Shown here: piece by piece, positions 1 through 64,000 of the stretch
How positions within the stretch are numbered: the first letter of the stretch is position 1
Layout of the letters: every line of letters starts with the position of its first letter
Source of the DNA: a virus
Lineage: Duplodnaviria > Caudoviricetes
Length of the DNA: 64,000 nt
Direction: 5' to 3' (one strand)
Virus record (IMG/VR): IMGVR_UViG_3300049009_000874
Span: 32,001-96,000 of that record
Program-made: the position numbers and the translations under genes
Notes under the pieces: model-generated
Database searches by the model: none
What the model was told of the DNA's origin: nothing
The model's input: the letters and a program-made list of their open reading frames with translations, nothing else

Positions 1-182
1 AAGTGATTAAAGATCCAACCGTAACCAAATTTCAGCAAAAATCAAAAGACATCACCATGATTGACCCCAAAAAGCTCGGGGATCTCGTGAAGGTACAAAT
101 AGCGAATTCGAAAAAACCCAAACCTCCCGGCGCAGTCGGAACCGTCGGCGCCGCAGGAACTGTCGGGGCTGCAGCTCAATGA
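1..182 (+). CDS. hypothetical protein, 3' end only (runs in from the window edge)
   Basis: Open frame from base 3 (VIKDPTVTKF...GAVGTVGAAGTVGAAAQ) to TGA at 180-182, overlapping the next ATG; translated by hand. Confidence 0.6.
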   Translation, partial: VIKDPTVTKFQQKSKDITMIDPKKLGDLVKVQIANSKKPKPPGAVGTVGAAGTVGAAAQ

Positions 183-328
183 TGACATTCTGGCAATACA
201 TTTCAGAGATGAAGATCGGCTCCGGCAACCGCCGTGTCATCGCCGTCGTTAGACCCGCCAGCCCGGCGAACCCGGAAAAGCCGCCAAAGCAGAAAAAGAT
301 TCCCGTCAAAAAAATGTTCGGCAACTAG
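179..328 (+). CDS. 49-aa basic protein with capsid-targeting-like N-terminus
   Basis: MMTFWQYISEMKIGSG...KKMFGN*; ATGA overlap with upstream stop; below the ORF-track cutoff. Confidence 0.6.
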   Translation: MMTFWQYISEMKIGSGNRRVIAVVRPASPANPEKPPKQKKIPVKKMFGN

Positions 329-336
329 ATTAAAAC

Positions 337-960
337 ATGATTGGAAACCTAGGCGAGAACCTCAGCGTCCTTATATACTGTAATCACTCGGTGGCGCACG
401 ACTGGATGTCGTTCCTCTGCTGGTACTCCTTCTACAAGAACCTCCCGGAAGCGAAAATAGCCGTAGGGTGCTCGAGAAGCAACCTCCGGTTCGACCTTTA
501 CTTCTGGACCAAGAGGCTCAACATAGACTTCGAGTACATTAAGGACGACTCGCCGATCTCCTACATGGAGCGTTTTTTGTCGAAGGGTAAGCTTTCGCTC
601 CCATGCCTCCTGGTCACGCCGGACATACTCAGCGTAAGGGAGATGGATGGGCACGAAGGTCTTTTCGGCGCGGGAAAAAACTCACGGAAAAGGGGTTTCA
701 TGGTCGTCAACGACCCGAAAGCTGGATTCGAGCCGAGGGAGGATTTGTTCTGCGAGGCGGTCGAAAACAAAATATCGAATTTTGTCTCCTATTCGCAGGG
801 ATGGGGAAACTTTAACACCGCAGAATGGATAGATAGGGATGTGAACGCCCTCACGCCATACGTGCGTCTAAGCAAGTCGCCGTCGGGGCTGAACGAGAAG
901 AGGATCAGCGAACTTTGGCACGGAGCCGTAAACGTTTTCAAGAATGTATCGAGAGGTTGA
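337..960 (+). CDS. hypothetical protein
   Basis: 207-aa ORF in a co-directional run. Confidence 0.75.
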   Translation: MIGNLGENLSVLIYCNHSVAHDWMSFLCWYSFYKNLPEAKIAVGCSRSNLRFDLYFWTKRLNIDFEYIKDDSPISYMERFLSKGKLSLPCLLVTPDILSVREMDGHEGLFGAGKNSRKRGFMVVNDPKAGFEPREDLFCEAVENKISNFVSYSQGWGNFNTAEWIDRDVNALTPYVRLSKSPSGLNEKRISELWHGAVNVFKNVSRG

Positions 961-962
961 TC

Positions 963-1265
963 ATGAAAAGGTTCGATTTTGAAGGCGAAAATGATGACGA
1001 TGATTTCTTCGAGGACGAGGAAGAGGATGATGACGGACAAGGCAGGGCGATGTCCCCGAGGGAATACAAGGAAATGCTCGACGAGGAGCAGATGATACAG
1101 CAGGAAAGCGTCGAGTTGGCGTACATATCGCTCAACCAGGAGCTCATAGGCAAGGCTATAAGCCTGTGTAAAAATTCATTTTGGTGGAAGTTTTGCACGC
1201 TCGACACTCAGATAGGTATGATATCCAAGGTTTACGACAAACTCAAAAAGCTTCAGGATTCATAG
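963..1265 (+). CDS. acidic hypothetical protein
   Basis: GAGG RBS then ATG 963 (MKRFDFEGENDDDDFF...). Confidence 0.75.
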   Translation: MKRFDFEGENDDDDFFEDEEEDDDGQGRAMSPREYKEMLDEEQMIQQESVELAYISLNQELIGKAISLCKNSFWWKFCTLDTQIGMISKVYDKLKKLQDS

Positions 1266-1276
1266 GAACAAAACAC

Positions 1277-1642
1277 ATGCCTTTATATGCCTTCAGATGC
1301 AAGAAATGCGAGAAAGTTTGGGAAGAGATAGCAGACCACGACAAGCGCGGCAAGTACAGCGGCGTGTCATGCCCGGGCTGCAAGTCGAAATCCAAGGAAA
1401 AACTCCTTACCTCCTGCACTTTCAAGTTTTCCAACCCCGTGGGGACAGACAAGTGGAACAGCGATTCCACGGGTCATGACTTCAGGCACAAGTACAACAT
1501 GGAGCGACCCGGAGGGGTTTCCGAACAGAGGGCTTTCGCGGAGGAGAACTCCCACGTGGGCGCCAGACCATACCAGGAAGCCGAACGGTCGAACCCGATA
1601 AACGATATCGAAATCGACAGTTCCTGGGGCGAAGTAAAATAA
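1277..1642 (+). CDS. FmdB-family zinc-ribbon protein
   Basis: MPLYAFRCKKC...CPGC N-terminus matches the FmdB-type pattern MPxYxYxCxxC...CPxC. Confidence 0.8.
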   Translation: MPLYAFRCKKCEKVWEEIADHDKRGKYSGVSCPGCKSKSKEKLLTSCTFKFSNPVGTDKWNSDSTGHDFRHKYNMERPGGVSEQRAFAEENSHVGARPYQEAERSNPINDIEIDSSWGEVK

Positions 1643-1721
1643 TTCCGAGCAGACCTTCCCAACCAAAACCAACCAGACTTATAATGCTAGTGGCAAACCA
1701 GAATTTCCACGGAGACAAACA

Positions 1722-3794
1722 ATGAGCGGACTGAAAAAATTCATAGGCAACTTCAACCAGAACAAGTTCAAGACACTAAACAGCGAGATGTCGTTCTCCG
1801 AGTACGTAGATCTCTGCTACCAGAACCCTAGACTGCTGAGGAACTCTTGGCAGATGATATACGACATGATCATCGAGAAGGGTCATGGGGTCACCGAGGA
1901 ATACCGGAAGACCTACAAGCACTACAACTTCTTCGACAACCCAGAATGTCCCATCATCGGTCTGACCCCGACGAAGGACGCCCTCGTCAAGTTCATCAAG
2001 GGAGCCGCCGGCAGCTTCGGCGCCGAGAAGAGAATCCTCCTGCTCCACGGACCAGTGGGGAGTTCCAAATCGACCATATGCCGATTGTTCAAGAGGGAGA
2101 TGGAGACATACTCCACCACCGAATCCGGAGCCTGGTATTCGTTCAAGTGGGTCGACCTGCCCACCGGTCAGGACGGGATATATATCAAGGACGAGGACGA
2201 GTGCCCGATGCACGAGCAGCCGCTGAAACTCCTTCCTCCCGAAGTCCGGAACCCGATCGTCGCGGATCTCAACCGCATACTGCTGGAATCCGTCTCCCCC
2301 GAGGAGAGGACCGACATGTACACGCTCAAGTGCGAGGGCGACCTCGACCCGAGATGCAACCTGTTCATGAACGAGCTCCTCAAGAGATATGACGGCGACC
2401 TGGAGAAGATACTTGAGAAGCACATCAGGGTCATCCGCAAGGTGTACAGCGAGTCGTCGAGATGCGGCATCGCGACCTTCCAGCCGAAGGACGAGAAGAA
2501 CCAGGACAGCACCGAACTCACCGGCGACATAAATTTCAGCAAGATCAGCATGTTCGGCGCGGACTCGGACCCGAGGAGTTTCAATTTCGACGGGGAGTTC
2601 TGCGTGGGGAACCGCGGCATCATAGAGTTCATAGAGGCTCTCAAGCTGGACCAGGCGTTCCTCTACGACTTGCTAGGGGCGAGCCAGGAGCAGAGCATCA
2701 AGCCGAAGAAGTTCAGCCAGGTATCCATAGACGAAGCCATATTCTGCCATACAAACACCCCCGAGTACGAGAAGCTGAGGAGCAACCAGTACATGGAGGC
2801 TCTCAGGGACCGAACCGTCAAGATAGACGTGCCGTACACGATCAGGTGGTCAGAGGAACTGAAGATACTGGAGAAGGACTACGGGTCGAGCAAGGTGAGG
2901 CAGCACATAGCCCCGCACACGCTCGAGGTCGCAGCCCTCTGGTCGGTTCTGACAAGACTCCACGACGACAAGGACGGCAAGCTTAGCCTCGTAGAGAAGG
3001 CTGAACTATATGACGGCAAACTGCTACCGGGATGGACCGACGAGCAAGTCAAGGAACTCAAGGACAGGTACGCCGACGAGGGAATGTCCCGCGGCATATC
3101 GGTCAGGTACGTGCAGGACAAGCTCTCCAACTGCCTCGCCAACAACCACGAGTACGTCAACATGTTCATGGTCCTCAACGAACTGCGAGAGGGACTCGAG
3201 GGAAGCTCCTTGCTGAACAACAAGGACGACGTTGGTCGTTACATCACCTGCATAGACTTGGTGGTCAAGAAGCTTACCGACATATTGAAAGCCGAAGTCC
3301 AGAAAGCCCTGGTCGGAGACGAGGACGCGGTGATCCGACTTTGCGGCAACTACATCGACAACATCATGGCTTACATCAACAAAAGTAAGATCAAGGACCC
3401 AATCACCGGGCAAGACCGAAAGCCCGACGAGAGGCTCATGCGGTCCGTCGAGTCGAAGATAGACATCCCAGAGCCTGGGGCGGACGACTTCAGGAGGCAG
3501 ATAGCGGCATTCATCGGCGACCTCGCGGTCAAGCAGAAACAGTTCCGCTGGGATTCCAACCCGAAACTCAGGAACGCCTTGGAGGCGAAGCTCTTCGAGG
3601 ACGTCAAGGACACGATCAAGCTCTCGGCGCTCAACGTCAGCGGGGCTACCGTGGTCGACAAGGACATCCAGGAGAAGATCGACGCGATAAAGACCAGGCT
3701 GATCAAGCAGTACGGTTACAACGAGCGGTCCGCCACCGACGTACTCGATTTCGTCGGAAGCATCTTCGCCCGCGGGGACCTCGCGGAAGACTAA
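1722..3794 (+). CDS. prkA: PrkA/YeaG family AAA+ serine protein kinase
   Basis: Walker A LHGPVGSSKST, CPMHEQPL, DPRSFNFDGEF..GNRGIIEFIE, MEALRDR; 690 aa. Confidence 0.95.
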   Translation: MSGLKKFIGNFNQNKFKTLNSEMSFSEYVDLCYQNPRLLRNSWQMIYDMIIEKGHGVTEEYRKTYKHYNFFDNPECPIIGLTPTKDALVKFIKGAAGSFGAEKRILLLHGPVGSSKSTICRLFKREMETYSTTESGAWYSFKWVDLPTGQDGIYIKDEDECPMHEQPLKLLPPEVRNPIVADLNRILLESVSPEERTDMYTLKCEGDLDPRCNLFMNELLKRYDGDLEKILEKHIRVIRKVYSESSRCGIATFQPKDEKNQDSTELTGDINFSKISMFGADSDPRSFNFDGEFCVGNRGIIEFIEALKLDQAFLYDLLGASQEQSIKPKKFSQVSIDEAIFCHTNTPEYEKLRSNQYMEALRDRTVKIDVPYTIRWSEELKILEKDYGSSKVRQHIAPHTLEVAALWSVLTRLHDDKDGKLSLVEKAELYDGKLLPGWTDEQVKELKDRYADEGMSRGISVRYVQDKLSNCLANNHEYVNMFMVLNELREGLEGSSLLNNKDDVGRYITCIDLVVKKLTDILKAEVQKALVGDEDAVIRLCGNYIDNIMAYINKSKIKDPITGQDRKPDERLMRSVESKIDIPEPGADDFRRQIAAFIGDLAVKQKQFRWDSNPKLRNALEAKLFEDVKDTIKLSALNVSGATVVDKDIQEKIDAIKTRLIKQYGYNERSATDVLDFVGSIFARGDLAED

Positions 3795-3836
3795 CCGAAA
3801 GCTGTAAGCCGAACAAAAAAAGGAACGAGGTGATTT

Positions 3837-5051
3837 GTGCCACGACGCATAGAAGAGGACCATAAGGACTTTATAGATGTCGTCTCGGGGAGACTCAGGA
3901 AAGCCCTGAAGAAATTCATAAAGTCAGGCAAGATAGTAAGATCCCGCGGGAAGCGCGGAAAGATATCAATCACCATCCCGAAGATAGACATACCCCAGAT
4001 ACTTTATGGTGACAACGGCACGGGAACCGGTCGCGGTCAGGGCAAGGACGGCGACGTGATAGACAAGGGCAAGAAGGACAAGGGCAAGGGCAACGGCGCC
4101 GGGCAGGATGAGGGCGAGGGCATAACGGTCAGCCTCGACCTCGACGACGTCCTCAAGTTCATGCAGTCCGAGCTGGAGCTCCCGAACCTCAAGCCCAAGG
4201 TCAACGACACTTTCGACGACATCAAGATCAAGTACAACAACATATCGATGGTCGGTCCGGAGTCCCTGCGCAACAACAAGAGGACTTTCCTCGAGGCTCT
4301 CAAGAGGCAGTCCGCCGACGGCAGCATCGACAAGCTCGAGATGGTGCCCGGTATCAAGGTCCCGATCAAGATGGTCAAGCCGATCAAGAGGGACAAGCGC
4401 TACAGGCAGTACAGGGAGATCAAGATACCGTCCAGCAACGCCCTCATCGTCTACGCCAGGGACGGTTCCGGGTCCATGGACCAGATGAAGTGCGAGATAG
4501 TATCCGACATGGCTTGGTGGATAGACGTCTGGATCAGGAAGTTCTACAAGCGCGTCGAGAGGCTCTTCGTCTGGCACGACTCCATAGCGATGGAGGTGGA
4601 CGAGGAGAAGTTCTACAACTACAGGTTCGGCGGCGGCACGACCTGCTCTTCCGCCCTCAAGTTCATAGCCAAGCAGTTCGAGAACCGGTACAACCCGCAC
4701 AAGTGGAACATATATGTCTTCTACTTCACGGACGGCGATAACTGGAGCGAAGACAACAAGGTGTTCATCGACACGCTCAGGGAGTCGTTCCCGGAGAATC
4801 TCGTCAACATGGTCGGGATAACCCAGATACTCCCGTGGAACTACACGAACAGCGTCAAGCACGTGGTCGACCAGGCTGTGCAGAGCGGCGACGTCGACAG
4901 AAGGAACGTCAGGACGGCGGAGATAGGCTCCAACGGCTCGGATTTCACGGAGGAGATGAGGAACGAGCAGATAATGGATGCGATAAAGACGCTGATGGGT
5001 TCTGACAGAAGTAAAATAAAGTTTCCCAAGGAGCTAGAGGATGGCGAGTAA
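3837..5051 (+). CDS. yeaH: YeaH/YhbH (DUF444) vWA-domain protein
   Basis: Gly-rich GQGKDGD linker, ELELPNLKPK, MIDAS-like DGSGSM / GGT / FTDGDN; follows prkA. Confidence 0.93.
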   Translation: MPRRIEEDHKDFIDVVSGRLRKALKKFIKSGKIVRSRGKRGKISITIPKIDIPQILYGDNGTGTGRGQGKDGDVIDKGKKDKGKGNGAGQDEGEGITVSLDLDDVLKFMQSELELPNLKPKVNDTFDDIKIKYNNISMVGPESLRNNKRTFLEALKRQSADGSIDKLEMVPGIKVPIKMVKPIKRDKRYRQYREIKIPSSNALIVYARDGSGSMDQMKCEIVSDMAWWIDVWIRKFYKRVERLFVWHDSIAMEVDEEKFYNYRFGGGTTCSSALKFIAKQFENRYNPHKWNIYVFYFTDGDNWSEDNKVFIDTLRESFPENLVNMVGITQILPWNYTNSVKHVVDQAVQSGDVDRRNVRTAEIGSNGSDFTEEMRNEQIMDAIKTLMGSDRSKIKFPKELEDGE

Positions 5052-6618
5052 GTTTTTCCACGGATCTTCGCTTCTCATAGGCAACAACACCATACCGGGC
5101 GTTCAGCTCCCGAAGGATCTGCGGGATTTCGCGCAGAAGATACTGTACGCGTGCAAGGACTGGGGTCTCGACTTCTATCCCACGGTCGTCCAGCTTCTGA
5201 CCTACGACGAGATATCCGAGGTCGCGGCGTACGGAGGCTTCCCTGTACGTTACCCCCACTGGTCTTTCGGGATGCAGTACGAGGAACTCCAGAGGGGATA
5301 TGAATTCGGAGCTCACAAAATATACGAAATGGTTATCAATGCCTCGCCCTGCTACATCTATTGCCTCGACAGCAACACGTTGCTGGATCACCTGACCGTC
5401 ATAGCCCATGCCACCGGGCACAACGACTTCTTCAAGAACAACATACACTTCTCGGCGACCGATACCAACATGCTCAACAACATGGCGAACCACGCCAGCC
5501 GCATAAAGAAGTACATGACGCGGTGGGGCAAGGAGAGGGTCACGGAGTTCCTCGATTACCTCCTCAGGATAGACACGCTCATAGACGGCGCGTCAGCCTG
5601 GCACCAGAAGGTCATCAAGGACCGCAACATAGCCGACAAGAGGGACTACAGGGTCCCGGTAAGGCTCAAGGTGGACAGCGACAGGTTCTACATGGACTCC
5701 TACATAAACACCAAGGACTTCAAGGTCCGCGAGGACGAGAAAGCCAAGGACAAGGACCTGGCTGACGAGCTAGGGTTCTTCGTCGAGCCGGTCAGGGACA
5801 TATTCGGGTTCCTCAGGGACAACGCGCCGCTCAAGCCGTGGCAGCAGGACATCATGTCCATGATCTACGAGGAGTCGATGTATTTCTACCCGCAGAGGCA
5901 GACCAAGGTATTGAACGAGGGGTGGGCTTCACTGACGGACCATGTCATCATGGCGGAGCAGGGCTACGTTTCCCTCGGTCAGAAGACGCACGACTCCGGC
6001 ATAATCGATTATGCCATACACAAGATGGGGGTGCTCGGCGGCAAGTACTCCACGAACCCCTACAAGCTTGGGTTCAACCTCCTCATGGACATAAAGAAGA
6101 GGTGGGACAAGGGGCAGTTCGGCACAGAGTGGGACAAGTGCACCAACTCCAGCACGAAGGAGAAGTGGGACACCAAGGCTATGCTCGGCAAGGAGAAGAT
6201 TTTCGAGGTGAGGAAATACTACGACGACCTCACCCTGATCCACGAGTTCTTCACCGACGACTTCTGCCGCGAGCAGGAGTATTTCGAGTACAAGAAGTAC
6301 CCGAACGGCGAGACCGTCCTCGAGAGCCACGACCACAAGAAGATAAAGAGGCATCTCATGGCTCGCCACGTCAACGGCGGGCTTCCCGACATAAGGCTGG
6401 CTGAGCCAAACTACAAGGGCAAGGGATACCTCATGCTCGAGCACCACCACGACGGGAGACCGCTGTACGACCCATACCTACGCGACGTCATGGTTGGTCT
6501 GAGGTTCATATGGCAGAACGACGTGTTCCTGTCGACCAAGGGGCACGACGGGAGCGACGTGGTGTACGAGTGTTTCGACTCGGACCCAGCCAACATCAAG
6601 GTCAAGGGCAAGAAATAG
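5041..6618 (+). CDS. spoVR: SpoVR/YcgB family protein
   Basis: GFPVRYPHWSFG, YEMVIN, AHATGHNDFFKNN, QTKVLNEGWAS, NPYKLG. Confidence 0.95.
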   Translation: MASKFFHGSSLLIGNNTIPGVQLPKDLRDFAQKILYACKDWGLDFYPTVVQLLTYDEISEVAAYGGFPVRYPHWSFGMQYEELQRGYEFGAHKIYEMVINASPCYIYCLDSNTLLDHLTVIAHATGHNDFFKNNIHFSATDTNMLNNMANHASRIKKYMTRWGKERVTEFLDYLLRIDTLIDGASAWHQKVIKDRNIADKRDYRVPVRLKVDSDRFYMDSYINTKDFKVREDEKAKDKDLADELGFFVEPVRDIFGFLRDNAPLKPWQQDIMSMIYEESMYFYPQRQTKVLNEGWASLTDHVIMAEQGYVSLGQKTHDSGIIDYAIHKMGVLGGKYSTNPYKLGFNLLMDIKKRWDKGQFGTEWDKCTNSSTKEKWDTKAMLGKEKIFEVRKYYDDLTLIHEFFTDDFCREQEYFEYKKYPNGETVLESHDHKKIKRHLMARHVNGGLPDIRLAEPNYKGKGYLMLEHHHDGRPLYDPYLRDVMVGLRFIWQNDVFLSTKGHDGSDVVYECFDSDPANIKVKGKK

Positions 6619-6636
6619 AAACAAAAGGAGTCCGTC

Positions 6637-6855
6637 ATGGATTGGTTGCTTTCGGAAGAGTTTGTCTCGTTCTCGCAGAAGATAGCCGAAATATACGCGG
6701 AGAAGAAGAAGGTCAAGCAGGAACTCAAGGAGTTCTACGACAAGTCGCAGGTCAAGCTGAAGGAACTGGAGTCCAAGGCTTCCTCCCTCCAGGACGATTT
6801 CGAGTCGTGGAAGAAGTCCCAGCCGGACGACCAGGCGAAGCCGAACAGAAAGTGA
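6637..6855 (+). CDS. small coiled-coil protein
   Basis: AAGGAG RBS; 72-aa E/K-rich helical ORF. Confidence 0.75.
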   Translation: MDWLLSEEFVSFSQKIAEIYAEKKKVKQELKEFYDKSQVKLKELESKASSLQDDFESWKKSQPDDQAKPNRK

Positions 6856-6928
6856 TCTTGTCAAAAGACGGCTTTTGATTTAGATTCTCCCTCATGTCTT
6901 TTCCAGGCGCGAGTAAGTGGGTTTCGCT

Positions 6929-8284
6929 ATGAAGGTTGAAATCGTCGGTTTCGAGCATTTGCATTTACACTCCGACTTCTCCGTCCTCGACGGGCTTGGA
7001 ACGTGCGAGGAGTACGCCCTCCGCGCCACCCAGATAAACCAGAACTTCCTCACCATCAGCGACCACGGAATGCTCGGCGCCGTACCGAGGCAGATACGAG
7101 CCTGCGACAAGGTCTGCGACAAGTTCGGCAAGGACAAGCTTTCCCCCATATTCGCCACCGAGCTTTACGTCAACAGGCTTCAGCCGCAGAGCAACTCGCT
7201 CGAGGACATGCAGAAGTTCTCTGGAGACCTTTCCCCCGAAGAGTTGCTGGAGCTCCGCCCAAGCCCCCACCTCCTCGCCATAGCGCACAATGAGATCGGC
7301 TACAAGAACCTCGTGAGGCTCACCAGCTGGGGCTGGACCAAGGGGTTCTACCGCAAGCCGAGGGTGAACTACGAGCAGCTCGAGAAGCACAAGGAGGGCT
7401 TGCTCTTCACGAGCTGCTGCTACAACAGCGAGATCGGGCGGGCGTTCGAGTCCGGCGGCGAGGAGGCTGCGCTCTCCATGATCGACAGGTATGTCGGGAT
7501 GTTCGGCAGGGAGAACTATTTCCTCGAGATAATGCTGCTTGATTTCGTGAAGCAGAAGCCCTACGACGCCTTCATAGTCAAGGCTCACCAGAAGACTGGT
7601 CTGAAGATAATCCTTTCGAACGACGTCCACTACTGCCGCAAGGAGGACAGCAAGCTGCAGCGTCTCATGCTGATGGTGCAGACCGGCAGGACGATACAGG
7701 ACATAGAGAAAGCCATGAAGGAGGACTCCATGCAGGACTTCTTCGAGCTGCAGGACAGCAACCTCTGGATGAAGTCGGAGGAGGAGATCAACGAGAAGTG
7801 GCTGAGCCACTACAGCGACGTCATCCCTTACGAGATATTCTGCGAAGCCAAGAAGAACACGGTCGAGATTTGCAGGAAGGCGAAAGGGGTGCAGCTGGAC
7901 AGGAGCCTGAAGCTTCCCGTCTTCCCGGACTGCGACGAGAGGCTCAAGGAATATGTCGTCATCGGGTTCAGGGGCAGGAATCTCCCTTCGACCAGGGAAT
8001 ACAGGGACAGGATCAAGGAGGAGCTCAGCCTTATCATAAGGAAGGGGTTCAGCACGTACTTCCTCATCCAGAAGATGATGACGGACGAGGCTAGGAAATG
8101 GTGCAGGGAGAACGTCGGCGGCGACGGGACCCAGGCTGTGGGTCCGGGGCGCGGATCCGCTTGCGGTTCGCTGGTGTGCTACTGTCTAGGGATAACGGAC
8201 GTCGACCCGGTCTACGAAGGTCTGCTGTTCAGCAGGTTCATGAGCGAAGCCCGCGGGGGAAGGTCTATCTGCTTCGATGCCTGA
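6929..8284 (+). CDS. dnaE: DNA polymerase III alpha, N-terminal polypeptide (PHP domain plus first part of palm/thumb)
   Basis: HLHLHSDFSVLDG, TISDHG, NDVHY, GPGRGSACGSLVCYCLGITDVDP, LLFSRF; stops before PDIDxD. Confidence 0.93.
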   Translation: MKVEIVGFEHLHLHSDFSVLDGLGTCEEYALRATQINQNFLTISDHGMLGAVPRQIRACDKVCDKFGKDKLSPIFATELYVNRLQPQSNSLEDMQKFSGDLSPEELLELRPSPHLLAIAHNEIGYKNLVRLTSWGWTKGFYRKPRVNYEQLEKHKEGLLFTSCCYNSEIGRAFESGGEEAALSMIDRYVGMFGRENYFLEIMLLDFVKQKPYDAFIVKAHQKTGLKIILSNDVHYCRKEDSKLQRLMLMVQTGRTIQDIEKAMKEDSMQDFFELQDSNLWMKSEEEINEKWLSHYSDVIPYEIFCEAKKNTVEICRKAKGVQLDRSLKLPVFPDCDERLKEYVVIGFRGRNLPSTREYRDRIKEELSLIIRKGFSTYFLIQKMMTDEARKWCRENVGGDGTQAVGPGRGSACGSLVCYCLGITDVDPVYEGLLFSRFMSEARGGRSICFDA

Positions 8285-9332
8285 CGTTTCTGGCATGGAG
8301 GTCTATGTCTCTCTCGACCATGTCCTTCACCAGCGAAGAGAAGTTCGTTTTCGGTTTCCACCCTAGGCTTTCCCTGGCTTTGCCGGACACCCCCCTCAGC
8401 GCGTCGATCTCTAGCGGCATATTGAGGGAACTGTCTATCTCGACCTTACCCTTCCATTCCCCGAGACCTGCGCAGACGAACGCCTGGCTCAGGAATTCCT
8501 CGACGGAATGGGTCTCGCCCGTCGATATCACGAAATCCTCAGGGTCGTCATTCTGGAGCATCATCCACATCGCCAGGCAGTAGTCCTCGGCGTGACCCCA
8601 GTCCCGCATAGACGATATGTTCCCTAGCTGAAGCTTGCCTTCGGACAATCCGTTCTTCTTCCTGCCGATCCAGCTCGTTATCTTCCTTGTCACGAAATCC
8701 TCGCCCCGCCGCGGGCTTTCGTGGTCGAACAGTATTCCCGAGCAGGCGAACATCCCGTGGGACTTGCGGTATATGCTTATGAGGTTGTGGGCAGCCAGCT
8801 TGGATACGGCGTAAGGGGAGTTCGGGGACATGCATGTCCGCTCGTCCTGGAAGGCTTCGAGGTCGAGGAACTCCTTCGGGTCGACCTTCCCGCTCCGTTC
8901 CGCCCTGTTGCCGTCCTTGTCGATGAACGAGAAGCACGACCCGAACATATCGCTCGTCGAAGCCTGGTAGACCCTGGAGCGCCAGGAATGGTTGACGACG
9001 GCTTCGATGAGGTAGAGAACCCCCTTGAGGTCAACGTCTATCGTGTAGGAGGGCTGGATGAAGGACTCTCCGACATGGCTCTGGGCAGCCAGGTTGTATA
9101 TCTCGTCCGGCTTGTGCTCCGAAACGACCTTCCGCACGAACAACGGGTCGCATATGTCCCCCTGCACCACCGAGAACCTCCTGTGCCCCAGCACGGTCTC
9201 CAGCCTGGACATGTTGTTCGAGGACGACCTCCTCGAGATGCCGGTCACCTCGTATCCCTTGCCCAGGAGGATCTCCGAAAGGTAAGATCCGTCCTGTCCT
9301 GTGACTCCGAAAACCATGGCTGTTTTTGACAT
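8265..9332 (-). CDS. gmd: GDP-mannose 4,6-dehydratase
   Basis: GVTGQDGSYL, YNLAAQSHV, SPYAVSK, HESPRRGEDFVTRKIT, RDWGHAEDY. Confidence 0.96.
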   Translation of the reverse strand: MSKTAMVFGVTGQDGSYLSEILLGKGYEVTGISRRSSSNNMSRLETVLGHRRFSVVQGDICDPLFVRKVVSEHKPDEIYNLAAQSHVGESFIQPSYTIDVDLKGVLYLIEAVVNHSWRSRVYQASTSDMFGSCFSFIDKDGNRAERSGKVDPKEFLDLEAFQDERTCMSPNSPYAVSKLAAHNLISIYRKSHGMFACSGILFDHESPRRGEDFVTRKITSWIGRKKNGLSEGKLQLGNISSMRDWGHAEDYCLAMWMMLQNDDPEDFVISTGETHSVEEFLSQAFVCAGLGEWKGKVEIDSSLNMPLEIDALRGVSGKARESLGWKPKTNFSSLVKDMVERDIDLHARNVRHRSR

Positions 9333-9419
9333 TTTTTTCCTTTTTGGTGTATTATCTGAAATAGTATTTTTTGCGAATATGTCATTTGAAAATTTAAAAA
9401 AACAAACTATATTGATTTT

Positions 9420-9839
9420 ATGGAAACTACAATCACCGTAGATCTCGGCACGATGCCGGATCTAATCTACATGATCATCAAGGACGAAACTTTATTCGCT
9501 GAATTGAAGGCGGAATTTCCAGATATTCTTGCCGACCTGACAACACTGAAGACCAACCCGAACTGCTCATGCAGGGGCAAGGTTGGCAAGTTCTTCTCCG
9601 ACAAAGTGGCTACCGATCCGAACATCTTGGAGAAGTACTACAAGGACAAGGCTGCGATAGTCAAGGAACTTGAAGCGATCAAGCTGAAAAGAGTCAACAA
9701 CGCAATCAACGGCAAAGTCTTCAAGGTGCAGCTCGGCGACGAGGCTTGGGCTAATTTCAACAAGACCATTGTTGGAAAAACCTTCAGAAGCTTCTCCGTT
9801 GTCCGAGAGTTCGACTACATGTGGGTATACTTCCTATGA
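9420..9839 (+). CDS. hypothetical protein (NPNCSC motif)
   Basis: 139-aa ORF divergent from gmd. Confidence 0.8.
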   Translation: METTITVDLGTMPDLIYMIIKDETLFAELKAEFPDILADLTTLKTNPNCSCRGKVGKFFSDKVATDPNILEKYYKDKAAIVKELEAIKLKRVNNAINGKVFKVQLGDEAWANFNKTIVGKTFRSFSVVREFDYMWVYFL

Positions 9840-10129
9840 TTGAGTCGTTTTTGATCTATCTGGTCGCGTGCCTTGGCGTCACCTACGCCTGGTCCGACAC
9901 CGATGTAGCGCGACCTTTCAGGAACCTGGTAGCCAGGATACCATATGTAAATGTCCCGATGCTCTGCCACGAGTGCAGCAGCTTCTGGTTCTCGTTGGGA
10001 ATCTCATTTCTGCTCAACCCGGTTGGCGAACTATGTGTTCCGTTTTCCGGGAATCTGATTTCCGCCTTTTGCGGCTTTTTCGCGAACCTGGTGTTCGTTC
10101 GAAACCGGTTGGTGGCATACAAGGAATAG
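9836..10129 (+). CDS. small membrane protein with CxxCxxxW motif (DUF1360-like)
   Basis: ATGA overlap; hydrophobic segments; CHECSSFW. Confidence 0.65.
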   Translation: MIESFLIYLVACLGVTYAWSDTDVARPFRNLVARIPYVNVPMLCHECSSFWFSLGISFLLNPVGELCVPFSGNLISAFCGFFANLVFVRNRLVAYKE

Positions 10130-10146
10130 GGATGACTTGAAATAGG

Positions 10147-10183
10147 GAAAAGGGCTGGCTTGATATTCAAGCCAGCCCTTTTC
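10147..10183. terminator. bidirectional intrinsic terminator
   Basis: Perfect 17-bp inverted repeat GAAAAGGGCTGGCTTGA-tat-TCAAGCCAGCCCTTTTC between convergent genes. Confidence 0.9.
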
Positions 10184-10187
10184 TCGT

Positions 10188-13100
10188 TTAGCAACCCTGA
10201 TCGTCATAGCCGTTGAAGAAGAACGTGTGGGTTGGAGGGTTTGGCGGCGAACCGGGATATGTGGCTGCCCTTGTGTGCGACAGCGTGCCCGAGCCGGCAT
10301 ATCCGCTGAGAGACACGGTTATAGAGGTTCCGACCGGAACATTTACGGCTCCAAACGAAATTGCGGACGACGAGTTGCTTATGGTGCCGCCCGGACCCCA
10401 GGATGTCGTGTAGCTCATCGATCTGGATCCCGGGGTAAGAGCGGAAGAGACGCAAGACGGGGAATTGTATGGATAAACGCAATCGCCGCCGCATCCGTAA
10501 GCCTGGAAGTAAATCTTGATCGTCAATGGCGGCAAGTTGCATGACCCTAAAATGCATTCTTCGCCCGGTTCGCAGTCGTTTCCGCATTCCCCGCAGTTTG
10601 CTTCGTCTGTCTGGAAGTACGAGCTGTCCCGGCAAGTCCCGGCGCAGCATGTTTGCCCCGCAGTGCAGGCGTTTCCGCATTCCCCGCAGTTTGCTTCGTC
10701 CGTCTCGAGGGAGCTGGTGGCGACGCATGAGCCGGCGCAACAAGTTTGTTCCGCGGTACAAGGTTGTCCGCAACCGCCGCAGTTTGCTTCGTCCGTCTGG
10801 AGGGAACTGGTGGCAATACATTCCCCGCAGCATGTTTCGCTTTCAGCGCAAACGATTCCGCAGTTCCCGCAGTTGGCTTCATCCGTCTCGAGGGAAATGG
10901 TGTCGATACATGACCCGGCGCAACATGTTTCCCCGGCGGCGCAAGGTTGTTCGCAACCGCCGCAGTCGGTTTCGGAGGTCTGGAAGTACGAGCTGTCCCG
11001 GCAAGTTCCGCCGCAACATTCCCCGCCAGCGCAAGGTTGTTCGCAGCCTCCGCAGTTGGCTTCGTCCGTATCGGTGTTCACGCACGACCCGCCGCAACAT
11101 GTTTCCCCGGCGTCACAAGCGATGCATAGCAGACCGCAGTTTGATTCGTCGGTATCCGTATCCTTGCAGTCTCCGCCACAGCAATGACCCGTAATGCATA
11201 CATTTCCGCAAGATCCGCAGTTACTATCGTCGTTCCCGTAGATGTCTTTGCATTCCCCTCCGCAACATTCCAAGTCTCCGGTGCATTTGTTCGGACATGA
11301 ACCGCAATGGTCCTTGTCGTTGTCGAGATTTTTGCAAGAGCCATCGCAGCATGTCTGTTCCGCGAGGCAAACATTCGGACATGTTCCGCAATGACCTTCA
11401 TCGTTCTTTGTGTCTACGCATGTATCGTTCGGAAAATCACCGCAACATGTAAGTCCGTCGGGGCATGAGCCGCCGCAAGGTGCGCATGTCGGGAAATGCT
11501 CGGATTCGTCTTCGTAAACAGATGGACAGCCACCATTGCAAAGCGTGCCCCCTGGGTGTTCATGATCGCAACAGGTATAGTTGCTTGGATTAGCCCCATA
11601 AGTTCCAAGAATGTCGTAGTTGCAACCTACTGCGTCGTGCCCCCATGGAGCCGTGCATTTATATTCCGAAGGGTTATCATAGTCAAGATACCTGCAACTT
11701 GCGCATGGTCCTTCTCCGGCGGAACAATATCCCACAGAAGGGCATGCATTTCCATGTGCCTCCGCAAAGGCTCCCGTGCATTCCGGGACATTGCAGGAGT
11801 CGTAGCATTCGCAACTGACGAGTTCCCATTGCAGGTTATTCACGTTCCCTATCGCCTTGTATTCGCAGCCTCCGAAGCATGTTTTTGCCGGCAGCGAGGG
11901 ATTTGGCGGCGGATCTGATGGAGGACATGCGTCATAGGTGCATGGTATGGTCGTTCGTTGACCCCAGAAGGTTGGCGCAGATCCCAACAAAAAAGCTTGT
12001 TGGGATTCTGTCGGAAGTTTGCATGTTCCGCACGGAACACACTCGCCATTCACGCATTTTGTCGTTGGAGGATCGCCCGACTCAGGGCATTCAGCACCAC
12101 TTTCCACTGCGTTGCATTTATTCCCGCAACCGCCGCAGTTGTCGTTGTCCGTATTTGGGTCTACGATAGTCGCGGTCGGTTTTGGTAGATCGCCATAAAT
12201 ATTTGGAGGACCCCACTTTGGGCAGCAAATATCAGTGCCAACAGTTCTAATCCCGCAACCGCCGCAGTTGTCGTTGTCCGTCAAAGTGTTAACGGGTTCC
12301 CCATCACAGCACTTTTGTTGCACTTGATCGGATGTATCCACAGCGTTCCCGCAACCGCCGCAGTTTTCGTCATCGGTGTTTGGGTCTACTTGAGTGGCTG
12401 TCGGTCTTGGTAGCTCGCCATAAATATCTAGTGGACCCCAATGTGGGCAGCAAATCTTAGGAGCTTCAACCCTAACGCCGCAGGCGCCGCAGTTGTCGTC
12501 GTCAGTCAAAGTGTTAACGGGTCCCCCATCACAGCACTTTTGTTGCACTTGATCGGATGTATCCACAGCGTTCCCGCAACCGCCGCAGTTTTCGTCATCG
12601 GTGTTTGGGTCTACTTGAGTGGCTGTCGGTCTTGGTAGCTCGCCATAAATATCTAGTGGACCCCAATGTGGGCAGCAAATCTTAGGAGCTTCAACCCTAA
12701 CGCCGCAGGCGCCGCAGTTGTCGTCGTCAGTCAAAAGGCTGACTGGTTCACCCTCACAGCATTTTTGTTGCACTTGATCGGATGTATCCACAACATTCCC
12801 GCAACCGCCGCAGTTCTTGTCATCGGTGTTTGGGTTTACTTGGGTTGCGGTTGGTGGTGGTGGATCGCCATATGCATCTGGAGGACCCACATGCGGGCAG
12901 CAAATCTTAGGCGCAAGAGCCCTAGTGCCGCAGGCACCGCAGTTGTCGTCGTCAGTCAAAAGGCTGACGATCTCACCATCACAGCATTTCTCTTTTACAT
13001 ATGGCGATGTGTCCGCGACATTCCCGCAACCGCCGCAGTTTTCGTCATCGGTATTCGTGTTGGTAATAAAGAAAGTTGATTCGTCTGGAGCGCCAGCAAT

Positions 13101-16100
13101 AACAACTGGTTTCGGACAGCAGGATGTCGGATCTGTTGGATTGTCTGGATCGGCTGTGTCTCCGCAACTCAAGCAATTTTCATTTGACCCTTTTGCCGTC
13201 GGAACCCCGTCGCAGCAAAGTTCTTCGGCTACTACTTCGCAATCGCCGCAATTTTCAAGATCACTAAGTACATCTATGCACGAGCCACCGCAGCATTTTG
13301 TTCCTTCTCCGCAAGCGTCGCCGCAATCGGAACAGTTGGTGTCTGTGCCGACGTCGGTGCATTCGTTTTCGCAACACATCTGTCCTTCCGTGCATGAGTT
13401 CGGACAGTCACCGCATGGATTGTCAATGCATGTTCCAGAACAGCATTTCTGTTCCGGATAGCACACTGGAGTTTGGCAAGACGTGCAACGTCCATTCCCG
13501 TCACAGTATTGATCCGCGGTGCAACATGCCTTGTTGTTCCCAGAGCCACAGCAAATCGTTCCGGCGTCGCAACACTCGCCGTTGCAGCAGGTCGTTCCGG
13601 GAACTGTACATTCGCATTCCACGCACCCGCCGCCTTCTCCGCAATAATCGGAATCCGCGCAGCACCCGTCATTGCAGCAAACCTTGCAGCATGTCGTTCC
13701 GCCTTCGCAGCATGTTTCGCCCTCGGCGCACGGAGAAGGGCATTCTGCGCAAACTCCATCTTTGCAAGCCTGTCCTTCAGCACAAGGGGCTGCATCACAA
13801 CTACCGCAATGGGCGGTGTCGGTCTGCATGTCAACGCATTGCGAATCACAACATGTCTTTCCGTTTGGGCAAGGATTTGGAACGCAAACGCTTCCGTCCC
13901 CGCTGCAACCGGCGGCGCAGTTCTCCGCCCCGATGTACTCTCCTATCTTCGCCTGGGTTTCAGCGTTGAACGATGCTTTTGGTATACAGTAGGTTGGCAT
14001 ATCTTGTCCTTCTATGTTATTTACACAAAAATATATATCTCCGACACACGCCAATTTATCGTCAACACATGACAATCTGTCGTCCGCGCAATACGTGTAG
14101 TCCGGTTCTTGTCCGCAAGTGCCATAAAAAGCAGAATACCCAGGCTCCTCGTGTAAAACCCAAGCACCTCCCACGGCATCAAAATAACAAGATCCATCAC
14201 AGCTTACTGTATTTCCAACGCATGAAGCCACGAAAGCGACATCGTTCGGTTCGGGTTGTGGAGGCATTCCCTGTTCGTATCCCTGACACTCACATTCTGG
14301 TTCCGCACAGTTTCCCAAGAAGCATTTCGGAACTGTAAATGTGTCGCCTGGAGGTTCTTGGCATGTCAATCCGCAGATCCCGCAGTTGTCGGGATCAGTT
14401 TTTAGGTTTCTGCAAACGCCATTGCAGCATTGCCACAGATTGATCTGGTTGATTCCTTGCGGACACTCTATTCCGCAGTCACCACAGTTGTACATGTCGT
14501 TGAGAGGGTTCTTGCAAACCCCACCGCAACATATAAATCCAGGAGCGCAAGCGTATCCGCAAGAGCCGCAGTTGCTCTCGTCAGACCATATGTCGATACA
14601 TGAATTGTTGCAGCAAGCGGTTCCAGCCGCAAGACATGGAGGGTTGCATGCCAAGCAAACTCCATTTACGCACGAGTGTCCTCCGACACATACGGTTCCG
14701 CAATTCCCGCAGTTGTTGTTGTCGGTGTTTCTGTTCACGCAATTGCCGTCGCAACAGGTGTTTCCGGCAGGACAGCAATTGCCGTTGCAGCATGTTTCGT
14801 TAATGCCACAAGGATGGTAGCAAGATCCACAATGGTTTACGGAAACATTTAAAGGTATGCATTCGTAATTGCAGCACTGAATGTTGAGGGCAGGATCGAA
14901 AGCGCATTGGAAGTTGCAACTTCCGCAATTAAATGTCGAGTCTTTTATGTTTTGGCATCCCCAGGCTGTTTCGTCATAACAACATGTTTCTCCTTCCGCA
15001 CAAACACTGCCGCAATATCGGCAATTGTTAGGATCGGTCCGTAAGTCTTTGCACTCGCCATCGCAGCATGTCTGTGGAGTCGTGCTTCCCGGACCGCTGC
15101 AAAATGTAACGCAATCTCCGCAAAAATCCGGGTCGTTGTAGATGTCCTTGCAAGTTGGTGTTCCATCGACGGTGCAGCAGCCGTCTTCTGTGCAGCATTC
15201 GCCGTTGCAGCAGAACCCCAGAGGAAATAGACACGGAATTCCGCAACCGCCGCAATTTGCGTTGTCGTCATTTGTGTTTTTGCACTCACCGCCACAGCAT
15301 TCTTGTCCTTCTCCGCATGCCGGGACGCAACTGGCGCATTCGTAGGTTACGACCTGACCATCGGTACCATCTGCCGTCGGCGCTTCTCCTGGACAGTTGC
15401 ATCCCTGTGGGCATGTCGCAGTCGCAGTCCATGATCCAGCCAACGCCCTTACTGTTCCGTTTTCATCCTCGTCTGTTGACAATGCGTGGAATGAGGGATA
15501 CATGCACACGCAGTTTTGAAAAGCAGTTTGTCCAGACAGGCAAACATCCGATGGCATTCCGGGAGCGACTTTTCCAGTACAACCAGCGGGGCAGTCATCG
15601 GGTGTAGTCCAGCTTCCAGTAAGAAAAACAGGATTCGAAGGGTCTTCTGGACAAGAAGGACTTGGCAACCAAGTCCAGTTAATTGTAACATTGCAATCTT
15701 CTGGAAGGCACTGACCACATGGTTCGAGAGCTTCAGGTGGAGACCATATTTTATATTCGGCACCAAGACATGTTGGGCGATCAGGAACTCCGATAGCTTC
15801 ATAATCAAAACAGCAAGTCGAATCTCCAGTTGAACAATTTTCTTCTGTTGGCACAAGACTAGTCAAGTAAAAACCCAACTGAGCATTTCCATTACTAGGA
15901 TCGTTAGCAAGGCAGGTGTAAGTTTTACAGCACCCAGTAGTAGTAGTACATGGCTCTGGACTCCATGTCAGGTAAAAAAAACCTGTAGATTCTGGGCTTC
16001 CATCGCAAGGTATATTTGGAGGGCTATCGACAGAGCAATCTGTAACTGACGGGTATTGCGATTGAAACACATACTCATTTTCAGTCGAACAGACATAACG

Positions 16101-16784
16101 GCTACAACATCCAGTAACGGTTTCTTCACCCCAAGTCCAAGAACAGTTGTTCAACGCGCAAGGGTCTTTGCAGACACCATTGTCGCATATTTTACCGGAC
16201 GCACATGGAACACCGCAACCACCGCAGTTCGATGTGTCGGAACCCATGACGTTCACGCAAGAACCGGAACAGCAGCTTTCCCCGGCAAGGCAAGTATTTC
16301 CGCAATAGCCGCAGTTCGCAACATCTGTCTGGAGTGATTCCGTGTCGATACAATCGCCGGTGCAGCATGTTTCCGAAGGTTCGCAAGCTATTGTGCAAGA
16401 ACTGCAATGGTCATGATCAGTTTGCAGATCCACGCAAACATTGTCACAGCATGTCTCTGATGGTTCGCATTGAACGCCACCACAGAGGCAGCAGGTGCCG
16501 GTGCATTCGACTTGAACGATACCTTCGCAGCACCCGATTAGGGTTTCATTCGATCCTTCGAAGTCAGGATCGCATGGAGGAGGATTTGTCGGCAATCCGG
16601 GCGGCGGAGAAGATGAGCATCCTTCCGGACAAGGAACAGTCAGAACCCACTGGACATTGTCAAGTGGTCCGCCACATTTTCTCGGGTCCCAAACTACAGC
16701 TTCATAAGAGGCAGAGTGTCCGCAACCTTTTTCGGCAAGTGCGAAAACTATATCCCAATTCTCCACCAGTTTTGGATCTATCAT
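10188..16784 (-). CDS. giant Cys-rich protein of STIG1-like repeats (2198 aa)
   Basis: Dozens of D-x2-NCG-x-CG-x2-C-x(4-5)-CC-x-G-x-C units; beta-rich non-repeat C-terminus. Confidence 0.85.
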   Translation of the reverse strand: MIDPKLVENWDIVFALAEKGCGHSASYEAVVWDPRKCGGPLDNVQWVLTVPCPEGCSSSPPPGLPTNPPPCDPDFEGSNETLIGCCEGIVQVECTGTCCLCGGVQCEPSETCCDNVCVDLQTDHDHCSSCTIACEPSETCCTGDCIDTESLQTDVANCGYCGNTCLAGESCCSGSCVNVMGSDTSNCGGCGVPCASGKICDNGVCKDPCALNNCSWTWGEETVTGCCSRYVCSTENEYVFQSQYPSVTDCSVDSPPNIPCDGSPESTGFFYLTWSPEPCTTTTGCCKTYTCLANDPSNGNAQLGFYLTSLVPTEENCSTGDSTCCFDYEAIGVPDRPTCLGAEYKIWSPPEALEPCGQCLPEDCNVTINWTWLPSPSCPEDPSNPVFLTGSWTTPDDCPAGCTGKVAPGMPSDVCLSGQTAFQNCVCMYPSFHALSTDEDENGTVRALAGSWTATATCPQGCNCPGEAPTADGTDGQVVTYECASCVPACGEGQECCGGECKNTNDDNANCGGCGIPCLFPLGFCCNGECCTEDGCCTVDGTPTCKDIYNDPDFCGDCVTFCSGPGSTTPQTCCDGECKDLRTDPNNCRYCGSVCAEGETCCYDETAWGCQNIKDSTFNCGSCNFQCAFDPALNIQCCNYECIPLNVSVNHCGSCYHPCGINETCCNGNCCPAGNTCCDGNCVNRNTDNNNCGNCGTVCVGGHSCVNGVCLACNPPCLAAGTACCNNSCIDIWSDESNCGSCGYACAPGFICCGGVCKNPLNDMYNCGDCGIECPQGINQINLWQCCNGVCRNLKTDPDNCGICGLTCQEPPGDTFTVPKCFLGNCAEPECECQGYEQGMPPQPEPNDVAFVASCVGNTVSCDGSCYFDAVGGAWVLHEEPGYSAFYGTCGQEPDYTYCADDRLSCVDDKLACVGDIYFCVNNIEGQDMPTYCIPKASFNAETQAKIGEYIGAENCAAGCSGDGSVCVPNPCPNGKTCCDSQCVDMQTDTAHCGSCDAAPCAEGQACKDGVCAECPSPCAEGETCCEGGTTCCKVCCNDGCCADSDYCGEGGGCVECECTVPGTTCCNGECCDAGTICCGSGNNKACCTADQYCDGNGRCTSCQTPVCYPEQKCCSGTCIDNPCGDCPNSCTEGQMCCENECTDVGTDTNCSDCGDACGEGTKCCGGSCIDVLSDLENCGDCEVVAEELCCDGVPTAKGSNENCLSCGDTADPDNPTDPTSCCPKPVVIAGAPDESTFFITNTNTDDENCGGCGNVADTSPYVKEKCCDGEIVSLLTDDDNCGACGTRALAPKICCPHVGPPDAYGDPPPPTATQVNPNTDDKNCGGCGNVVDTSDQVQQKCCEGEPVSLLTDDDNCGACGVRVEAPKICCPHWGPLDIYGELPRPTATQVDPNTDDENCGGCGNAVDTSDQVQQKCCDGGPVNTLTDDDNCGACGVRVEAPKICCPHWGPLDIYGELPRPTATQVDPNTDDENCGGCGNAVDTSDQVQQKCCDGEPVNTLTDNDNCGGCGIRTVGTDICCPKWGPPNIYGDLPKPTATIVDPNTDNDNCGGCGNKCNAVESGAECPESGDPPTTKCVNGECVPCGTCKLPTESQQAFLLGSAPTFWGQRTTIPCTYDACPPSDPPPNPSLPAKTCFGGCEYKAIGNVNNLQWELVSCECYDSCNVPECTGAFAEAHGNACPSVGYCSAGEGPCASCRYLDYDNPSEYKCTAPWGHDAVGCNYDILGTYGANPSNYTCCDHEHPGGTLCNGGCPSVYEDESEHFPTCAPCGGSCPDGLTCCGDFPNDTCVDTKNDEGHCGTCPNVCLAEQTCCDGSCKNLDNDKDHCGSCPNKCTGDLECCGGECKDIYGNDDSNCGSCGNVCITGHCCGGDCKDTDTDESNCGLLCIACDAGETCCGGSCVNTDTDEANCGGCEQPCAGGECCGGTCRDSSYFQTSETDCGGCEQPCAAGETCCAGSCIDTISLETDEANCGNCGIVCAESETCCGECIATSSLQTDEANCGGCGQPCTAEQTCCAGSCVATSSLETDEANCGECGNACTAGQTCCAGTCRDSSYFQTDEANCGECGNDCEPGEECILGSCNLPPLTIKIYFQAYGCGGDCVYPYNSPSCVSSALTPGSRSMSYTTSWGPGGTISNSSSAISFGAVNVPVGTSITVSLSGYAGSGTLSHTRAATYPGSPPNPPTHTFFFNGYDDQGC
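10576..11160. repeat. imperfect ~115-120-bp coding repeats (TDEANCGxC...TCCxGxC)
   Basis: Repeated ccgcagtttgcttcgtc and tggaagtacgagctgtcccggcaagt blocks. Confidence 0.8.
12121..13060. repeat. ~4 tandem copies of a 225-bp (75-aa) coding unit
   Basis: cc(a/c)tcacagc recurs at 12301, 12526, 12751 and 12976; the middle copies are nearly identical. Confidence 0.92.
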
Positions 16785-18064
16785 TTTGTTTCCACCTTTT
16801 CAGATGGAGTTATGTTCTGTACTTTTTGCGATGCCAATATTTGGTCTGGTATAACCTTGAATCTCAACTTGTGCGACTTGAAGATTTCAATCACTTCATC
16901 TTTTTTCCCTGGATCTATTTCCCTGTTCGAAACGATCTCTATGAAATCGTTTCCGCAATTCACCTGCCTTATCTCCGTCAGACCGGTTTCCATCAGCTTC
17001 TTCTTGTATTCGTTGATCGAATGCCCTTTTATGGCGAAGGGACGGTTCTCCAGGAACTTGAATTCCCTGTACAACCTTCCGCAAGAGCATCTCTGGTATT
17101 TATCGCCTATCTTGCACCTGTCTCCGTTCCAGAATTTGACGAAAGGACAAGCCAAGGAGAAGTAATCGGTCGACACGAGCCTTTCCTCGTTTTCGACACA
17201 CCAGGAGAGGTTATCCATCAAATGATAGTTCTTGTCCCTGCATGTAAAGAATGAGGAGCCACCATCCCAACATCTCATATGATCGCATATATGTGACACA
17301 TAGTTGTTGTCGAGAAGAAACTTAGAGTCTTCATCTAGAATTTTTTCATTACTATTACTTAACAAGTTGCACAGTTTCCCCTTATAGTTTTCCTTTTTGA
17401 TGTAAGAGCATATTTTTTTTATTTGCGGTCCGGGAGCGAATATCACATCCATTTTTTTTGCATTCAAATATTTGAGTAGATATTTTTGGAATACTTCTTC
17501 TTTTTCTTTTTGGAGTTTCGTGTTTGCGTAATGGACCATTGCGGTTCTTTTCGTTCCGTGGTGTTCCATGAAGTTCTTGCTTTTCGATGTGTTGCTTATG
17601 GGTCTTGGACCACTTCCGAACGAGGAGTTGAAAAAGTACATGATGTGTGGATTCTGTGGTATTTCGTATTCGTCTAGAATTAGGTCGTAGTGGTTTTCTC
17701 CTTCGATGAAATAAAGGAAAGGTTCCCATCGCAAGTACTCGAATCCCTCGCCGGTGGTGCTTCCGCTGCTTTTCATCGGCATGGATTCAGCTTCCAGGCA
17801 TTTCACGTACCACTTGCTTTTGTCTGCGAGATCCTTTTTCACAAAAAAAGGCAGGTCTTTCTTGTTCGCGTAAGCTTCGGAATGCCTCTCAGCCCAGGAC
17901 GATATGTTTCTTTTCAGTATGTCTATCGTCTCGGCGACGAGTTCCTCGTCGTGCAGGAGTAGGTCTTTGCATATTGGCTTGTAGTCGTAGGGAATTTGCG
18001 TGGAAGGATCGGCGAAGTTTTTCCACTTCTGGATGAACTGTTTTATTTCCTGTGTATTCCGCAT
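16781..18064 (-). CDS. CapK/PaaK (phenylacetate-CoA ligase)-like adenylate-forming enzyme
   Basis: P-loop-like SSGSTTGE; LVSTDYF..CPFVKFWNGD and RCSCGR...LENR resemble the PaaK/CapK C-terminal motifs. Confidence 0.75.
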   Translation of the reverse strand: MRNTQEIKQFIQKWKNFADPSTQIPYDYKPICKDLLLHDEELVAETIDILKRNISSWAERHSEAYANKKDLPFFVKKDLADKSKWYVKCLEAESMPMKSSGSTTGEGFEYLRWEPFLYFIEGENHYDLILDEYEIPQNPHIMYFFNSSFGSGPRPISNTSKSKNFMEHHGTKRTAMVHYANTKLQKEKEEVFQKYLLKYLNAKKMDVIFAPGPQIKKICSYIKKENYKGKLCNLLSNSNEKILDEDSKFLLDNNYVSHICDHMRCWDGGSSFFTCRDKNYHLMDNLSWCVENEERLVSTDYFSLACPFVKFWNGDRCKIGDKYQRCSCGRLYREFKFLENRPFAIKGHSINEYKKKLMETGLTEIRQVNCGNDFIEIVSNREIDPGKKDEVIEIFKSHKLRFKVIPDQILASQKVQNITPSEKVETK

Positions 18065-18735
18065 CCGTCCCTCAGAAAGAAATTAAGTGTTACCTTGTTG
18101 GTGTGACTCCATTTCACATCGGGAACCCATCTCGAGACTATGTCCCAGTCGTTGCACTTTTTAACGTAGCGCCAACCTCCGTGTTTTTCTATGAGGTATC
18201 TAGTGTGCATAATCTCAGAAGTATCTATATAACCAGCCTTTGGAATATCGTTGTGAATTCTCTCCCCGACAACTTTTTTGTTGGAATCGTAAAGTCTGGT
18301 TCCCGTGTAGCACATGTCGCTTTTCGTTTCGGTTATGGTTCTGTAGAGGGACTCTATGTGGTCCGGCTCATACCAGTTGTCGTCGTCCAGATAGGCTATG
18401 AGATCGTGCTTCGTGTTCATTATGGCGAAGTTCCTGGGAGCCCATCCTGCTCCGCTGTGGTTGACCGGGAGCGTGAAGAACTTGAACCTCTCGTCCTTGG
18501 AGCATATGTCCTCGAAATATTTCTGGGTGTATTTGCAGTTGTCGCATTCCAGGCATGTCCTTTCGAAATTGCTGAAAGTGCAGGCTTCGGAGCATCCGTC
18601 CTTGACGACGTAGCAGTCGAAGTTCTTGAATGTTTGTTTCAGAAGTGATTCCGTGCACCTTTCTAGCCACTCTGGGCTTGAGTGGTAGGTAGGCAGGCAT
18701 ATAAGAACTTTATCCAGACATCCATGTCTTGACAT
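18043..18735 (-). CDS. glycosyltransferase family 2
   Basis: ICLPTY, SLLKQTFKNFDCYVVKDG, PRNFAI, IAYLDDDNWY, CNDWD. Confidence 0.9.
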   Translation of the reverse strand: MSRHGCLDKVLICLPTYHSSPEWLERCTESLLKQTFKNFDCYVVKDGCSEACTFSNFERTCLECDNCKYTQKYFEDICSKDERFKFFTLPVNHSGAGWAPRNFAIMNTKHDLIAYLDDDNWYEPDHIESLYRTITETKSDMCYTGTRLYDSNKKVVGERIHNDIPKAGYIDTSEIMHTRYLIEKHGGWRYVKKCNDWDIVSRWVPDVKWSHTNKVTLNFFLRDGCGIHRK

Positions 18736-18782
18736 TTACCTCCTTGTGTAAAAATCTAACGAGAAACTATCTTTGTTTCTCG

Positions 18783-19781
18783 TTAGATTTCGTCAACAGG
18801 TCCGGGAACTGGTCCCATCTTTTTCAGCGCCTTGTGAGCGTGGTGGCGGTGGCGGTGTCCGCCGATCGATTTCGAAAGGGCTGAATCGCCTTCGCCATCT
18901 TCGCCGTCATGGTCCTCATCGCCTTCGCCGTCATGGTCCTCATCGCCTTCGCCGTCATGGTCCTCATCGCCTTCGCCATCTTCGTCGTTTTCCATGTCTT
19001 CATCGTCTTCATCTTCATGATCTTCATCGCCTTCGTCACCTTCCATGTCTTCATCGCCTTCATCTTCATGGTCTTCTTCACCTTCGCCTTCTTCGTCACC
19101 TTCCATGTCTTCATCCCCTTCACCTTCGCCGTCAATTTTGAACTCATCGTCTTCCTCTTCGCCATTGCTTGAGTCGCCATCCATATAGCCCATCTCGTTC
19201 ATCATTTTCTGGAATGTGTTGTTGACTTTTATCTCCTCGATGATGGCTTTGATGGTGTTCTCGTGCTTGCAGGCTTCCGACAAGAACGAATCTATGAGGT
19301 TGCTTCTTTTTAGTTCCATGACAAGCTGTGACATGTTCGCTTGCGACTTGGAGCATAGATGTACTGCTTCCTTGATCTGACCATAGGACATGTTGCTTGT
19401 TTCGTTTCGCATCCCGCTTATGAAGCTGGAATTGCTCATGTTCTTCGTGTTCCTCAGCCATTCGGACACGCTTGTGGTTTTCGGCCAAGTCGGAAGCTTC
19501 TCGTGTTCTGATGACTTAACGACGGTTTCTGGCTCGTAAACCAATTCCTTGTCTCCCATGTCCGCGAACCCATCAGATGACTTGTTTGGGTTTTTTGCCA
19601 TTTTGTTCGCCATATATGGCTTTGGAGCCATGTTCGATTTTGCCCCGCCAGCGTTCTTGTCCACTTCAGCCTTAGGTGGAGCGGACGAGCTTGGTCCCTT
19701 GTAATCCGGAACCATCTCGGTTGCTGGGGTTTTGATTTTTTTGTCGTGGGTCAAATATTCTTGAAAACTTCTGAATGCCAT
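18783..19781 (-). CDS. protein with capsid-targeting-like N-terminus, long acidic repeat tract and His-rich tail
   Basis: MAFRSFQEYL; (GDEDHDGE)n; GGHRHRHHAH. Confidence 0.8.
   Translation of the reverse strand: MAFRSFQEYLTHDKKIKTPATEMVPDYKGPSSSAPPKAEVDKNAGGAKSNMAPKPYMANKMAKNPNKSSDGFADMGDKELVYEPETVVKSSEHEKLPTWPKTTSVSEWLRNTKNMSNSSFISGMRNETSNMSYGQIKEAVHLCSKSQANMSQLVMELKRSNLIDSFLSEACKHENTIKAIIEEIKVNNTFQKMMNEMGYMDGDSSNGEEEDDEFKIDGEGEGDEDMEGDEEGEGEEDHEDEGDEDMEGDEGDEDHEDEDDEDMENDEDGEGDEDHDGEGDEDHDGEGDEDHDGEDGEGDSALSKSIGGHRHRHHAHKALKKMGPVPGPVDEI
18899..18977. repeat. 24-bp tandem repeat x3 within a larger degenerate acidic tract
   Basis: cttcgccgtcatggtcctcatcgc, three exact copies. Confidence 0.92.
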
Positions 19782-19935
19782 GATTGCTCCATAATAATTC
19801 TTGTTAGGATGACTAATCCTATATAGAAGGATTTCTTTTGAAAATAATTCCGTTTGGGTGTTGATTTTTTAAATTGTATCTGTTAAATTTCTCGATCTGT
19901 GCTTAAAGGATTTTTCACCCATGAAGGAGTTTGGC

Positions 19936-20445
19936 ATGAATCAGTATGTCGTATATGGATTTTTGGCTGTTTCCGTAGCAATCAACGGATATCAGGTCTA
20001 CAGAATGGATAACATGAGGGAAGTGGTTAATCTGGTGACCCAGAAAGACCAGTTGACCCAGTCGGGATACAGCGAATTGCTTTACAACCACATAAACAGC
20101 TTGAGAAACGACCAGATTGAGGCTTCGAGGAACCAGGGGAAGATCGAGGGAATCATCTCCGTCGTCAACAACGCGAAACCGGAAGCCAACGAGATAAGTT
20201 CGATCTGGCATAGCGGCTACTATAGAGGCATGGACCAGGTTGAGTTTGTCAGGGTTATGGCTTATGAGGATGGATACCACAGAGCTACCGAGGACATAAG
20301 CTGCCCAGCAGGGAATTCGACCAACAATAAAACCAAAATTGGAACCAAGCCCGAGACCAAGCCCGAGACCAAGCCCGAGACCAAGCCAGAGACCAAGCCA
20401 GAGACCAAGCCAGAGACCAAGCCAGAGACCAAGCCGATCAAGTAA
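19936..20445 (+). CDS. membrane-anchored protein with (TKPE)7 tail
   Basis: AAGGAG RBS before ATG 19936 (alternative start 19921); N-terminal hydrophobic helix. Confidence 0.8.
   Translation: MNQYVVYGFLAVSVAINGYQVYRMDNMREVVNLVTQKDQLTQSGYSELLYNHINSLRNDQIEASRNQGKIEGIISVVNNAKPEANEISSIWHSGYYRGMDQVEFVRVMAYEDGYHRATEDISCPAGNSTNNKTKIGTKPETKPETKPETKPETKPETKPETKPETKPIK
20344..20436 (+). repeat. 12-bp tandem repeat x7.75
   Basis: accaagcccgag x3, then accaagccagag x4, then a partial copy. Confidence 0.95.
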
Positions 20446-20545
20446 TTCGTCGATCAGGCTGTCACTTTGCGCTTCTCAAAAAAACTAAAGTGCATTGGAA
20501 TTCGTTCTGCGGTGGCGCGCAGGGCTCTCTCACACGGAGACATAC

Positions 20546-20620
20546 ATGAGAAAACAAGTCGTGATGTCTTTTAACGAGGTTTTTAGTTTACCTTATCCTG
20601 TAGATATTCGCCAAAATTGA
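20546..20620 (+). CDS. possible 24-aa sORF
   Basis: GGAGA 5 nt before ATG; MRKQVVMSFNEVFSLPYPVDIRQN*. Confidence 0.3.
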   Translation: MRKQVVMSFNEVFSLPYPVDIRQN

Positions 20621-20664
20621 TCGAGGTTGGGATCGAACCTTGAGCGACTTGTAGGCAAAGTGCG

Positions 20665-20692
20665 ACAAAAAGGGCTTAAACGCCCTTTTTGT
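20665..20692. terminator. bidirectional intrinsic terminator
   Basis: ACAAAAAGGGC-ttaaac-GCCCTTTTTGT between convergent units. Confidence 0.85.
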
Positions 20693-21093
20693 TATTTGTG
20701 CTCTCTGTTTCTTATGAGCAGTTCGCCGACGACTTCTATCTTGCCGACCAGTTTCTGGAACTTGCTCTGGTTTACTTTTTCTATTTTTTCCATGTAAGAG
20801 TGGAGTTCCGAGCACAACCTCTTGTATTCCTCTTGCATTTTTTCTTTGTCGAACTTGCCTTGCGCTACCTTCTTGTAATATGGTAGTTTCACCGAGAAGT
20901 GGTCATACGTGAGCATCGCTATGCCTCCCTTGGATTTGGCGCTACTTGCTATCTTTTCAGCCCCATCGTGTCTCTTTTTGGCGAACTCATCAATGGTAAG
21001 CTCTGATTTCTGCTCATTGAGAACACCAGAAAGTAAAAGCATTTGCGCGCGTGTCTCTTCGTTCATTTCGACCTCTGTTTGTATGGAATGCAT
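20692..21093 (-). CDS. hypothetical protein
   Basis: 133-aa ORF; TAGATA lies immediately upstream of the ATG; a second ATG with GAGG RBS lies 9 codons in. Confidence 0.75.
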   Translation of the reverse strand: MHSIQTEVEMNEETRAQMLLLSGVLNEQKSELTIDEFAKKRHDGAEKIASSAKSKGGIAMLTYDHFSVKLPYYKKVAQGKFDKEKMQEEYKRLCSELHSYMEKIEKVNQSKFQKLVGKIEVVGELLIRNREHK

Positions 21094-21144
21094 TATCTAT
21101 AGTAGCTTGATGGAATATTTCTCTTATTGGAAAAGGCAAAAGCC

Positions 21145-23883
21145 ATGCTTAATTCTTACGAAAAGATAGAGAAACTTCTCTGGCACATATTCGACCGCAA
21201 GAGCCTTTCCGACAAGCACAGGAAGAGGCTGGAGTGGGAACTCCGCGAGATAGATGTCCAAGGGAAGTCCGACCACCTCATAAAGATGTTCAAGGACAAG
21301 GTTCGGTGTGACGGAAACGAGAACAACCTGATTTCATTCTGGCTCCTTGGCTTGTGCCAAGAATTCGACGTGGACCGCGACCCGAAATTCACTCAGGGCG
21401 ACATGCCGGACATAGACGTCGACTATCTCAGCGAGGTCAGGGACTACCTGAAGAACAAGTGGGCTTGCGAGACGTTTGGCGTGGACTACGTCTGCAACAT
21501 CGGCAACTACACGACCTTCGGAATCAAGAGCGCGTTGATCGACATGGCTAGGGTTCACGGTCTTCCAAGGGGTGATATGCTCGAGCTAACCAAGAACCTC
21601 GACGCCAAGGACGACGAGGGGAAGACGATGACCTGGGAGTCGGCGATGAACCTCTACCCGAAACTCAAGGAGTACTGCGACGCCAACCCGGACGTTGCCG
21701 AGTCGGCGCGCAAGCTCATAAACAGGAACAGGGGCATGGGTCAGCACGCCGGGGGTCTGATCATATCGTCGATGCCACTCCACGATCTGGTGCCGCTCGT
21801 GAAGAGGAAGGACAATCCGCAGGCGTCAGCCTGGGTCGAGGGTCTGAACGGACAGGACCTCCAGCCAGTCGGTCTGGTGAAGTTCGACCTCCTCGTGATC
21901 TCGAACCTGCAGCAGATATCGAGTTGCTGCGAGCTCGTGAAGAAAAACCACAACATGGACAGCATATGCGCCCTCCCCGGGCAGTCAGACTGGAGCGACG
22001 TCCAGAGGTGGAGGAACGACCCGAAGTCTTTGGCTATGGCTGACGTCGGGGACCTGAAGTGCATATTCCAGTTCGACAGCGAGGGCATCAGGAGGCTGGT
22101 CAAGTCCGGGGGCGTGGACCGTTTCGAGGATCTCGTGGCGTATACAGCCCTCTACAGACCCGGTCCGCTCGGAATGCTCATGCATGAAAGGTACACCAAG
22201 AGGAAGAGGGGCGAGGAGTCCTACGAGTTGCACCCGCTGGTCCAGCCAATACTCGGCGACACGTACGGGGTGATGGTGTACCAGGAGCAGATCATGCGCA
22301 TACTGAACAAGGTGGGCGAGATCCCGCTGCGGGACTGCGAGATCGTGCGGAAGGCTATATCCAAGAAAAAGGTCGAGGCATTCCAGAAGTACAAGAACAT
22401 GTTTGTCTCAAACGGACAGAGGAACCTCCAGACGACGGAGGAGGACATCATCAGCCTTTGGAATCAGGTCCAGGCTTTTTCTGAGTACGGATTCAATAAA
22501 AGCCATGCCGTCGCGTACACCTACGTCTCGGCGAGGCTGCTTTACTTCAAAGCCCATTACCCGCATGAGTTCTACACCTCGGTTCTGGGCTGCGAGACCT
22601 TGTCGGAGAAGATCAAGGAGTACAAGATAGAAGCCAAGAACCACGGCGTCGACATGCACGGCGTCGACATCAACAAGTCGAAGTCCACCTTCGAGCTGGT
22701 TGGGGATTCCATCTATTACGGTCTATCGAACGTCAAGGGCGTAGGTCAGGTTCCGGCGAAGAAGATCGTCGACAACCAGCCCTACGCCGGGTTCGAGGAT
22801 TTCCTCACGAGGTTCGGCACGGACGCCAACATAGTGAAGTGCGTCGTTGGTCTAAGGTGCTTCAGTGACTCGAACCCGATAACCTTGTGGAAGTTCTACG
22901 AGCACTTCAAGGAATGCCAGAAAAAGCTCGACGACAAGAAGAAAAGGTTCCTGGCGAGCATGGAGCAGTACGACGTCGAATTCCTCGAGCTTTTCCCCGG
23001 AGAGACCAGAAGCCTTTCCGAATTCCACGGCGACAGCCCATTCGACGGACCGGAATGGGCTGGCTTCGACATCGACGAGGTCATAGAGACCGAGAAGACC
23101 GTCGAGTGCGACCAGAGCCAGGGCAAGCCGAAGCTCGAGATGGAGTATGTCCCGATCCAGGGCACCGACGACTTCGTCGAGGTCCAGACGATCAGGAACT
23201 ACAAGTCGATCAAGGTGAAAAAGAACTGGAACAGGCTGAAGGAGCTGAAGAGGCTGTGGTCGAGAAGGGAAAAAGCCATGGCTAGGCTCGAGGACTCCAA
23301 GTCGTTGTCGCTGCCGACGCTCGCCTCGTTCAAGCCAAACGATTTCGAGATAGACAAGGATTTCGCCAAGGAACTGCGGAACAAGGTAGCCTGCGAGATG
23401 AAGTATTACGGTTTCGCCTGGATACACAACGTGGAGAACAGCCCGGACTTCAAGGGCAACACGTTCCAGACGCTGAGGGAGAACGACGGCTGCGTCTGCC
23501 CCGTCGAGGTCGAGGTCGTCTCGAGGAAGGTTTGCAAGAGCAAGAAGGGCAATTCCTACCTGCAGCTCGAGGTCGAGGACGCCATGGGCGAGAAAAACCG
23601 CCTGAACGTCTGGGAGGACGATGTTGCCCGCTGGGACAGAGAAATGAAGAAGGGTAACTTACTTAGGTTGAGGCTGATGCCGCCGGACAAGGGCTTCTCA
23701 ACGTATACCCTGGAACAGAACAAGAAGATGCCGAACAAGGGCTGGGCTTACAGGTTTCCGACCAAGGACAGCGACTACAGGGTTTTCGTGATGAAGCCGC
23801 CGGTGTCGGCGGAGGACAAGTACCAGACCGAGGACGAGGTTCTGGAACAGTTTGGAAATTGCATAATGGAGGACAAGAAATGA
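21145..23883 (+). CDS. dnaE: DNA polymerase III alpha, C-terminal polypeptide (catalytic palm, fingers, HhH, OB)
   Basis: MPDIDVDY, GQHAGGLII, GLVKFDLL, IFQFDS, LYRPGP, TYGVMVYQEQIM, YGFNKSHAVAY, GLSNVKGVG. Confidence 0.95.
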   Translation: MLNSYEKIEKLLWHIFDRKSLSDKHRKRLEWELREIDVQGKSDHLIKMFKDKVRCDGNENNLISFWLLGLCQEFDVDRDPKFTQGDMPDIDVDYLSEVRDYLKNKWACETFGVDYVCNIGNYTTFGIKSALIDMARVHGLPRGDMLELTKNLDAKDDEGKTMTWESAMNLYPKLKEYCDANPDVAESARKLINRNRGMGQHAGGLIISSMPLHDLVPLVKRKDNPQASAWVEGLNGQDLQPVGLVKFDLLVISNLQQISSCCELVKKNHNMDSICALPGQSDWSDVQRWRNDPKSLAMADVGDLKCIFQFDSEGIRRLVKSGGVDRFEDLVAYTALYRPGPLGMLMHERYTKRKRGEESYELHPLVQPILGDTYGVMVYQEQIMRILNKVGEIPLRDCEIVRKAISKKKVEAFQKYKNMFVSNGQRNLQTTEEDIISLWNQVQAFSEYGFNKSHAVAYTYVSARLLYFKAHYPHEFYTSVLGCETLSEKIKEYKIEAKNHGVDMHGVDINKSKSTFELVGDSIYYGLSNVKGVGQVPAKKIVDNQPYAGFEDFLTRFGTDANIVKCVVGLRCFSDSNPITLWKFYEHFKECQKKLDDKKKRFLASMEQYDVEFLELFPGETRSLSEFHGDSPFDGPEWAGFDIDEVIETEKTVECDQSQGKPKLEMEYVPIQGTDDFVEVQTIRNYKSIKVKKNWNRLKELKRLWSRREKAMARLEDSKSLSLPTLASFKPNDFEIDKDFAKELRNKVACEMKYYGFAWIHNVENSPDFKGNTFQTLRENDGCVCPVEVEVVSRKVCKSKKGNSYLQLEVEDAMGEKNRLNVWEDDVARWDREMKKGNLLRLRLMPPDKGFSTYTLEQNKKMPNKGWAYRFPTKDSDYRVFVMKPPVSAEDKYQTEDEVLEQFGNCIMEDKK

Positions 23884-24353
23884 GCGAATTGATAATAGAC
23901 CAGGATAATTTCGGGCAACACTTCTTCGACACCCGCAGGCACAAGCCGGAGAAAGGGCAGGTCATGGCGAAATACACGGCGATAGCCGAGTTCGTCGACG
24001 GCATGATGAAGAAGAACATAATAGACCTCCTGCACAAGGACAAGGCTGAGGCAGCCGTGCAGGTGCTGCACCGTCTCGGGTGCGCGGCTGAAGAGGACGC
24101 GGTCAGGGTTTGCAAGGAGATCTGTCAGGACCTGATAGAAGGCATGACGGACGAGCAGGTCGAGCACAAGGTTTACAGATACAGGCTCGAGTCCTTTTAC
24201 TATACGGACAGGGGCAATGTCCCGATCGGCGATCCGCACTGGACCCTAATAGGCATAACCAACCTGGACGAATTCGTGGACTCGAACAATAACAGGTGCA
24301 AAATAAAAACAAGGATAGTAGATAATATCGATGAAACGGAAAAAATCGAGTAA
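23880..24353 (+). CDS. hypothetical protein
   Basis: ATGA overlap with the dnaE-C stop; GGAGG RBS. Confidence 0.8.
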   Translation: MSELIIDQDNFGQHFFDTRRHKPEKGQVMAKYTAIAEFVDGMMKKNIIDLLHKDKAEAAVQVLHRLGCAAEEDAVRVCKEICQDLIEGMTDEQVEHKVYRYRLESFYYTDRGNVPIGDPHWTLIGITNLDEFVDSNNNRCKIKTRIVDNIDETEKIE

Positions 24354-24900
24354 TTTTGGCGATGTCCTGTTCATGGACACGGTCTACAGACCGGCGGTCG
24401 GCTCCTTTGGAAAACCAAGGTCCGACAAGGGTGAGAGGTATGTGGTCTGCACATGGCACTCATGCAGGGACATATGGCACAACCAGATGTATAACGCCAA
24501 GATATTCTTCTATGCCCACGAGGCTTGCAAGAACAAGTCAATAGCCGCCTTCTTCGAGAGGGTGGAGGACATGCTCAAGCTCGAGTCGCCGAGCCAGTTC
24601 GGACCAACGCAGAAAAAGTCGATCATGTACATAAAGCCCTCAAGATGGTGGCTCAAATACGCCATGAGGAGGTCGCTTTTCACCATATTGCTTCGTTCGT
24701 CGACTGGGTACGACATCTCCTCCGAAAATTTCGAGGAAGCCCTGAGAAGCGACGTTTACGCCTTGCGAACAAGCATTGCCATAAACCATTTCCTTTCGGG
24801 GAACACCGTGTACAAGGGTCGAAAGAGGGGATGGTACAAGCAGTTCTGCGAACCGTTCGCCGATGACGGGTTTCTCGGGCGAACGCTCATGCCAGAGTGA
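24331..24900 (+). CDS. hypothetical protein, paralog of 49738..50358
   Basis: Shared W..CR, IA.F...E, SL.T..LRSS..YD, GW...F blocks. Confidence 0.8.
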   Translation: MKRKKSSNFGDVLFMDTVYRPAVGSFGKPRSDKGERYVVCTWHSCRDIWHNQMYNAKIFFYAHEACKNKSIAAFFERVEDMLKLESPSQFGPTQKKSIMYIKPSRWWLKYAMRRSLFTILLRSSTGYDISSENFEEALRSDVYALRTSIAINHFLSGNTVYKGRKRGWYKQFCEPFADDGFLGRTLMPE

Positions 24901-26596
24901 CTTTTTTCCTCGGATGAAGTTCCGGCTTGTAGAATGACTTCTCCATATCGCGGTATTTGACGTATATCTTTTCCATCTCTGGGAACTTCTTTATCTCCGA
25001 CTCCAGTTTCTCGATGTTTTTCCCTGAGTCGATCAGGGATATCTTGCACGCGGTGTCGCCATCGAACCTTTCAATCTCCAGGCGGTTGTTCGCTATCTTG
25101 TCGAAAACGAAAGATCCCATGCAGAGATTGATCGACTGGTATTTTTTCGACTCGCCTTCCTTGAACGACCCTATCGTGTTGTGTTTTCTGTGCCAATTGG
25201 TGAACAGGTTGAAGCTTGTCAGGTTTCCGATCGAGTGTTCCATGTTGACGGTGTACCCGGACCATTTCGCCCCTATTTCCTGCATCGTAGGTTTCTTGCA
25301 CAGGACAAATGACGTGTCTATGCACGGGACAGATATGGACTTATCGTCATTCTCCAGCACGTGAATTCCGGGATTCCCCCATATCTTTATGATCGAGCTT
25401 TCGTTCGACATGAAGCCGTCGATCTGGTCGCACCAGAGATTGTCGAGAACCATAGTGTCGTCGCGCATCAGCACATACGTTTCGGTGTCGGCTAGGTTGC
25501 TGATCTGTTCGGCGCAAGTGGAATGTTCGATCTCGCCCCACACGCGCGATATCGTTATCGACACGTCCATGCGGTCTTTCGAAGCAACGCAGAGCTCCTC
25601 TAGGAATGATTGTTTCGCGTCCTGTGTCTTCTTGTCCGATTCCGGTCCGTGTATTCCCACGATTATCTTGTTCAGAACCCTCGGGGAAGATCTCAGCAGT
25701 ACCGACATCACGGAAAGCATCATTTGGCGAACCGAGCTTCCCGATGTCGGAATGACGGCGCACGTGCCCTTGTTCGACGTCCTTTTCTCGCATTCCTTTA
25801 TCGACAGCAAGGTTTCGACCTTGCCGTCGACGTCCTCGATGAGCTGTATGGGATTGAACTGTTCCTCGTAGACTCCCCAATACTCTTCCCACCTGCCGAG
25901 AAGGGAACAGTCCCACATCCAGTCCAGGAACGATGTCCAGTGCATGTAGTTCTCGGATTCCGCCTTGGAATGGCATAGCTCTAGGTCGAATCCCATGTCG
26001 CGAATTTGTTTTAGGATATGGTTCGGTCCATATTCGAAATCATGACCGCACCCGTGATTGAGGTCTCTGTACCACGGCAGCTCGAACAGTTCGGAGACGG
26101 ATCTCTTGGTTGCGTAAGCGACGGTTCTGATGTGTCCGCCGACTTCGCCTCCCATTTCGGCGGACCCTCTTCTCGGCTCATAGCACTGAGCGACGAGTCC
26201 GACATTCGGCTTCGAGATCTTCTCGACGAAAGGACGGAGGAACGTCCTCCTCATCGGCAGCATGTCGTCTGTGAACCAGAACAGGTAGTCCCATTCCGGC
26301 AACGGTATGATTTTCTTCAGCACCATGACGAGCGCTCCGAAGTCCTTCAGCGGAGTGTTGTGTATCGGCACGTAGAAATCAGGTTTGTGTTGCAGTATGT
26401 TGTCAACCTCTTCCTGTTTTGGTCTCTTCCCGTCGAAAGCGTGTATGACGGCTATTTTCGTCCCGTAATGCTCCGCGTTGTTCCACGCCCGAAGCCACTT
26501 GGACACGAACTCCTTTCGGTCGTGGGTGACTACTACCGCGAGCTTTTCGCACGGTATATTGGGTATTACCGCAAGTTCCTTAAAGTAATGTAGCAT
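24887..26596 (-). CDS. two-domain GT-A/GT2-like glycosyltransferase
   Basis: YLFWFTDDML in the N-domain, YVLMRDDT in the C-domain; the C-domain resembles the upstream gene. Confidence 0.65.
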   Translation of the reverse strand: MLHYFKELAVIPNIPCEKLAVVVTHDRKEFVSKWLRAWNNAEHYGTKIAVIHAFDGKRPKQEEVDNILQHKPDFYVPIHNTPLKDFGALVMVLKKIIPLPEWDYLFWFTDDMLPMRRTFLRPFVEKISKPNVGLVAQCYEPRRGSAEMGGEVGGHIRTVAYATKRSVSELFELPWYRDLNHGCGHDFEYGPNHILKQIRDMGFDLELCHSKAESENYMHWTSFLDWMWDCSLLGRWEEYWGVYEEQFNPIQLIEDVDGKVETLLSIKECEKRTSNKGTCAVIPTSGSSVRQMMLSVMSVLLRSSPRVLNKIIVGIHGPESDKKTQDAKQSFLEELCVASKDRMDVSITISRVWGEIEHSTCAEQISNLADTETYVLMRDDTMVLDNLWCDQIDGFMSNESSIIKIWGNPGIHVLENDDKSISVPCIDTSFVLCKKPTMQEIGAKWSGYTVNMEHSIGNLTSFNLFTNWHRKHNTIGSFKEGESKKYQSINLCMGSFVFDKIANNRLEIERFDGDTACKISLIDSGKNIEKLESEIKKFPEMEKIYVKYRDMEKSFYKPELHPRKKVTLA

Positions 26597-27575
26597 GGGT
26601 TTCCTTTGCCTCCTTTGTTGGATTGTATTTCCTGTAGAGTTTCGCGAACTCTGGATGCCCGTCTATTTCCTTCTCGATGCTTTCGAACACGCTTTTGTAT
26701 TGCTTTTCTCTGTTCTCGACATAATTTACATCATCAGTCCAGCTTGATTTTACGAAGTGAATTATTTTTTCGTTAAAGAAAGTTTTGATGTCATATCCGT
26801 TTTCCTTGATCTCGTGAATCATCCATGATCCTATGTCCAAACTCAAACCGTTGTAGTCGCCATTTTCTCTTGGGAATACCACCATGCTAATGTCTTTGTT
26901 TCTGTATTGATCATTATATTTAAGGTATTCATCGTAATTGATGCTTTTCATGCTGTAATCCTTGACGATATGGTATCCATACCATCTGGCTCCAACTTTT
27001 GTCATAATTGATTTTTTGCAAACAGCGAATGTTGAATTGATATGTCCATTTTCTATGAATTTTTTATCACCTTCGAATGTGAATTCTCCACAATGTCCAT
27101 ATTGACTTGGGTGAGAATGAACGATAGCCACCTTTGGGTCTTTGAATATTTCATTTGCCTCTTCGCACCAATCGTTCTCTAGGACGATCACGTCATCGTG
27201 CATGATCGTGTAGTATTCGGTGTGAACCCAAGGGATCGCCATCTCCAGCGATTGGGCGTGCCCAACCCTGCTCCATGCCCTTATCACTGTCAAGGGCATA
27301 TCTCTCCCGAACCATTTCAGTTCGCGCAGGTCTTCCAGAAAGCGCTGTTTCTCGTCCTGGACAGATGGATCTCCGCACCTTGTGTCCGCGCCATTTATGC
27401 AAACCATGACATGTTCGAGGTGTTTTCGGCTGCTTCTGAGAAGAAGGCTGAACAGCGTCAGCATGAGAATCCTTATCGGACCCTGGGACGTGGCCATTAT
27501 TGCCGTGTTTTTCCCCGGAATCAGCGTTGCGTTCTCGCACTCTTCTACAGAAAAAATCATGTGGTCGTGAGGCAT
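26580..27575 (-). CDS. GT-A/GT2-like glycosyltransferase
   Basis: GHAQSLEMAIPWVHTEYYTIMHDDVIVL; GGAG RBS before ATG 27575. Confidence 0.7.
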   Translation of the reverse strand: MPHDHMIFSVEECENATLIPGKNTAIMATSQGPIRILMLTLFSLLLRSSRKHLEHVMVCINGADTRCGDPSVQDEKQRFLEDLRELKWFGRDMPLTVIRAWSRVGHAQSLEMAIPWVHTEYYTIMHDDVIVLENDWCEEANEIFKDPKVAIVHSHPSQYGHCGEFTFEGDKKFIENGHINSTFAVCKKSIMTKVGARWYGYHIVKDYSMKSINYDEYLKYNDQYRNKDISMVVFPRENGDYNGLSLDIGSWMIHEIKENGYDIKTFFNEKIIHFVKSSWTDDVNYVENREKQYKSVFESIEKEIDGHPEFAKLYRKYNPTKEAKETHATLL

Positions 27576-27664
27576 CAAGATACTCCGTTTGCATTTATTA
27601 TAACAAAATCGGAGTTGGAAAACTAGATATATGTGAACCAAGGTTACCAAAAGAAAGGACTCCA

Positions 27665-27793
27665 ATGCTTACTTGCATTTTTTGTTTCTTGGCTGGACTC
27701 GTAATCGGCTGGAATTTCCTGCCCCAACCAGCTTGGGTCAAAGATATAGTGGGAAAAATGTTCGGAAAAAACAACGGAGATACAAATGTCTAA
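27665..27793 (+). CDS. 42-aa membrane protein
   Basis: AAGGA RBS; MLTCIFCFLAGLVIGWNFLPQPAWVK. Confidence 0.7.
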   Translation: MLTCIFCFLAGLVIGWNFLPQPAWVKDIVGKMFGKNNGDTNV

Positions 27794-28346
27794 TTTTCGA
27801 GATGATATAGAAAGACTTACGAAGGTTTGGGATAAAGCCCTATCACAGGGCATATTCGACGATGCCGACGCCAAAGCGGCGAAGGAAGCGAAGAGCAGGG
27901 GGACCAACTTTTTCGGTCAGACTCCAACAGTCCATGACACCGAAATCACGAGAGGCGACCTTGACGGGTGGAACGACGTTTTGAGCACCATGCATGACGG
28001 GATTGCCAATTCCGGGGAAATGCAGGTGATCACCGAGGAAAGGACTCCATCCAAGAAGAAAATCGCGAACCACGCCAAGAAGTTGGCTAGCTCCAACAAC
28101 CCGGTCTATCCAAATACGGTTGGGAAGGACAGCAAGATCAAGCCGGAAACCGATTTCGCTGGCGGCAAGAACCTTCAGAAGCTCATAGACATGAAAGACC
28201 AGCTTCACAATCTCAAGGTGGACTTGACGAAGGGCGAGACCCTAGGCAAGGACGTCAGGAAGATGCGGTCAGCCGTGGAGAACATCAGCCGCGAGATCGA
28301 CAAGATAAGCGACATGTTGAACGGAAGCATCACAGACAACAAGTAG
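27786..28346 (+). CDS. hypothetical protein with C-terminal coiled coil
   Basis: 186-aa ORF, GGAG RBS. Confidence 0.8.
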   Translation: MSNFRDDIERLTKVWDKALSQGIFDDADAKAAKEAKSRGTNFFGQTPTVHDTEITRGDLDGWNDVLSTMHDGIANSGEMQVITEERTPSKKKIANHAKKLASSNNPVYPNTVGKDSKIKPETDFAGGKNLQKLIDMKDQLHNLKVDLTKGETLGKDVRKMRSAVENISREIDKISDMLNGSITDNK

Positions 28347-28350
28347 AGAC

Positions 28351-28755
28351 ATGGGAAAAAGAAGCAAACTATTGTCATTGATCGCCATCCTTGGGGTGGC
28401 GATTGTTTTCGTGTCCACATTCGGGTCCCCGTTCTCGAGCAACAAAATCAATGGAGAGGAAAAGGGTGAATCCTTCCACAGGATCACGAGAATAAGGGTT
28501 GTGTCCGGAGACAGGTATGAGATCACCTATGTCAAGGGCGGCGATTTGGTGTGCGCGAATTGTTTCTTGAAAGTAAAGACGGTGATGGACTCCAAAAGCA
28601 AGATAATAAACCTGTTCAACGCGGTCCAGAAGCCCAAGGTGTGCGTGCTGGGCAAGAGCGATACGGAATATATGGTGGACATTATTTTCGTTCAAAATTC
28701 CAAAGAGTTCAAATTTTCAGACTGGCTGAAGTCTAATAGGTTGACGTATGGCTGA
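28351..28755 (+). CDS. membrane-anchored protein, possibly degenerate thermonuclease (SNase)-like
   Basis: N-terminal TM helix; RVVSGDRY resembles SNase VxDGDT. Confidence 0.45.
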   Translation: MGKRSKLLSLIAILGVAIVFVSTFGSPFSSNKINGEEKGESFHRITRIRVVSGDRYEITYVKGGDLVCANCFLKVKTVMDSKSKIINLFNAVQKPKVCVLGKSDTEYMVDIIFVQNSKEFKFSDWLKSNRLTYG

Positions 28756-28927
28756 AAGAAACATGATCAAGTGTCCAAGGTGTAGTTGGTCCAGGGTTGT
28801 CGGCAACGACCCCAAAGAGGTGACCGACCTTTATGAATACAAGGGATGCTTGAAATGCAATAATTTCAAAAAGTTCAGGTGCCCAAAATGCGGTCGAATG
28901 GCAAAACAGCTCCCCATAAGAGGCTAG
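28748..28927 (+). CDS. 59-aa zinc-finger protein with three CxxC pairs
   Basis: CPRC, CLKC, CPKC; translated by hand, below the ORF-track cutoff. Confidence 0.75.
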   Translation: MAERNMIKCPRCSWSRVVGNDPKEVTDLYEYKGCLKCNNFKKFRCPKCGRMAKQLPIRG

Positions 28928-30102
28928 CGCTTCTTGCCGGATACGACTATGTGGCTGGAAGCCGCAAGAGAGCCAATCCGGAACGCCGACTTGACAGCTT
29001 GAAGTTCAAGATACACAAATTCAACAACAGGACCAGACCGACGGACAAGAGCAAGATACTTGTCGTCCCAGCCTTCTATGAGTTCGGCGTGGAGACCATA
29101 GGTCTGTCGTTTTGCCTGCCGCAAATAATCCACAAGAATCCCGACCGTTATGTCATCATGGTTGGATGGTACGGAAGGTCGTACCTGTACAGCAGGATAG
29201 CCGACGAGTATTGGGAGCTTGACGAAGAGCACCAATGGCTCAGAGAGTACAGCGACGCCTTCAAGAACGAATCTAGGAACATATCGAGGCTTCAGGGCAA
29301 GCTTTCGAATGTAGGAACGGTCGTCTCCGGAGATGCCATGGCGCAGCTGTGCGTTGAGTACTTCTGCCTTTTCTGCAAGTTGAATTTCGTGACGCACCAG
29401 CACATAGAGACGAGATGCCCGCAGTGCGACGGGCAAGATCTTGTCAAACCCATATTCGGCGACCTCGGGGCTAGCAAGAAGAGGTGCTATTCCGTGCCGA
29501 GCCCCAGTCAGGCTAAGCTCTTGCAGGCGGAGCGGCTGCTGAAGCCAAGGTCGGTCGGTGTTTTCGCGAGGAACAGGGGGAGGTACGGAAGGAACTTGAC
29601 GATTGGCTTCTACGAGAGGCTGCTGGAATCCCTGATCGCGATGGGATACAACCCCGTGTGGATGGGCGAGAAGCAGAGCGTCCATGAGTGCCCGAGGTCG
29701 GATATCGTCAACTTGGTCGGCTGCGAAGACTCCAGAGACTTGGAGTTCACGCTGGCGGTCATATCCAAGTTAGAATTCACGGTTCAGTTCTATACCGCCT
29801 CGACAAGGTTGGCGTCCATGGTCAAGACGCCTTGGATACTCTTCGAGAGCGCGGACCAGGTCGTCGGCAACGGGCAGGAGGGGATGAGGGTCATATTGAC
29901 CACGGATTTCGACAAGAAAAAGATAGTCATATCCAACTTCCAGAGGCTGGCGGAAGACCATGACGGGGGGCTGTCGTTCTTCGAGAGAGCCGTGAGGGAA
30001 GTGAATAATGGAAATTTCGAGACTATAGTAGCTATGGTTGACAATCAAGCTATGACCGAAATGAACATGCGCAAGTTGGACTACTGGTGGAAAACAAGTT
30101 AG
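28879..30102 (+). CDS. GT9 (heptosyltransferase)-like GT-B protein with zinc-ribbon insertion
   Basis: FYERLLESL..MGYNPVWMGE, IVNLVG, LEFTLAVISKLEFTV...TASTRLAS; CLFC/CPQC; start uncertain. Confidence 0.65.
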   Translation: MPKMRSNGKTAPHKRLALLAGYDYVAGSRKRANPERRLDSLKFKIHKFNNRTRPTDKSKILVVPAFYEFGVETIGLSFCLPQIIHKNPDRYVIMVGWYGRSYLYSRIADEYWELDEEHQWLREYSDAFKNESRNISRLQGKLSNVGTVVSGDAMAQLCVEYFCLFCKLNFVTHQHIETRCPQCDGQDLVKPIFGDLGASKKRCYSVPSPSQAKLLQAERLLKPRSVGVFARNRGRYGRNLTIGFYERLLESLIAMGYNPVWMGEKQSVHECPRSDIVNLVGCEDSRDLEFTLAVISKLEFTVQFYTASTRLASMVKTPWILFESADQVVGNGQEGMRVILTTDFDKKKIVISNFQRLAEDHDGGLSFFERAVREVNNGNFETIVAMVDNQAMTEMNMRKLDYWWKTS

Positions 30103-30134
30103 ATTTCGGCTAAGTGTAAAAAAGGCAGGTCGAT

Positions 30135-31271
30135 TTGAACAATGTATCTGATTTTCTCAAGAGGGCTTCGCAGCGAAACGGATTCGTGAGGGAGAGGTAC
30201 GAGGAGAAGAACGTCCCGACCGAATTCGGCGATGTCTGCATCCTCCCTTTTTTCGGCGACAACCACAGCATGTTCCTCCTGTCGGCTTTTTTCTTACACG
30301 CATACAGGAAGCAGTACAAGTCCAGCAAGTATTTCATAGTTTGCAGCTATCCTGGAATGGCTGGGATGTTCCCGTATGTCGACGAGTTCTGGGGGTTCTC
30401 CGACCATGGGCAGCTTCCGAGGGTATACGAGAAATCGGACGGGTTCGAGAATCATTCCGACATAGTCGCGATCTACAAGAGAAACCTGAACGAGTTCTTC
30501 AGGAACGTCATAGATATTAAGGACGTTTTCTCGAAGTACGGGAACGGGTTCAAGAAGGAGTTCACGAAGGGCGACATCGAATTGTTCCTTCCTTTCGTTC
30601 CCTCGTCGTCCATATTGAGCAAGGAATTCGTAAGGCAGGTGAACACGAGGGCTGGTTACAAGGTCATGTTCTCGCCGACCCTGTACTGCAAGCAGTGGCA
30701 CAACGGCAAGTCGAGGAACGTCAAGTCGAAGAGGGAATTCTGGATGACATTGGCGAGGAAGCTGGAGTCCAATGGTTTTGTGCCGGTGGTGTGGCAGAAC
30801 CACCTCACCCACGACATATCTTCGGAAATGATAGATTCCTGTCTCTTCTTCAACGACAGCGACATCACGAAGGTGCTGTCGGCTATGAGGGCGTGCGGCT
30901 GCTTCATAGATGTGTTCAACGGAACGTCCAGGCTCGCAATCATGGCTAGGACTCCCTTCCTTTGCGTAGACGAGAGATCCAGGTATAACAACATGAAGGA
31001 CTACGAGGTTGAGGATTTGTCCTCGTTTGGTCTTCCCAAGCAACATATTTTTACCTTCAGCACTATTATAACTGATGGAAGTGTGGACACTTGGAACCAG
31101 GATATAGCTCAGAATATAGTCAACAGGCTTAATTCTTTTCTGCCGGATCTTGATCGTGACAATTGGCCGACCACATCGGAGACCTACGATAAGGTCTCTT
31201 TTGAAGACAACGTGAGAACCGTTGAGCCACTTAAAATTGGCAAAAAACTATTGATGATAAATCGAGATTGA
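30135..31271 (+). CDS. GT9-like GT-B protein
   Basis: FWMTLARKL..NGFVPV, VLSAMRACGCFIDVFNGTSRLAIMARTP; TTG start. Confidence 0.6.
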   Translation: MNNVSDFLKRASQRNGFVRERYEEKNVPTEFGDVCILPFFGDNHSMFLLSAFFLHAYRKQYKSSKYFIVCSYPGMAGMFPYVDEFWGFSDHGQLPRVYEKSDGFENHSDIVAIYKRNLNEFFRNVIDIKDVFSKYGNGFKKEFTKGDIELFLPFVPSSSILSKEFVRQVNTRAGYKVMFSPTLYCKQWHNGKSRNVKSKREFWMTLARKLESNGFVPVVWQNHLTHDISSEMIDSCLFFNDSDITKVLSAMRACGCFIDVFNGTSRLAIMARTPFLCVDERSRYNNMKDYEVEDLSSFGLPKQHIFTFSTIITDGSVDTWNQDIAQNIVNRLNSFLPDLDRDNWPTTSETYDKVSFEDNVRTVEPLKIGKKLLMINRD

Positions 31272-31279
31272 GGTGATTG

Positions 31280-31546
31280 ATGAGATTAGTACGAGTTGAG
31301 GCTAGGGAACTTCATCCAAATTGTTCCAGCTACGAAAGGGAGATAGCATTCAAGAGATTGTTTGCGACCTTCAAGAAGGCGGTTACCGACGCTGGCATTC
31401 TCCACGACTACAAGGAACATGAGTTCTACGAAAGCGAAGGCAGGAAGAAGCGCAAGAAGAAGCGGGAAGCCGAGGTTCAGAGACTCAAGTACAAGCTTAG
31501 GGAGAACTTCCCCAACAGAAAGACCGACAAGAAAGACAACAGATAG
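31280..31546 (+). CDS. rpsU: 30S ribosomal protein bS21
   Basis: FKKAVTDAGILHDYKEHEFYE..GRKKRKKKREA matches the bS21 pattern. Confidence 0.82.
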   Translation: MRLVRVEARELHPNCSSYEREIAFKRLFATFKKAVTDAGILHDYKEHEFYESEGRKKRKKKREAEVQRLKYKLRENFPNRKTDKKDNR

Positions 31547-31561
31547 GTCAAAGGAAAAAAT

Positions 31562-31831
31562 ATGAGCAAGAAGGGTAGCATCATGAGTTTGTCCGTGGAT
31601 TCCGAAATTCAGGACAAGATGAAGATCGTAGCCAAGAAGAGGAACATATCGGTTTCCAAGCTCGTCAGGGATTTGGCCGACAAGTTCCTCAACGAGGAGG
31701 ACAACGTCGACATGGTTGTTCTGAAGATACCTAAGATCCTAAGAAACGATGAGGTTAAACTGAGGGAATGGATAGACCAGAGGAAGGAATTGGTAACGAG
31801 AACCCTGATGTCTCTAAAAGACCCGCAGTAA
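31562..31831 (+). CDS. ribbon-helix-helix DNA-binding protein
   Basis: IMSLSVDSEIQDKMKIVAKKRNISVSKLVRDL (CopG/RHH pattern). Confidence 0.7.
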   Translation: MSKKGSIMSLSVDSEIQDKMKIVAKKRNISVSKLVRDLADKFLNEEDNVDMVVLKIPKILRNDEVKLREWIDQRKELVTRTLMSLKDPQ

Positions 31832-32328
31832 ATTTCAAGTCTCTTTCGATAGTGGGTCTGGACAAGATCCCGCTCGCGAAGGAGTCGCCGGTCGATGACC
31901 TGATGTATCTTTACGGGATTTCCAGCGCGATGATCAAGCTGTGCGTGGACGGCGGCGGCGTCGGTCTCTCGGCGGTGCAGGTCGGATTGCCATTCAACCT
32001 TTTCGTGGTCTGTGTCCGCGGGTTTGTCGACATCCTCGTCAATTGCTCCTACGAGGGTGTTGGCGAGAAGATGAACTCGATGGAAGGATGCCTGTCCATC
32101 AAGGACTCGGAAGAAAAAATAAAGACGTTCGAGGTGAAAAGATTCCCGGCTATCAGGCTGGTGGGCAAAAGGCTCCTCGTTTCCGTCGATTCGTCTGAGC
32201 CGATCGTCCTAAATGTGGATGAGCAGGTTTCCGGAATCAGGGCTGTCATATGCCAGCACGAGATAGACCACGCGTCTGGAATACTCATATCGGACATAGG
32301 CAAACAGATATACATACAGAGGAACTGA
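31768..32328 (+). CDS. def: peptide deformylase
   Basis: GGGVGLSAVQVG, EGCLS, QHEIDH; start uncertain. Confidence 0.93.
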   Translation: MDRPEEGIGNENPDVSKRPAVNFKSLSIVGLDKIPLAKESPVDDLMYLYGISSAMIKLCVDGGGVGLSAVQVGLPFNLFVVCVRGFVDILVNCSYEGVGEKMNSMEGCLSIKDSEEKIKTFEVKRFPAIRLVGKRLLVSVDSSEPIVLNVDEQVSGIRAVICQHEIDHASGILISDIGKQIYIQRN

Positions 32329-32330
32329 AA

Positions 32331-32615
32331 ATGCTGAGTCTCAACCATGTCCGCAAATTTTGCTCTGGGGACATATCGAAGCCATCGACCAAGTGTAGGT
32401 ATCTCGAGCATGACGATCTCGACACGTCAAAGCACTATTGCTTGAAGCTGGTGCCGTCAAAGAAATCCCTGATAGACAAGGAGGTTGCCGAATTCTCCCA
32501 CAAAATGAGGCATAGGGGAGCAAGCCTGGGCTCTGAGATCATTGCGCCGCTTGGCGACAATTGCCTTGGCTACATCAAGTTGCGCAGCGTACCGCAGGGA
32601 TTTGACGTCAAGTGA
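32331..32615 (+). CDS. hypothetical Cys-containing protein
   Basis: ATG 2 nt after the def stop. Confidence 0.7.
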   Translation: MLSLNHVRKFCSGDISKPSTKCRYLEHDDLDTSKHYCLKLVPSKKSLIDKEVAEFSHKMRHRGASLGSEIIAPLGDNCLGYIKLRSVPQGFDVK

Positions 32616-32617
32616 CC

Positions 32618-33115
32618 CTACTTGCGTCTCGGAAGATTCTTCTTCATGATTTCCAGAATTGGCTTTTCGAGGGGCGTGAACCTGGCTGAACGCAATATGT
32701 TGTCGTTGACCACCGGATCGTTCACCAGCATAACCTCTCCGGCGAGAATGTTCGCTATTTTTTCGTTTTTGTCGGATTTGTTCTTGTAGTAGAGAAGAAA
32801 CATTCCAAGCGCAACTATCGAGAACACCATGATTAACGCTCCGTCGCCTTGAAGTATCTGAATTCCCTTGTTTTCGTTTCTGACCCCAGCCGCGTTGAGA
32901 TTCAGAAACCCCTGCTGCACTTCGTTTAGCTGGCTGTTCTGTATTTCCGCTTGCTGCCTCAGCTTCCCGATTTCCAGCATGATGCCGTTCTGGTTGTTTT
33001 TGATTTCGTCAATTTTTCCATCTTTGTTATCTATCCTATTTTGAAGTCTGGGGCTGAAGTTTCCGCATCCAGCCAGAAATAAAACAAGAAAAAGATAAAA
33101 AAAGGCTATTCTCAT
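32618..33115 (-). CDS. putative lipoprotein with coiled coil and C-terminal TM helix
   Basis: Lipobox LAGC; GGAGG RBS. Confidence 0.75.
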   Translation of the reverse strand: MRIAFFYLFLVLFLAGCGNFSPRLQNRIDNKDGKIDEIKNNQNGIMLEIGKLRQQAEIQNSQLNEVQQGFLNLNAAGVRNENKGIQILQGDGALIMVFSIVALGMFLLYYKNKSDKNEKIANILAGEVMLVNDPVVNDNILRSARFTPLEKPILEIMKKNLPRRK

Positions 33116-33186
33116 ATTGACCTCCGGGTAAAAGTATTTAGACTCTCAACTTCCATAATTTTGTTTTAACCGAAAAGGAGTTTGTA

Positions 33187-33633
33187 ATGCAAAATGAGTG
33201 GTTGGAAGAAGAAGACTTTGAAGGTGACATCAAGGATGAGTTCAACCATCTTGGTGACGAGCCGGTCGAGAACCTGAACGAGACGAACTCGAGGGAATTC
33301 GTCAGAAGTTGCATAGACAACTTTTTTGTCGGCAAGGTGATGCATTGCGGCGGCAAGATACCTAGATACATCTTGTGCAGCCCGAAGATGATAGACATGG
33401 TTGTTTCGACCAATTTGTTGGACAGCCTCGATATAGCTTACTCCTGCATGAAGGGCGTGGCTGTGGGCGACGACGAAGAGCGATTCAAGTTCACTGGCGA
33501 GGTGACCGACGACGTTAGGTTGGTCAATGAAACGCTCACTTTGCTGAGCCGGTCGGGAATACCCCAAAAATATGCTGGAGGTTTGATGTTGCTTTACTTG
33601 CGTTATGTCAAGGGCGTGAAGATTAATGTCTAG
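33187..33633 (+). CDS. hypothetical protein
   Basis: AAGGAG RBS, 148 aa. Confidence 0.8.
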   Translation: MQNEWLEEEDFEGDIKDEFNHLGDEPVENLNETNSREFVRSCIDNFFVGKVMHCGGKIPRYILCSPKMIDMVVSTNLLDSLDIAYSCMKGVAVGDDEERFKFTGEVTDDVRLVNETLTLLSRSGIPQKYAGGLMLLYLRYVKGVKINV

Positions 33634-33943
33634 GATGGATGAGCTTCTCATATCTGGAGAACTATTCGACTACTCTTTCCCGAAGGAAAAGAGTTACTTG
33701 ATGAAATACTTCAAGACGGATGTGCAGAGGCATTTCATATCTTACCTTCTCTTGTTCGGCGATTACGCGAATTATGTCGATCATACCGGAGTCGCCTGCA
33801 AGAAGAGGTACATGCAATTCATGTATTCCCAATACAAGAAGATAGAGGAAGCCAGGGACAAGGCTAGGGCGGAATTCGACATAGAACTTCTCGCCAAGAT
33901 AGATTCAGGCGATTTTTCCATAAATTCATTTCCGAAAAGCTGA
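33626..33943 (+). CDS. hypothetical protein
   Basis: 105 aa, overlaps the upstream stop. Confidence 0.75.
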   Translation: MSRMDELLISGELFDYSFPKEKSYLMKYFKTDVQRHFISYLLLFGDYANYVDHTGVACKKRYMQFMYSQYKKIEEARDKARAEFDIELLAKIDSGDFSINSFPKS

Positions 33944-34003
33944 AGTCGACCATTCTTTTTTTTGGCTGGAAATTTGTTGTCCGCCGACAATAGATAACAG
34001 CAT

Positions 34004-34528
34004 ATGATAAGATTTTCCGAATGGATGAAGATGAGGGAGTCCAGCCCGACGACCAGACTGAAGACTCAGGTCGCCCTAGGTTTGGCTCCGCCCACAGCCA
34101 GCATATTCAGCAGGTCGACCCCGCCCCCATGGCAGGTCGAAAGGCTTACGAAGGCTTTGAAGAAAAGCCACAAAAAAAAGAAACGCAAGCGCAAAAAGAA
34201 GAAATCGATGTCGGAGGGTTCGAAGCCGATGCCAATCCGCGGTGATTTCGCCGCGTTCATTTCCTCGGTGGAGTCTTTGGCGAAGGATCTCCTGGAACTC
34301 AAGACGCTGAAAAAGAAGAAGGATTCGGAGAGAAAGATCAAGTCGATCATGAAGAAGCATGGGGTCGAAGTCGATGGCGACTCGGACGAAAAGAAGGGCG
34401 ATGAGCTGGACTTGGAGAAAAACAAGGATGACGGCGAGGAAATTTCGGACAAGAAAGATAAAGACGGCGACAAGGATGGAAAATCCTCGGATTCCAAGGT
34501 CAAGACGCCAAAACGTTCGGGCAAGTGA
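34004..34528 (+). CDS. highly charged protein with capsid-targeting-like N-terminus
   Basis: MIRFSEWMKMRE; poly-Lys tract; D/K-rich tail. Confidence 0.8.
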   Translation: MIRFSEWMKMRESSPTTRLKTQVALGLAPPTASIFSRSTPPPWQVERLTKALKKSHKKKKRKRKKKKSMSEGSKPMPIRGDFAAFISSVESLAKDLLELKTLKKKKDSERKIKSIMKKHGVEVDGDSDEKKGDELDLEKNKDDGEEISDKKDKDGDKDGKSSDSKVKTPKRSGK

Positions 34529-34564
34529 GTTTGATTTTTTCTTCGCGGCGCATTAAAATAAGTC

Positions 34565-34966
34565 ATGGAGAAAAATCTCAAATCTATGACGGCAATGCAG
34601 AGGAAGGGCTTGAACATTTGTTTCGACCCGACCCAAAGAACCCATGTGGTCGCCGTTTTCCTTGATACCGACAACCAGAAGAACAAGTTGGTCAGCATAC
34701 CCTGCGTAGGCGTCACCGTCAACGGATACGCCTATGACTTCACCACCGACAGCTATGTCGTGGAATGCGTCGATTGGCTTGTTCTCGGGTTCATCGAAGC
34801 TTCTTGCCACATCAGAATCAACCAAAGCTACGACATCAAGATACCCATTTCCAACGATTGCTGTGAAAGACTGCTCAGCAAGCCACAGAGAAGGGAATTG
34901 AGGTCTTTCGCGAGGAGCAGGGGTTATGATGGTCTGCGGGTGGAATTCCTGCAAACGGTGTCCTGA
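34565..34966 (+). CDS. hypothetical protein
   Basis: 133-aa ORF. Confidence 0.7.
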   Translation: MEKNLKSMTAMQRKGLNICFDPTQRTHVVAVFLDTDNQKNKLVSIPCVGVTVNGYAYDFTTDSYVVECVDWLVLGFIEASCHIRINQSYDIKIPISNDCCERLLSKPQRRELRSFARSRGYDGLRVEFLQTVS

Positions 34967-35400
34967 TGAGCCAAAGAAAGCCTTCGGATGATGATTTCCA
35001 TATGGGCATAGCATTCATGACCGCGAGCTTTTCGGATCATTTCAAGGCTGCGTTGCTTGTGGACCTCATGGGGAACATGCATGTCGGATTGGAGAAGCCG
35101 CCCCGGCAGGTAGCCCTTATGGAAAAACACATGTTGGATCCAGCCTTGAGCCTCTTGTCCTCCATGAGGGGTGGAGACCAAGTCGGAAGCCTATATCTCA
35201 CATACACGCCGTCTTACGATTGCTCCTTGATGATGGCGAATTATGCCGTCAAGAGGATCGTCTACCACGAAAGCGAGCCGTTGGACGATAAATCGGAGAA
35301 TATGTTCGCCAATTCCAGCATCGAGCTGAGAAAACACCAAGGAAACATGGGCTGGATCAAAGACCAAATTTTTTTGTTGCGATCCAGAGATATATTTTGA
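34966..35400 (+). CDS. degenerate dCMP-deaminase-like protein
   Basis: DDDFHMGIAF and LYLTYTPSYDCSLMM...VKRIVY; HAE and the first Cys of PCxxC are absent. Confidence 0.6.
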   Translation: MSQRKPSDDDFHMGIAFMTASFSDHFKAALLVDLMGNMHVGLEKPPRQVALMEKHMLDPALSLLSSMRGGDQVGSLYLTYTPSYDCSLMMANYAVKRIVYHESEPLDDKSENMFANSSIELRKHQGNMGWIKDQIFLLRSRDIF

Positions 35401-35422
35401 CGCCCGGGATGATAAATAGTTC

Positions 35423-36175
35423 ATGGCATGTACATCAAACACATCAGGTTGCGTGGATCAATACAACTGCTTTGGCGGTTCCTGCCCTGATTTCAAAATA
35501 AGAAGGAACGACACCAAGCCCGAGTTGAAGGTCAAGATCCAGGATTGCGACGGGTCGCTAGACTTCACGGACCTCGTTCTCGAGGCTAGCATGTGGGCTA
35601 ACGGAAAACTCAAGTCGTCTATGTCCGACTCGATAGATTACCTTTCGCTGGCTGACAACATAGGGTTCAATCAGATCATGATAGGTGACGTCATCATCAT
35701 CAGCAGACCAAGACAGACCGAGCATTTGCTGGTCGTCGCCTTTGACGAGGACAACCGATACGTCAATGTGCATAGGGGATATCATGGCACGACCCCGCAG
35801 GCTTGGGCTAAGGGTCAGCAGCTCAAGATAATCAAGTTCATGAACGCGCAGGCGAACACAGAAATGGTTCTGCAGGACATATTGAACTTGGACGGGACTA
35901 CCACCAAGGACGTCCTGGTTGACAGCTATCTAGTATACCCGTGGAAGAACAACGACACGTGCTTGCCCGGATGCTACTTCCTGGAGTTCAAGCTCATGAA
36001 GATGGTCGCTCCCTTCAGGGTCGAGGCTGCGTCGGAAACACCGTCGTTCTCGGATCCTAGCCTCGTGGATTACCATTGCGGTCTGCCGGCTAGCATCGAG
36101 TGGATCAGGAGGTTTCCCGTGGATTCCGAAGGTTATTCCATAAAGATATACGACAGCCCAACATCGGAGATATGA
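35423..36175 (+). CDS. probable virion/baseplate protein (BppU-N-like)
   Basis: FKIRRNDTKP...DFTD, YPW...DT..PGCY..EF, RFP..GY.I.I. Confidence 0.65.
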   Translation: MACTSNTSGCVDQYNCFGGSCPDFKIRRNDTKPELKVKIQDCDGSLDFTDLVLEASMWANGKLKSSMSDSIDYLSLADNIGFNQIMIGDVIIISRPRQTEHLLVVAFDEDNRYVNVHRGYHGTTPQAWAKGQQLKIIKFMNAQANTEMVLQDILNLDGTTTKDVLVDSYLVYPWKNNDTCLPGCYFLEFKLMKMVAPFRVEAASETPSFSDPSLVDYHCGLPASIEWIRRFPVDSEGYSIKIYDSPTSEI

Positions 36176-36261
36176 TTTTGATTTGGAAAAGATCATAGAT
36201 AAGTCTTTAAAATAAAAAGAACTTAGTCTTATATGTGTGAATTCAGACAAGGAACAACTTA

Positions 36262-36828
36262 ATGCATTTTCAAGGCAATAATTTTCGCAAGAGAGAAGAC
36301 AAGGATTTTTTGAAGCCGGGAGAAATGAGGACCAACTTCCAGATAAGGGTACCTCAGGTCAGGGTGATCAAGGATGACCAGCAGCTTGGAGTCATGTCGA
36401 CAGACAAGGCTCAGGCTATGGCGGAGGAGATCGGAATGGACCTCGTGGAGGTGGTGCCGACCGTCTCGCCCCCAATCTGCAAGATCATGGACTACGGCAA
36501 GTTCAGGTATGAGAAAAAGATAAAAGATAAGGAGTCGGCTCGAAAGCAGAGGGAGTCCAAGGTTCAATACAAGGAGATCAGGCTTCGCCCAGCCATAGCC
36601 CAGAATGACATGGAGACAAAGGCGAACATGGCGAAGAAGTTCCTGTCCGAAGGCTACAAGGTCCAGTTCATGCTCCAGTTCAGGGGCGGAAGGGAAATGT
36701 CGCACAAGGAGAACGGGATGAACGTGATGCAGAAAATCGTCGAGATCATGGGCGATCAAGTGTCCGTGGAAACGCAGCCAAGGTTTGAAGGAAACAAGAT
36801 AGTTTGTTGTGTCATTGCAAAGGTTTGA
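36262..36828 (+). CDS. infC: translation initiation factor IF-3
   Basis: NFQIRVPQVRVI, DLVEV..PPICKIMDYGKFRYE, KEIRLRP.I..ND. Confidence 0.96.
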   Translation: MHFQGNNFRKREDKDFLKPGEMRTNFQIRVPQVRVIKDDQQLGVMSTDKAQAMAEEIGMDLVEVVPTVSPPICKIMDYGKFRYEKKIKDKESARKQRESKVQYKEIRLRPAIAQNDMETKANMAKKFLSEGYKVQFMLQFRGGREMSHKENGMNVMQKIVEIMGDQVSVETQPRFEGNKIVCCVIAKV

Positions 36829-36835
36829 CGAACAG

Positions 36836-38050
36836 ATGGCTCAAAACCAAGATTTTAACATATCGCAGTTCTTCGAGGAATCCGTCAGGAGGATAGGATT
36901 GAGGTGTCCCGTCAAGAAAATTGGGCGAAAGTTCGCAAGGAAGATGTCCGCCTTGCCAGACGAGTTCCTGGAGTCTTGCCTTGGTCAGTTCGGCAAAAAG
37001 ATAAAGTCGTTCCTCAGGTCGATAGACATAGATCACCCGGACATGCCCAATTGCTATGATGGTTTTTTCCGAGATGACGGCGAGTTCGCCTCTTTCTTTT
37101 CCGAACTTGTGGACCATGTCAGGCTGTCGGCGAAAACCAAAAACTCGATGATGCTCGGCTACATTGGCGAATCCGCGGAAAAGCACATAATAGACAAGCA
37201 CAAAGCTGCGATTCACATGGATGTCCCGGAAAACAACAGGTGCAACGTAAGGCTCGTCAGGGACGAGGTGCTGAGGGGCGACATAAGAAGCAAGAAGAAG
37301 ATGCAGGTCATAGACCTCGACAGCGTCTACAAGAAGGGGTTAGGTTTCTACGAGAGCCACCCAGACAACTTCCTCAGCCACATGAGGTTCGACCTGTCGC
37401 TGGAGTCCGAGATATCGAAGCTTGAGGTCAAGGCTAGGAGATACGTGGAGATGGGATGCTCCGCGATGGCTGACGAGATAAACTCCAGCGTGGACTGCTA
37501 CAGGGAATACACCAAACAGACCTATTTCGGATTCAACCGCATCACGATGTCGGTCGCTTCCATCATACTCGCCAAGAGTCTCGGGTATGAAGCCAAGGTG
37601 GATCGTTGCCCGTTGTCCGGCGCGGAGACCTACGCGATCCGTGTTGGCAGCGGCTATTTCGGGGACTACCGTTTCGATCCTTCCAATTCCGAAAGCGGAT
37701 CCGAGGGGCATTACCCGTACGAGCCGAAGATTTACCCCATCGACTATTTCTCCGACATGATGACCGATGACACCCGGAGGGTTATCGGCATCTTGGATAA
37801 ATTCCACGATGCCGGGAAAAAGCCAATATTCGATTTCTTCGGGGTCATAGTTCCGTCGATTCGGTTCCCTTCGGTCCTGCATGAAGGCTCGTATTCTTTT
37901 TTGAACACGGACGGATTCCTGAGCGCGCACTACGACCTTGGCAGATGCGTGTCCGATTTCAACCGAAGCCTCGTGAAGAACAAAATTTTCAAGCCAATTA
38001 TAGTGGCGGAAAAAGACCATAAATGTTATTTTATCACTTACTGGATTTGA
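36836..38050 (+). CDS. hypothetical protein
   Basis: About 404-aa ORF; ATG 36836 preferred over TTG/GTG-type 36809. Confidence 0.8.
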   Translation: MAQNQDFNISQFFEESVRRIGLRCPVKKIGRKFARKMSALPDEFLESCLGQFGKKIKSFLRSIDIDHPDMPNCYDGFFRDDGEFASFFSELVDHVRLSAKTKNSMMLGYIGESAEKHIIDKHKAAIHMDVPENNRCNVRLVRDEVLRGDIRSKKKMQVIDLDSVYKKGLGFYESHPDNFLSHMRFDLSLESEISKLEVKARRYVEMGCSAMADEINSSVDCYREYTKQTYFGFNRITMSVASIILAKSLGYEAKVDRCPLSGAETYAIRVGSGYFGDYRFDPSNSESGSEGHYPYEPKIYPIDYFSDMMTDDTRRVIGILDKFHDAGKKPIFDFFGVIVPSIRFPSVLHEGSYSFLNTDGFLSAHYDLGRCVSDFNRSLVKNKIFKPIIVAEKDHKCYFITYWI

Positions 38051-38059
38051 GGTGTTTTT

Positions 38060-38380
38060 ATGATTGACGGCGAAAAGGTTTCGATGAGCAAGAACCAGTT
38101 GCTGGAATTCGCCAGGACTGTGTACAGCGACGCTTGCTATGGACATTTGGATTTGGCCGAGAATTACTGCGAGAAAGCAGTCGATGGCATCTTTCGATCG
38201 CTCGCGAGCCATTCGGTCGAAGGGAAAAAACCCGATGGGGTGTGGGTGTCAAATGATCTTGTTGGCGACTTCCCATCCGTCACCATGCCGCCGGCGCAGC
38301 AGCAGCAAAATTTGTTCGTCACCAGGCAAATTTTAACCAATGATGTTACTATAACAAATAACACAATCACAATTGTATAG
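38060..38380 (+). CDS. hypothetical protein
   Basis: GAGG RBS, 106 aa. Confidence 0.75.
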   Translation: MIDGEKVSMSKNQLLEFARTVYSDACYGHLDLAENYCEKAVDGIFRSLASHSVEGKKPDGVWVSNDLVGDFPSVTMPPAQQQQNLFVTRQILTNDVTITNNTITIV

Positions 38381-38389
38381 GGGATTAAA

Positions 38390-38728
38390 ATGGCTAAGAA
38401 AATCGTTGGTATTGATGGAGAGGTTATCAGTTCCGTGGGTTCCGTGAAAAAGGTCAGCCCGTGCGGCAGCCAGATCTTGGTTGAGATTTTGACTCCGCAA
38501 GAGCTCATGAACACCAACCTCAAGCTCTCCGAGAATACCGACCTGAAGCTTCCCATGCAGGGATACATCAGGGCTGTTGGTCCGGCTCACAAGCCAGACT
38601 GGGGTTTCGATGTCGGAAGCCGCGTTCTGATCAGTGGTTCTGGCGTCATGGCTCCAAACATCGATGGCTCCCACCGTGACACCTTCCTTATGGAGCCTAG
38701 CGCCATCAGGGCTGTACTAGCCGAATAG
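38390..38728 (+). CDS. GroES-like co-chaperonin
   Basis: PCGSQILVE, QGYIRAVGP, DVGSRVL, LMEPSAIRAVL follow the Cpn10 pattern; mobile loop divergent. Confidence 0.7.
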   Translation: MAKKIVGIDGEVISSVGSVKKVSPCGSQILVEILTPQELMNTNLKLSENTDLKLPMQGYIRAVGPAHKPDWGFDVGSRVLISGSGVMAPNIDGSHRDTFLMEPSAIRAVLAE

Positions 38729-38738
38729 ATGATAAAAG

Positions 38739-39776
38739 ATGAACAAAGACCCATATGAAGTTCTCGGTGTTTCCAGGGATGCCTCGTCTGACGACATACA
38801 GAAGTCGTACAGGTCCAAGGCTAAGCTACACCATCCGGACAGGAACATCGGCAATCCAGAATCCGAGCAGATGTTCCGAGAAGTCCAGGAAGCCTATGAC
38901 ATATTGAGCGATCCTGAGAAGAAATCCAAATACGACAGGTTCGGATTATCGGCTTCCAAGTGGTCTTCGGAATCAATGCACAACATGCATGACATCTTCG
39001 GGAAATCCACATACAAGGGAAGAAGCATACAGGCAAAGGTGTCTCTGACGCTCGAGGAAGTGGCTTCCGGCTGCGTGAAGAAGGTCAGGTTCCACAGGAG
39101 CAAGATATGTTCAAGGTGTTATGGGTCTGGCTCTTCGAAATCGGAAAAGTGCAAGCATTGCGACGGTCTAGGCTATCAGGGCGTCCATCTGCAGCCTAAT
39201 TTCAGTTTCCAGACAGAATGCCAGGCTTGCCTTGGTTCTGGGGTTTCAATTTTGGAAAAATGCGCGGAATGCAACGGCGGATACGAATCCAGGCAAGAAC
39301 CTTCGGAGTTCGACGTCAATCTTCCTCCGGGAATCTCTTCGGGTCACTTGAGGATTCCAGAGCAGGGCGAGCCATGCAAGAGGTCCGGAGGGTCCAACGG
39401 AGACCTGATGGTTTTCGTGGAGGTTCAGCACCACGAGATGTTCAAGAGGTATGACAGCAACCTGATCCTGGAGATACCATGTTCATACTCCCAGCTCGTC
39501 AATGGTTTCGATGTCGAAGTTCCCACGGTGTACAACCATAAAATTGTGGTCAAGATACCCAAGGAGACCATGCCTAACACTCAAATCAGGGTTAAGGGCA
39601 AGGGTCTTCCAGGCGGCTACGATGGAATTGGCGACATGTTCGTAATACCAAAGCTTGACATACCCAAGAACATGCCGGAAGAGTATTATCAAGTGCTTGA
39701 AAGGCTGAGGGTCATCGAAGACGGCAACATTACTCCGAGAAGGAAAGAGTGGAACAGAAAGCTTTCCAAATATTGA
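38739..39776 (+). CDS. dnaJ: DnaJ chaperone
   Basis: J-domain HPD, four CxxCxGxG-type repeats, C-terminal domain. Confidence 0.95.
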   Translation: MNKDPYEVLGVSRDASSDDIQKSYRSKAKLHHPDRNIGNPESEQMFREVQEAYDILSDPEKKSKYDRFGLSASKWSSESMHNMHDIFGKSTYKGRSIQAKVSLTLEEVASGCVKKVRFHRSKICSRCYGSGSSKSEKCKHCDGLGYQGVHLQPNFSFQTECQACLGSGVSILEKCAECNGGYESRQEPSEFDVNLPPGISSGHLRIPEQGEPCKRSGGSNGDLMVFVEVQHHEMFKRYDSNLILEIPCSYSQLVNGFDVEVPTVYNHKIVVKIPKETMPNTQIRVKGKGLPGGYDGIGDMFVIPKLDIPKNMPEEYYQVLERLRVIEDGNITPRRKEWNRKLSKY

Positions 39777-39805
39777 TTTCCAAACATACATATTAAAGGT
39801 GAAAC

Positions 39806-40009
39806 ATGAACAAAATAGTAGAAAACAAGTTATTCGTTCCGGCTGTCTTGGCTGTCGTGTCTTTGTTGTTCTTCCTGCTCTGCAACAAGGTGATGGTCGA
39901 AAAGGTTGCTGACAGGGTCATACAAAAGCTCCAGAGGGATTATGCCCCATCTCCATTCGCCCCTGGGTTTGACCCAGACAAGATAGACTCGAACAGATTC
40001 AAGAAATGA
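39806..40009 (+). CDS. small membrane protein
   Basis: One TM helix, 67 aa. Confidence 0.7.
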   Translation: MNKIVENKLFVPAVLAVVSLLFFLLCNKVMVEKVADRVIQKLQRDYAPSPFAPGFDPDKIDSNRFKK

Positions 40010-40352
40010 CCCTGAAAGACTTGAGTACCATCGGCTGCGTGTGTTCGATGTCCGGGCTTCCCATGAACCCGAATTCGACCATCTGACCTTTTTCTGGCTT
40101 TTTCGGCAACCTTCTGTACTGGTCGTAAGTGCAGAATATCTTGGATTTGTCCTCGAATTGGATCACTATTGGGTTCGTGTTGTACTTGATCATGTGTATC
40201 TTTGATTTCTTGATTATCATCGGCATGTCAACGTCGATTTTCGGCATGAAAGGAATGTATTCCTTGACCCAGTCAAAGTTTTCGGGAAAGAACAGATTAT
40301 GGTCCATCGATAGCTCTTTTATCTTCAGGAATCTTTCGAACTTGGTTTTCAT
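39999..40352 (-). CDS. hypothetical protein with capsid-targeting-like N-terminus
   Basis: MKTKFERFLKIKE. Confidence 0.75.
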   Translation of the reverse strand: MKTKFERFLKIKELSMDHNLFFPENFDWVKEYIPFMPKIDVDMPMIIKKSKIHMIKYNTNPIVIQFEDKSKIFCTYDQYRRLPKKPEKGQMVEFGFMGSPDIEHTQPMVLKSFRVIS

Positions 40353-40372
40353 AAAAATATCTATGGGTCAAC

Positions 40373-40705
40373 ATGAAAATATCATCAATCAATTTGCTGG
40401 CAACTTTTGAGGTCGTCATCGCCGACGGGGACAAATCTAGCTCCCACTTGGTCTTCTACGACAACGAAAGCGAAAAAATCATAACCATGGTCGAAATGGA
40501 CGGGGACAAGAAGTCTCAAATAGAACTTGAGATTGCCGAATACTTCAAGGCGGAAGACATGGGCGACACTTCCATGACCAAGGATTTGTCCGATAGCATA
40601 AATCAAGCGAGAGATAGAAGCCGATCGATGCAAACGTACGCGTCGGAATCCAGCGAGTCAATAAGAGTGAAGAAAAACGAAAAAAACGGAGATGCCAATG
40701 TCTAG
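40373..40705 (+). CDS. hypothetical protein
   Basis: 110-aa ORF. Confidence 0.7.
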   Translation: MKISSINLLATFEVVIADGDKSSSHLVFYDNESEKIITMVEMDGDKKSQIELEIAEYFKAEDMGDTSMTKDLSDSINQARDRSRSMQTYASESSESIRVKKNEKNGDANV

Positions 40706-41261
40706 AGAAGCGGAATCAATGAACTTCAACGTCAGCAACGGCGGCGAGGAAAAGAGCAGGAACAGGGACTGCAGGATCATAACCCTGAAAAAGGTTTTTG
40801 ACTTCATAGACAAGAAGGACTACGATGAGTCCGTCAAGAAGGAGCTGAAGAGGATAGTGAGCGGATACCCGCAAAACGCTTTCGAGTCATTCGGGAAGAA
40901 CTTCTCTAAACATCTTGCCTCCGCGCAAAAGGCTGCGCGAAAGAACCGACCCATGTTCATAGGCGAATTGGGGGAGGATTCATACAAGAGGCTGGAGTCG
41001 ATCGACGGGGAGTTCAAAGCGCCAGACAAAAACAAGAACTCCGTCGTCTCGTCGCTTCCGAAAAAGCCGACTTTGGACTTTGACGATTTGGAATTCTCGA
41101 AAATTGAAGAGGCGGCTTCCGAAGATGCGCAGGCGGCTTCCGAAGCTGACCGAGCGGTTGCTTCCGAGGCGGAGGCAGTTTCCGAAGAGGAAGAGACACC
41201 TTATGGTCTTAAGGAAATTAATGAATCAGAACCCGGTTCAAATTCAACCAACCCACACTAG
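40698..41261 (+). CDS. hypothetical protein with acidic xASE repeats
   Basis: GGAG RBS; EAASEDAQAASEADRAVASE; alternative start 40692. Confidence 0.75.
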   Translation: MSREAESMNFNVSNGGEEKSRNRDCRIITLKKVFDFIDKKDYDESVKKELKRIVSGYPQNAFESFGKNFSKHLASAQKAARKNRPMFIGELGEDSYKRLESIDGEFKAPDKNKNSVVSSLPKKPTLDFDDLEFSKIEEAASEDAQAASEADRAVASEAEAVSEEEETPYGLKEINESEPGSNSTNPH

Positions 41262-41269
41262 TATAAATC

Positions 41270-41482
41270 ATGGCTAAAATATTCGCGGTTATAAGTGTTG
41301 CTAGGCAGGTCGACGGGGAATATGTCGTCGTCAAGCCAGAAAAGGCTTTTTCCACGTCGGAAAAAGCCGAGACCCACGCAAAGGGTCTTGTGAAGCAATA
41401 CGCGGAAGTGATACAGTCTCCTACCGGACCGATAAAGTGCGTCTGCTCTAGGGGAATTTTCGAAATAGATGTAGAGGAATAA
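41270..41482 (+). CDS. hypothetical protein
   Basis: 70-aa ORF. Confidence 0.75.
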   Translation: MAKIFAVISVARQVDGEYVVVKPEKAFSTSEKAETHAKGLVKQYAEVIQSPTGPIKCVCSRGIFEIDVEE

Positions 41483-41485
41483 AAA

Positions 41486-42211
41486 ATGAGCGTAAACAAC
41501 CCGTTGGACAATACCAGATCAGAATTGACGGTGTCACTCAAGAATTACAGTGACGAGCAGATATCCATAATCATAGTCCACAAGGACAGACCGGAATACC
41601 TCAACCTGTGCCTCCAGAGCATATGCGTCACGTCCTTCAATTCGAACTACGAGATCATCGTGGTCGACAACGGAAGCGACAAGGAATCGCAGTCGTTCCT
41701 CGATGACGTCGAAGGCACGGTAAAGGTCATAAGGAACGAAAAGAACCTGTACTGGTCTGCCGCCTGCAACAAGGGCGCGAACGCCGCGGACAAGAACTCC
41801 AAGTACCTCATTTTCATGCATTGCGACATCGTCATCACGAACCCTTCGTGGCTTGACCTTCTCCTGAACGTTTCCGAATCGACATCGTCAGGGTTTATAG
41901 GTCTCGACACTCAGAACTACACGGTGGGCAACCAGGATGTCGGATTCATAACCGACCACATGATAATGATGACCAGGGACTGCTGGAGCGACATAGGACC
42001 TTGGCCAGAAGAGCTGCCGCAGATAGGCACAAGCTTCGTCATGACGATAAAATCCCAATCCAAGGGTCACAAGCCGCAGGTCATGAAGACCCCGATCCTC
42101 CATCACTACAAGATATTCAGCCTCGGCATAAACGAATACGAAAAACTTCAGGAAGAGGCTGTGTCCATACTGCCCCGCCTCGTAAGCCAGACCCAGTCAA
42201 GACCGGTCTAG
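41486..42211 (+). CDS. glycosyltransferase family 2
   Basis: ISIIIVHKD, YEIIVVDNGSD, NKGA, IFMHCD. Confidence 0.88.
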   Translation: MSVNNPLDNTRSELTVSLKNYSDEQISIIIVHKDRPEYLNLCLQSICVTSFNSNYEIIVVDNGSDKESQSFLDDVEGTVKVIRNEKNLYWSAACNKGANAADKNSKYLIFMHCDIVITNPSWLDLLLNVSESTSSGFIGLDTQNYTVGNQDVGFITDHMIMMTRDCWSDIGPWPEELPQIGTSFVMTIKSQSKGHKPQVMKTPILHHYKIFSLGINEYEKLQEEAVSILPRLVSQTQSRPV

Positions 42212-42690
42212 TTGGGTATCTTTTTTATGAATTCGTGCCATTTCGGATGCTCGAATTTCGTGATCTTGTTTTTGGCGTAGTGCTGCGCGTAAGCCATGCA
42301 GAAAAGTTCAAGGGGGTTCTCGTCTCGCAGATCCTTGTTCTTCTTCATGGAATCTTTGGCTATCTTGTTCCATTCCTTCCTCATGCCCGGATCGACCTTG
42401 TATTCCCAAACCATATGGGCTATCTCGTGCAGCGTGGTGAACTCCCTCCCGTAGTTCCATGGCGCCGCAACCACTATCTTCCTCTTGTGTATGGTTCCTA
42501 TGTGCTTCTTGTCGCCTTCGATGGTGTTGCCGTTGGTGTAGTTGATCTCGAACCCTCGGACTAGGTCTTTGTGGCTTTTCGGCAGCTTGTTCAGGGTCTT
42601 CTTTATGTCTTTTCTGGGAACGGTCTCGCAGTCGCACCTTTCCATGAAAGATTTGAAATTAAGTACATTGTGTCTTGTGATGTCATGCAT
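42208..42690 (-). CDS. HExxH zinc metallopeptidase-like protein
   Basis: TTLHEIAH followed by ELFCMAYAQHY. Confidence 0.7.
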   Translation of the reverse strand: MHDITRHNVLNFKSFMERCDCETVPRKDIKKTLNKLPKSHKDLVRGFEINYTNGNTIEGDKKHIGTIHKRKIVVAAPWNYGREFTTLHEIAHMVWEYKVDPGMRKEWNKIAKDSMKKNKDLRDENPLELFCMAYAQHYAKNKITKFEHPKWHEFIKKIPN

Positions 42691-42750
42691 TTATGTCAAC
42701 TCCGCTGATATATAGAATCAGACAATCAATATTTAACCAGGATGAACCAT

Positions 42751-43470
42751 ATGTCACGATCAAAGAAGAAAAAGGTGGAAAGAAAACCAACCGTAGTTCG
42801 GGAGGGGGCGAAGAAATCCGGCATATCTTCTGGCTTCCGTTTCGAGTTCCTCAATTCGGCTCAAAGGGCTGCGTGGGGCGCTTTCGACAAGCACGACGTG
42901 CTGTTCCTCCTTGGTCCGGCTGGCACCGGAAAGACGCAACTGGCTTGCGCGTTCGCCATGAGCGAGATATTGGCAAAAAAAAGGGAGAAGATAGTCCTGA
43001 CTAGACCGGTGGTCGAAGCGGGCGAAAGCCTCGGTTTCCTCCCTGGCACCATGGAGGAGAAGCTCAACCCATATATGATGCCGATGTACGATTGCATAGA
43101 CATGTGCGTCGGAAAGGAAAGTGTCGAGCGAGACATCATCAGCAAGAGCATAGAGATAGCCCCGATAGCCTACTGCCGCGGCAGAACCTTCCAGGAGTCA
43201 ATCTGCATATTCGACGAGGCTCAGAACGCCACCAAGACGCAGCTCAAGCTGTTCATGACCAGATTCGGCAAGAACAGCAAGCTGATCATAACCGGAGATC
43301 CCGAGCAATCGGATATCAGGGACGGCAACACGACGCTTCTCGAGGTCGCGAACAAGATGGAGGAGCTTCCCGGGGTGGGCGTCATAAGGTTCAAGGCTTG
43401 CTCGATCGTTAGGCACCCATTGATTGCCGGAATACTGGAGAAGTTTTCGGAGATTGAAAAGAAGGTGTGA
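42751..43470 (+). CDS. phoH: PhoH family ATPase
   Basis: GPAGTGKT, LTRPVVEAGESLGFLPG, RGRTF, DEAQN, TGDPEQSD. Confidence 0.97.
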   Translation: MSRSKKKKVERKPTVVREGAKKSGISSGFRFEFLNSAQRAAWGAFDKHDVLFLLGPAGTGKTQLACAFAMSEILAKKREKIVLTRPVVEAGESLGFLPGTMEEKLNPYMMPMYDCIDMCVGKESVERDIISKSIEIAPIAYCRGRTFQESICIFDEAQNATKTQLKLFMTRFGKNSKLIITGDPEQSDIRDGNTTLLEVANKMEELPGVGVIRFKACSIVRHPLIAGILEKFSEIEKKV

Positions 43471-43573
43471 TTTACAACTATGCCAACGCCAAGCCCAACT
43501 AATCAACCTAGTCCAAGACTGTCTCGAATAACATGTTATTTTAGAATAGTTGATCATATATAGGAGTTTTTAA

Positions 43574-45676
43574 ATGTCTAATGGAGGGATTACAGTATCT
43601 GGAAATGCTATTTGCAATTCAATAATTAGTTGTGTTGGAGATGGAGGGATTACAGTATCTGGAAATGCTATTTGCAATCCAATAATTAGTTGTGTTGGAG
43701 ATGGAGGGATAGTTTTAAGTCATATGACTTACGCAAATCCAATCATTTCTGTTTTTTTCAATTTTGACTTTAATTTCGACATTTACGCTTCGTTCGAATT
43801 CGGTCAAGACTTTAATTTCGATGTCGGCGAGTTGCCGTTGAGGACATTCAGGGTTGTCGGCGTCGAGTACTACAATTGCGACTACATACCTTTCTGCGCG
43901 ATACCAAACGGATTGAACAGGATGTTCCAGGAGATGGCGGCAAGAAATCTTTCGGAAGTATGCCAGTTCCTTTCCGACGTGAACTGGACTTGGCCGATAG
44001 CGGACATACAAAGGTCTGTTCACTCCATAGACTCTTTCATATCCGTGGGAAGTACTGGGCTCAACATAAACGGACTTCCGATTCCATCAACAAACGAGTT
44101 TGTCTCGGTGCCGTTCTCCCAGATACCAGAATGTCTCCAGTTCACCGTAGTTCCGACCCCCGCGGTAACCATGGGCATGTCTATGTACGTCGACACGTTG
44201 TTCTACATGGGTGGGTCCGGTTCGGTCGGTATTTCAGGATTCGCCAACACAGCAAGAAGGTTTGTGGCGTCTGGATCTTTGGCGATTGAAGGTTACGCCG
44301 ATTATCTCTCATCTTGTTTCTTTTACGAAGCGGGAGGGAGCGTCGAATTGAGTCCCGAATATGAACTCACGGCTTCAGATTTCTCGTTCGACTCCAATGG
44401 GGTTTTGTCGCTATACGGAGAATCTGCGGTCGTCAGCCAAAGATATGCCTATGCGACATCAGGGTCGTTGGTGTTTTCGGGCGATGCGGTTTCCCTGTTG
44501 AAGTTGAGACATTTTTCGTCCGGGGCTATTGTATTGGGAGGAAGTTCCGAGTATCCCATGTTGTATCAGGCAAATGGAACTATCCTTGTTTCCGGTTCGT
44601 CGATGGCGTCGAAAAAGATTTATGGTTATGTCGTAGAAGGCACGGTTTCAGTGTCTGGACAATCCTTGAATTTATCTCCATATTATGGGTATGAGCCTTC
44701 CGGGTCAGCCGTGGTGGATGGAAGCATAGTCGTGAGCAAGGCGTCTTTCAGGATAGACCCTGATTTCTCGTTTCCGATAAGCGTTTCCGGGCTGGCTCTG
44801 GAAAGGGACTCCATAAATGGAGAATTTTGGTATGTCCCTCTTATTTCCGACCTGCTTGTGGGCGATTCGGCGGAAAGTTCGGTCAAAGGAGTCTCGTACA
44901 AGTCTTTTGGGAACATCGGAGTTTCTGGAAGCATGGAGACAAGCATCTACCAGGACGAAGTCGCCATGGGATCATTTTGCGAGATTGATTTTATCGAAAT
45001 AATTTACAACGAGGATTTCGTCTCGAATTTGGCGCCCGTAGTCGGAACGGTCAACACGACATGCGGATCGTGCGACGCCATACCGCAGGAACTGTATTTG
45101 AGTCATAACCTGAAATACTCTGTCGTTTTCAAGGATTTTCTTCTCCGAAATGGATTTTCCATAGATGATTCAATCAAGTTCACTTATAGTCCCAAGTCTG
45201 ATTCGTGGCGAGCGTCGCTGCACTACATCGGGGCTGGGGCTGACATCAATGATTTGACCGAAATATGGCAGATAAACATGGATTGGTCTTGTGTCAGCAC
45301 GCTCGGGGAAGACCAGATTGGAAGTTCGCTCTGGAAGTTCGGCATATACGTAAACAGAAAGAACGTGGCTACGGATATAGACTACGATACCAGGCTGGTA
45401 TCCTTTTTCCCTTCCGAGGAGATATGTACTGAGGCTTCGCGCAGGGGGCTCGATTTTTCATTCGGGTTCAATTTTGCGAATAGTTATGTCACGAATAGTT
45501 TGGGTATTGTAATTGATAATTTTACAATTTATGATAACATAGGCATGTTCAAGGGAAGCTATTGGAGAGCAAATGACTTCTCTTGCAGGATTACGGCGGT
45601 AGATTTGATTTCCGACCTAATCGTCAACGATTTGACATACATAAAGCCATTGTCTCCTACGCAGTTTTACGTGTGA
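43574..45676 (+). CDS. probable virion structural protein with G-x-G-x-hydrophobic-x-SG beta repeats
   Basis: 700 aa, Ser/Gly-rich recurring GSxxVSG units; TATATA and GGAG upstream. Confidence 0.6.
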   Translation: MSNGGITVSGNAICNSIISCVGDGGITVSGNAICNPIISCVGDGGIVLSHMTYANPIISVFFNFDFNFDIYASFEFGQDFNFDVGELPLRTFRVVGVEYYNCDYIPFCAIPNGLNRMFQEMAARNLSEVCQFLSDVNWTWPIADIQRSVHSIDSFISVGSTGLNINGLPIPSTNEFVSVPFSQIPECLQFTVVPTPAVTMGMSMYVDTLFYMGGSGSVGISGFANTARRFVASGSLAIEGYADYLSSCFFYEAGGSVELSPEYELTASDFSFDSNGVLSLYGESAVVSQRYAYATSGSLVFSGDAVSLLKLRHFSSGAIVLGGSSEYPMLYQANGTILVSGSSMASKKIYGYVVEGTVSVSGQSLNLSPYYGYEPSGSAVVDGSIVVSKASFRIDPDFSFPISVSGLALERDSINGEFWYVPLISDLLVGDSAESSVKGVSYKSFGNIGVSGSMETSIYQDEVAMGSFCEIDFIEIIYNEDFVSNLAPVVGTVNTTCGSCDAIPQELYLSHNLKYSVVFKDFLLRNGFSIDDSIKFTYSPKSDSWRASLHYIGAGADINDLTEIWQINMDWSCVSTLGEDQIGSSLWKFGIYVNRKNVATDIDYDTRLVSFFPSEEICTEASRRGLDFSFGFNFANSYVTNSLGIVIDNFTIYDNIGMFKGSYWRANDFSCRITAVDLISDLIVNDLTYIKPLSPTQFYV
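43581..43710 (+). repeat. 60-bp tandem duplication
   Basis: atggagggattacagtatctggaaatgc... two copies with one mismatch plus 10 bp of a third. Confidence 0.93.
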
Positions 45677-45680
45677 AAAA

Positions 45681-45971
45681 ATGAACATTTCAATCATCGA
45701 CTGTTGCATATTGGTTTTTCTCGTGATAAACACGATCATCATGATATACATTGGCGGTTTCGTGGTGAGGATGAGAGACGACCAAAAGGAATTCTTCTCC
45801 GACTTGGTCGATCTTTTTGGCAACATGAGGCTTCCAGAGGAAGCCAAGAAACTGCCGATTAAGTCCATGGTGGCAACAACAAAGACCTGGGACCAGAAAT
45901 ACGAGGAGGAACTTGACATGTTGTCGAGAAGGAGCAGGCAGGACAGCGGTCTGGTCGACCCAGACAAATAA
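45681..45971 (+). CDS. membrane protein
   Basis: N-terminal TM helix. Confidence 0.7.
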   Translation: MNISIIDCCILVFLVINTIIMIYIGGFVVRMRDDQKEFFSDLVDLFGNMRLPEEAKKLPIKSMVATTKTWDQKYEEELDMLSRRSRQDSGLVDPDK

Positions 45972-45973
45972 AA

Positions 45974-46948
45974 ATGAACATAAAATATAGAAAGTTGCCT
46001 ATATCAAGAAAGTTCGGCATAGAGCTCGAACTTTCAAATTCTTTTTCCAAAAAAAAGATCAAGGAAATTATTGAGTCTCACTCGAAAAGGCTTGTCAAGG
46101 TCACGCGGTACCAGCTTTCCTACAAGAACGATTTCTGGCACATAAAAAACGACAGCAGTTGCGGTCCCGCTGGACCCGGAGGTCCAGCGGGGGTGGAGAT
46201 AGCAACCTATGTCTGTTCTGGGTTGGCGGACTTGAATCACGTTGTCAAGGTAATTGGCGAGGTTCGCAAGGCTGGGGCTGTGGTGAACGAGCATTGCGGG
46301 CTTCACATTCATGTTGATGCCTGCGACCTTTCCGAGGCGGAAGTGTGCAGGATAGTGCTGCATTGGTTGCGGATAGAGCCTGTACTCCGTTATGCCATGC
46401 CGTTGAGGAGGAGGGACAACAAATACTGCAAGCTCATGGGTCCGACCATTCCGGGCGACTCGATTCTCAAGTACGCGTACGACATTGCCGGGTACAAGTC
46501 GATGATAGAGCTTTTCAAGCCAATAGACAGCCAAGGGCAGTTTTTCGACCATACTTACAAGAGAAAAACCCTGAACCTTCTCAATTATTTCGAGTCGTTG
46601 AGGACAGGACGTCAGGTTCGAAAAACCTTGGAATTCAGGTGGCCGGAGGGAACTTTGCGGTCCGAAGACATCAAAGGCTGGGTCTGTCTTTTCTTGTCTT
46701 TCATCGAGAAGTCGAAAAACAGGAGGTTTGTTTTCGACAGGAAGACTTGCAAATCCGATCTCCTGGAGGTTCTGGATGTTGTCGGCTTGGGGCAGAACAG
46801 GGTTTTCTCCATTTTCGACGAAAACCTGTCCGTCACGAGAAAATGGCTTCTCGACAGGTTCGTCGCCAACAGCGATGAATCCATGTGGAGCCAAAAAAAC
46901 ATTAAAAATGAGGCGCAAGCTCTATTAAATAGAATATACGGCTTTTAA
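45974..46948 (+). CDS. putative amidoligase (COOH-NH2 ligase, Amidoligase_2-like)
   Basis: FGIELE, WHIKNDSS, VEIAT, CGLHIHVD, TLEFR. Confidence 0.85.
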   Translation: MNIKYRKLPISRKFGIELELSNSFSKKKIKEIIESHSKRLVKVTRYQLSYKNDFWHIKNDSSCGPAGPGGPAGVEIATYVCSGLADLNHVVKVIGEVRKAGAVVNEHCGLHIHVDACDLSEAEVCRIVLHWLRIEPVLRYAMPLRRRDNKYCKLMGPTIPGDSILKYAYDIAGYKSMIELFKPIDSQGQFFDHTYKRKTLNLLNYFESLRTGRQVRKTLEFRWPEGTLRSEDIKGWVCLFLSFIEKSKNRRFVFDRKTCKSDLLEVLDVVGLGQNRVFSIFDENLSVTRKWLLDRFVANSDESMWSQKNIKNEAQALLNRIYGF

Positions 46949-46958
46949 AGAGGTTATC

Positions 46959-47795
46959 ATGTATCAAATTGTCTTAATCATGTCATTGGCTTTTTGTTTC
47001 CCGCCACCAGAGGAGATACCCGAAATAAAGGGATTGGTATGGAACAGGTATGTCACCAACAACTTTACCATTCTGAGCATCGAGGACGAACAAGGTTATT
47101 GGATGAAGAATAACATCGAGGGCATCAAGTCGTGGTGTTTGAACAGGTGGGGTTTGCCAGACATAAAATTCTCCAGGGAGTGTAGGGTTTTTTGCGTTCC
47201 GGACTCGGCGATGCTGAAAAAGCTTTTTGACTTGGATGTCTCGAAAGTCGAGGTGAGGAGGAAGGGTTCTGATCTTGAGATAACCGCCATGTGGTTGGCT
47301 TTGGACGACAAGCCGTCGAAAATCATACCGTCGTATTTGAGTCAGGTCGCTCTGTCCGAGTTTGAGTCTATCAACAAAATAAAATTGCCGTTCTGGTGCA
47401 AGGTCGGAATGTCCCGGCTCAACAGGGGGATTGCCGAAATCAGGTCTGACTTGACATCCATTGACAAGGATAAGCTTTTTGACATCTCGACGCTCATGAA
47501 TACGAGCGAGGAACAGTTCTCGAAGTTAAGCGCGGAGAAAATGCGTGTCTTTTCTTCCCAATCAGAATTCCTTTGCCTTTTCATACGCAAGGAGTTTGGT
47601 GAGGTCAGGCTTCACAGTTTCATGAAAGAAAGCTTTAGGGTCGGTTCGGACAAGTCTGTGGCTTCGGTTCTTGGATTTGCTGGATACGAAGACATGGAGA
47701 AGACATACTTGCGGTATGTGAGGCGTCTCTCGGTTGACATAAAAAACAACATAACTCCGGATTCCTATCTGGAAATAAACAAGGTCGTGAGGTGA
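46959..47795 (+). CDS. exported protein, possibly degenerate peptidase-MA-like
   Basis: Hydrophobic N-terminus; TNNFTI, LPFWCKVGMS; HExxH absent. Confidence 0.5.
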   Translation: MYQIVLIMSLAFCFPPPEEIPEIKGLVWNRYVTNNFTILSIEDEQGYWMKNNIEGIKSWCLNRWGLPDIKFSRECRVFCVPDSAMLKKLFDLDVSKVEVRRKGSDLEITAMWLALDDKPSKIIPSYLSQVALSEFESINKIKLPFWCKVGMSRLNRGIAEIRSDLTSIDKDKLFDISTLMNTSEEQFSKLSAEKMRVFSSQSEFLCLFIRKEFGEVRLHSFMKESFRVGSDKSVASVLGFAGYEDMEKTYLRYVRRLSVDIKNNITPDSYLEINKVVR

Positions 47796-47798
47796 TTT

Positions 47799-48095
47799 AT
47801 GATTAGTTTGATTATATGGATTGTTTTCGGCTTGATAGTTGGATTCCTGGCTAGGTCCTTGCATCCCGGCAATGATCCGATTGGATGTCTTCCGACCATA
47901 GTCATAGGGGTTGCTGGATCTTTTGTGGGAGGGATCATCAACTGGACGATGAATGCCGGACAGGCTCCATATGAGCCATCTGGATTCCTGATGTCGATAC
48001 TTGGCGGCGTGATATCTTGCGCGGCATGGAGGTGGTATGTACTGAGAACATCTCCTTCCGGTCCAAAAAACTTCTTCACGGGAAAAACAAGATGA
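47799..48095 (+). CDS. GlsB/YeaQ/YmgE (transglycosylase-associated) membrane protein
   Basis: WIVFGLIVGFLARSLHPG..IG...TIVIGVAGSFVGG. Confidence 0.9.
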   Translation: MISLIIWIVFGLIVGFLARSLHPGNDPIGCLPTIVIGVAGSFVGGIINWTMNAGQAPYEPSGFLMSILGGVISCAAWRWYVLRTSPSGPKNFFTGKTR

Positions 48096-48316
48096 TAGAT
48101 GAAAAGGTGGTTGGGGCATTAAGATCGAAACATTCTTCCGTGCATCCCCTTCTTTTTCAGAGATCGGTCGAGCATGCCACCAGCGCCGGAAATCTTTTTG
48201 ACATCTTGGAGGATATGCCTTTGAAATATCCGATATATTGGAACGATGTCTTGAGGGTCTGGGCGCGGTGCGATGACGTCACGATGAGGGGAAATTTCTC
48301 GGAGGTAATGAAATGA
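48092..48316 (+). CDS. hypothetical protein
   Basis: ATGA overlaps at both ends. Confidence 0.7.
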   Translation: MIDEKVVGALRSKHSSVHPLLFQRSVEHATSAGNLFDILEDMPLKYPIYWNDVLRVWARCDDVTMRGNFSEVMK

Positions 48317-49026
48317 AGGAATGCGTTCTGTTGTTCGCCTGCTTGTTTTGTGGTTCGGAGCAGAGCAACAAGCTCCAGTACAGGTACTCTGTGGTCCATG
48401 ACAAGCCAATAGTGTCATACTCGGAAATCGTAGCGGTGATGCCCAACGCGGACAGGATTGTCATACCGCTTATAAACAACACCATCCCGGCAATAATTGT
48501 CAAGCCACGCAACGGACTCGATTGCGAACTTGTGCTCGATTACGAGGACAAGGACGCGGCTGCTGCTCTCCCGGACCAGAGGCAGATAATCTACGGCAAT
48601 GACGATGCCCCCAGAAAGAAAGACCAGAAAATCCAACCTGTTGCGGGGAAGCAGAAGGTCGACACGGAAAAGAAAATGGACGACAGGGTTTTGGAAACAT
48701 TTCTTTCAATCCAGAGGGAATTGCTGTTGTTCGACTTGATAAATATGAGAGACGACTCTGCGTCGGTTGAAGCCATAAATTCTCTGGCGAAAAAAGTAGA
48801 GGAGATCAAGAAGATGACAATAGAGACAAATTCAATCCTTGGTTCGATAGGAAGCAAGTCCATAGAAATTAAGGTCGAACTCAACGAGATAAAGAATATG
48901 CTTGGAGACATGAGAAAGGAACTCGTGAACATCAAGAACAGCATCGAGACAAAGGCTTCCGTGAAAAAAGATATAATCGAGCCATCCCTCCCGATTGTCG
49001 ACAAGGGAACCATTCCGAAAAAATGA
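48313..49026 (+). CDS. exported coiled-coil protein
   Basis: GGAGG RBS; signal-like N-terminus; heptad-rich C-half. Confidence 0.75.
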   Translation: MKECVLLFACLFCGSEQSNKLQYRYSVVHDKPIVSYSEIVAVMPNADRIVIPLINNTIPAIIVKPRNGLDCELVLDYEDKDAAAALPDQRQIIYGNDDAPRKKDQKIQPVAGKQKVDTEKKMDDRVLETFLSIQRELLLFDLINMRDDSASVEAINSLAKKVEEIKKMTIETNSILGSIGSKSIEIKVELNEIKNMLGDMRKELVNIKNSIETKASVKKDIIEPSLPIVDKGTIPKK

Positions 49027-49685
49027 AAATAGTAGAAGACTACATCAGGCGGAACAACTTGCAGGGAGTTCCAGTGGTGCAACACTGCGACAGTCTTTTT
49101 TTCATAGCCAGACCACGCTTGGTCGAGGACAACATTGGTTATTTGTACATGACTTCCAATTGGATCGACAGGAGCAAGGGACCTGGATCTTACATGGTTA
49201 AGTTCTTCTCCCCGCAGAAGGTAGGAAAGAACTGGATGAACAAGCTGAGGCATCAAATCTATGCCGACAAGAGCTTCATGTTCAAGGAGATCTCAACCCA
49301 TACTGTCGAGTACGAGGATTACGAGACTTTCATGTTCAATTGGATGGATATGGTTCATTCGTCTTCCGACAAATGGATTGTTTCCAAAAACAGGGATGAT
49401 GCTTTGCTCATGGTCTGGGAGTCTTTCGTTTACATTTTTGACGTCGTTTTGTCTGAATTCCCGGCAATGGCTAAGGTCGATTTGTGGGAGAGCCTAGATG
49501 CCGGCAATGGGGTGATTAAGAGGAAAGAGCACATGAGCAACACGTTGAGCCACATTTGCGCGATCTCGGACCAGATGCACAACGTGTGGCTTTCCGACAT
49601 ATGCCACCATATGGACTCCTACTGCGACTGGATGGGCGAGTGTTTCTCCAGAGGCAAGTCGGACAAACTTATCTCGGTCACATGA
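49023..49685 (+). CDS. hypothetical protein
   Basis: 220 aa, ATGA overlap. Confidence 0.8.
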   Translation: MKIVEDYIRRNNLQGVPVVQHCDSLFFIARPRLVEDNIGYLYMTSNWIDRSKGPGSYMVKFFSPQKVGKNWMNKLRHQIYADKSFMFKEISTHTVEYEDYETFMFNWMDMVHSSSDKWIVSKNRDDALLMVWESFVYIFDVVLSEFPAMAKVDLWESLDAGNGVIKRKEHMSNTLSHICAISDQMHNVWLSDICHHMDSYCDWMGECFSRGKSDKLISVT

Positions 49686-49737
49686 TGGGGGACATGAAAT
49701 CAAACCTTTTTTCGGAAACAAAAAGAACATAGAGCTT

Positions 49738-50358
49738 TTGTACGCGAGTCCATCGTCCGGTCAGTTCGCCTTGGAGCAAGAGCCTCCAAAGACCATTTCT
49801 TGGGACAACTGCCGAGAGCAGTTTCTCGGGAAGATGTCGATGGACATGTGCGGCTTCTTTTTCACGCATCACGACGGCAAGGGCGATGATATCGCCTGCT
49901 TCCTCACGAAGATGGAGGAGGTGGTTTCGTTGTCCGGTCTTTCATTTGGCTTTTCTTCGTTCCGCAAAACAAGCAAGACGAACATAATCTGGGTGGAGCC
50001 GGGAGGGTTGTGGCGCAACGGCGTCATGTCCATGTCGCTCTTGACTCTCATGCTGAGGTCGTCCTTGAATTACGACATGGTTGCTGACAACTTCCAGGAC
50101 TGCCTTTTCGGCAATTTCCATGAAAACAGGATGATTCGGGAAACCAAGCAGGCTGTGCTGAGGTTCATGTTCGGATTCACGAAATATGTCGGAGAGTTGC
50201 CTCCGATGACGAATCCATCTTACAATTCAACACTGGTGAGACACGGATGGCATTCCGAGTTCAACTTTGCCGATCTTGTGGCTATCAAGAGAAAACTGGT
50301 TTCGACACACGAGGGAGCCCGAAGTGAAAAATTTGGGTTTGATTTCATATGGAATTGA
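49738..50358 (+). CDS. hypothetical protein, paralog of 24331..24900; 5' end possibly frameshifted
   Basis: Only a TTG start in frame; out-of-frame ATG at 49694. Confidence 0.7.
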   Translation: MYASPSSGQFALEQEPPKTISWDNCREQFLGKMSMDMCGFFFTHHDGKGDDIACFLTKMEEVVSLSGLSFGFSSFRKTSKTNIIWVEPGGLWRNGVMSMSLLTLMLRSSLNYDMVADNFQDCLFGNFHENRMIRETKQAVLRFMFGFTKYVGELPPMTNPSYNSTLVRHGWHSEFNFADLVAIKRKLVSTHEGARSEKFGFDFIWN

Positions 50359-50624
50359 AGAACATATCGTCCGAGAACCTGAGCGACTTGAACTACGGCA
50401 AGTGGATCGTGGTTTTCTGGGTGCCGTGGGGAAAACCTTCGTTCAAGGAGATGAGATTGGCGCGGTCTTCGAAATCAAAGTCCAAGCTGGCTTGCGTCAA
50501 CGTGGAGGACAACCCGGACATAGCCGTGAAATTCAATGTTTCTTTCTTTCCGACCACGATACATTTTAATCAAGGCAGGGAAAGCAAGAGGGTCTTTGGA
50601 TTCTCTGGAAGGGGGAACTCCTGA
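50349..50624 (+). CDS. thioredoxin-fold protein lacking CxxC
   Basis: IVVFWVPWGKPS, VNVEDNPDIAVKFNVSFFPTTIHFNQG. Confidence 0.8.
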   Translation: MELKNISSENLSDLNYGKWIVVFWVPWGKPSFKEMRLARSSKSKSKLACVNVEDNPDIAVKFNVSFFPTTIHFNQGRESKRVFGFSGRGNS

Positions 50625-50625
50625 C

Positions 50626-51348
50626 ATGTGGTTTTTCACCGCCGACCTTCACCTGAATCACAACAACATAATAAAGTACTGCGAACGACCGTTCATGAAC
50701 ATTCTGGAGACTGGTCTGATGCAGATGGTCAAGTCCAAGATCATACCCGTTAACGAAGTGGCGATCAGCGACGAGTCGTCCGAGAAAATGACCAACTACA
50801 TCATTGATTCCATAAACCAAGTCGTTTCGGCAAATGACAACCTCGTCATTGCCGGTGATTTCTGCCACACGAGTAGTTCGGAAAGGGCTTCGGAGATAGC
50901 AAGGCTTCGAGCGATGATAAACTGCAAAAACGTATACCTCATAATTGGCAACCACGACGACAGGAACGCGATGTCCAAGAGCTTCACGTGCTTTGACCAA
51001 TATATGTTCAACGTAAACGGGCAGAACGTGTTCGTCTGCCACTATCCGTGTCGATCTTGGAATAAATCGTCTCGAGGTTCGTGGATGTTGTACGGTCATG
51101 TCCATGGCGGTTTTTCTCGAGAGGATTCCCTCGGGTTTTCGGAGAACGATGAGAGAACGTTGTTTTCTGGGTTCAAGGACATAGTCGGGGACGACGTCGT
51201 GTGCGCCAAGTTGGTCGAGGTCGCTAGGAAGTCGATGCCGCGAAGGCTCACCCTTGATATCGGCGTCGACAACAGGCGGGACGGGTTTAGGTTCGGGGCT
51301 CCGTGGAGTTTCGACGATATTCGCAAATATATGTCTTTATTGTCTTGA
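50626..51348 (+). CDS. calcineurin-like metallophosphoesterase
   Basis: ADLHLNH, GDF, GNHD, CHYP, YGHVH, DIGVD. Confidence 0.9.
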   Translation: MWFFTADLHLNHNNIIKYCERPFMNILETGLMQMVKSKIIPVNEVAISDESSEKMTNYIIDSINQVVSANDNLVIAGDFCHTSSSERASEIARLRAMINCKNVYLIIGNHDDRNAMSKSFTCFDQYMFNVNGQNVFVCHYPCRSWNKSSRGSWMLYGHVHGGFSREDSLGFSENDERTLFSGFKDIVGDDVVCAKLVEVARKSMPRRLTLDIGVDNRRDGFRFGAPWSFDDIRKYMSLLS

Positions 51349-51380
51349 TGGTTTTTCATGTTTTTGATAGCATCCAAAAC

Positions 51381-51539
51381 ATGAAAATTCCAGTCGTGAG
51401 GAAATCGTGGTTTCTGTGTGACATGTGCGACGACTGGTATTGCTCGATCCACGACACGCACGTTTGCGACTGTCGTTGCCCTCCAATCGAGGAATGGGAC
51501 TACGACCCAAGGAACGGCGAAAACATGGGGAAGCCATGA
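51381..51539 (+). CDS. small Cys/His-rich protein
   Basis: CDMCDDWYCSIHDTHVCDCRCP. Confidence 0.6.
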   Translation: MKIPVVRKSWFLCDMCDDWYCSIHDTHVCDCRCPPIEEWDYDPRNGENMGKP

Positions 51540-51727
51540 AAAAATCTACGATAGACAGAAGTGGGGTTGTCAGATGCCTGGGATGGTGCAACAAGAACTT
51601 CTTCAGCCTTGATAGGTTCTCCATCAGGTTCTGCAAGAAATGCACCGAGCGCAAGGAGGGTGAGATCAAGAAGTCTTGCATCAAATCCGGCAGACTGACA
51701 CTGGAAGACGACAATGCTGGTTCTTAG
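51536..51727 (+). CDS. small zinc-finger protein
   Basis: CLGWC...FCKKC; ATGA overlap. Confidence 0.65.
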   Translation: MKKSTIDRSGVVRCLGWCNKNFFSLDRFSIRFCKKCTERKEGEIKKSCIKSGRLTLEDDNAGS

Positions 51728-52097
51728 CCTGATGATGGCTCTGGTTGCACAGAAGGATTCTGGCGTCTTCATGCCGTTCATGAAGCCAGACGTCATAAGC
51801 TCGTCCCAGGTTCTAGTCCACTACAAGTGCATAAGCAAATGGGAAAAGTCGGCATCATACATACCAGTCTACGTGGGTTCGGAGATGGTAGGCGCCGGGA
51901 TTCTTTCTCACGTCGGCAAGGACGGTTGGGCTTACGCCAAAATATACTTCAAGTCTGAAGTCGATAAAAATTGTGATCTAAGGGCTAACCTCAAGGTTCA
52001 CAGTTGCAACTTCAAGCAGGATGGCTGCTATTGGCAAATCGAGGACGCTTCAATAACCAAATTCGTTTTGGTCAAAAACGGAGCAAAGTTTGACTGA
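51714..52097 (+). CDS. exported hypothetical protein
   Basis: Signal-like N-terminus. Confidence 0.7.
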   Translation: MLVLSLMMALVAQKDSGVFMPFMKPDVISSSQVLVHYKCISKWEKSASYIPVYVGSEMVGAGILSHVGKDGWAYAKIYFKSEVDKNCDLRANLKVHSCNFKQDGCYWQIEDASITKFVLVKNGAKFD

Positions 52098-52957
52098 TGA
52101 TAAAAACAAGCGAAAAGTGCTGCGTCTACATATTAAACGAAAGCCCAATATACCATGCCATGTACTCGGTGTCCGTGAGGATGTTGAGGCTTCACAACCC
52201 GGACGTGAAGATAATACTGTACTATGTTCTCGATTCCAACTCAGACTCCTGGTCGGAGAGCAGCGGCTTGTACGGTCAGATAGATTCCGAGAACGCAAAG
52301 AAGTATATGCTTTTGACCAGATTGGAGATCGAGGAACTGTCGGCTAAAATGGGGGTGGAGGTCAGGGTCAGAACGTTGACGTACAGATCCCAGAACTACG
52401 CTCCCATACAGAGATCGCTTCTCTATGATCTGGAATTCACGGATGTCCTTCTTCTTGACGTTGACACCTTTTTTTTCGGAGACATCAGTCGGGTTTTTTC
52501 GTTACTCCCCGACAAGGATTTCATTGCCTGCCCGATGGCGGCTCTCAACAGGGCTGAAAACTCTATAGAAAATCAGAATATGATGTTCGTGTACAGGCGT
52601 CAAGATTCGGTCGTCAAAGAGGTGGTGAAGCCATTCAATTCTGGAGTCGTCCTGTGGAGGAGGTCTCTCTTGTCCGAATACGCTAGATCTGTTCTCGGCT
52701 ACTGCAATGAGTTGCTCCACAAGAAACACCCGATGTCCGACATGATGTATGCCCTCAGGGAAGATGGGCGGTCAAGAGAGGAAATCGCCTGCAATCTTTT
52801 TGTCTTGGAGAACGGGCTTTCGGCTTCCCTCTTTGATCCCAGTGACGTCGCCATAGCCGAATACAGCGAGAATCTATGCATTCTTCACTCATCCAGCTCT
52901 GGATTTCCCTATTTCTTCGCCAAATTCGCCCACGAAGGCAAGCTCGTGCCCAACTGA
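52097..52957 (+). CDS. GT-A (GT8-like) glycosyltransferase
   Basis: VLLLDVDTFF, PFNSGVVL, ILH. Confidence 0.75.
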   Translation: MIKTSEKCCVYILNESPIYHAMYSVSVRMLRLHNPDVKIILYYVLDSNSDSWSESSGLYGQIDSENAKKYMLLTRLEIEELSAKMGVEVRVRTLTYRSQNYAPIQRSLLYDLEFTDVLLLDVDTFFFGDISRVFSLLPDKDFIACPMAALNRAENSIENQNMMFVYRRQDSVVKEVVKPFNSGVVLWRRSLLSEYARSVLGYCNELLHKKHPMSDMMYALREDGRSREEIACNLFVLENGLSASLFDPSDVAIAEYSENLCILHSSSSGFPYFFAKFAHEGKLVPN

Positions 52958-53047
52958 TTCTCACCGAATGACGCTAGTTGCGGGTTAAATTGCCGCAGAA
53001 ATGTTTATATATTTCAGTAGTTCTTTACTTTTGCAAAAGGAGAAATT

Positions 53048-53266
53048 ATGGCTACTTATACTGTAAATTTGTCACCAGCTTTGGTGAATTTGGGCACTGA
53101 AGGGTCTTTGGATACATCCGTTACCGGTGGTAACTCGATCCAAAGAACTGTTCATGGAATGTATTTTCATGAAAGCGGTGAATTTAAAATGGCAGGTCGC
53201 GTTTCAGATGGTGGAACTTTCACTGATACTGTCGCAACCGTTGCAGATCTTGATTTTATAGTTTAA
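53048..53266 (+). CDS. small protein, possibly a highly expressed virion component
   Basis: AAGGAG RBS, own terminator, T-ending codon bias. Confidence 0.75.
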   Translation: MATYTVNLSPALVNLGTEGSLDTSVTGGNSIQRTVHGMYFHESGEFKMAGRVSDGGTFTDTVATVADLDFIV

Positions 53267-53290
53267 TCTTAAATTTAAGATGAGGTTATC

Positions 53291-53325
53291 AAAAAAGCCA
53301 GGACATAAATGTCTCTGGCTTTTTT
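53291..53325 (+). terminator. intrinsic terminator
   Basis: AAAAAAGCCAG-GACA-taaa-TGTC-t-CTGGCTTTTTT. Confidence 0.8.
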
Positions 53326-53378
53326 CTTGCACATATGTGAGATTTGAGTCAGAATGTTCGTAACGGAGGATTTTACTT

Positions 53379-53612
53379 ATGCCAGAAAAAAATGATTTCA
53401 TGCAGGTCGCAGCCATATCGGTTGCGGTGATTTGCGTCGTTCTGATATACGCTTTTTTCCTGACTTTGCCGGTGTGGTGGTTGTGGAATTCGATTATCCC
53501 GGAAATAACCAATGGGAGGTTGAAGGAAATAACCTTCGTCCAGGCTTTGCAGCTAAACCTTTTGTTCGGCATAGTGTTCCGAATATGGATGCCGCACAAG
53601 TCCGCAAAGTGA
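53379..53612 (+). CDS. small membrane protein
   Basis: GGAGG RBS; WWLWNSIIPE...ITFVQAL. Confidence 0.75.
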   Translation: MPEKNDFMQVAAISVAVICVVLIYAFFLTLPVWWLWNSIIPEITNGRLKEITFVQALQLNLLFGIVFRIWMPHKSAK

Positions 53613-53627
53613 GAAGCGTTCAATCAA

Positions 53628-54383
53628 ATGACATATGCCCAGACGTCACGTTTTTTGATGTTGAGGAGTGATGTCCACTTCGGTGATGTCCTCATAATTT
53701 TAAATGTAATCTACAACATTTCCATTCACGAAAAATCCAAGATACATCTGTTCTGCGACAACAGAAGGGGTCTGGTCGAGGAATTGATGTCGGTCTTCGA
53801 TTACGAAGGAAGAATAGAGCTGGTCGAACATATAGATTGCGAACTATGTGTCGACTTCAAGTTGGGCACATTCCTGAATACGGCTGAATATCCGAGTTGG
53901 TCCGGCGAATTTTTCGGGAAGTCCACGATTGATCCTTTTCCCCTGGAAAGGTTCGTGCTTCCCGGATTAAAAATGAAACTTTCCAAGATCGGACGATACA
54001 GGTGTTGCCAGCTTGACGGAAGGTCGCCGCAGGCTGAAAAGCCATTGATGACCGAACTTGAATTGGGTCGCATATTGGCGCGGTTCTGTAGGGGCGTGGT
54101 TTATCATGTTGGGGGGAAAGACCGCGTGTTCAAAATGAACGGCGTCCGCAACTATAACGGAAACCCCAAGGAACTGTCGCAATTCATATATGGGTGCGAC
54201 ATGTTCTTCGGTATAGACAGCGGGATGTCGCATCTGTCTGGGACCTTGGGGGTTGAATCGGAGGTGTTCATTCAGTCAAGGATCGAAGGTTACGCCTCAT
54301 CCGTGGAGGACGCGTACCGTTTCATGTATCCCACGGTCAGAACGCACAGGAGAGAGTCCATTTCCCACAATCTCCTTTTCTGA
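53628..54383 (+). CDS. GT9-like GT-B protein
   Basis: HFGDVL near the N-terminus; FFGIDSGMSHLSG. Confidence 0.7.
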   Translation: MTYAQTSRFLMLRSDVHFGDVLIILNVIYNISIHEKSKIHLFCDNRRGLVEELMSVFDYEGRIELVEHIDCELCVDFKLGTFLNTAEYPSWSGEFFGKSTIDPFPLERFVLPGLKMKLSKIGRYRCCQLDGRSPQAEKPLMTELELGRILARFCRGVVYHVGGKDRVFKMNGVRNYNGNPKELSQFIYGCDMFFGIDSGMSHLSGTLGVESEVFIQSRIEGYASSVEDAYRFMYPTVRTHRRESISHNLLF

Positions 54384-54395
54384 AGAATATTGCTG

Positions 54396-54423
54396 TTGAC
54401 TTGGTTTTTTATTCTGATACAAT
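54396..54423 (+). promoter_or_regulatory. sigma70-like promoter
   Basis: TTGACT-16 nt-TACAAT with an extended -10 TG. Confidence 0.6.
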
Positions 54424-54467
54424 GATTTTGGCTGATTTGTAGCCGATTTTTTTTTTCAAAGGAGTGA

Positions 54468-54734
54468 ATGATGAAGAAGTATCTTTTGGTTTTGGCTGTG
54501 GTTTCTTTTTTCAGTTTTGGTTCTGCCGAGGCAGGATGTCGTGGCGGACTGCTTAAGAGCAAGGCTCGTGCAGGTTCTTGTGGTTCCTCTTGCGGGGGAT
54601 CTAAGATTCTTCATGGTCAGATTCTAGGCTCCAGATCATCTGGTTGCGCTTCCGGGTCGTGTTCTGCGACCAAGGCTTCTGAGAGCAAAGGTTCTGAAAA
54701 GCCAAAGCCAGCCACGGTTCCAAGCACCAAGTAA
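54468..54734 (+). CDS. small secreted Gly/Ser/Cys-rich protein
   Basis: AAGGAG RBS; Sec signal ending AEA; SCGSSCGG, GCASGSCS. Confidence 0.8.
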   Translation: MMKKYLLVLAVVSFFSFGSAEAGCRGGLLKSKARAGSCGSSCGGSKILHGQILGSRSSGCASGSCSATKASESKGSEKPKPATVPSTK

Positions 54735-54769
54735 TCAATAAGTAAGCACGTTAAAATATTTGTCGAACC

Positions 54770-54797
54770 AAGGAGCGTTTAAAAGCGCTCCTTTTTT
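54770..54797 (+). terminator. intrinsic terminator
   Basis: AAGGAGCG...CGCTCCTT followed by a T-run. Confidence 0.8.
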
Positions 54798-54866
54798 GTT
54801 TGAATATAGCCGATGTTCTTGGCGGTTCGACCATCGAGTTTTGTTGCGGCAAAGCATATATATGTC

Positions 54867-55289
54867 ATGCGGAATATTTCGTTTAAGGACTGGATGTTGT
54901 TGCAGGAGGGGAAGACTTCTGGAAAGACCGTCCTGTATCCGATGGGATACGGCGGCATAGGTCTCTACCCATTGCAGACATATCTACCAGGTTCAGCCGA
55001 TGCCATACTTTACATATCCATAGATGACAGAGTCTACAAAAATGGCGATGGAGCCCCGTTTGACATAAGCCATCTTCCTGGACCGAAATGCTGGAAAAAC
55101 CCGAATTCCGGAACAAAAGCCCCGTTCGACATACGCCACATACCCGGTCCGGAGCCATACAAGAACCACAATGGGGCTGGAACCAAGGCTCCGTTCACGA
55201 TAAAGCACATCAATGGACCTGAGCCGCACAATAACCACAATGACGCCGAGGATGGGAGTCCTTTCCCCATAAAACATCTCAAAAAATAA
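54867..55289 (+). CDS. protein with capsid-targeting-like N-terminus and four PFxIxH repeats
   Basis: MRNISFKDWMLLQE; APFDISHLPGP, APFDIRHIPGP, APFTIKHINGP, SPFPIKHL. Confidence 0.75.
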   Translation: MRNISFKDWMLLQEGKTSGKTVLYPMGYGGIGLYPLQTYLPGSADAILYISIDDRVYKNGDGAPFDISHLPGPKCWKNPNSGTKAPFDIRHIPGPEPYKNHNGAGTKAPFTIKHINGPEPHNNHNDAEDGSPFPIKHLKK

Positions 55290-55343
55290 CCGTTTTCACG
55301 TTTCTATTTGAACTTCGATACTTAATTATAACGAGGTTTAAAA

Positions 55344-56306
55344 ATGAAAATATCGCATTCAAGGTGGAACAAGATCGACGAAAGCAAGAGGAGAATCGAT
55401 TACTCTTCCAACAAGAGGTTTATTTGGCTTGAGACAGAATCCGTCTGGAAGGAAGTTTCCCTCTCCAAGGTCGAGATATCTCCCATATATGGCGATCTAA
55501 CGGTCGATTCCCCATGGGAAGGCAATTGCGAGAAGAAGCCGTGGAACTACAAGGTGACGGCTGTAATACCTTGCCTGAACACGTCCGAGACGCTCAAGTG
55601 CTGCATAGAGCTATTGAGGTTGCAGACAGAGCGACCGTTCATAATGATCATAGACACTGGAAGCCAGCAGGACCATCTCGGGAAAACTCTGGATCTCCGG
55701 GACGAAGACGTCGAGGTCCACAGCATATCTCTCAACGGGGTGTTGCATCCTTCGGACTACCCGGCGATGGCTATGGATCTGGCTATGACCTTGTGCCGAT
55801 CGAAATTTATGTTTGCGACCCATGCGGATGTTTTCCTCAAGAGAAGGGATTTCCTTGAGCACCTTTCTGGGATTTGCGAGAAAGGTTTCCCTGTGGCTGG
55901 GTACGAGATCAGCCCAAGGGCTCACAGCGACTGGAAAGGTATGATATCCCATACCGCCACAATGTACGACATGAAGGTGATGGACAGGATCGGATTCGGA
56001 TGGAGCCTGAGAAGGCTGTGCAACGAGTACGACATTGTCGACTACAAGCCTGACCCCATGCGACCTAGCTGGCCAGACACGGAGATACTGGGGAACTACA
56101 TACTCAGGAAGAACAACGTTTTGACCAAAATCATAGGTCATGAGCAAAACCAGGAGAGGACGGACGACGAAAACATCGACCATTTTCGGAGTTACACCTC
56201 TGGCAAGATGTACAGTCCGCCGCATTTCAAGAAAACTAGAGCTTGGTTCGAGGACGCAATCTTGAAAGCAGAGAGAAGAATAGAATCTTGGAAGGGCGAA
56301 TCGTAG
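55344..56306 (+). CDS. glycosyltransferase family 2
   Basis: TAVIPCLN, IIDTGS, FATHADVF. Confidence 0.8.
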   Translation: MKISHSRWNKIDESKRRIDYSSNKRFIWLETESVWKEVSLSKVEISPIYGDLTVDSPWEGNCEKKPWNYKVTAVIPCLNTSETLKCCIELLRLQTERPFIMIIDTGSQQDHLGKTLDLRDEDVEVHSISLNGVLHPSDYPAMAMDLAMTLCRSKFMFATHADVFLKRRDFLEHLSGICEKGFPVAGYEISPRAHSDWKGMISHTATMYDMKVMDRIGFGWSLRRLCNEYDIVDYKPDPMRPSWPDTEILGNYILRKNNVLTKIIGHEQNQERTDDENIDHFRSYTSGKMYSPPHFKKTRAWFEDAILKAERRIESWKGES

Positions 56307-56346
56307 GCATGGCTGGAAATTACAGTGTACAGCAGTAAATACCAAC

Positions 56347-56958
56347 ATGATAGAAAAGAAGAAGGTCTTGGTCCTCAACAAGTCTTGGATACCAGTTTCG
56401 GTCCTCAGTCTTGATAAGGCTCTCATCAAGCTTTTTTCGCAATACAGCGATGGTGTTCCTAAAGCTTTAATCGTAGATTGCGCAAATGATTTCAAGACCA
56501 TGCCGTGGTCTGAATGGTCGAAAATCACGCCTTCCGATGGCGAGGAAAGCTTGAGGTCGGTCAACGCAGCATTTAGAATCCCATCGGTTATACAGCTGAC
56601 CAAATACGATAAGACCCCAGTCTACAAGTCCAAATACTGCCGCAGGACGGTCTACAGGCGTGACGGGAATCAATGTCAGTATTGCGGGGAAAAGCCCGGA
56701 ATTCCGAAACTGACTATAGACCACGTGGTTCCCAGAAGCCAGGGAGGCATGACGACATGGGCGAATTGCGTGCTGGCATGCATCGGCTGCAACACGAGAA
56801 AGGGTGGCATGACTCCGGCTCAAGCCAAGATGAATTTGTTGAGACAGCCTAAAGTGCCAAAAATGAATTCTCTTAAGTGCGATGTGAAAGTTGAAGGGTG
56901 GGAGCCTTTCCTTGGTGTCGGCTATTGGATCGTGGAACTTGGATGCGACGAAGCTTAA
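56347..56958 (+). CDS. HNH endonuclease
   Basis: VLVLN, RDGNQCQYCG, LTIDHVVPRSQGG..TWANCVLACIGCNTRKG. Confidence 0.93.
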   Translation: MIEKKKVLVLNKSWIPVSVLSLDKALIKLFSQYSDGVPKALIVDCANDFKTMPWSEWSKITPSDGEESLRSVNAAFRIPSVIQLTKYDKTPVYKSKYCRRTVYRRDGNQCQYCGEKPGIPKLTIDHVVPRSQGGMTTWANCVLACIGCNTRKGGMTPAQAKMNLLRQPKVPKMNSLKCDVKVEGWEPFLGVGYWIVELGCDEA

Positions 56959-57869
56959 ACGCCAAGCTTTTGATGCTCTCTAGGCTTCAGTTCATAGTCG
57001 ATGTAGTTTGTTTCGATGATACTCAGAAGCCTGGAGCTGTCTTTCTGTGACAGACCGAGAGAGTTGCTCATTCTCCTCACGATTTTTTCGTTCTGCAAGA
57101 AGAACATCTCGACATCCCTCTTTTTTATGTCTTCCGAGACCACCCTAAGACCAGCTTCGTCGAACATCTTTTTGTATGTCGCAGAACCGTCCAATATCTT
57201 TCTTGTAGTCCTGCTAGAGATTCCGAGAGTAGACAGTTCTTTCTCCGAGAAAACAAGATGCAGAAATGCCTTGTTTATTTGCTCCGAAAGGTGCGTGCCG
57301 TTCCTGGACGTCATTGGGTGGCATCTGGCGTATATCTTGCCTTTGTTAGTCAGGGAGTTAAGTTGGCTCAACCAGTGAACTGGCTTCTCTAGGTGGTCGA
57401 TTATGTCGTTCAGTATGATCACGTCGAACGGAGCCCATTGCTTGACAAGCTTGAAGTTTTCGGTGTACAGCAGATTCTTCTCTGGTTCGCCCGTGTTGAT
57501 TCCTTGGCAAGCGTTGACGTCATAGGAGACCACATGTTTTGCTCCGAAATTTACTTTTATGGCTCTGGAGAAGTTGGGGTCGTGGCTTCCGAAGTCCAGA
57601 ACCGTCTTGTCCTCGACCGATTCTCGAACCAATTCCTTGATGGTCTGAGAAATAAACAGTTCTGGGGATTCCTCCCATGGTTCAGCTTCTGGCCAGTTTG
57701 GGCTTTTCACCTCCATTCTTAATTCTGTCAACTCCGATAGCCTTTCTTGGGCTGGGGCAGCCATGCCGGACGCCACACCAGATACTTGTCCGTCGAGCAT
57801 TTTGTTGAAGAACTTTATCATGTGTTCGCAGGCTTTTATGTATTCTTTGATTTGCTTCGAGGTGTTCAT
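56955..57869 (-). CDS. class I SAM-dependent methyltransferase-like protein
   Basis: VLDFGS, VSYDV, FDVIILNDIIDHLEKP. Confidence 0.75.
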   Translation of the reverse strand: MNTSKQIKEYIKACEHMIKFFNKMLDGQVSGVASGMAAPAQERLSELTELRMEVKSPNWPEAEPWEESPELFISQTIKELVRESVEDKTVLDFGSHDPNFSRAIKVNFGAKHVVSYDVNACQGINTGEPEKNLLYTENFKLVKQWAPFDVIILNDIIDHLEKPVHWLSQLNSLTNKGKIYARCHPMTSRNGTHLSEQINKAFLHLVFSEKELSTLGISSRTTRKILDGSATYKKMFDEAGLRVVSEDIKKRDVEMFFLQNEKIVRRMSNSLGLSQKDSSRLLSIIETNYIDYELKPREHQKLGV

Positions 57870-58017
57870 TTTTCGCCCTTTTTCAAGCAGTGAGACCTAA
57901 TTTCCATCCGACACATTTGTTCCGAGTCGGAACAAAATTATTCGCGCAAGGCTGGGGAATTTTTGCTTTTATGAGCAAATCCTTCTCCTCTAGTAGATAG
58001 AGTTAAAGGGGTGAAAA

Positions 58018-58554
58018 ATGATAACGGGATTCGACAAGCCAATCATGGTTGGCTTGGTTTTCGACATGGATGATTTTAAGATCGGCAGTAGTTTCGCACA
58101 CAAGGAAGTGAAGCGTTCGTTGATCAAATTTGCTCAAAAAATAGGGATGAACTGTAGGATGTATGTCTCCGGCAACGAAAAATTGCCAAGCACTTGCGGG
58201 GAGACAGTCCAGCAGATATTTTCCTATCAATCGTCGAAAGACATGGGCAAATTTGGAAAAAAGATGTCTGACTGCCTAAGCGAAGTCGGTTTCGCCGAAG
58301 AATCCAGCAAGTACATATTCGTCCTGACAAACAGGTATGTGAAATCGGAGATGTACCAGTACAAGAAGAGCCTCAAGCTTAACGAAGACAAAAGCCTTGG
58401 TTGCAAGTTTGTTTTCTTCGAGATGGGACGGCACACCGTGGAACTTCAGGAACTTGTTGGGGCATACGAAAGCGCGGAATACCACCCCGTCAACAGCATG
58501 GAATATTTTGATCTAATCATAAAAAAAATACTCGAGGAGACCGGAAATGGATGA
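58018..58554 (+). CDS. hypothetical protein (alpha/beta, possibly vWA-like)
   Basis: 178-aa ORF; strand pattern VGLVFD / YIFVLT / FVFFEMG. Confidence 0.7.
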   Translation: MITGFDKPIMVGLVFDMDDFKIGSSFAHKEVKRSLIKFAQKIGMNCRMYVSGNEKLPSTCGETVQQIFSYQSSKDMGKFGKKMSDCLSEVGFAEESSKYIFVLTNRYVKSEMYQYKKSLKLNEDKSLGCKFVFFEMGRHTVELQELVGAYESAEYHPVNSMEYFDLIIKKILEETGNG

Positions 58555-59344
58555 AAAAGTTTTGAAGAATTCAAATTTGAATTTTAACGGATTCAGCAGC
58601 ACAAATCCAAACTACATGGCTGCCGTAGAGATCATAGTTCCGTTTTATGGTCAATACAACAAGATTTCTAGGCTCATAGATTCCATCTTCAATACGGTGA
58701 ACAACAACAGGTATCAACTGACCCTGGTCGACGATGGATCTCCAAACGAAGGGTTCATAGAGCAAATCAAGGAAAAGGCTATGCCTGGTCTGCACTGTTT
58801 GAGGTTGAAGAAAAACTCCGGGTTCGGCGCGGCTGTCAACTACGCCTTGGAGAACTGCATCAATGACTGGATACCATTCGTGTGCATAATGCACTCCGAC
58901 ACGATGCCAGTCGATTCATCTTGGCTTTCCCAGCTTGGGTCTTTCTTGAATCAAGTCAAGAAAGACAACATCAAGATGGTGTCTCCAAGAAGCGGGGTCT
59001 TCAACGATGAAATGAAGCATCTCCAGACGGAAAGGTCTGTCAAGTCGGAAGACCGAATACTTTCCAGCGAAGAGTATCTGCCGATGTTCTGCTCCCTTGC
59101 CCACAGGGATTTGTTCAAGCATGTCGGCAGGTTTCAGGAATTTCCTTTGGCTGGATGCGAGTCGATGGAATACGCCATGAGGATGAATTCCATGGGATTC
59201 AAACAGGCTGTGTCGGGCAAGAGCTGGGTGGAGCACGAGGGCAGAGGAACCATCGACAGTCTTGACGGCAAAATGAAAGAAATGTTGCGAAAGACCCATG
59301 ATGAGTTCGTCGCGTCCTTGAATACTACGGTTTCGAAAGTATAG
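58547..59344 (+). CDS. glycosyltransferase family 2
   Basis: EIIVPFY, LVDDGSP, NSGFGAAVN, IMHSDT. Confidence 0.88.
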   Translation: MDEKVLKNSNLNFNGFSSTNPNYMAAVEIIVPFYGQYNKISRLIDSIFNTVNNNRYQLTLVDDGSPNEGFIEQIKEKAMPGLHCLRLKKNSGFGAAVNYALENCINDWIPFVCIMHSDTMPVDSSWLSQLGSFLNQVKKDNIKMVSPRSGVFNDEMKHLQTERSVKSEDRILSSEEYLPMFCSLAHRDLFKHVGRFQEFPLAGCESMEYAMRMNSMGFKQAVSGKSWVEHEGRGTIDSLDGKMKEMLRKTHDEFVASLNTTVSKV

Positions 59345-59383
59345 ATACTTGTAGTTCCATGCTCTTTTCAACAAGGAGGAAAA

Positions 59384-59530
59384 ATGCGCTGTAAAAAAAC
59401 AAACGGATCTTACACTACAGTAACCTGGAGATACTTCTATCCGCAGTGTCCGAAGCTTAATGTCTTGTGTTCGTCCACACGTGGCGCTTATGTTGCCGCG
59501 ATCACAGTTTGCACTCAGGCTCTTCTATAA
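59384..59530 (+). CDS. 48-aa Cys-containing protein
   Basis: AAGGAGG RBS; MRCKKTNGSY...CTQALL*; followed by a terminator. Confidence 0.65.
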   Translation: MRCKKTNGSYTTVTWRYFYPQCPKLNVLCSSTRGAYVAAITVCTQALL

Positions 59531-59545
59531 CTGATTGGGCAAAAC

Positions 59546-59580
59546 AAAAAGGCAACAGGTTTATCCTGTTGCCTTTTTTT
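59546..59580 (+). terminator. intrinsic terminator
   Basis: AAAAAGGCAACAGG-tttat-CCTGTTGCCTTTTTTT. Confidence 0.9.
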
Positions 59581-59642
59581 CGTAATTGCATTACTATGAT
59601 TGAAGGTTAAAATTCCAATGTTTTTTAGGGATGGAAAACAAA

Positions 59643-59825
59643 ATGCTAATTTTGTCGCGCAAGCTCAACGAAACGATAGTGATCAACGACAACATAAAGG
59701 TGACCTTGGTCGAGTCATCGAACGGAAAAGTCCGGCTCGGAATAGACGCCCCGCCAGAAGTACCAGTTTATAGGCAAGAGATATACGATGCTATCCAGTC
59801 AGGGAAAAAAATCGTTAAAGGCTAA
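59643..59825 (+). CDS. csrA: carbon storage regulator CsrA
   Basis: MLILSRKLNETIVINDNIKV...VRLGIDAPPEVPVYRQEIY. Confidence 0.95.
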   Translation: MLILSRKLNETIVINDNIKVTLVESSNGKVRLGIDAPPEVPVYRQEIYDAIQSGKKIVKG

Positions 59826-60018
59826 GAGTTGCCCGAGCTGTAAGGCTTTTGTCGGAGAAAAATTCTTTTTCGACTCTGAACTCAACATGATATGTGGGTT
59901 TTGCGACAATTTCGTCTTCTCGATGAGTGAGCAAAGCCCGCAAGACCAATCCTGCAAGGCAAGACATTCCGAAAGAAGAAATTTTGAAAACAAAGAAAAT
60001 CTGAAGCACATTCCTTAA
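59788..60018 (+). CDS. possible small zinc-ribbon protein
   Basis: CPSC...CGFC; start uncertain, overlaps csrA. Confidence 0.45.
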   Translation: MLSSQGKKSLKAKSCPSCKAFVGEKFFFDSELNMICGFCDNFVFSMSEQSPQDQSCKARHSERRNFENKENLKHIP

Positions 60019-60249
60019 CTTTTGTTTACGAATCTTATTTCTGTAATAAGATTGTTGCATGAAGTTCATCTGTTTTCCAAAATCCAAGTTCAAGACAACT
60101 TCAAATCGGCTTCCTTTTCGTGAGGAAGCCAGAAAGTGAATTGTTCCAACGGACATGGAAGGAAGGCAGTTGACATGGGATACTGTTTTTGATAGTTTTC
60201 CCTCTGGCTTAGACATGAGGTCGATTTTTTACTTTAAAGGAGTTTTGTC

Positions 60250-61461
60250 ATGGCGTTCGAGTTTTCAAAGAGAATTAAGCATCTTTATGGAGCTTTGCAC
60301 CTTGTTCCGTTCGAAATGATTGAAGTTTCGGATCCGAATGTGGGTTCGGAGGGATACCAGTTTTCGAATCCAAGACTAATGACTGAACAGGGTCAGACCG
60401 ATTTGATGGATCTGGAAATGTCTTCCGTCTTGAGAGAAGACATCAAGAACAAGACCTTGATAGCACCTTTGATTTGCAGGGTCGAAGGGGAAAAAATACA
60501 GCTTGTGGGCGGGGAGAGAAGATACCGATCGCTTTCTTACTTGATTGACAAAAACGAGTTTGTCAAGGATCCGTCCTCCGTCAACGTAGACAGCAAGGGC
60601 AAAAAGGAATACAGCTATAAATTGGCTGGCGAGGTCTACAAGGATGTGCTTTGCCAGATTTACAACACTGAAAGCGACATCGAGGCTTTGGCTTACTCGT
60701 ACAGCGAGAACGCCTGTCGCAAGAATCTGAACGATGGTCACGATGTGGCGATCCTGATGGAGCTGAGGCGTCACAAAGCTACCGATGACCAGATAATATC
60801 TGTCTTGCAGAAGAACAAGATGTGGCTTCGGGACACGGACAAACTCGTAAAGAAGTTGGACCCAGCCACGCTCAACGAACTCCTCGAGGGGAGAATAACC
60901 AGACAGGCTGCAGCCAAGCTTTCCGAAATAGAAGACATCGATGACAGGACTGAGATAAGGGAAAAGGCTGAGGCTGTATCCGACAAGAGAAATTCCAGAA
61001 ACATGGGCATCAACCAGAATAGGATCGAAAGGGCTACTAAAGATCAGAATATAGCCCAGATAAACCTTAGGGTTGCCGAGACTCTTGACTCCATGGGAGA
61101 GGATCATTGCGACATCGACAAGGTCACGGAAGAATTGAAGTTGGCGAACACCAATGTCGCTGACGCCTTTTCCAGGCAGAATGATGGTGTAAAGCCGATG
61201 TTGGTCCAAGATATAGAAAAGGTAATGGTTTCCAGCGACAATCCGATTTCAAAATTCATGAAACGAGACAGAATCAAGCATTGTTACCTTGATTTCCTCG
61301 CAAAAATATGCAAGACGGGATCATCCGACGACGGATCGTTCACTGTTCCCAGCACCATGGCTGGAAGGGACGCCATTCGACTGGCGATGCGGATAGCCAA
61401 AGGCATTCATGACGGCGACGAGAATTGCCTCAGAATAGTAAAGAAGTCCTTCAAGAAATGA
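60250..61461 (+). CDS. ParB/Srx N-terminal domain protein
   Basis: NPR, LIAPLICR, LVGGERRYRS, ENACRKNLN. Confidence 0.85.
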   Translation: MAFEFSKRIKHLYGALHLVPFEMIEVSDPNVGSEGYQFSNPRLMTEQGQTDLMDLEMSSVLREDIKNKTLIAPLICRVEGEKIQLVGGERRYRSLSYLIDKNEFVKDPSSVNVDSKGKKEYSYKLAGEVYKDVLCQIYNTESDIEALAYSYSENACRKNLNDGHDVAILMELRRHKATDDQIISVLQKNKMWLRDTDKLVKKLDPATLNELLEGRITRQAAAKLSEIEDIDDRTEIREKAEAVSDKRNSRNMGINQNRIERATKDQNIAQINLRVAETLDSMGEDHCDIDKVTEELKLANTNVADAFSRQNDGVKPMLVQDIEKVMVSSDNPISKFMKRDRIKHCYLDFLAKICKTGSSDDGSFTVPSTMAGRDAIRLAMRIAKGIHDGDENCLRIVKKSFKK

Positions 61462-61472
61462 GACTGGCTATT

Positions 61473-61514
61473 CAAAAACAAAAACCCCGCAATGCTGCGG
61501 GGTTTTTGTTTTTG
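61473..61514 (+). terminator. intrinsic terminator
   Basis: Perfect 19-bp stem CAAAAACAAAAACCCCGCA-atgc-TGCGGGGTTTTTGTTTTTG. Confidence 0.9.
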
Positions 61515-61531
61515 TAGGCATAAATAGTTTA

Positions 61532-61828
61532 ATGATATATGTTTGTCCATACTGCGGCAACTCACTAACTCAACCTTTGAGCGATGGAATTTGCATATGC
61601 ACGAATTGCAAGGCATTGTTCGACTCAAGCCCCCAAAGCCGTCTTCTTTCCGCAGCCTGGATCGCCAGGAAAAAAAACATGACTATGGAAAAGCTGGTTG
61701 GGAAATTCGGCTTGTCTTATGATGAGGCTAAAATCATAGAGGACAAGGTTTTGGTGGGCGGCTACACACACGATGAGTTTCTGAAATTCCTCAACGAAGA
61801 GAAAGTACCTAATCGTTGCTACATATGA
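61532..61828 (+). CDS. zinc-ribbon protein
   Basis: CPYCG...CTNC; TAAATA just upstream. Confidence 0.75.
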   Translation: MIYVCPYCGNSLTQPLSDGICICTNCKALFDSSPQSRLLSAAWIARKKNMTMEKLVGKFGLSYDEAKIIEDKVLVGGYTHDEFLKFLNEEKVPNRCYI

Positions 61829-61991
61829 CGGAATCAAGTTCCGAACGAAGCACAGTGATTTCCTTGTCGGCTTCGATTCCTATGCGGACTTTATTCTTGT
61901 TGTCTATTCTGACGATCGTGATCATTATGTCTCGCATGTCTGGCACTTTCAGAATGATCTTTTCGTCTTTTTTCCTGGATAGTACTAACAT
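61809..61991 (-). CDS. csrA: second CsrA-family protein
   Basis: AAGGA RBS; MLVLSRKKDEKIIL...KVRIGIEADKEITVLRSEL. Confidence 0.9.
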   Translation of the reverse strand: MLVLSRKKDEKIILKVPDMRDIMITIVRIDNKNKVRIGIEADKEITVLRSELDSVICSND

Positions 61992-62334
61992 TTTAAATTC
62001 CTTTATTTGTATGTGATTGTGAACTTCCATTTGAAATGGCTTCACTTTTAGTTCGACATTAATATAGTGTGAAGGTTTTTTTATTGCCAAACTCCGATTC
62101 CGATAGTGTAGTTTTTCGTGGAATTCATTTGGTTCTGCAATATCATGATGCAATAAAGAGGTTCATATCTAGCGTCGCTTCAAGAAATATGAAGCTATAT
62201 TTTTATTTCAATAATTATTTTTGTAGTTTACTTGATTGTTTTTTCTTGTATATTTAATTTGTACCTTAAGCGCAAGGTGATTTATGTCATTGTATCCTTG
62301 GCTTTTATCCAAAATGACGAATGTGGAGAATTTT

Positions 62335-62826
62335 ATGAGCAATTCTGTGATCGAGCAGAAGATAGTCGCGTTGAAGCGACAGCAGCAGCTTATTTTCGAA
62401 CTTATAGGAAAGCTTGAGGACGTGGCGTCGTTGGAGACCCAGATGTCTTCTGGTTCGGAACCGAATCTTGCCACTCGGCATGTCGTTCCGGCGCAGGCTT
62501 CCGATACTGTAGGCGGGGTACGGGGCATAGCGAAGAGCGCTGCGAGCGCGTACAAGGCTGCGTATAGGGCAAAGTTGAAGGCTAAGGCGAAGTTTTCTGG
62601 TGACGGTAAGCCCGTTTCTTTGCGTTCCGTGGTCAAGCACATAGTCATGCAATCTAAGACCCCGCTTTCCTACCCTGAGGTAGCCGAAAAAGCCATCGCG
62701 TCCGGATACAAGACTATAGCTAAGGACTTCGGTAACAACGTGTACCAGAGCCTCAACAAGTTGGTTCGCGACAAGGAACTAAAGCAACGCAAAGAGAACA
62801 ACGTGGTTCTCTTTGAGGCGGCATAG
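62335..62826 (+). CDS. coiled-coil plus winged-helix (HARE-HTH-like) DNA-binding protein
   Basis: GGAG RBS; SLRSVVKHIV...PLSYPEVAEKAIASGYKT...NNVYQSL. Confidence 0.6.
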   Translation: MSNSVIEQKIVALKRQQQLIFELIGKLEDVASLETQMSSGSEPNLATRHVVPAQASDTVGGVRGIAKSAASAYKAAYRAKLKAKAKFSGDGKPVSLRSVVKHIVMQSKTPLSYPEVAEKAIASGYKTIAKDFGNNVYQSLNKLVRDKELKQRKENNVVLFEAA

Positions 62827-62827
62827 C

Positions 62828-63133
62828 ATGGAAAGAAAAACCAAGGAAAACGTTTCCAAGTTGGTGAGAGATATCCTTGGCGAGGTTGGCGCTATCACCA
62901 AGCATCCTCCAAAGGACTGGAAGCGTCAAGTCGAGGAAAGGCTGACAAGCCTTAATATCGACATTGAAAAGGTCAACATCTACGCAGTCAGAAGCAAGAT
63001 CCTCAAGGAAGTTCCATGCGACCTAAACTCGTATGCCAGCATCCTGATAAAGCTGCGAGAGTTGTCGAAGTCAGCGGGTGGGATAGACAAGCTTTACGAG
63101 TGCGTCAGCCTGCTCAAGGAACTGAAAATCTAG
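62828..63133 (+). CDS. hypothetical protein
   Basis: ATG 1 nt after the upstream stop. Confidence 0.75.
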   Translation: MERKTKENVSKLVRDILGEVGAITKHPPKDWKRQVEERLTSLNIDIEKVNIYAVRSKILKEVPCDLNSYASILIKLRELSKSAGGIDKLYECVSLLKELKI

Positions 63134-63204
63134 TGATGCTTAATTGACGTCCATATGCTATCATAAGCCGAAGGTTGCTTTGCAACCTTTCGCTCTAGGC
63201 TCAG

Positions 63205-63241
63205 AACCCCATTCCCTTGCCAAAAGGGAATGGGGTTTTTT
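63205..63241 (+). terminator. intrinsic terminator
   Basis: AACCCCATTCCCTT-gccaa-AAGGGAATGGGGTT followed by a T-run. Confidence 0.88.
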
Positions 63242-63277
63242 CGTTGAAAAACAAAAAAATATAACTTAAAATATGGC

Positions 63278-64000
63278 ATGAGTGATGTTTTTTTCAGGAT
63301 GTCTGAATATCCCAGACAAATTATTGACGAGCTTTTTTGCGCCTCAAGGTATGAGCCGGCGGAAAAAGACATAATAATAGTCGTGCACAACCAGCTGGAT
63401 TACCTGGTTAAGTGCATTGATTCCATAAGGAGCAACACCGAGAGGTACAAAATCTATGTTTGGGACAACAACTCTGACGAAGATACTGCGAGATGGCTTT
63501 CCTCCCAGAGCGACATAAGGTGCGTCAGACATCACGAAAACATAGGTTTTATAAAGCCAAACAATGAATTGATACGTCTCGGCGACAGCGCATACGTGAT
63601 CTGTCTCAACTCCGACACGGAAGTGGTTAAAGGTTGGGATTCGGCTATGATTTCCCAAATACAGCAAAACGGTTTCAGCCAGGTTGGCTACATAGGCGGC
63701 AGGCTGAACTCAAAGGGCAAGGGATACCAATTTGGTTTCGGGGAAAACATCGACTACATTCCTGGTTGGTGTTTCTGCATTCCCCGGCTTGTGTACGAAC
63801 GATACGGTCTGTTCGATGAGGACAACCTCTTTTTCGCCTACTGCGAGGACAGCGATTTCTCGATGAGGATCACGGAGTCCGGCGGCAGGATCTACGCCTT
63901 GCACCTAGGGCTGGTAATTCACCACGAAAACAAGACCATCAAAGAGGTCATGAAAACTACTGACTGCAACCCGACATACGAGAAGAACCACGATTTCATT
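63278..64000 (+). CDS. glycosyltransferase family 2, 3'-truncated by the window edge
   Basis: DIIIVVHNQLDYLVKCIDSI, VWDNNSD, ENIGFIKPNN, CLNSDT, AYCEDSDFS; translated by hand. Confidence 0.88.
   Translation, partial: MSDVFFRMSEYPRQIIDELFCASRYEPAEKDIIIVVHNQLDYLVKCIDSIRSNTERYKIYVWDNNSDEDTARWLSSQSDIRCVRHHENIGFIKPNNELIRLGDSAYVICLNSDTEVVKGWDSAMISQIQQNGFSQVGYIGGRLNSKGKGYQFGFGENIDYIPGWCFCIPRLVYERYGLFDEDNLFFAYCEDSDFSMRITESGGRIYALHLGLVIHHENKTIKEVMKTTDCNPTYEKNHDFI

Follow-up and report, generated by a model that had tools for sequence, protein, structure and literature searches.

A huge-phage DnaE carried by two distant genes, broken without an intein inside the polymerase core, and the two-chain replicase that it probably forms

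In textbooks, the catalytic subunit of a replicative polymerase is a single chain, and the DnaE proteins of E. coli (2HNH/5FKU), Taq (2HPI/3E0D), M. tuberculosis (5LEW/7PU7), and the phage sequence LR756511.1 are single chains with the same domains, order, and catalytic residues as the phage DnaE described here. The latter differs from them in being broken at a point equivalent to E. coli 396/397, inside the nucleotidyltransferase core, and in having an extra 85-aa head on its C-half and an extra tail of 9-45 aa on its N-half.

Dassa et al. (2009, PMC2677866) described split inteins in the cyanobacterial dnaE-n and dnaE-c genes and in "fractured" dnaE genes of phage-like type. The cyanobacterial arrangement resembles the present one in that dnaE comes in two separately expressed pieces; however, in the cyanobacterial and fractured genes, the pieces are ligated by protein trans-splicing and the breaks are at other sites, whereas the break here is free of intein parts and its product must stay two chains. 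The nearest published case is that of Iyer, Anantharaman, Krishnan, Burroughs, and Aravind (2021, PMC7824862), who found, in the group 2.2 jumbo phages, a split "minimal" DNA polymerase III alpha encoded by two distant genes, one for an N-terminal NTP-binding part and the other for a C-terminal Mg2+- and template-binding part, from which they predict that the enzyme is reconstituted. That case shares with ours the same boundary, the absence of an intein, and genes that lie far apart. Compared by description, the jumbo-phage version is a catalytic core without PHP or other DnaE domains, accompanied by a family B polymerase, whereas the protein here has every domain of a full-length DnaE, from PHP through palm, thumb, fingers, and HhH to OB; it also has contiguous sister forms (51-58% identity), a junction that is apparently duplicated, and an origin that can be traced. 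No PF00136 match indicative of a family B polymerase was found on the 189-kb record, itself incomplete. What is new is this putative duplicated junction, represented by the head of the C-half, together with a synteny-based route to the split.

The window analysed is a stretch of 64,000 nucleotides from a viral record that is itself a 189-kb fragment of a genome estimated to be about 39% complete. The initial annotation described two intact dnaE halves on the same strand, split just before the catalytic aspartates, and the reading frames, the Pfam division, and the structure alignments all agree with this description (Table 1). The N-half (451 aa) runs from an ATG to a TGA and ends in LLFSRFMSEARGGRSICFDA. 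The reading frame of the C-half is open from 21106, and its start is likely to be the ATG at 21145, which matches that of relatives; the metal-binding motif lies in FTQGDMPDIDVDY (residues 82-94). Only two PF07733 matches exist on the whole record, and they are the two halves.

Table 1. Features of the split dnaE locus, in coordinates of the window.
Feature	Position	Strand	Content or basis
DnaE N-half	6929..8284	+	PHP domain and first palm part (helices, GPGRGS loop, LLFSRF...R442)
R408-G409-S410, hG[GS] nucleotide-binding motif of the Pol-beta-like fold	8150..8158	+	Equivalent to E. coli R362 G363 S364 (alignment offset)
N-half tail GGRSICFDA, private, 9 aa	8255..8281	+	Tail alignment over 60 loci
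GDP-mannose 4,6-dehydratase gene	8265..9332	-	Pfam 2.8e-105; convergent, overlaps N-half stop
139-aa ORF	9420..9839	+	Directly after N-half in nearest relatives
2198-aa cysteine-rich repeat protein	10188..16784	-	16 Stig1-like repeats; Pfam PF04885 7e-89, 16 stretches
427-aa ORF and family-2 glycosyltransferase	16781..18735	-	Cargo common to loci L010/L011
Gene X, 332 aa	18783..19781	-	tblastn across loci
174-aa ORF	19921..20445	+	KPET-type 12-nt tandem repeats (family D7)
Terminator-like hairpin, 12 pairs and T run	20664..20693	+	Separates gap genes from C-half unit
133-aa ORF	20692..21093	-	Divergent from C-half; 51-nt divergent intergenic region
C-half head, 85 aa, conserved helical segment	21145..21399	+	AF2 helices, pLDDT 80-92
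C-half core	21400..23883	+	PDIDVDY (D89, D91), K246-F247-D248, thumb, fingers, HhH, C-terminal OB fold

Between them, the two proteins match all four DnaE Pfam families above cut-off, and they align with solved DnaE chains at 1e-28 to 1e-73 by sequence and with Z 18-21 by structure. The N-half matches PHP (2.6e-34), with nine of the nine metal-ligand positions present, and aligns with residues 82-396 of E. coli alpha and 9-416 of M. tuberculosis DnaE1. The C-half matches residues 460-925 of Taq alpha (1.5e-73) and, in Pfam, the fingers (1.6e-38) and HHH_6 (1.4e-11); residues 105-593 of its model superpose on 397-910 of the 2hnh chain (Z 21.0), and structural matches to the OB fold cover residues 767-886. 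The PF07733 (DNA_pol3_alpha) profile is cut precisely: the N-half matches positions 17-98, and the C-half matches 99-259. Projected on E. coli alpha, the N-half reaches residue 396 and the C-half takes over at 396/397, four residues ahead of D401; in the minimal Pol-beta-like nucleotidyltransferase fold, the cut is between helix alpha2 and strand beta2. The palm is thus not encoded as one polypeptide, since a stop (8282-8284) and a new start (21145) intervene, and the genes are about 12.8-12.9 kb apart. The break separates GRGS and R436 from PDIDVDY, so that the residues of the hG[GS] motif and those of the catalytic triad (D89, D91, and D248, equivalent to E. coli D401, D403, and D555) reside on two separate chains.

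The initial annotation also held that nothing is missing at the junction. This is correct for the core: the contiguous protein of LR756511.1 (1179 aa) aligns end to end with both halves, its residues 1-433 with N-half 1-442 and 435-963 with C-half 92-618 (TTG numbering), so no core residue has been lost. It overlooks what has been added, namely, the 9-aa private tail of the N-half and the 85-aa conserved head of the C-half. The tail is a shorter version of a clade-wide GG(R/K)SIxLEFKNxDPLPPEE, according to the 60 aligned loci, and its S446 is almost invariant. A global hhalign alignment puts the tail on GDMPDIDVDY, and the tail may be what remains of the catalytic strand.

The surmise that similar splits exist in other phages was well founded: each half is represented by over 100 protein clusters, on contigs of up to about 600 kb, and the two-gene architecture recurs in about 60 independent assemblies. 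The split point is conserved, too. In 29 of the 29 related loci that hold both halves, these lie on the same strand, 0.9-9.3 kb apart, the N reading frame stopping just past ...SRFxSxxRGG, with the C-half downstream. R408, G409, S410, R436, and R442 of the N-half do not vary in an alignment of 67 relatives, and D89, D91, D93, K246, and D248 of the C-half are likewise invariant in the alignment of its relatives. The split is old and inherited and does not reflect a recent disruption.

These findings bear on whether the arrangement could be an artefact or a product of decay, be it a misassembly, a pseudogene broken by an insertion, or a gene restored by programmed DNA excision or RNA trans-splicing. 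The gap does contain lineage-specific cargo, and its GC content ranges from 0.45 to 0.56, both of which speak for this reading. Against this stand the recurrence of the architecture in independent assemblies, the intactness of both reading frames with their invariant catalytic residues, and a coding conservation that extends right up to the stop of the N-half and right from the start of the C-half. Moreover, intervening genes are on the opposite strand and a terminator precedes the C-half; no direct repeats join the two junctions; no recombinase domain was found in Pfam scans of the gap ORFs; and Rfam gave no intron match at gathering score in the window, nor at E<=0.1 in 7900-21500. Such an explanation is therefore very improbable.

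Covalent rejoining of the proteins would be another solution. Neither half gives a Pfam match to a Hint or intein domain, and the head has an all-helical fold that resembles DnaE and not HINT, which, with the lack of an Rfam intron and of junction repeats, bears out the original description of the split as intein-less. Could the tail and the head nevertheless constitute an unrecognised, highly atypical split intein or some other ligation system? Together they measure about 95-125 aa, which is near the size of a mini-intein; S446 is nearly invariant; and phage dnaE genes often contain inteins or split inteins (PMC2677866). However, an N-intein starting with Cys or Ser, whether of about 88-105 aa or short and atypical, does not fit a tail of only 9-45 aa, which in the window has just four residues following its single Cys; the head, which is homologous to the DnaE palm by profile comparison, ends in ...DP-x4-G-(D/E)-x-PDID, with neither a conserved terminal Asn or His-Asn nor a conserved Cys/Ser/Thr at +1 before PDID. 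Inteins are, in fact, frequent in the DnaE of relatives at FA/CELY, ND/CHY, and GRG/S (slashes mark the sites), and the proteins that bear them still end at the identical break; relatives also have inteins at an FNK/SH-type site and elsewhere. Since these inteins are readily found at other DnaE sites, inteins are detectable here and are absent from the break. A hidden ligation system is highly unlikely.

What, then, is the head? It probably goes back to a copy, now decayed, of the N-half from residues about 335-379 onward, as judged from an hhalign match to the N-half (P 6.9e-7; 4.1e-6 against the whole N-half). BLASTP between the end of the N-half and the head gives no significant match, and the similarity is picked up only by profile-profile comparison. 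The head alone has no match in Pfam at E<=10, and its profile retrieves no DnaE from the PDB sequences, the sole match being to a phage tail protein (0.18, chance); its homology to DnaE consequently rests on profile-profile comparison, helix order, and position. The same profile matches 223 representative clusters, nearly always at the protein N-terminus. The place of GRGS is occupied in the head by an invariant N58-x-N60-N61, alongside which E32 and G85 are invariant. Extensions of tblastn alignments into the head with distant phage DnaEs are treated here as alignment drift, no significant local alignment being obtained on repetition.

The conservation of the head raises the possibility that the C-half is self-sufficient, with the head completing the palm in cis and the NxNN loop standing in for GRGS; the N-half would then be an accessory PHP proofreading nuclease, its binding optional, and its palm segment would be used differently. 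The strong selection on the head, in which N58, N60, N61, E32, and G85 are invariant, and its confident AF2 folding are compatible with this idea. So is a VIA-align superposition that pairs residues 1-881 of the C-half model with 314-1099 of M. tuberculosis DnaE1, where the head would occupy the homologous position; however, its rmsd is 11.2, and only end residues are reported. The hG[GS] motif characterises the Pol-beta-like nucleotidyltransferase fold, and it sits in the N-half; the head has no equivalent of GRGS, LLFxRF, or R390, so the C-half alone has none of those nucleotide-binding residues. Furthermore, a nuclease-only role of the N-half leaves unexplained why its GPGRGS, LLFSRF, and R442 are invariant clade-wide. 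AF2 models of the isolated halves are confident (mean pLDDT 84.8 for the N-half), except in the palm sheet, where pLDDT is below 50 at C-half 83-125 and 194-243 and at N-half 405-408 and 436-451, the tail included; the catalytic strands are thus left unbuilt when the C-half is alone. On balance, self-sufficiency of the C-half is unlikely.

A further alternative is that the halves have diverged functionally and act in separate complexes, e.g., the N-half as a PHP nuclease for a PolA-like enzyme and the C-half as a DNA-binding or repair factor. PolA-like and DnaB-like ORFs elsewhere on the record and the separate transcription units of the halves could be read in this way, but the halves co-occur, keep their N-X-C linkage even where the flanks have been rearranged (L073), and carry complementary, invariant catalytic motifs as the only PF07733 proteins of the record. 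We regard such divergence as decidedly improbable.

A C-family replicase assembled non-covalently from two polypeptides, with a composite active site, is the reading that we consider fairly probable on these sequence comparisons. The initial annotation had proposed just such a heterodimer; that reading, like the intein-free split, has survived all tests applied, and the association of the chains is what we infer. The N-half would bring the PHP domain, probably a proofreading nuclease, together with the parts of the palm that bind the nucleotide, namely R408-G409-S410 and also R436, the counterpart of E. coli R390. The C-half would bring the metal-binding aspartates D89, D91, and D248 plus K246, the thumb, the fingers, HhH, and OB. 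It is conceivable, if somewhat doubtful, that the head and tail form a purpose-kept complementation module made of duplicated active-site elements (a relic alpha1-beta1-alpha2 and a relic beta2). In that event, each fragment would fold alone and then dock or strand-swap into one nucleotidyltransferase core, a natural "overlapping-fragment" reassembly of a replicative polymerase, and the location of the halves in different transcription units could let the phage time replicase assembly.

As to how the split arose, synteny with five relatives that have a contiguous dnaE suggests an origin by duplication. In these five genomes, the order is SpoVR-X(-)-E-F-dnaE; in split genomes, it is SpoVR-[N]-X(-)-(E)-[head+C], with F missing and E abutting the C-half. 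In a tree of the N-half region, the contiguous forms make up one clade, weakly nested among the split forms on a poorly supported backbone, and the AU test gives no grounds for rejecting one origin of all splits (p-AU 0.43). The anatomy, the conservation, the lack of splicing elements, and the synteny are observed; for the order of events, we infer the following. The first ~1.35 kb of dnaE was probably duplicated, and the copy came to lie upstream of the neighbouring X-E block; the original dnaE would then have been stripped of gene F and of the first ~330 codons of its own. The leftover overlap would be the decayed but conserved head of the C-half and the short tail of the N-half, relics probably retained for aiding the folding of the fragments or docking between them. 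The space between the halves would later have become a variable cargo site, filled in this lineage with glycosylation genes and a giant repeat protein.

If this is right, a full-length DnaE with an active site shared by two proteins has been stable over a large clade of huge phages, and the Pol-beta-like core can be interrupted between the half that binds the nucleotide and the half that binds the metal. The contiguous sisters, the overlap relic, and the matching synteny would make the locus a dated, step-by-step example of natural gene fission by duplication and reciprocal loss. The halves would also offer a ready system for polymerase fragment complementation. In annotation, they are easily miscalled truncated or pseudogenised dnaE.

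The "about ten unrelated genes" first counted between the halves come down to about eight ORFs, most of them on the opposite strand, and include an ancestral neighbour block besides the cargo. Gene X, for which searches of Pfam, PHROGs, and the protein Atlas were uninformative, belongs to this block: by tblastn, it lies in the gap in 25 of the 25 split loci with a homologue found and both halves in reach and follows the N-half in 7 more, with L028 and L029 as the only ones of these in which it is not on the opposite strand; it is directly upstream of the contiguous dnaE in L001 and L069-L072. The 51-nt divergent intergenic region means that the C-half heads its own transcription unit. The cargo includes the GDP-mannose 4,6-dehydratase gene, lineage-specific and present among the loci only in L006, and the 2198-aa protein, also lineage-specific, which contains internal repeat families and has homologues only in the nearest relatives. 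Profile searches gave no family for the 139-aa ORF, which tblastn finds at the same relative place, with 92-99% identity, in L007-L011. GC across the gap ranges between the values given above. A PolA-like ORF is present on the same record, as is, elsewhere, a DnaB-like ORF; given the former, the split DnaE need not be the sole polymerase.

The virus record extends over 189 kb and is 39% complete by CheckV; its source is therefore a huge phage. Its DnaE is encoded by two ORFs, for which the sequence strings and coordinates of the initial annotation proved correct on re-reading. In the N-half (451 aa), Pfam detects a PHP domain (2.6e-34); of the 260 positions of the DNA_pol3_alpha model, 17-98 are in this half and 99-259 in the C-half, which continues with the fingers and HhH domains. 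In alignments with solved structures, the N-half covers residues 82-396 of E. coli alpha and 9-416 of M. tuberculosis DnaE1, and the alignment of the C-half starts at E. coli 396/397 and Taq 460. Judged by motif strings and by the offset of the alignment, R408-G409-S410 and R436 of the N-half correspond to E. coli R362-G363-S364 and R390, and D89, D91, K246 and D248 of the C-half correspond to D401, D403, K553 and D555, residues that we take to have the roles assigned to them in Pol III alpha structures.

The claim that nothing is missing between the halves holds insofar as no core residue is lost, but 9 aa (the tail of the N-half) and 85 aa (the head of the C-half) have been added. In LR756511.1 (595 kb), the GenBank phage nearest to this one, DnaE is a contiguous protein of 1179 aa; its residues 1-433 match N-half 1-442, and 435-963 correspond to the C-half, beginning at the D that precedes MPDIDVDY. 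Since the first match stops at N-half 442, the tail (GGRSICFDA) is private to the N-half; the 85 private residues before G-D-M-PDIDVDY are counted from ATG 21145, the start position used in relatives of the C-half.

Features of the dnaE region and of the remainder of the record (window coordinates unless stated)
Feature	Position	Strand	Remark
PrkA (AAA and kinase-like) - DUF444/YeaH - SpoVR module	1722-6618	+	directly upstream of dnaE
DnaE N-half	6929-8284	+	
GDP-mannose 4,6-dehydratase and GT2 glycosyltransferases	8265-9332, 18043-18735, 26580-27665, 41486-42211, 58547-59344		
Cysteine-rich protein, 2198 aa	10188-16784	-	16 Stig1-like repeats
Gene X	18783-19781	-	conserved across 34 loci over ~200 aa at the N-terminus; acidic 24-nt repeats in C-terminal part, 18868-19155
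174-aa ORF	19921-20445	+	ends in perfect 12-nt tandem array, 20307-20435
Terminator-like hairpin	20664-20693		strong
133-aa gene			divergent; adjoins C-half start
DnaE C-half	21145-23883	+	
Peptide deformylase, full DnaJ, PhoH, amidoligase	31768-32328, 38739-39776, 42742-43470, 45974-46948		respectively
PolA-like ORF (478 aa) and DnaB-like helicase	G000:C1:7080-7850 and 10034-10576 (L067, L068)		outside window

The guess that similar splits exist in other phages is borne out. Word-indexed searches found more than 100 clusters of N-halves of 430-490 aa (65-98% identity) and more than 100 of C-halves of 880-940 aa without PHP, the latter on contigs of up to ~600 kb. The split point is itself conserved in related phages, the N ORF stopping shortly past ...LLFSRF(M/L)SxxRGG(R/K) in all of 61 IMG/VR loci; 29 of them have a C-half in reach, which in each case is on the same strand, 0.9-9.3 kb further downstream, and starts with a homologous head. 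When 1.84 billion representative proteins were searched with a profile of the head alone, 223 clusters matched (120 at E<=1e-10), almost always at residues 2-88. The longer proteins closest to the N-half are N-halves carrying inteins, and contiguous full-length forms of DnaE appear only at 51-58% identity to it. The contiguous forms are one clade (SH-aLRT 100) in a phylogeny of the N-terminal region whose backbone is poorly supported; the AU test does not reject a single clade of split forms (p-AU 0.43).

The split had been described as intein-less, and a Pfam search indeed found no Hint or intein domain in either half. This absence is meaningful because the inteins of the relatives are abundant and easily detected. 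Those of N-halves are at FA/CELY, ND/CHY and GRG/S (the slash marks the insertion point), and the N-halves that bear them (800-1290 aa) all end 2-43 residues past position 447-450. Other sites carry in-frame inserts in the C-halves of relatives, namely FNK/SH (Cbody residue 367/368) and a region around Cbody residues 261-279, so that dnaE has at least five intein sites among the relatives. The carriers are loci L015, L017, L024, L030 and L049 and proteins P0031, P0076, P0093, P0123-P0230, P0244 and P0245; the dnaE genes of the window have no intein, yet the C-halves P0244 and P0245, at 98% identity, have one. The insert that L015 carries at 367/368 shifts the frame and could thus represent an intron or another break of the gene.

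The head, predicted by AF2 to be helical, has neither a terminal Asn nor a +1 nucleophile in its alignment. At the RNA level, Rfam gave no match in the window at the gathering score and none in 7900-21500 at E<=0.1, and a repeat search did not find a direct repeat joining the two junctions. A joined transcript of the two halves is implausible because the majority of the genes in the gap are on the opposite strand and because of the hairpin and the divergent 133-aa gene.

Where does the head come from? Its consensus is KRLxWExxEI..K..YFL.L...K..YP.NxNNLL..LLGI..DFDI..P....G..PDIDVDY, with R28, E32, N58, N60, N61 and G85 invariant. In a profile-profile comparison, head residues 3-46 align with N-half 334-379 (P 6.9e-7), and the same region is the sole match when the head is aligned with the whole N-half (P 4.1e-6). 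A global alignment puts NENNLISFWLLGL on GSACGSLVCYCLGI and GDMPDIDVDY on the N-half tail GGRSICFDA (GGRSIxLEF in relatives), two extensions without statistical support of their own. In the AF2 models, head helices H4-19, H23-39, H42-50 and H63-67 correspond to H335-349, H356-371, H375-395 and H415-419 of the N-half. Given these alignments and the same helix order, the ORFs probably overlap in ancestry by ~100-120 codons. The duplicated junction would have decayed reciprocally between them: the N copy keeps GRGS and LLFSRF and has lost the aspartates, and the C copy keeps the aspartates and has lost GRGS and LLFxRF.

Complementary invariant catalytic residues are found on two ORFs that are always linked, and the C-half has no GRGS/R390-type residues; for these reasons, the split DnaE is best read as an enzyme that needs both chains and has a composite palm. 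The N-half and C-half would build this palm together, with the GRGS/R390-type residues coming from the N-half. The main rival explanation, in which the head completes the palm in cis and the N-half is an accessory, is less likely. The composite palm is consistent with AF2 models of the isolated chains, which are confident except for C-half 83-125 and 194-243 and N-half 405-408 and 436-451, all of them palm sheet elements. The C-half model can be superposed (Z 21) on E. coli alpha starting at residue 397, and its C-terminal end matches an OB fold.

In M. tuberculosis DnaE1, the PHP domain is the proofreader. The conservation in the N-half of all nine metal-ligand positions (H12, H14, D21, H46, E78, H114, C163/164, D232, H234) suggests the same role for its PHP. 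DnaQ, a family B polymerase and a beta clamp were not found in the 189 kb of the record (39% complete), which does carry a PolA-like ORF (PF00476 at 3.5e-27).

The origin of the split can be approached through gene order. The five contiguous-dnaE genomes (L001, L069-L072) have a single order, PrkA - DUF444 - SpoVR - X(-) - E - F - dnaE - G - H - I, where E is an AAA ATPase and F is YspA/SLOG-like. The split order is PrkA - DUF444 - SpoVR - [N-half] - X(-) - (E) - [head+C-half] - ... - G - H - I. Gene X is inside the gap in 25 split loci and just past the N-half in 7 others; E is inside it in 12 and often adjoins the C-half, as at L058 (17250 and 17254); none of the split loci examined has F. 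The smallest gap (L015, 881 nt) is occupied by X, and a rearranged locus, L073, still has N-X-C in order. The simplest history that we infer has two steps: the 5'-terminal ~1.35 kb of dnaE would have been copied into the interval between SpoVR and X, after which deletion would have removed F together with dnaE codons 1 to about 330 at the original site. In L073 (IMGVR_UViG_3300035183_000473), the C-half is followed downstream by DUF444-SpoVR, and X is encoded on the + strand.

The gap of the window, at 12.8 kb the longest among the loci here, holds a GDP-mannose dehydratase, the 2198-aa Stig1-repeat protein and a GT2 glycosyltransferase. This cargo is common to the nearest relatives only, and the gap has therefore grown secondarily. 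The Stig1-repeat gene, inside which are several nested DNA repeat families, looks like part of a glycosylation/surface island, together with the flanking sugar genes, inserted between the dnaE halves.

Split inteins in dnaE and "fractured" dnaE are well known (Dassa et al. 2009, PMC2677866), and surveys of bacterial C-family polymerases name splits only as intein splits or sequencing fragments. Full-text searches of the literature found an intein-free split of Pol III alpha only in Iyer et al. 2021 (PMC7824862), for the "minimal" Pol III alpha of group 2.2 jumbo phages, which by description has the same break between NTP-binding and Mg-binding parts. An intein-free split at this boundary is thus already known; whereas that enzyme is minimal, the split enzyme of the window is a full-length DnaE with PHP, and this, the duplicated junction and the traceable origin are new here.

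Some other features of the region deserve mention. Gene X, which matches no known family, always neighbours dnaE, in the gap of split phages or just upstream of the contiguous gene. The 12-nt array of the 174-aa ORF encodes a KPET-type repeat. The peptide deformylase, DnaJ, PhoH and amidoligase genes are host-like auxiliary genes. The PrkA - DUF444/YeaH - SpoVR module, a bacterial stress/sporulation-type module that is unusual in phage, is kept in split and contiguous relatives alike.

Follow-up and report, generated by a model that had tools for sequence, protein, structure and literature searches.

A tagged giant Stig1-repeat protein encoded with glycosyltransferase and ligase genes in a freshwater huge phage is a candidate virion fibre or adhesin

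Plant STIG1 proteins, the founders with GRIM REAPER of the Pfam family PF04885, are small secreted peptides that carry a signal peptide and one cysteine-rich domain. Several viruses encode the glycosylation of their own virions, including mycobacteriophages (capsid and tail), the chlorovirus PBCV-1, and Mimivirus (fibrils), and chloroviruses also encode a GDP-mannose 4,6-dehydratase (GMD). In the bacterial AAH/AIDA-I and TibC/TibA systems, a heptosyltransferase encoded beside a giant repeat adhesin hyper-glycosylates that adhesin in the cytoplasm. The mycobacteriophage glycosylation case is mentioned in PMC11256854. The capsids and tails of jumbo phages carry "hairy" fibres that are long and flexible and have not been assigned to any protein (phAPEC6, PMC7247149), and a role in host interaction has been proposed for these fibres (phAPEC6, PMC7247149; vB_PcaM_CBB, PMC5259590).

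The window analyzed here is a 64,000-nt stretch of a 189-kb genome fragment from a freshwater huge phage, an IMG/VR virus record with a CheckV completeness of 39%. A preliminary description of the window had called the genome phage-like, and its status as a virus record, its PHROG matches to phage DnaE, helicases, and HNH, and its nearest GenBank relative (LR756511.1, an uncultured phage of 595 kb) all agree. No capsid, portal, or tail genes were recognized on the 189-kb fragment. The longest ORF of the record encodes a giant protein in which 329 residues (15.0%, or about 1 in 6.7, near the 1 in 6 first estimated by eye) are cysteine, compared with 1.73% across the other 229 ORFs of the phage. 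This protein matches Pfam PF04885 (Stig1) with an E value of 7e-89 and 292.9 bits (cut-off 24.1) over 20 stretches, as well as NCBIfam NF041328 (MXAN_6577-like) with 140 bits (cut-off 100), bearing out both the Stig1 and the myxobacterial-type resemblances originally proposed. The "dozens" of D-x2-NCG-type units correspond to 28 D-x2-[NH]C[GRS]xC motifs, alongside 21 NCGxCG motifs, 54 CC pairs, and 49 CxxC motifs. The canonical unit spans 28 to 34 residues with six cysteines, and the number of cysteines per unit is 6, 4, or 10, even every time.

As first described, the protein has no evident export signal or membrane anchor: its N terminus (MIDPKLVENWDIVFALAEKG...) does not fit a signal peptide, and the highest 19-residue Kyte–Doolittle hydropathy is 1.38. 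A ribosome-binding site (AAGGTGGA) lies 8 nt before the ATG. We found no PHROG family for the giant itself, no solved structure matching it by sequence, no matching viral predicted structure, and no sign of the trimeric build usual for phage fibres; it belongs to no described phage protein family. The relatives found in bacteria are secreted or surface proteins of Myxococcota type, and one of them (P0009) begins with a lipoprotein signal. Judged from the two family thresholds passed, the secreted relatives, and the even cysteine counts, its chemistry is of the extracellular type.

Table 1. Features of the giant gene and its surroundings (window coordinates)
Feature	Position	Strand	Details
GDP-mannose 4,6-dehydratase-like (GMD) gene	8265..9332	-	On the giant's strand, past the hairpin; Pfam PF16363, E 3e-105
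12-bp GC-rich hairpin with flanking A and T runs	10152..10178	.	Directly 3' of the giant's stop
Giant Stig1-repeat protein	10188..16784	-	Stop codon included; 2198 aa, ATG start, single open frame
C-terminal beta-sandwich domain	10191..10514	-	aa 2091-2198, 4 Cys
Stig1 repeat block 3	10515..11444	-	aa 1781-2090; contains 93- and 183-bp tandem repeats
Second non-repeat Cys-containing region	11445..12074	-	aa 1571-1780
Tandem array	12075..13064	-	4.1 copies of a 75-aa (225-bp) unit; TRF
CC-rich Cys block	13065..13856	-	aa 977-1240, 21% Cys; closes well-conserved N-terminal half
Conserved orphan central domain	13857..14309	-	aa 826-976
Stig1 repeat block 2	14310..15284	-	aa 501-825, 20% Cys; best Pfam stretch 720-777
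Aromatic-rich, Cys-containing non-repeat region	15285..16154	-	aa 211-500; differs among homologs
Stig1 repeat block 1	16155..16502	-	aa 95-210, 21% Cys
N-terminal tag	16710..16784	-	aa 1-25; core DIVFALAEK aa 11-19
PaaK-fold adenylate-forming ligase	16781..18064	-	427 aa; stop overlaps the giant's start (ATGA)
GT2-family glycosyltransferase	18043..18735	-	230 aa, DDD motif and Cys cluster; Pfam PF00535, E 8e-20
First operon gene	18783..19781	-	332 aa, starts MAFRSFQEYL
TATATA promoter-like element	19820..19825	-	44 nt upstream of first operon gene

At least 10 homologs of 1365 to 2654 residues occupy the same place in related phage contigs, and comparison among them divides the chain in two: the tag and the N-terminal 1140 residues are conserved, whereas the distal half is variable and repeat-expanding. 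Within the conserved half, the central domain has many invariant columns in eight homologs (66–88% identity in relatives) and, searched against 1.84 billion representatives, returned only fragments of the same family, the remaining matches being biased repeats. The aromatic-rich region aligns partially by tblastn, with only 37–76% identity. In the distal half, the tandem array (TRF: 12120–13052, period 225, 87% matches) is a recent expansion in which each unit combines two reduced 4-Cys modules with a Pro/Thr linker (PRPTATQVDPNT). The same two cysteine positions are missing in all eight reduced modules, the pattern expected for loss of a bonded pair. The second non-repeat region is found only in long homologs, at 57–61% identity. 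AlphaFold2 (AF2) models the repeat part with low confidence (pLDDT about 50–60) and predicts an eight-strand beta-sandwich for the last ~110 residues (block pLDDT 58–84), in line with the beta-rich C-terminal domain seen at the outset. Its best structural matches are generic Ig/C2/CnaB-like sandwiches (Z 5.5 or less), and it is held by five long homologs (the window, L056 (P0053), L003, L057, and L007) and missing from five shorter ones (P0004–P0008), so a tip domain is not a constant feature of the family. With tag and N-terminal half invariant, C-terminal half variable in length, and end domain optional, the layout as read from sequence is fibre-like.

The giant, the glycosyltransferase, and the ligase are co-transcribed in a predicted operon of four genes, in which the giant comes last, after the TATATA site, the 332-residue gene, GT2, and the ligase and before a terminator. 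The 189 kb contain just 31 TATATA sites, nearly all of them no more than 120 nt upstream of an ORF (27 such placements), and C[CT]TATATA is conserved upstream of the orthologous gene in six relatives (L003, L004, L007, L008, L056, and L057); the element probably acts as a promoter. The 332-residue protein, whose orthologs hold the same position in those six relatives, combines a strongly acidic Asp/Glu/His repeat region with a basic His-rich end and matched no Pfam or PHROG family. The GT2 motif LDDDNW is invariant (alignment A5). The ligase matched no Pfam or NCBIfam model; its AF2 model (pLDDT 85.9) has as top Foldseek matches in the PDB the BT_0428 acyl-CoA ligase (E 5e-15), PaaK1, NatL2, AjiA1, and ClxA, and its profile matches ClxA (9s3l) with an E value of 0.011. 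Its TSGSTTGxP and CxCGR motifs are conserved, and its family is large and known only from metagenomes, largely on huge-phage-sized contigs. Judging by the gene overlaps, 22 nt between GT2 and ligase and the ATGA between ligase and giant, both enzymes appear translationally coupled to the giant. The hairpin after the giant's stop was not listed by a consensus scan; hairpin and T-run are present in 6 of 7 genomes compared (the window and 5 of 6 relatives), with compensating sequence differences, and could form a two-way terminator shared with a convergent small gene (9821–10129, plus strand). The GMD-like gene beyond it, which scores 341 bits against TIGR01472 (under the cut-off of 415), is limited to this phage and L056, the relative closest to it, and is absent at the corresponding place in L003, L004, L005, L007, L008, L009, and L057; it possibly supplies a sugar donor.

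In other huge phages, different unrelated proteins of adhesin type follow the GT2–ligase pair; the slot is swappable. One occupant has five LamG lectin domains. Its PHROG matches, with E values as low as 1e-75, are to families annotated as baseplate wedge, virion structural protein, and tail fiber; they depend on the LamG repeats, and the family names were themselves assigned by homology. The next gene encodes a collagen-like tail fibre (E 8e-151). Others carry DUF285 plus PKD domains, Thr-Pro mucin-like repeats, or 8–11% cysteine, and genes for sugar dehydratases or epimerases are found nearby in L058, L059, and other loci. Most slot proteins share the N-terminal tag. Its pattern, [DNEG][IV][LVI]F[ASV][LM] within the first 45 residues, was defined after seeing these proteins; among the 756 ORFs of the fetched loci it occurs in 12, each being the gene directly after the ligase, and in the 59,049 residues encoded by the source genome it occurs once, in the giant. 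Met1 and Phe14 are invariant and Leu16 and Lys19 nearly so (alignment A4).

We give about an even chance to the reading that the giant is a tagged, enzyme-modified, disulfide-stabilized virion fibre or adhesin whose distal half evolves fast. It would be made, probably late, in the cytoplasm as the last operon product. The ~20-residue tag and the conserved proximal half of about 1140 residues would form a handle that binds the co-encoded GT2 and ligase, a virion site, or both, and the distal half, with its expandable Stig1 modules, Pro/Thr linkers, and optional beta-sandwich end, would be the exposed, binding part. Neither the gene partners (GT2, the PaaK-fold ligase, and the nearby GMD-like gene) nor the shared tag figured in the preliminary description; with them, enzymatic modification enters the likely mechanism, GT2 and ligase being the presumptive modifiers. 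Lacking a signal peptide or transmembrane helix, the giant would reach an oxidizing milieu only through lysis; its Stig1 modules, probably small knots held by two or three disulfides apiece rather than metal sites, would complete their cross-links once the particle encounters oxidizing water, leaving a strongly acidic thread that resists protease and shear. A search for a dedicated sulfhydryl oxidase found none (its control was silent), and the thioredoxin-fold genes found are ordinary ones only. The preliminary proposal of a fibre or decoration with a tip domain gains indirect backing for the fibre or decoration, from the conserved tag and N-terminal half, the variable distal half, and slot analogs that match virion and baseplate families, and none for a constant tip. 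Against a virion part count the position of the operon among replication genes, in a fragment where no capsid, portal, or tail gene was recognized, the failure of the giant to match any PHROG family, and the lack of any sign of a trimeric build.

That the gene is instead a recent non-functional insert, or runaway repeat DNA open by chance, is close to negligible in probability. Compared with LR756511.1, whose 1179-residue DnaE is intact, the complete cassette does look inserted between the halves of a split dnaE, and the Stig1 domain was not found in seven other ligase-carrying huge phages (G004–G010). This reading is contradicted, however, by frames open over 1365–2654 codons in at least 10 diverged lineages, by conservation of the ribosome-binding site, start overlap, and terminator, and by selection: against L056, a 94%-identical relative, the two halves of the giant have dN/dS values of 0.33 and 0.29 (0.015–0.165 for eight neighboring genes), and 314 of 317 aligned cysteines (99%) are kept at only 88% overall identity. 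An apparent break in the L056 gene is a 100-N scaffold gap. The gene is real, conserved, and under purifying selection; because it is kept in at least 10 related phages under such selection, it is not a recent dead insert.

Other roles for a functional protein place it off the virion surface. It might be set free when the cell lyses or be displayed on the infected cell through a tag-dependent route, as a glycosylated adhesive or matrix protein that aggregates cells or debris, masks receptors, or blocks superinfection. The gene lies outside any recognizable structural module, phage GT2 and GMD genes often serve host-surface conversion (the PHROG matches of this GT2 are "moron" glycosyltransferases, GtrB-like O-antigen conversion included), the tag might be recognized by something besides the virion, and in many huge phages the ligase is found with neither GT2 nor a tagged protein, beside a small membrane protein (o102) and its neighbor o139. 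We nevertheless consider this rather improbable, given that a known export signal is absent, that a 2198-residue product is very costly if the particle gains nothing, that slot analogs match virion and tail families and adjoin a collagen-like tail fibre, and that fast distal evolution with fixed cysteines is usual for receptor-facing virion proteins. An intracellular metal or redox protein, a metallothionein-like sponge binding Zn, Cu, or Fe or buffering thiols without disulfides, would suit the cysteine content, the CxxC and CC motifs, the net charge of about -235, the reducing cytoplasm, and the missing export signal, and a distant Stig1 relative (P0010) has a copper-binding MopE domain (PF11617). 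It is unlikely, since all non-phage relatives found are of secreted or surface type, histidine is scarce (22 of 2198 residues), cysteines are lost in pairs so that even counts per module stay, the large conserved non-Cys domains, beta-sandwich end, and Pro/Thr linkers are ill-suited to a sponge, and the slot is common to lectin, PKD, and mucin-like proteins not rich in cysteine. Packaging in the head or injection, with a capsid-targeting, protease-cleaved N-terminal signal, is very improbable. Two [LI]xE sites (LVE, residues 6–8; LAE, residues 16–18) fall in the first 18 residues, and the MAFRSFQEYL start of the first operon gene resembles the N termini of several other genes downstream of TATATA elements; the DIVFAL tag is nonetheless unlike that set and confined to proteins encoded directly after the ligase, known internal head proteins do not resemble a repeat-variable protein of disulfide type whose slot analogs include lectin and PKD proteins, and passage of a cross-linked 2198-residue protein through the tail is implausible.

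As a candidate virion fibre or adhesin, the giant shares the cysteine pattern of its repeat unit with plant STIG1 and GRIM REAPER but is viral, far longer, built of tens of units, devoid of a signal peptide, and equipped with extra orphan domains. MXAN_6577-like Myxococcota proteins and other bacterial Stig1 giants are, like it, very large proteins with multi-unit arrays; matches of 1200–3000 residues show 28–41% identity over single repeat blocks, a similarity spanning only about 15% of the giant. Unlike it, they carry lipoprotein or Sec signals (e.g., P0009) and S8 peptidase, FGE-sulfatase, or FG-GAP domains, and they lack its N-terminal tag, central domain, and end domain. The jumbo-phage fibres offer a precedent; they are known from EM without gene assignment and the giant from its gene alone, and the phAPEC6 capsid fibres look trimeric. 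As in virion-glycosylating viruses, glycosyltransferase and GMD-like genes lie beside a candidate structural substrate that has stretches rich in Pro/Thr or Ser; unlike them, the locus has a PaaK-fold ligase, and the putative substrate is not a capsid protein but a Cys-knot giant. AIDA-I and TibA are autotransporters with export signals, and the phage window has GT2 and no heptose pathway; the parallel with those systems lies in locus L016, where a GT9 heptosyltransferase is fused to the ligase and an HldE-like gene is adjacent. Finally, although identity is only 10–14%, the phage ligase resembles PaaK1, BT_0428, NatL2, AjiA1, ClxA, and CapK-type capsule enzymes over its full-length fold (Foldseek E 5e-15 to 1e-12) and has a conserved phosphate-loop motif.

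The 2198-aa Stig1-repeat protein, hereafter the giant, is encoded by a single ATG-started frame of 2198 codons that exceeds every other ORF in the record. The preliminary description had noted a cysteine-repeat pattern and an unusually high cysteine content, and both are borne out: 329 residues (15.0%) are cysteine, compared with a mean of 1.73% for the other 229 ORFs of the genome, and the sequence contains 28 D-x2-[NH]C[GRS]xC motifs, 21 NCGxCG motifs, and 54 CC pairs. The Stig1 profile match for which that description called was also obtained, with the Pfam model (PF04885) aligning over 20 stretches (E 7e-89, 292.9 bits; gathering cut-off 24.1). A search of the whole genome placed 17 separate Stig1 matches within the giant frame, with two other genomes, G001 and G002, serving as positive controls. 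The giant also matches NCBIfam NF041328 (MXAN_6577-like) over nine stretches at 140.4 bits (cut-off 100); this is a "subfamily"-type model, and the match is due to the repeats only. The canonical unit comprises 28 to 34 residues with six cysteines, N-C-G-x-C-G-x2-C-x4-5-C-C-x-G-x-C followed by an acidic turn, and the protein as a whole, which is very acidic (net charge ≈ −235), is laid out as three repeat blocks and four non-Stig1 regions. Within the gene, a 225-bp unit occurs in 4.1 copies at 87% identity, indicating recent expansion.

As first proposed, the giant lacks an evident export signal or transmembrane-like stretch. On inspection, its N terminus, MIDPKLVENWDIVFALAEKG, has neither a basic n-region nor a hydrophobic core, and the maximum Kyte-Doolittle hydropathy over 19 residues anywhere in the protein is 1.38. 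The β-rich C-terminal domain of ≈110 aa is likewise supported: AlphaFold2 predicts an eight-strand β-sandwich (block pLDDT 58–84) containing four cysteines, and the repeats in that model are predicted with low confidence. Sequence searches with this domain found only the homolog in L056, the most closely related locus, and fold searches returned generic β-sandwiches (Z 5.5 or less) and none in BFVD, which points to no particular tip function. For the non-Stig1 central domain (aa 826–976), only same-family fragments were found among 1.84 billion representatives, and hits to DUF7507/PKD repeat proteins were judged spurious and biased. A second, much shorter Stig1 protein is encoded elsewhere on the source record (G000); it combines seven RCC1 propeller repeats (E 2e-76) with a single Stig1 unit (E 1.7e-7) at the C terminus. 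It has a likely homolog at the start of G002, and two of the bacterial matches (P0031 and P0049) likewise pair RCC1 with Stig1.

The source record is a 189,229-bp IMG/VR virus with a CheckV completeness of 39%, implying a genome of several hundred kilobases. A PrkA/DUF444/SpoVR trio and DnaE lie near the giant, and the rest of the fragment encodes helicases, DnaB, and HNH genes; no capsid or tail genes were recognized on the 189-kb fragment. The nearest GenBank record is LR756511.1, a 595-kb uncultured phage (identity 66% for PrkA and 49% for DnaE), and megablast of window positions 1–25000 against GenBank phages, with the low-complexity filter on, gave no match. The stretch is present in DNA runs of freshwater, lake, and estuary metagenomes from 11 studies, and no RNA run is listed as containing it. 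In four metagenomes from such waters (freshwater, estuary, and lake), one of which may be the source of the window DNA, the contigs contain long pieces over the flanks and short pieces inside the giant gene, with skip or replacement joints that fit repeat polymorphism; at 85% likeness, these breaks and joints may equally represent other strains or repeat mis-joins and are not counted as evidence. The dnaE gene is split, and between its halves lie the Stig1 operon, a GDP-mannose 4,6-dehydratase (GMD)-like gene, and several small genes. This split and gene order are retained in six related loci (L003, L004, L007, L008, L056, and L057), and locus L017 likewise has a separate DnaE N-half. The SpoVR proteins of relatives carry one or two intein/LAGLIDADG insertions and reach 922–1369 aa, and the L056 DnaE C-half (1338 aa) gives a faint intein signal.

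The giant gene closes a four-gene, same-strand operon, in which it is preceded by genes for a 332-aa protein, a GT2 glycosyltransferase, and a PaaK-fold protein that we call the ligase. A ribosome-binding site, AAGGTGGA, lies 8 nt ahead of the giant ATG, and CTATATAGG stands upstream of the first operon gene. TATATA occurs just 31 times in 189 kb, nearly always at most 120 nt upstream of an ORF, and is retained before the orthologous first gene in six relatives; it may mark a class of promoters specific to this phage. Several of the downstream ORFs share a similar aromatic N terminus (MEFKSFLEY, MKFIEWLRIDE, MAFRSFQEYL, and MRAYSFHEFF). At the other end of the operon, a hairpin followed by a T-run is found after the giant stop in 6 of the 7 genomes compared, with compensating changes. 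The GMD-like gene, further on in the same direction, is present at the giant locus only in the window phage and L056. Two small genes, encoding a 139-aa protein and a 102-aa membrane protein, show 87–96% identity in close relatives; in the loci of more distant huge phages (L017, L020–L028, and L033), they come after the ligase gene and point the same way, which suggests an older ligase/139-aa/membrane-protein trio. Elsewhere in the window, an ORF with a weak, below-cut-off GT2 match is translationally coupled to a 569-aa ORF, and this region may be a second glycosyltransferase locus.

Coordinates and properties of the features discussed (window positions unless a locus or genome is named; L-numbers are related loci, and slot proteins are encoded directly after the ligase gene)
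Feature	Position	Properties
Giant	10188-16784(-)	2198 aa, Stig1 repeats
Ligase	16781-18064	427 aa; stop overlaps giant ATG (ATGA)
GT2 glycosyltransferase	18043-18735	230 aa, PF00535 E 8e-20
First operon gene	18783-19781	332 aa, starts MAFRSFQEYL, long Asp/Glu/His repeat region
TATATA sites (examples from across G000)	19820-19825; 42184-42190 region	
GC-rich hairpin	10152-10178	12-bp, flanking A and T runs; directly 3' of giant stop
Small gene	9821-10129(+)	102-aa membrane protein, about three hydrophobic helices
Small gene	9420-9839(+)	139 aa
GMD-like gene	8265-9332	same strand as giant
dnaE split halves	6917-8284(+); 21127-23883(+)	12.8 kb apart, without intein halves
DnaE of LR756511.1	L006:10839-14378	single, intact, 1179 aa
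SpoVR	5041-6618	525 aa, intein-free
Intein-bearing SpoVR	L003:20087-22987; L004:17265-21374; L056:16723-19512; L057:12167-14935	
Weak-GT2 ORF	26580-27665(-)	361 aa, E 2.5e-4
Coupled unassigned ORF	24887-26596	569 aa
Thioredoxin-fold genes	50397-50600(+); G000:4780-5016(+)	PF00085 E 3e-6; 8e-12
RCC1-Stig1 protein	L043:17583-19073 (G000:131583-133073)	496 aa, beyond window
Ligase-GT9 fusion	L016:9974-12253	760 aa
IS605 OrfB/TnpB gene	L059:7030-8229	Cas12f-like
L010 slot protein		1678 aa, five Laminin_G_3 lectin domains
L014 slot protein		1616 aa, 8.4% Cys, DUF285 + PKD
L013 slot protein		811 aa, 8.1% Cys
L059 slot protein		1084 aa, 11.2% Cys
L015 and L027 slot proteins		short, Cys-rich
L011 slot protein		Thr-Pro repeats, cut by locus end

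The ligase has no Pfam or NCBIfam match, and phmmer against PDB sequences was empty. Its AlphaFold2 model (pLDDT 85.9) nevertheless matches a full-length two-domain ANL fold, with BT_0428 (4r1m) the best Foldseek hit (E 4.8e-15, TM 0.57, 442 columns), followed by PaaK1 (2y27, E 1.7e-12), NatL2, AjiA1, and ClxA; the only sequence-level match is that of the alignment profile to ClxA, at E 0.011. The phosphate-binding loop, TSGSTTGxPF, is conserved across 24 aligned sequences, with S100 nearly invariant and G101 invariant, and the same alignment displays a CxCGR motif. The protein resembles the PaaK family in its fold and Ser/Thr/Gly-rich loop but differs in lacking a curated sequence-model match. 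At a threshold of E ≤ 0.001, the family comprises 33 IMG/VR loci and 279 protein clusters, all metagenomic and largely from huge-phage-sized contigs. In locus L016, one fusion protein joins a ligase homolog with a GT9 heptosyltransferase domain, and its gene is followed by a 464-aa gene with an N terminus like that of HldE, the bifunctional heptose kinase/adenylyltransferase. Together with the sugar dehydratase or epimerase genes that often adjoin ligase loci, this arrangement ties the ligase to glycan chemistry. The L016 record is classed as a provirus by IMG/VR, and in L059, from a 363-kb relative, the GT2-ligase module has an inserted IS605 OrfB/TnpB gene next to it.

Where GT2 precedes the ligase, which defines a subclade, the gene directly after the ligase (the slot) differs from phage to phage. 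The L010 slot protein matches PHROGs annotated as baseplate wedge subunit, virion structural protein, and tail fiber (E down to 1e-75), and its gene is followed by one for a collagen-repeat tail-fiber protein (E 8e-151). Stig1 domains are absent from seven other ligase-bearing huge phages, in a search that detected the positive controls. All Stig1 giants and all slot proteins except those of L010 and L059 share, at about residues 7–25, the pattern [DNEG][IV][LVI]F[ASV][LM]x[DEK]K, although the slot proteins that carry this tag (aa 1–25 in the giant) are otherwise unrelated; L010 and L059 have a related second variant, M[KR]LG...ExAC[QE]ECP. Among the 756 ORFs of the related loci, 12 carry the pattern within their first 45 residues, and each of them (12 of 12) is the gene after the ligase; in the 59,049 translated residues of the genome it is found once, in the giant; its specificity is somewhat inflated because the pattern was defined after the slot proteins had been seen. 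This positional exclusivity is striking all the same, and GT2 co-occurs with a tagged slot protein in every locus that has one.

A word-indexed search identified seven close relatives of the giant (49–57% identity, 1365–2134 aa), below which there is only repeat-level similarity to Myxococcota-type proteins. The order 332-aa gene, GT2, ligase, giant between the dnaE halves is kept in the relatives' contigs and in IMG/VR loci found via the ligase, where the giants measure 1438, 1454, 2098, 2134, and 2654 aa. In an eight-sequence alignment, aa 1–1140 are well conserved with many invariant columns, including the central domain, and the C-terminal halves vary in length and content, with homolog totals of 1365–2654 aa; the β-sandwich end is found in five homologs and absent from five others, which end in Cys repeats. 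Compared with L056, which is 94% identical in nucleotides, the halves of the giant give dN/dS values of 0.33 and 0.29 versus 0.015–0.165 for eight neighboring genes, protein identity is 88% versus 95.5–99.6%, and 314 of 317 aligned cysteines are unchanged. The 1050-aa gene call in L056 is not a pseudogene, as its break is a 100-N scaffold gap. Because the homologs are open, the dN/dS values are low, and the cysteines are kept, the gene is functional; it changes more rapidly than the genes around it, with a cysteine scaffold that stays fixed. Compared with LR756511.1 and its intact 1179-aa DnaE, the cassette is inserted, but that the giant is junk or a non-functional recent insert, one of the outcomes that the preliminary description held would overturn its proposal, is rejected as extremely improbable in light of the purifying dN/dS, the Cys retention, and the conserved locus order.

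The cysteines themselves speak to how the repeats might be stabilized. Units contain 6, 4, or 10 cysteines, always an even number, and the eight 4-Cys units of the tandem array with a 75-aa (225-bp) period are all missing the third and sixth Cys, a joint loss expected if those two bond. The non-phage relatives are all of secreted or surface type, one with a lipoprotein signal. Even counts, paired loss, rare histidine, and such relatives favor disulfide knots over metal sites as the probable nature of the units, and with only 22 histidines in the giant, we consider a metal or redox protein unlikely. No Erv1/ALR sulfhydryl oxidase was found in five related records, in a search to which control genomes were silent too and which is therefore uninformative. 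Thioredoxin-fold genes are present on the record and in related phages; such genes are common in phages.

The preliminary description read the giant as a long rod-like virion fiber or decoration with a tip domain, and we put the chance that it is a structural adhesin or fiber of a huge phage at about even. Its layout, with a conserved N-terminal part and a variable distal part, is of the fiber type, and the repeated finding of Cys-rich proteins, unrelated to one another, in the slot is in keeping with products that have to survive outside the cell; lysis would be the sole way out, as there is no export signal. A conserved handle, consisting of the tag and proximal half, would dock to the virion or be recognized by the co-encoded enzymes, and the acidic, modular, cross-linked distal part would vary quickly. 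The giant has no PHROG family, no BFVD match below E 0.07, and no phmmer match among PDB sequences, and tblastn against GenBank phages, with the low-complexity filter on, returned nothing. These missing matches, the location of the operon among replication genes, and the lack of any trimer indication count against a fiber, and a non-virion protein, released or on the host surface, is conceivable if rather doubtful; a head-packaged protein is very unlikely. As an adhesin or fiber, the giant would be a candidate component of the hair-like appendages, as yet unexplained, that very large phages bear: jumbo phage phAPEC6 bears long flexible hairs whose protein identity is unassigned (PMC7247149), and CBB has hair-like appendages likewise (PMC5259590).

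A more speculative proposal, to which we give only a modest chance, is that GT2, the PaaK-fold ligase, and the tag constitute a previously undescribed huge-phage cargo-decoration system, in which the virion displays a modified adhesin as a swappable "hair." The leader-like tag of ≈20 residues would recruit GT2 and the ligase, and the two enzymes would glycosylate, and acylate or amidate, whichever adhesin occupies the slot, possibly on Cys. GT2-family S-glycosyltransferases of glycocins act on Cys. If this proposal is true, no earlier phage structural protein would consist, like the giant, of disulfide knots that fold without an export pathway, and the conserved three-part module of sugar transferase, acyl-activating ligase, and tagged swappable adhesin, if confirmed, would be a new route to build and diversify the phage host-contact surface. 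A phage adhesin or fiber built on a known repeat type is our preferred reading, and the decoration system is less likely and more novel. The giant also poses the question of how a 329-Cys protein made in the reducing cytoplasm folds and what role it has outside the cell.

Virus-encoded glycosylation of virion proteins has precedents in mycobacteriophages, chloroviruses, and mimivirus fibrils, with which the operon shares a glycosyltransferase gene beside that of a candidate substrate. To our knowledge, the only other Stig1-type cysteine-knot arrays are those of secreted plant peptides and uncharacterized bacterial surface giants, and the present one belongs to a virus with no export route; full-text literature searches for Stig1 with phage or Myxococcus returned nothing relevant and no paper joining Stig1 repeats to phages. 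The giant holds bona fide Stig1 repeats but does not belong functionally to the plant STIG1 family, because the founding plant proteins are small and single-domain with a signal peptide, whereas the giant has 2198 aa, no signal, and extra domains. The bacterial MXAN_6577-like giants, in turn, carry export signals, whereas the phage giant has none and possesses its own tag, central domain, and end domain.

What the first reader, a model, noticed from the sequence alone, without database searches (positions are those of the whole stretch)
10188..18735. Coupled operon: GT2, CapK/PaaK-like ligase, giant Cys-repeat protein (candidate dedicated protein-decoration system)
Seen: three minus-strand genes with overlapping boundaries (GT2/ligase overlap 22 nt; the ligase stop and giant-gene start share ATGA at 16784-16781), closed by a strong terminator, with gmd about 0.9 kb beyond. 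Established: CapK-like adenylating enzymes occur in capsule and glycan loci and activate carboxylic acids; GT2 enzymes transfer sugars, and some (e.g. SunS) S-glycosylate Cys. Inference: the two enzymes glycosylate and/or acylate the Cys/Thr-rich repeats, giving a modified virion fibre for receptor binding, mimicry or shielding. I know of no described system with this layout. This is the top candidate in the window.
Basis: partly seen in the sequence, partly recalled or inferred. Interest (0 to 1): 0.88.

Follow-up and report, generated by a model that had tools for sequence, protein, structure and literature searches.

The report
Phage ligase-glycosyltransferase module for tagged giant proteins
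A huge freshwater phage carries a tightly coupled sugar-transferase, acid-activating ligase and 2198-residue cysteine-repeat protein. The same ligase recurs in many uncultured phages, always followed by (or fused to) a highly variable adhesin-like protein that starts with one conserved short tag, which suggests an undescribed dedicated protein-decoration system.

Summary
Three minus-strand genes overlap by 22 nt and by ATGA. They are bracketed by two hairpins; the 3' one has a 17-bp stem (-30.8 kcal/mol). GMD lies 856 nt beyond.

- **Identities:** a GT2 with an invariant DDD motif; a Pfam-less enzyme that folds as a PaaK-family adenylate-forming ligase (Z 22, P-loop SSGSTTGE); and a Stig1/MXAN_6577-type protein (330 Cys, net charge about -235, no signal peptide).
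- **Linkage:** In the clade at least 44% identical, 24 of 30 loci keep GT2 with the same 22-nt overlap.
- **Downstream gene:** every readable one encodes a Cys-, Ser- or Thr/Pro-rich protein of 97 to over 2667 aa. Its body is unrelated between lineages (lectin, Ig-like, fn3, FGE-sulfatase domains). Its N-terminus carries one conserved tag, [DN]-h-h-F-[SA]-L-x-x-K, at residues 11-20.
- **Natural fusions:** GT2-, GT47-, GT9- and DUF3431-ligase, and ligase fused to tag-bearing Cys-rich tails.

The best reading is a cytoplasmic glycan-adding and glycan-tailoring pair acting on a tagged, fast-evolving fibre or adhesin. The chemistry, the acceptor residue and virion location are inferred. Cys S-glycosylation specifically is not supported.

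First-stage readers of this scan noted the same operon in other genomes.

The parts
18043..18735 (-). GT2 glycosyltransferase, 230 aa, soluble. It has a DxD motif (D117-D119) and a Cys-rich insert.
   Evidence: PF00535 at 8.2e-20, 71.8 bits against a cut-off of 23.3. The D117/D118/D119 motif is invariant in 20 orthologues. There is no hydrophobic segment. The nearest PDB sequences are GalT1 5hea, SpsA and TarP.
16781..18064 (-). PaaK-family (ANL) adenylate-forming ligase-like enzyme, 427 aa, from a family with no Pfam model.
   Evidence: AF2 model pLDDT 87. Foldseek E 8e-15 to BT_0428, PaaK, NatL2, AjiA1 and ClxA. VIA Z 22 to PaaK1/2 against Z 12-14 for other ANL enzymes. The P-loop SSGSTTGE and the WNGD and R341/K346 motifs are conserved. 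There is no Pfam, PHROG, NCBIfam or PDB sequence hit.
10188..16784 (-). Giant Stig1/MXAN_6577-type Cys-repeat protein, 2198 aa, very acidic, with no signal peptide or TM segment.
   Evidence: PF04885 at 7e-89 in 16 stretches. NF041328 scores 140 bits against a cut-off of 100. There are 330 Cys, and D+E 307 against K+R 72.
16650..16784 (-). N-terminal tag mini-domain (residues 1-45). The core motif D-I-V-F-A-L-A-E-K is at residues 11-19 (window 16728-16754).
   Evidence: The motif hhF[SAVT][LMF] occurs at residues 11-20 in 18 of 22 downstream proteins, against 2.2% of 2062 control ORFs. It occurs once per protein, only at the N-terminus. Alignment. In a natural fusion it is predicted as a beta-strand of a confident hairpin module.
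10147..10183 (-). Terminator-like hairpin closing the operon.
   Evidence: 17-bp stem, -30.8 kcal/mol, z -8.5.
18757..18785 (-). Hairpin plus T-run upstream of GT2, followed by an AAGGAGG SD site (18739-18745).
   Evidence: -13.5 kcal/mol, z -4.6.
12120..13052 (-). 225-nt tandem repeats (4.1 copies, 87% matches) inside the giant gene. A second array lies at 10577-11073.
   Evidence: Gene size varies from 835+1099 to over 2667 aa among ligases that are 74-92% identical to the window's.
8265..9332 (-). GDP-mannose 4,6-dehydratase. It is a possible sugar-donor supplier and is not in the operon.
   Evidence: PF16363 at 2.8e-105. It is absent from the close relative L002. GMD or SDR genes lie within the flanks of 11 of 48 related loci.

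Best explanation
This is a dedicated, cytoplasmic protein-decoration module of huge freshwater phages. The downstream gene encodes a fast-evolving, modular, adhesin- or fibre-like protein. Its only conserved part is a roughly 25-45-residue N-terminal beta-hairpin tag (core [DN]-h-h-F-[SA]-L-x-x-K).

Proposed steps:
1. The GT2 transfers a sugar from a nucleotide sugar onto this protein. In some genomes the donor is probably made by a nearby GMD, epimerase, GlmS or HldE.
2. The PaaK-like ligase activates a carboxylate as an acyl-adenylate. It then tailors the attached glycan (amide or ester formation, as proposed for the PaaK/CapK-like VpsH) or the protein next to the tag.
3. The tag serves as the docking element for the ligase, or as the element that commits the protein to the pathway.

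Shown: gene identities, folds, coupling, conservation, the tag and the fusions.
Inferred: that the giant protein is the acceptor, the chemistry, the acceptor residues, the role of the tag and virion location.
For: 1. The trio is conserved with identical overlaps (22 nt; ATGA) in phages with different replication modules. One example is L004, which has PolA rather than split DnaE. GT2 is present in 24 of 30 evaluable loci of the clade at least 44% identical.
2. The downstream proteins are unrelated in body (two BLAST groups plus singletons) but share the N-terminal tag.
3. Natural ligase-tail fusions exist in 8 protein clusters, with 1-3 tag copies each preceding a Cys-rich module. One tail is 80% identical to residues 24-97 of the window's giant protein.
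4. Natural GT-ligase fusions involve four unrelated GT types: GT2, GT47 and DUF3431 at the N-terminus and GT9 at the C-terminus, followed by HldE.
5. GT-ligase fusions are again followed by tag-bearing or variant-tag proteins: L125 (97 aa, Cys-rich) and L124 (over 808 aa).
6. The tag tracks the ligase, not GT2. It is present in the fused, GT2-less clade and next to a roughly 30%-identical ligase (L100).
7. Catalytic motifs of both enzymes are invariant.
8. Downstream bodies carry Laminin_G_3 x5, Big_12, PKD/DUF285, fn3 and FGE-sulfatase domains joined by TP or poly-Ser linkers. This is adhesin-type architecture with classic O-glycosylation substrates.
9. Precedent: the PaaK/CapK-like VpsH is genetically required for the glycine amide on GulNAcA of Vibrio polysaccharide (PMC13463779).
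10. Phage virion proteins are known to be glycosylated by phage GTs (Freeman 2023, as cited in PMC12619734).
Against: - No biochemical or proteomic evidence exists for any modification.
- The window's own giant protein is not Ser/Thr-rich (S 6.3%, T 8.3%).
- The conserved A10 catalytic lysine of ANL enzymes could not be located in the family consensus.
- The ligase-tail fused clade lacks any GT2 nearby, so glycosylation cannot be obligatory for the ligase's role.
- More distant ligases are followed by a methyltransferase-like protein of about 270 aa rather than a tagged protein.
- The cluster lies in the replication region, not among structural genes.
- The first tag copy in the fused model has low confidence.
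Confidence: 0.5

Rival explanations
1. The ligase acts directly on the tagged protein without a glycan intermediate. It adenylates a small acid and transfers it to a Cys thiol or Lys amine close to the tag (LuxE-like acyl-protein or thioester chemistry). Alternatively, it ligates the tag region covalently to another protein. GT2 is an optional add-on.
For: - The tag tracks the ligase, not GT2, and the ligase-tail fusions have no GT2 nearby.
- A Cys usually follows the tag within 1-12 residues.
- Thioester formation is the canonical second half-reaction of PaaK-type enzymes (established knowledge).
- Tag-proteins can be as short as 97 aa.
Against: - Four different GT families are fused to the ligase, which ties its chemistry to sugars.
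- TP-repeat bodies have no Cys near the tag (L011 has 0% Cys in the 193 aa that could be read).
- The Ser and Lys of the tag are not invariant.
Confidence: 0.2
2. GT2 and ligase build or tailor a glycan that is not on the giant protein, for example a host envelope polysaccharide or another virion protein. The giant protein is merely co-expressed. It could be a lectin-like binder of that glycan, or an unrelated late or early product placed there for regulatory reasons.
For: - GT2 and CapK-like pairs are typical of polysaccharide loci.
- Several downstream proteins carry lectin-type domains.
- The cluster sits away from structural genes.
Against: - Ligase and tag-protein occur as a single polypeptide in 8 clusters.
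- Start/stop overlap is conserved across at least 20 lineages.
- All three proteins are soluble with no TM segment and no lipid-carrier enzymes nearby.
- The tag is conserved while the bodies are swapped.
Confidence: 0.15
3. The tag is a virion-assembly or packaging anchor, and the ligase-like protein is a non-catalytic or chaperone-like assembly partner. The coupling ensures stoichiometry rather than modification.
For: - The tag is a predicted beta-hairpin at the extreme N-terminus.
- Translational coupling suits 1:1 complexes.
- The A10 lysine was not identified.
Against: - The P-loop, the A7 GD and other active-site-type residues are invariant over 35 sequences down to 42% identity.
- Fusions to GT domains make little sense for a chaperone.
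- A T4-like L-x-E cleavage or targeting signal is not conserved in the tag.
Confidence: 0.1

Closest known systems
PaaK-family ANL ligases (PaaK1/2 2y27/2y4o, BT_0428 4r1m, NatL2, AjiA1, ClxA) and CapK-like glycan-tailoring enzymes such as V. cholerae VpsH
   Same: Two-domain PaaK fold (Z about 22). P-loop and A7/A8-type motifs. Occurs with glycosyltransferases and NDP-sugar enzymes. VpsH is needed for the amino-acid amide on a uronic acid (PMC13463779).
   Different: There is no detectable sequence membership: no Pfam, NCBIfam or PDB hit, and the profile search gives E 0.66 to ClxA. It has an invariant CDHMRCWDGG and CxCGR Cys/His cluster. It was found only in viral and metagenome contigs. 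It is coupled or fused to a tagged protein rather than sitting in a Wzx/Wzy locus.
Dedicated cytoplasmic glycosylation of adhesins: serine-rich-repeat adhesin Gtf systems (Fap1/GspB; GalT1 5hea) and autotransporter heptosyltransferases (Aah/TibC, GT9-like). The functional details are recalled knowledge.
   Same: Soluble GTs are encoded next to a large repetitive adhesin that they modify before export or assembly. The window GT2's best PDB sequence hit is GalT1. One ligase lineage is fused to a GT9-like domain and followed by HldE.
   Different: The system is phage-encoded. It has an obligatory PaaK-like ligase and a conserved N-terminal tag on the substrate candidate. Bodies are not restricted to Ser-rich repeats. 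No accessory Sec or autotransporter machinery is present.
Mycobacteriophage virion glycosylation (Freeman et al. 2023, cited in PMC12619734)
   Same: Phage-encoded GTs decorate phage structural proteins.
   Different: There the targets are the C-termini of capsid and tail-tube subunits. No ligase, no tag and no giant hypervariable protein is involved.
Stig1 (PF04885) / MXAN_6577-like (NF041328) cysteine-rich repeat proteins
   Same: 16 Stig1 stretches, with scores above both curated cut-offs.
   Different: This one is phage-encoded, 2198 aa, without a signal peptide or lipobox. It carries the N-terminal tag and is translationally coupled to enzymes.
Leader-guided modification of RiPP precursors (logic only)
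   Same: There is a short conserved N-terminal recognition-like segment ahead of a hypervariable Cys-rich body. Multi-copy tag-module arrays occur in the fusions, and a 97-aa tag-protein exists.
   Different: Substrate candidates reach over 2600 aa with folded domains. No RRE, protease or exporter was seen. The enzyme classes differ.

Membership tests
ANL / PaaK-family adenylate-forming enzymes | Two-domain PaaK-type fold | tested here: met
   VIA Z 22.2 (rmsd 3.1 over 281 residues) to PaaK1. Foldseek E 8e-15 to BT_0428. Other ANL enzymes score Z 12-14.
ANL / PaaK-family adenylate-forming enzymes | A3 P-loop [ST]SG[ST]TG and A7 (Y/F)xxGD motifs | tested here: met
   SSGSTTGE at residues 99-106 and WNGD at 312-315. 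G101, G314 and D315 are invariant, and S100, S102 and G105 are at least 90% conserved.
ANL / PaaK-family adenylate-forming enzymes | C-terminal A10 catalytic lysine | tested here: inconclusive
   No conserved Lys is seen in the C-terminal consensus. No residue-level structural superposition was available.
ANL / PaaK-family adenylate-forming enzymes | Sequence-model membership (Pfam AMP-binding/CapK_C, NCBIfam) | tested here: not met
   No family at E up to 0.01 (Pfam) or up to 1 (NCBIfam). Language-model neighbours include clusters in which a minority of members carry CapK_C (12% and 25%) and which are named phenylacetate-CoA ligase.
ANL / PaaK-family adenylate-forming enzymes | ATP-dependent carboxylate adenylation | not testable with these tools
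   Needs ATP-PPi exchange or AMP-release assays.
GT2 glycosyltransferases | GT-A domain above the Pfam threshold, with a DxD motif | tested here: met
   PF00535 at 71.8 bits against 23.3. D117-D118-D119 are invariant in 20 orthologues.
Stig1 / MXAN_6577-like Cys-rich repeat proteins | Repeated Cys-rich Stig1 module above curated cut-offs | tested here: met
   PF04885 at 292.9 bits in 16 stretches. NF041328 at 140.4 bits against 100.
S-glycosyltransferase systems (SunS/ThuS type) | GT2 dedicated to Cys acceptors in the partner peptide | tested here: inconclusive
   Orthologous GT2s (E 1e-92 to 1e-100) sit upstream of Cys-poor bodies. L011 has 0% Cys in the 193 aa read, and L010 has 3%. Cys therefore cannot be the general acceptor, but this does not exclude it here.
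Dedicated adhesin-glycosylation systems (SRRP Gtf, Aah/TibC) | GT encoded beside, and acting on, a repetitive adhesin | tested here: inconclusive
   Adjacency and fusions are met. Modification itself is not testable here.
Virion fibre / decoration protein | Presence in the virion; homology to known fibre or decoration proteins | tested here: inconclusive
   No PHROG hit for the giant protein. Relatives carry lectin, Ig and fn3 domains. No proteomics is available.

The most novel reading that the evidence does not exclude
A new class of phage post-translational modification system with RiPP-like logic at the scale of whole proteins. A short N-terminal beta-hairpin tag would recruit a phage-specific PaaK-like ligase, with interchangeable glycosyltransferases. 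These would covalently decorate, or covalently attach, hypervariable adhesin proteins ranging from 97 to over 2600 residues.
Probability: 0.2. Interest if true: 0.85.

Novelty: new variant of a known kind. Interest (0 to 1): 0.7.

Why it matters
If the reading holds, huge phages encode their own machinery to decorate a rapidly diversifying surface or adhesin protein. The components are a previously unannotated ligase family (362 representatives among 1.84 billion proteins) and swappable glycosyltransferases.

- That would add a route of virion or particle surface chemistry bearing on host recognition, adherence and shielding.
- It would give a function to a Pfam-less enzyme family.
- It would supply a compact tag-plus-enzyme pair that can be tested directly by co-expression and mass spectrometry.
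- The tag gives a simple sequence handle for finding these otherwise unalignable giant proteins in metagenomes.

Tried and rejected
- **Reference phages.** blastn of the enzyme genes and tblastn of the ligase against 50,697 phage records found nothing.
- **Cellular genomes.** A motif scan of GTDB genomes found no cellular relative. This was a motif-based scan, so absence is not proven.
- **Extended ligases as hidden GT2 fusions.** P0118 and P0090 were tested by Pfam and hhalign. The result was negative. P0090-type extensions proved to be tag-bearing Cys-rich tails instead.
- **Tag as a T4-type capsid-targeting or L-x-E cleavage signal.** Rejected, because the acidic P1 residue is not conserved.
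- **GMD as part of the operon.** Rejected. There is a hairpin plus two opposite-strand ORFs between, and GMD is absent from relative L002.
- **Second PaaK-like ORF in the genome (L120).** It is not related to this family by profile.
- **Literature.** Searches for Stig1 with phage, and for CapK with phenylacetate-CoA ligase, found no description of this module.
Full report
**Setting.** The window is bases 32001-96000 of a 189-kb IMG/VR viral contig. CheckV estimates it as 39% complete, so the phage is roughly 0.5 Mb. Its DnaE-type polymerase is most similar to that of a 595-kb uncultured phage.

**Observation.** All stated features are present.
- The three minus-strand ORFs are 18043-18735 (230 aa), 16781-18064 (427 aa) and 10188-16784 (2198 aa).
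- The GT2 stop lies 22 nt inside the next gene. The ligase stop and the giant-gene start share ATGA.
- A perfect 17-bp hairpin follows the last stop directly (-30.8 kcal/mol, z -8.5). It has only a weak U-tract, and the simple terminator scan missed it.
- A second hairpin with a T-run separates the upstream acidic-protein gene from an AAGGAGG ribosome-binding site before GT2. The trio is therefore a bracketed unit.
- GMD (8265-9332) lies 856 nt beyond, but two small plus-strand ORFs lie between, so it is outside the operon.

**Identities.**
- *GT2.* It is a clear family member: PF00535 at 71.8 bits and an invariant DDD motif. It is soluble. Its nearest solved sequences are GalT1 of the Fap1 adhesin pathway, SpsA and TarP, which are generic matches.
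- *Middle protein.* It has no hit in Pfam, PHROGs, NCBIfam or PDB sequences. An AlphaFold model built from 35 homologues (pLDDT 87) is a PaaK-family adenylate-forming enzyme. Foldseek gives E 8e-15 and VIA gives Z about 22 to PaaK1/2, BT_0428, NatL2, AjiA1 and HCL, clearly above other ANL enzymes at Z 12-14. The P-loop SSGSTTGE, WNGD and a hinge-like R341...K346-G347 are conserved, together with a family-specific CDHMRCWDGG and CxCGR cluster. The A10 lysine could not be identified.
- *Giant protein.* It is a Stig1/MXAN_6577-type repeat protein. It has 330 Cys, net charge about -235, no hydrophobic segment, 22 'TDxxNCGxCGxxC' cores and internal tandem DNA repeats.

**Comparative evidence: linkage.** The ligase family is small and was seen only in viral and metagenomic contigs. 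The indexed search found 276 proteins. An exhaustive profile search of 1.84 billion proteins found 362 representatives. A motif scan of GTDB genomes found none. I fetched 34 viral and 75 metagenomic loci plus several assemblies, which gave 84 unique ligases.
- In the clade at least 44% identical to the window's ligase, GT2 orthologues (E 1e-58 to 1e-168) lie upstream in 24 of 30 evaluable loci. In nearly all of them the overlap is the same 22 nt.
- In every unfused locus of this clade where the contig continues, a large low-complexity gene starts within -20 to +12 nt of the ligase stop. The exception is L005, where it starts 90 nt downstream.
- This holds in phages with a different replication module, for example L004, which has PolA.

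**Comparative evidence: the downstream proteins.** They are not one alignable family.
- Close relatives carry Stig1 arrays of 835+1099, 1438, 1454, 1500, 2198, 2317, 2654 and over 2667 aa, although their ligases are 74-92% identical to the window's.
- Other lineages carry Thr/Pro repeats (up to 45% Thr), poly-Ser linkers or other Cys motifs.
- They also carry adhesin-type domains: Laminin_G_3 x5, Big_12, PKD+DUF285, fn3 and a C-terminal FGE-sulfatase/C-lectin-like domain.

**Comparative evidence: the tag.** What the downstream proteins share is the extreme N-terminus. It often starts M-[KR]-L-G-[EQD] and always carries the core [DN]-h-h-F-[SA]-L-x-x-K at residues 11-20.
- A loose regex finds the core in 18 of 22 downstream proteins. 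L014 and L015, which the script missed, also have it. The same regex matches 2.2% of 2062 control ORFs.
- It occurs once per protein, only at the N-terminus, even in proteins of 2600 aa.
- L004 and L010 have a variant tag. The L005/L124 clade has another (K-K-F-x-h-F-Q-Y).

**Comparative evidence: natural fusions.** Two kinds tie the parts together.
1. *Ligase fused to tag-bearing tails.* Eight protein clusters fuse the ligase C-terminus to tails of about 170-310 aa. These tails contain 1-3 tag copies, each preceding a Cys-rich module. One tail is 80% identical to residues 24-97 of the window's giant protein, although its ligase is only about 47% identical, which indicates module exchange. These fused genes have no GT2 nearby. 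In an AlphaFold model of one fusion, the last tag is a beta-strand of a confident hairpin module (pLDDT 78-90). The first tag copy is not confident. Contacts with the ligase could not be inspected.
2. *Ligase fused to glycosyltransferases.* The N-terminus is fused to GT2, GT47 or DUF3431 domains. The C-terminus is fused to a GT9-like domain followed by an HldE heptose-activation gene. Where DNA was available, these fusions are again followed by tag-type proteins: a 97-aa Cys-rich protein in L125 and a poly-Ser protein of over 808 aa in L124.

NDP-sugar enzymes (GMD, GlmS, SDR epimerases) lie within 8-10 kb in 11 of 48 longer loci.

**Mechanism.**
- The ligase is the constant partner of the tag. 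The glycosyltransferase is variable and sometimes absent. The ligase's repeated fusion to four GT types ties its chemistry to sugars.
- The closest functional precedent found is V. cholerae VpsH. This PaaK/CapK-like protein is genetically required to add glycine to the carboxylate of GulNAcA in the VPS repeat unit (PMC13463779).
- PaaK-family NatL2, AjiA1 and ClxA, which are the structural neighbours, form esters or amides directly from adenylates (titles; chemistry from established knowledge).
- I therefore favour, at about 0.5, that GT2 glycosylates the tagged protein in the cytoplasm and the ligase tailors that glycan or its attachment site, with the tag as docking element.
- Protein bodies rich in TP and poly-Ser linkers are classic O-glycosylation substrates. 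The analogy is with serine-rich-repeat adhesin Gtf systems, Aah/TibC heptosylation of autotransporters (recalled knowledge) and mycobacteriophage virion glycosylation (cited in PMC12619734).
- The rivals are direct acylation or ligation of the tag region, a glycan made for another target, and a non-catalytic assembly role. They are listed separately with their tests.
- Cys-specific S-glycosylation has no specific support, because orthologous enzymes serve Cys-poor bodies.

**Novelty.** The parts are of known kinds. The arrangement appears undescribed: a Pfam-less, apparently phage-restricted PaaK-like ligase tied by coupling and fusion to a tag-bearing hypervariable protein, with interchangeable GTs. 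Literature searches found nothing. First-stage readers of this scan noted the same operon in other genomes. Those notes are unchecked, but my locus survey confirms the recurrence.

**Limits.**
- There is no biochemical, expression or proteomic evidence.
- Virion location is inferred only from domain content in relatives.

Noticed in passing
window 6917-8284 (+) and 21127-23883 (+): The DnaE-type polymerase is split into an N part (phrog_405 positions 42-439) and a C part (positions 441-1094). The whole minus-strand cluster (GMD to the acidic protein) lies in the 12.8 kb between them. The relatives L002 and L003 (ligase 74% identical) have the same split, with the trio between the halves (PHP/DNA_pol3_alpha 405 aa and 1335 aa).
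   Followed up: partly
window 18783-19781 (-): A 332-aa extremely acidic protein (net charge -56, 14 His) has perfect 24-nt tandem repeats encoding a GDEDHDGE-like motif. It lies directly upstream of GT2. A 330-aa gene sits in the same place in L002 and L003. It has no family hit.
   Followed up: partly
G000:C1 about 131.4-134.5 kb (locus L120; outside the window): A second, unrelated PaaK-like ORF (P-loop TSGSTGEP, no Pfam hit, not matched by the A1 profile) lies convergent to a 496-aa RCC1-repeat protein that ends in a Stig1 domain. This is a second ligase and Stig1 adjacency in the same phage.
   Followed up: partly
window 24887-27665 (-): A 361-aa ORF with a sub-threshold GT2 match (21.5 bits against 23.3) overlaps by 17 nt a 569-aa ORF with no family hit. 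It may be another enzyme-plus-unknown pair just past dnaE-C.
   Followed up: no
window 1722-6618 (+): Three ORFs match phage families of unknown function, including one annotated as sporulation protein. The equivalent genes in L002 are DUF444 (YeaH-like) and SpoVR, next to dnaE-N. In L018 a SpoVR gene lies directly upstream of another ligase-family gene.
   Followed up: partly
L020:11399-13540: A GMD gene interrupted by an intein with a LAGLIDADG domain (713 aa) lies just downstream of a distant ligase-family member. In L016 a free-standing LAGLIDADG endonuclease sits where GT2 normally is.
   Followed up: no
P0096 (ligase-tail fusion) compared with window 16494-16715 (-): The fused tail is 80% identical over 74 aa to residues 24-97 of the window's giant protein, while the ligase domains are only about 47% identical. 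This points to recent exchange of tail modules between divergent phages.
   Followed up: partly
window 10180-10188, 18758-18784, 44380-44388, 44764-44772: The 9-mer AACGAGAAA occurs 5 times against 0.97 expected (0 of 100 shuffles reach 5). At both ends of the trio it starts the hairpin right after a stop codon, so it may be a shared terminator or processing motif.
   Followed up: partly
L040, L090, L093, L095, L098, L107, L038 (downstream of distant ligases): A different ligase clade (about 30-35% identical) is followed, with a 4-17-nt overlap, by a conserved protein of about 270 aa. It starts 'MDxRLExIxALLxLSKQ', and one member has weak methyltransferase matches. The ligase family therefore has at least one other dedicated partner type.
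   Followed up: partly
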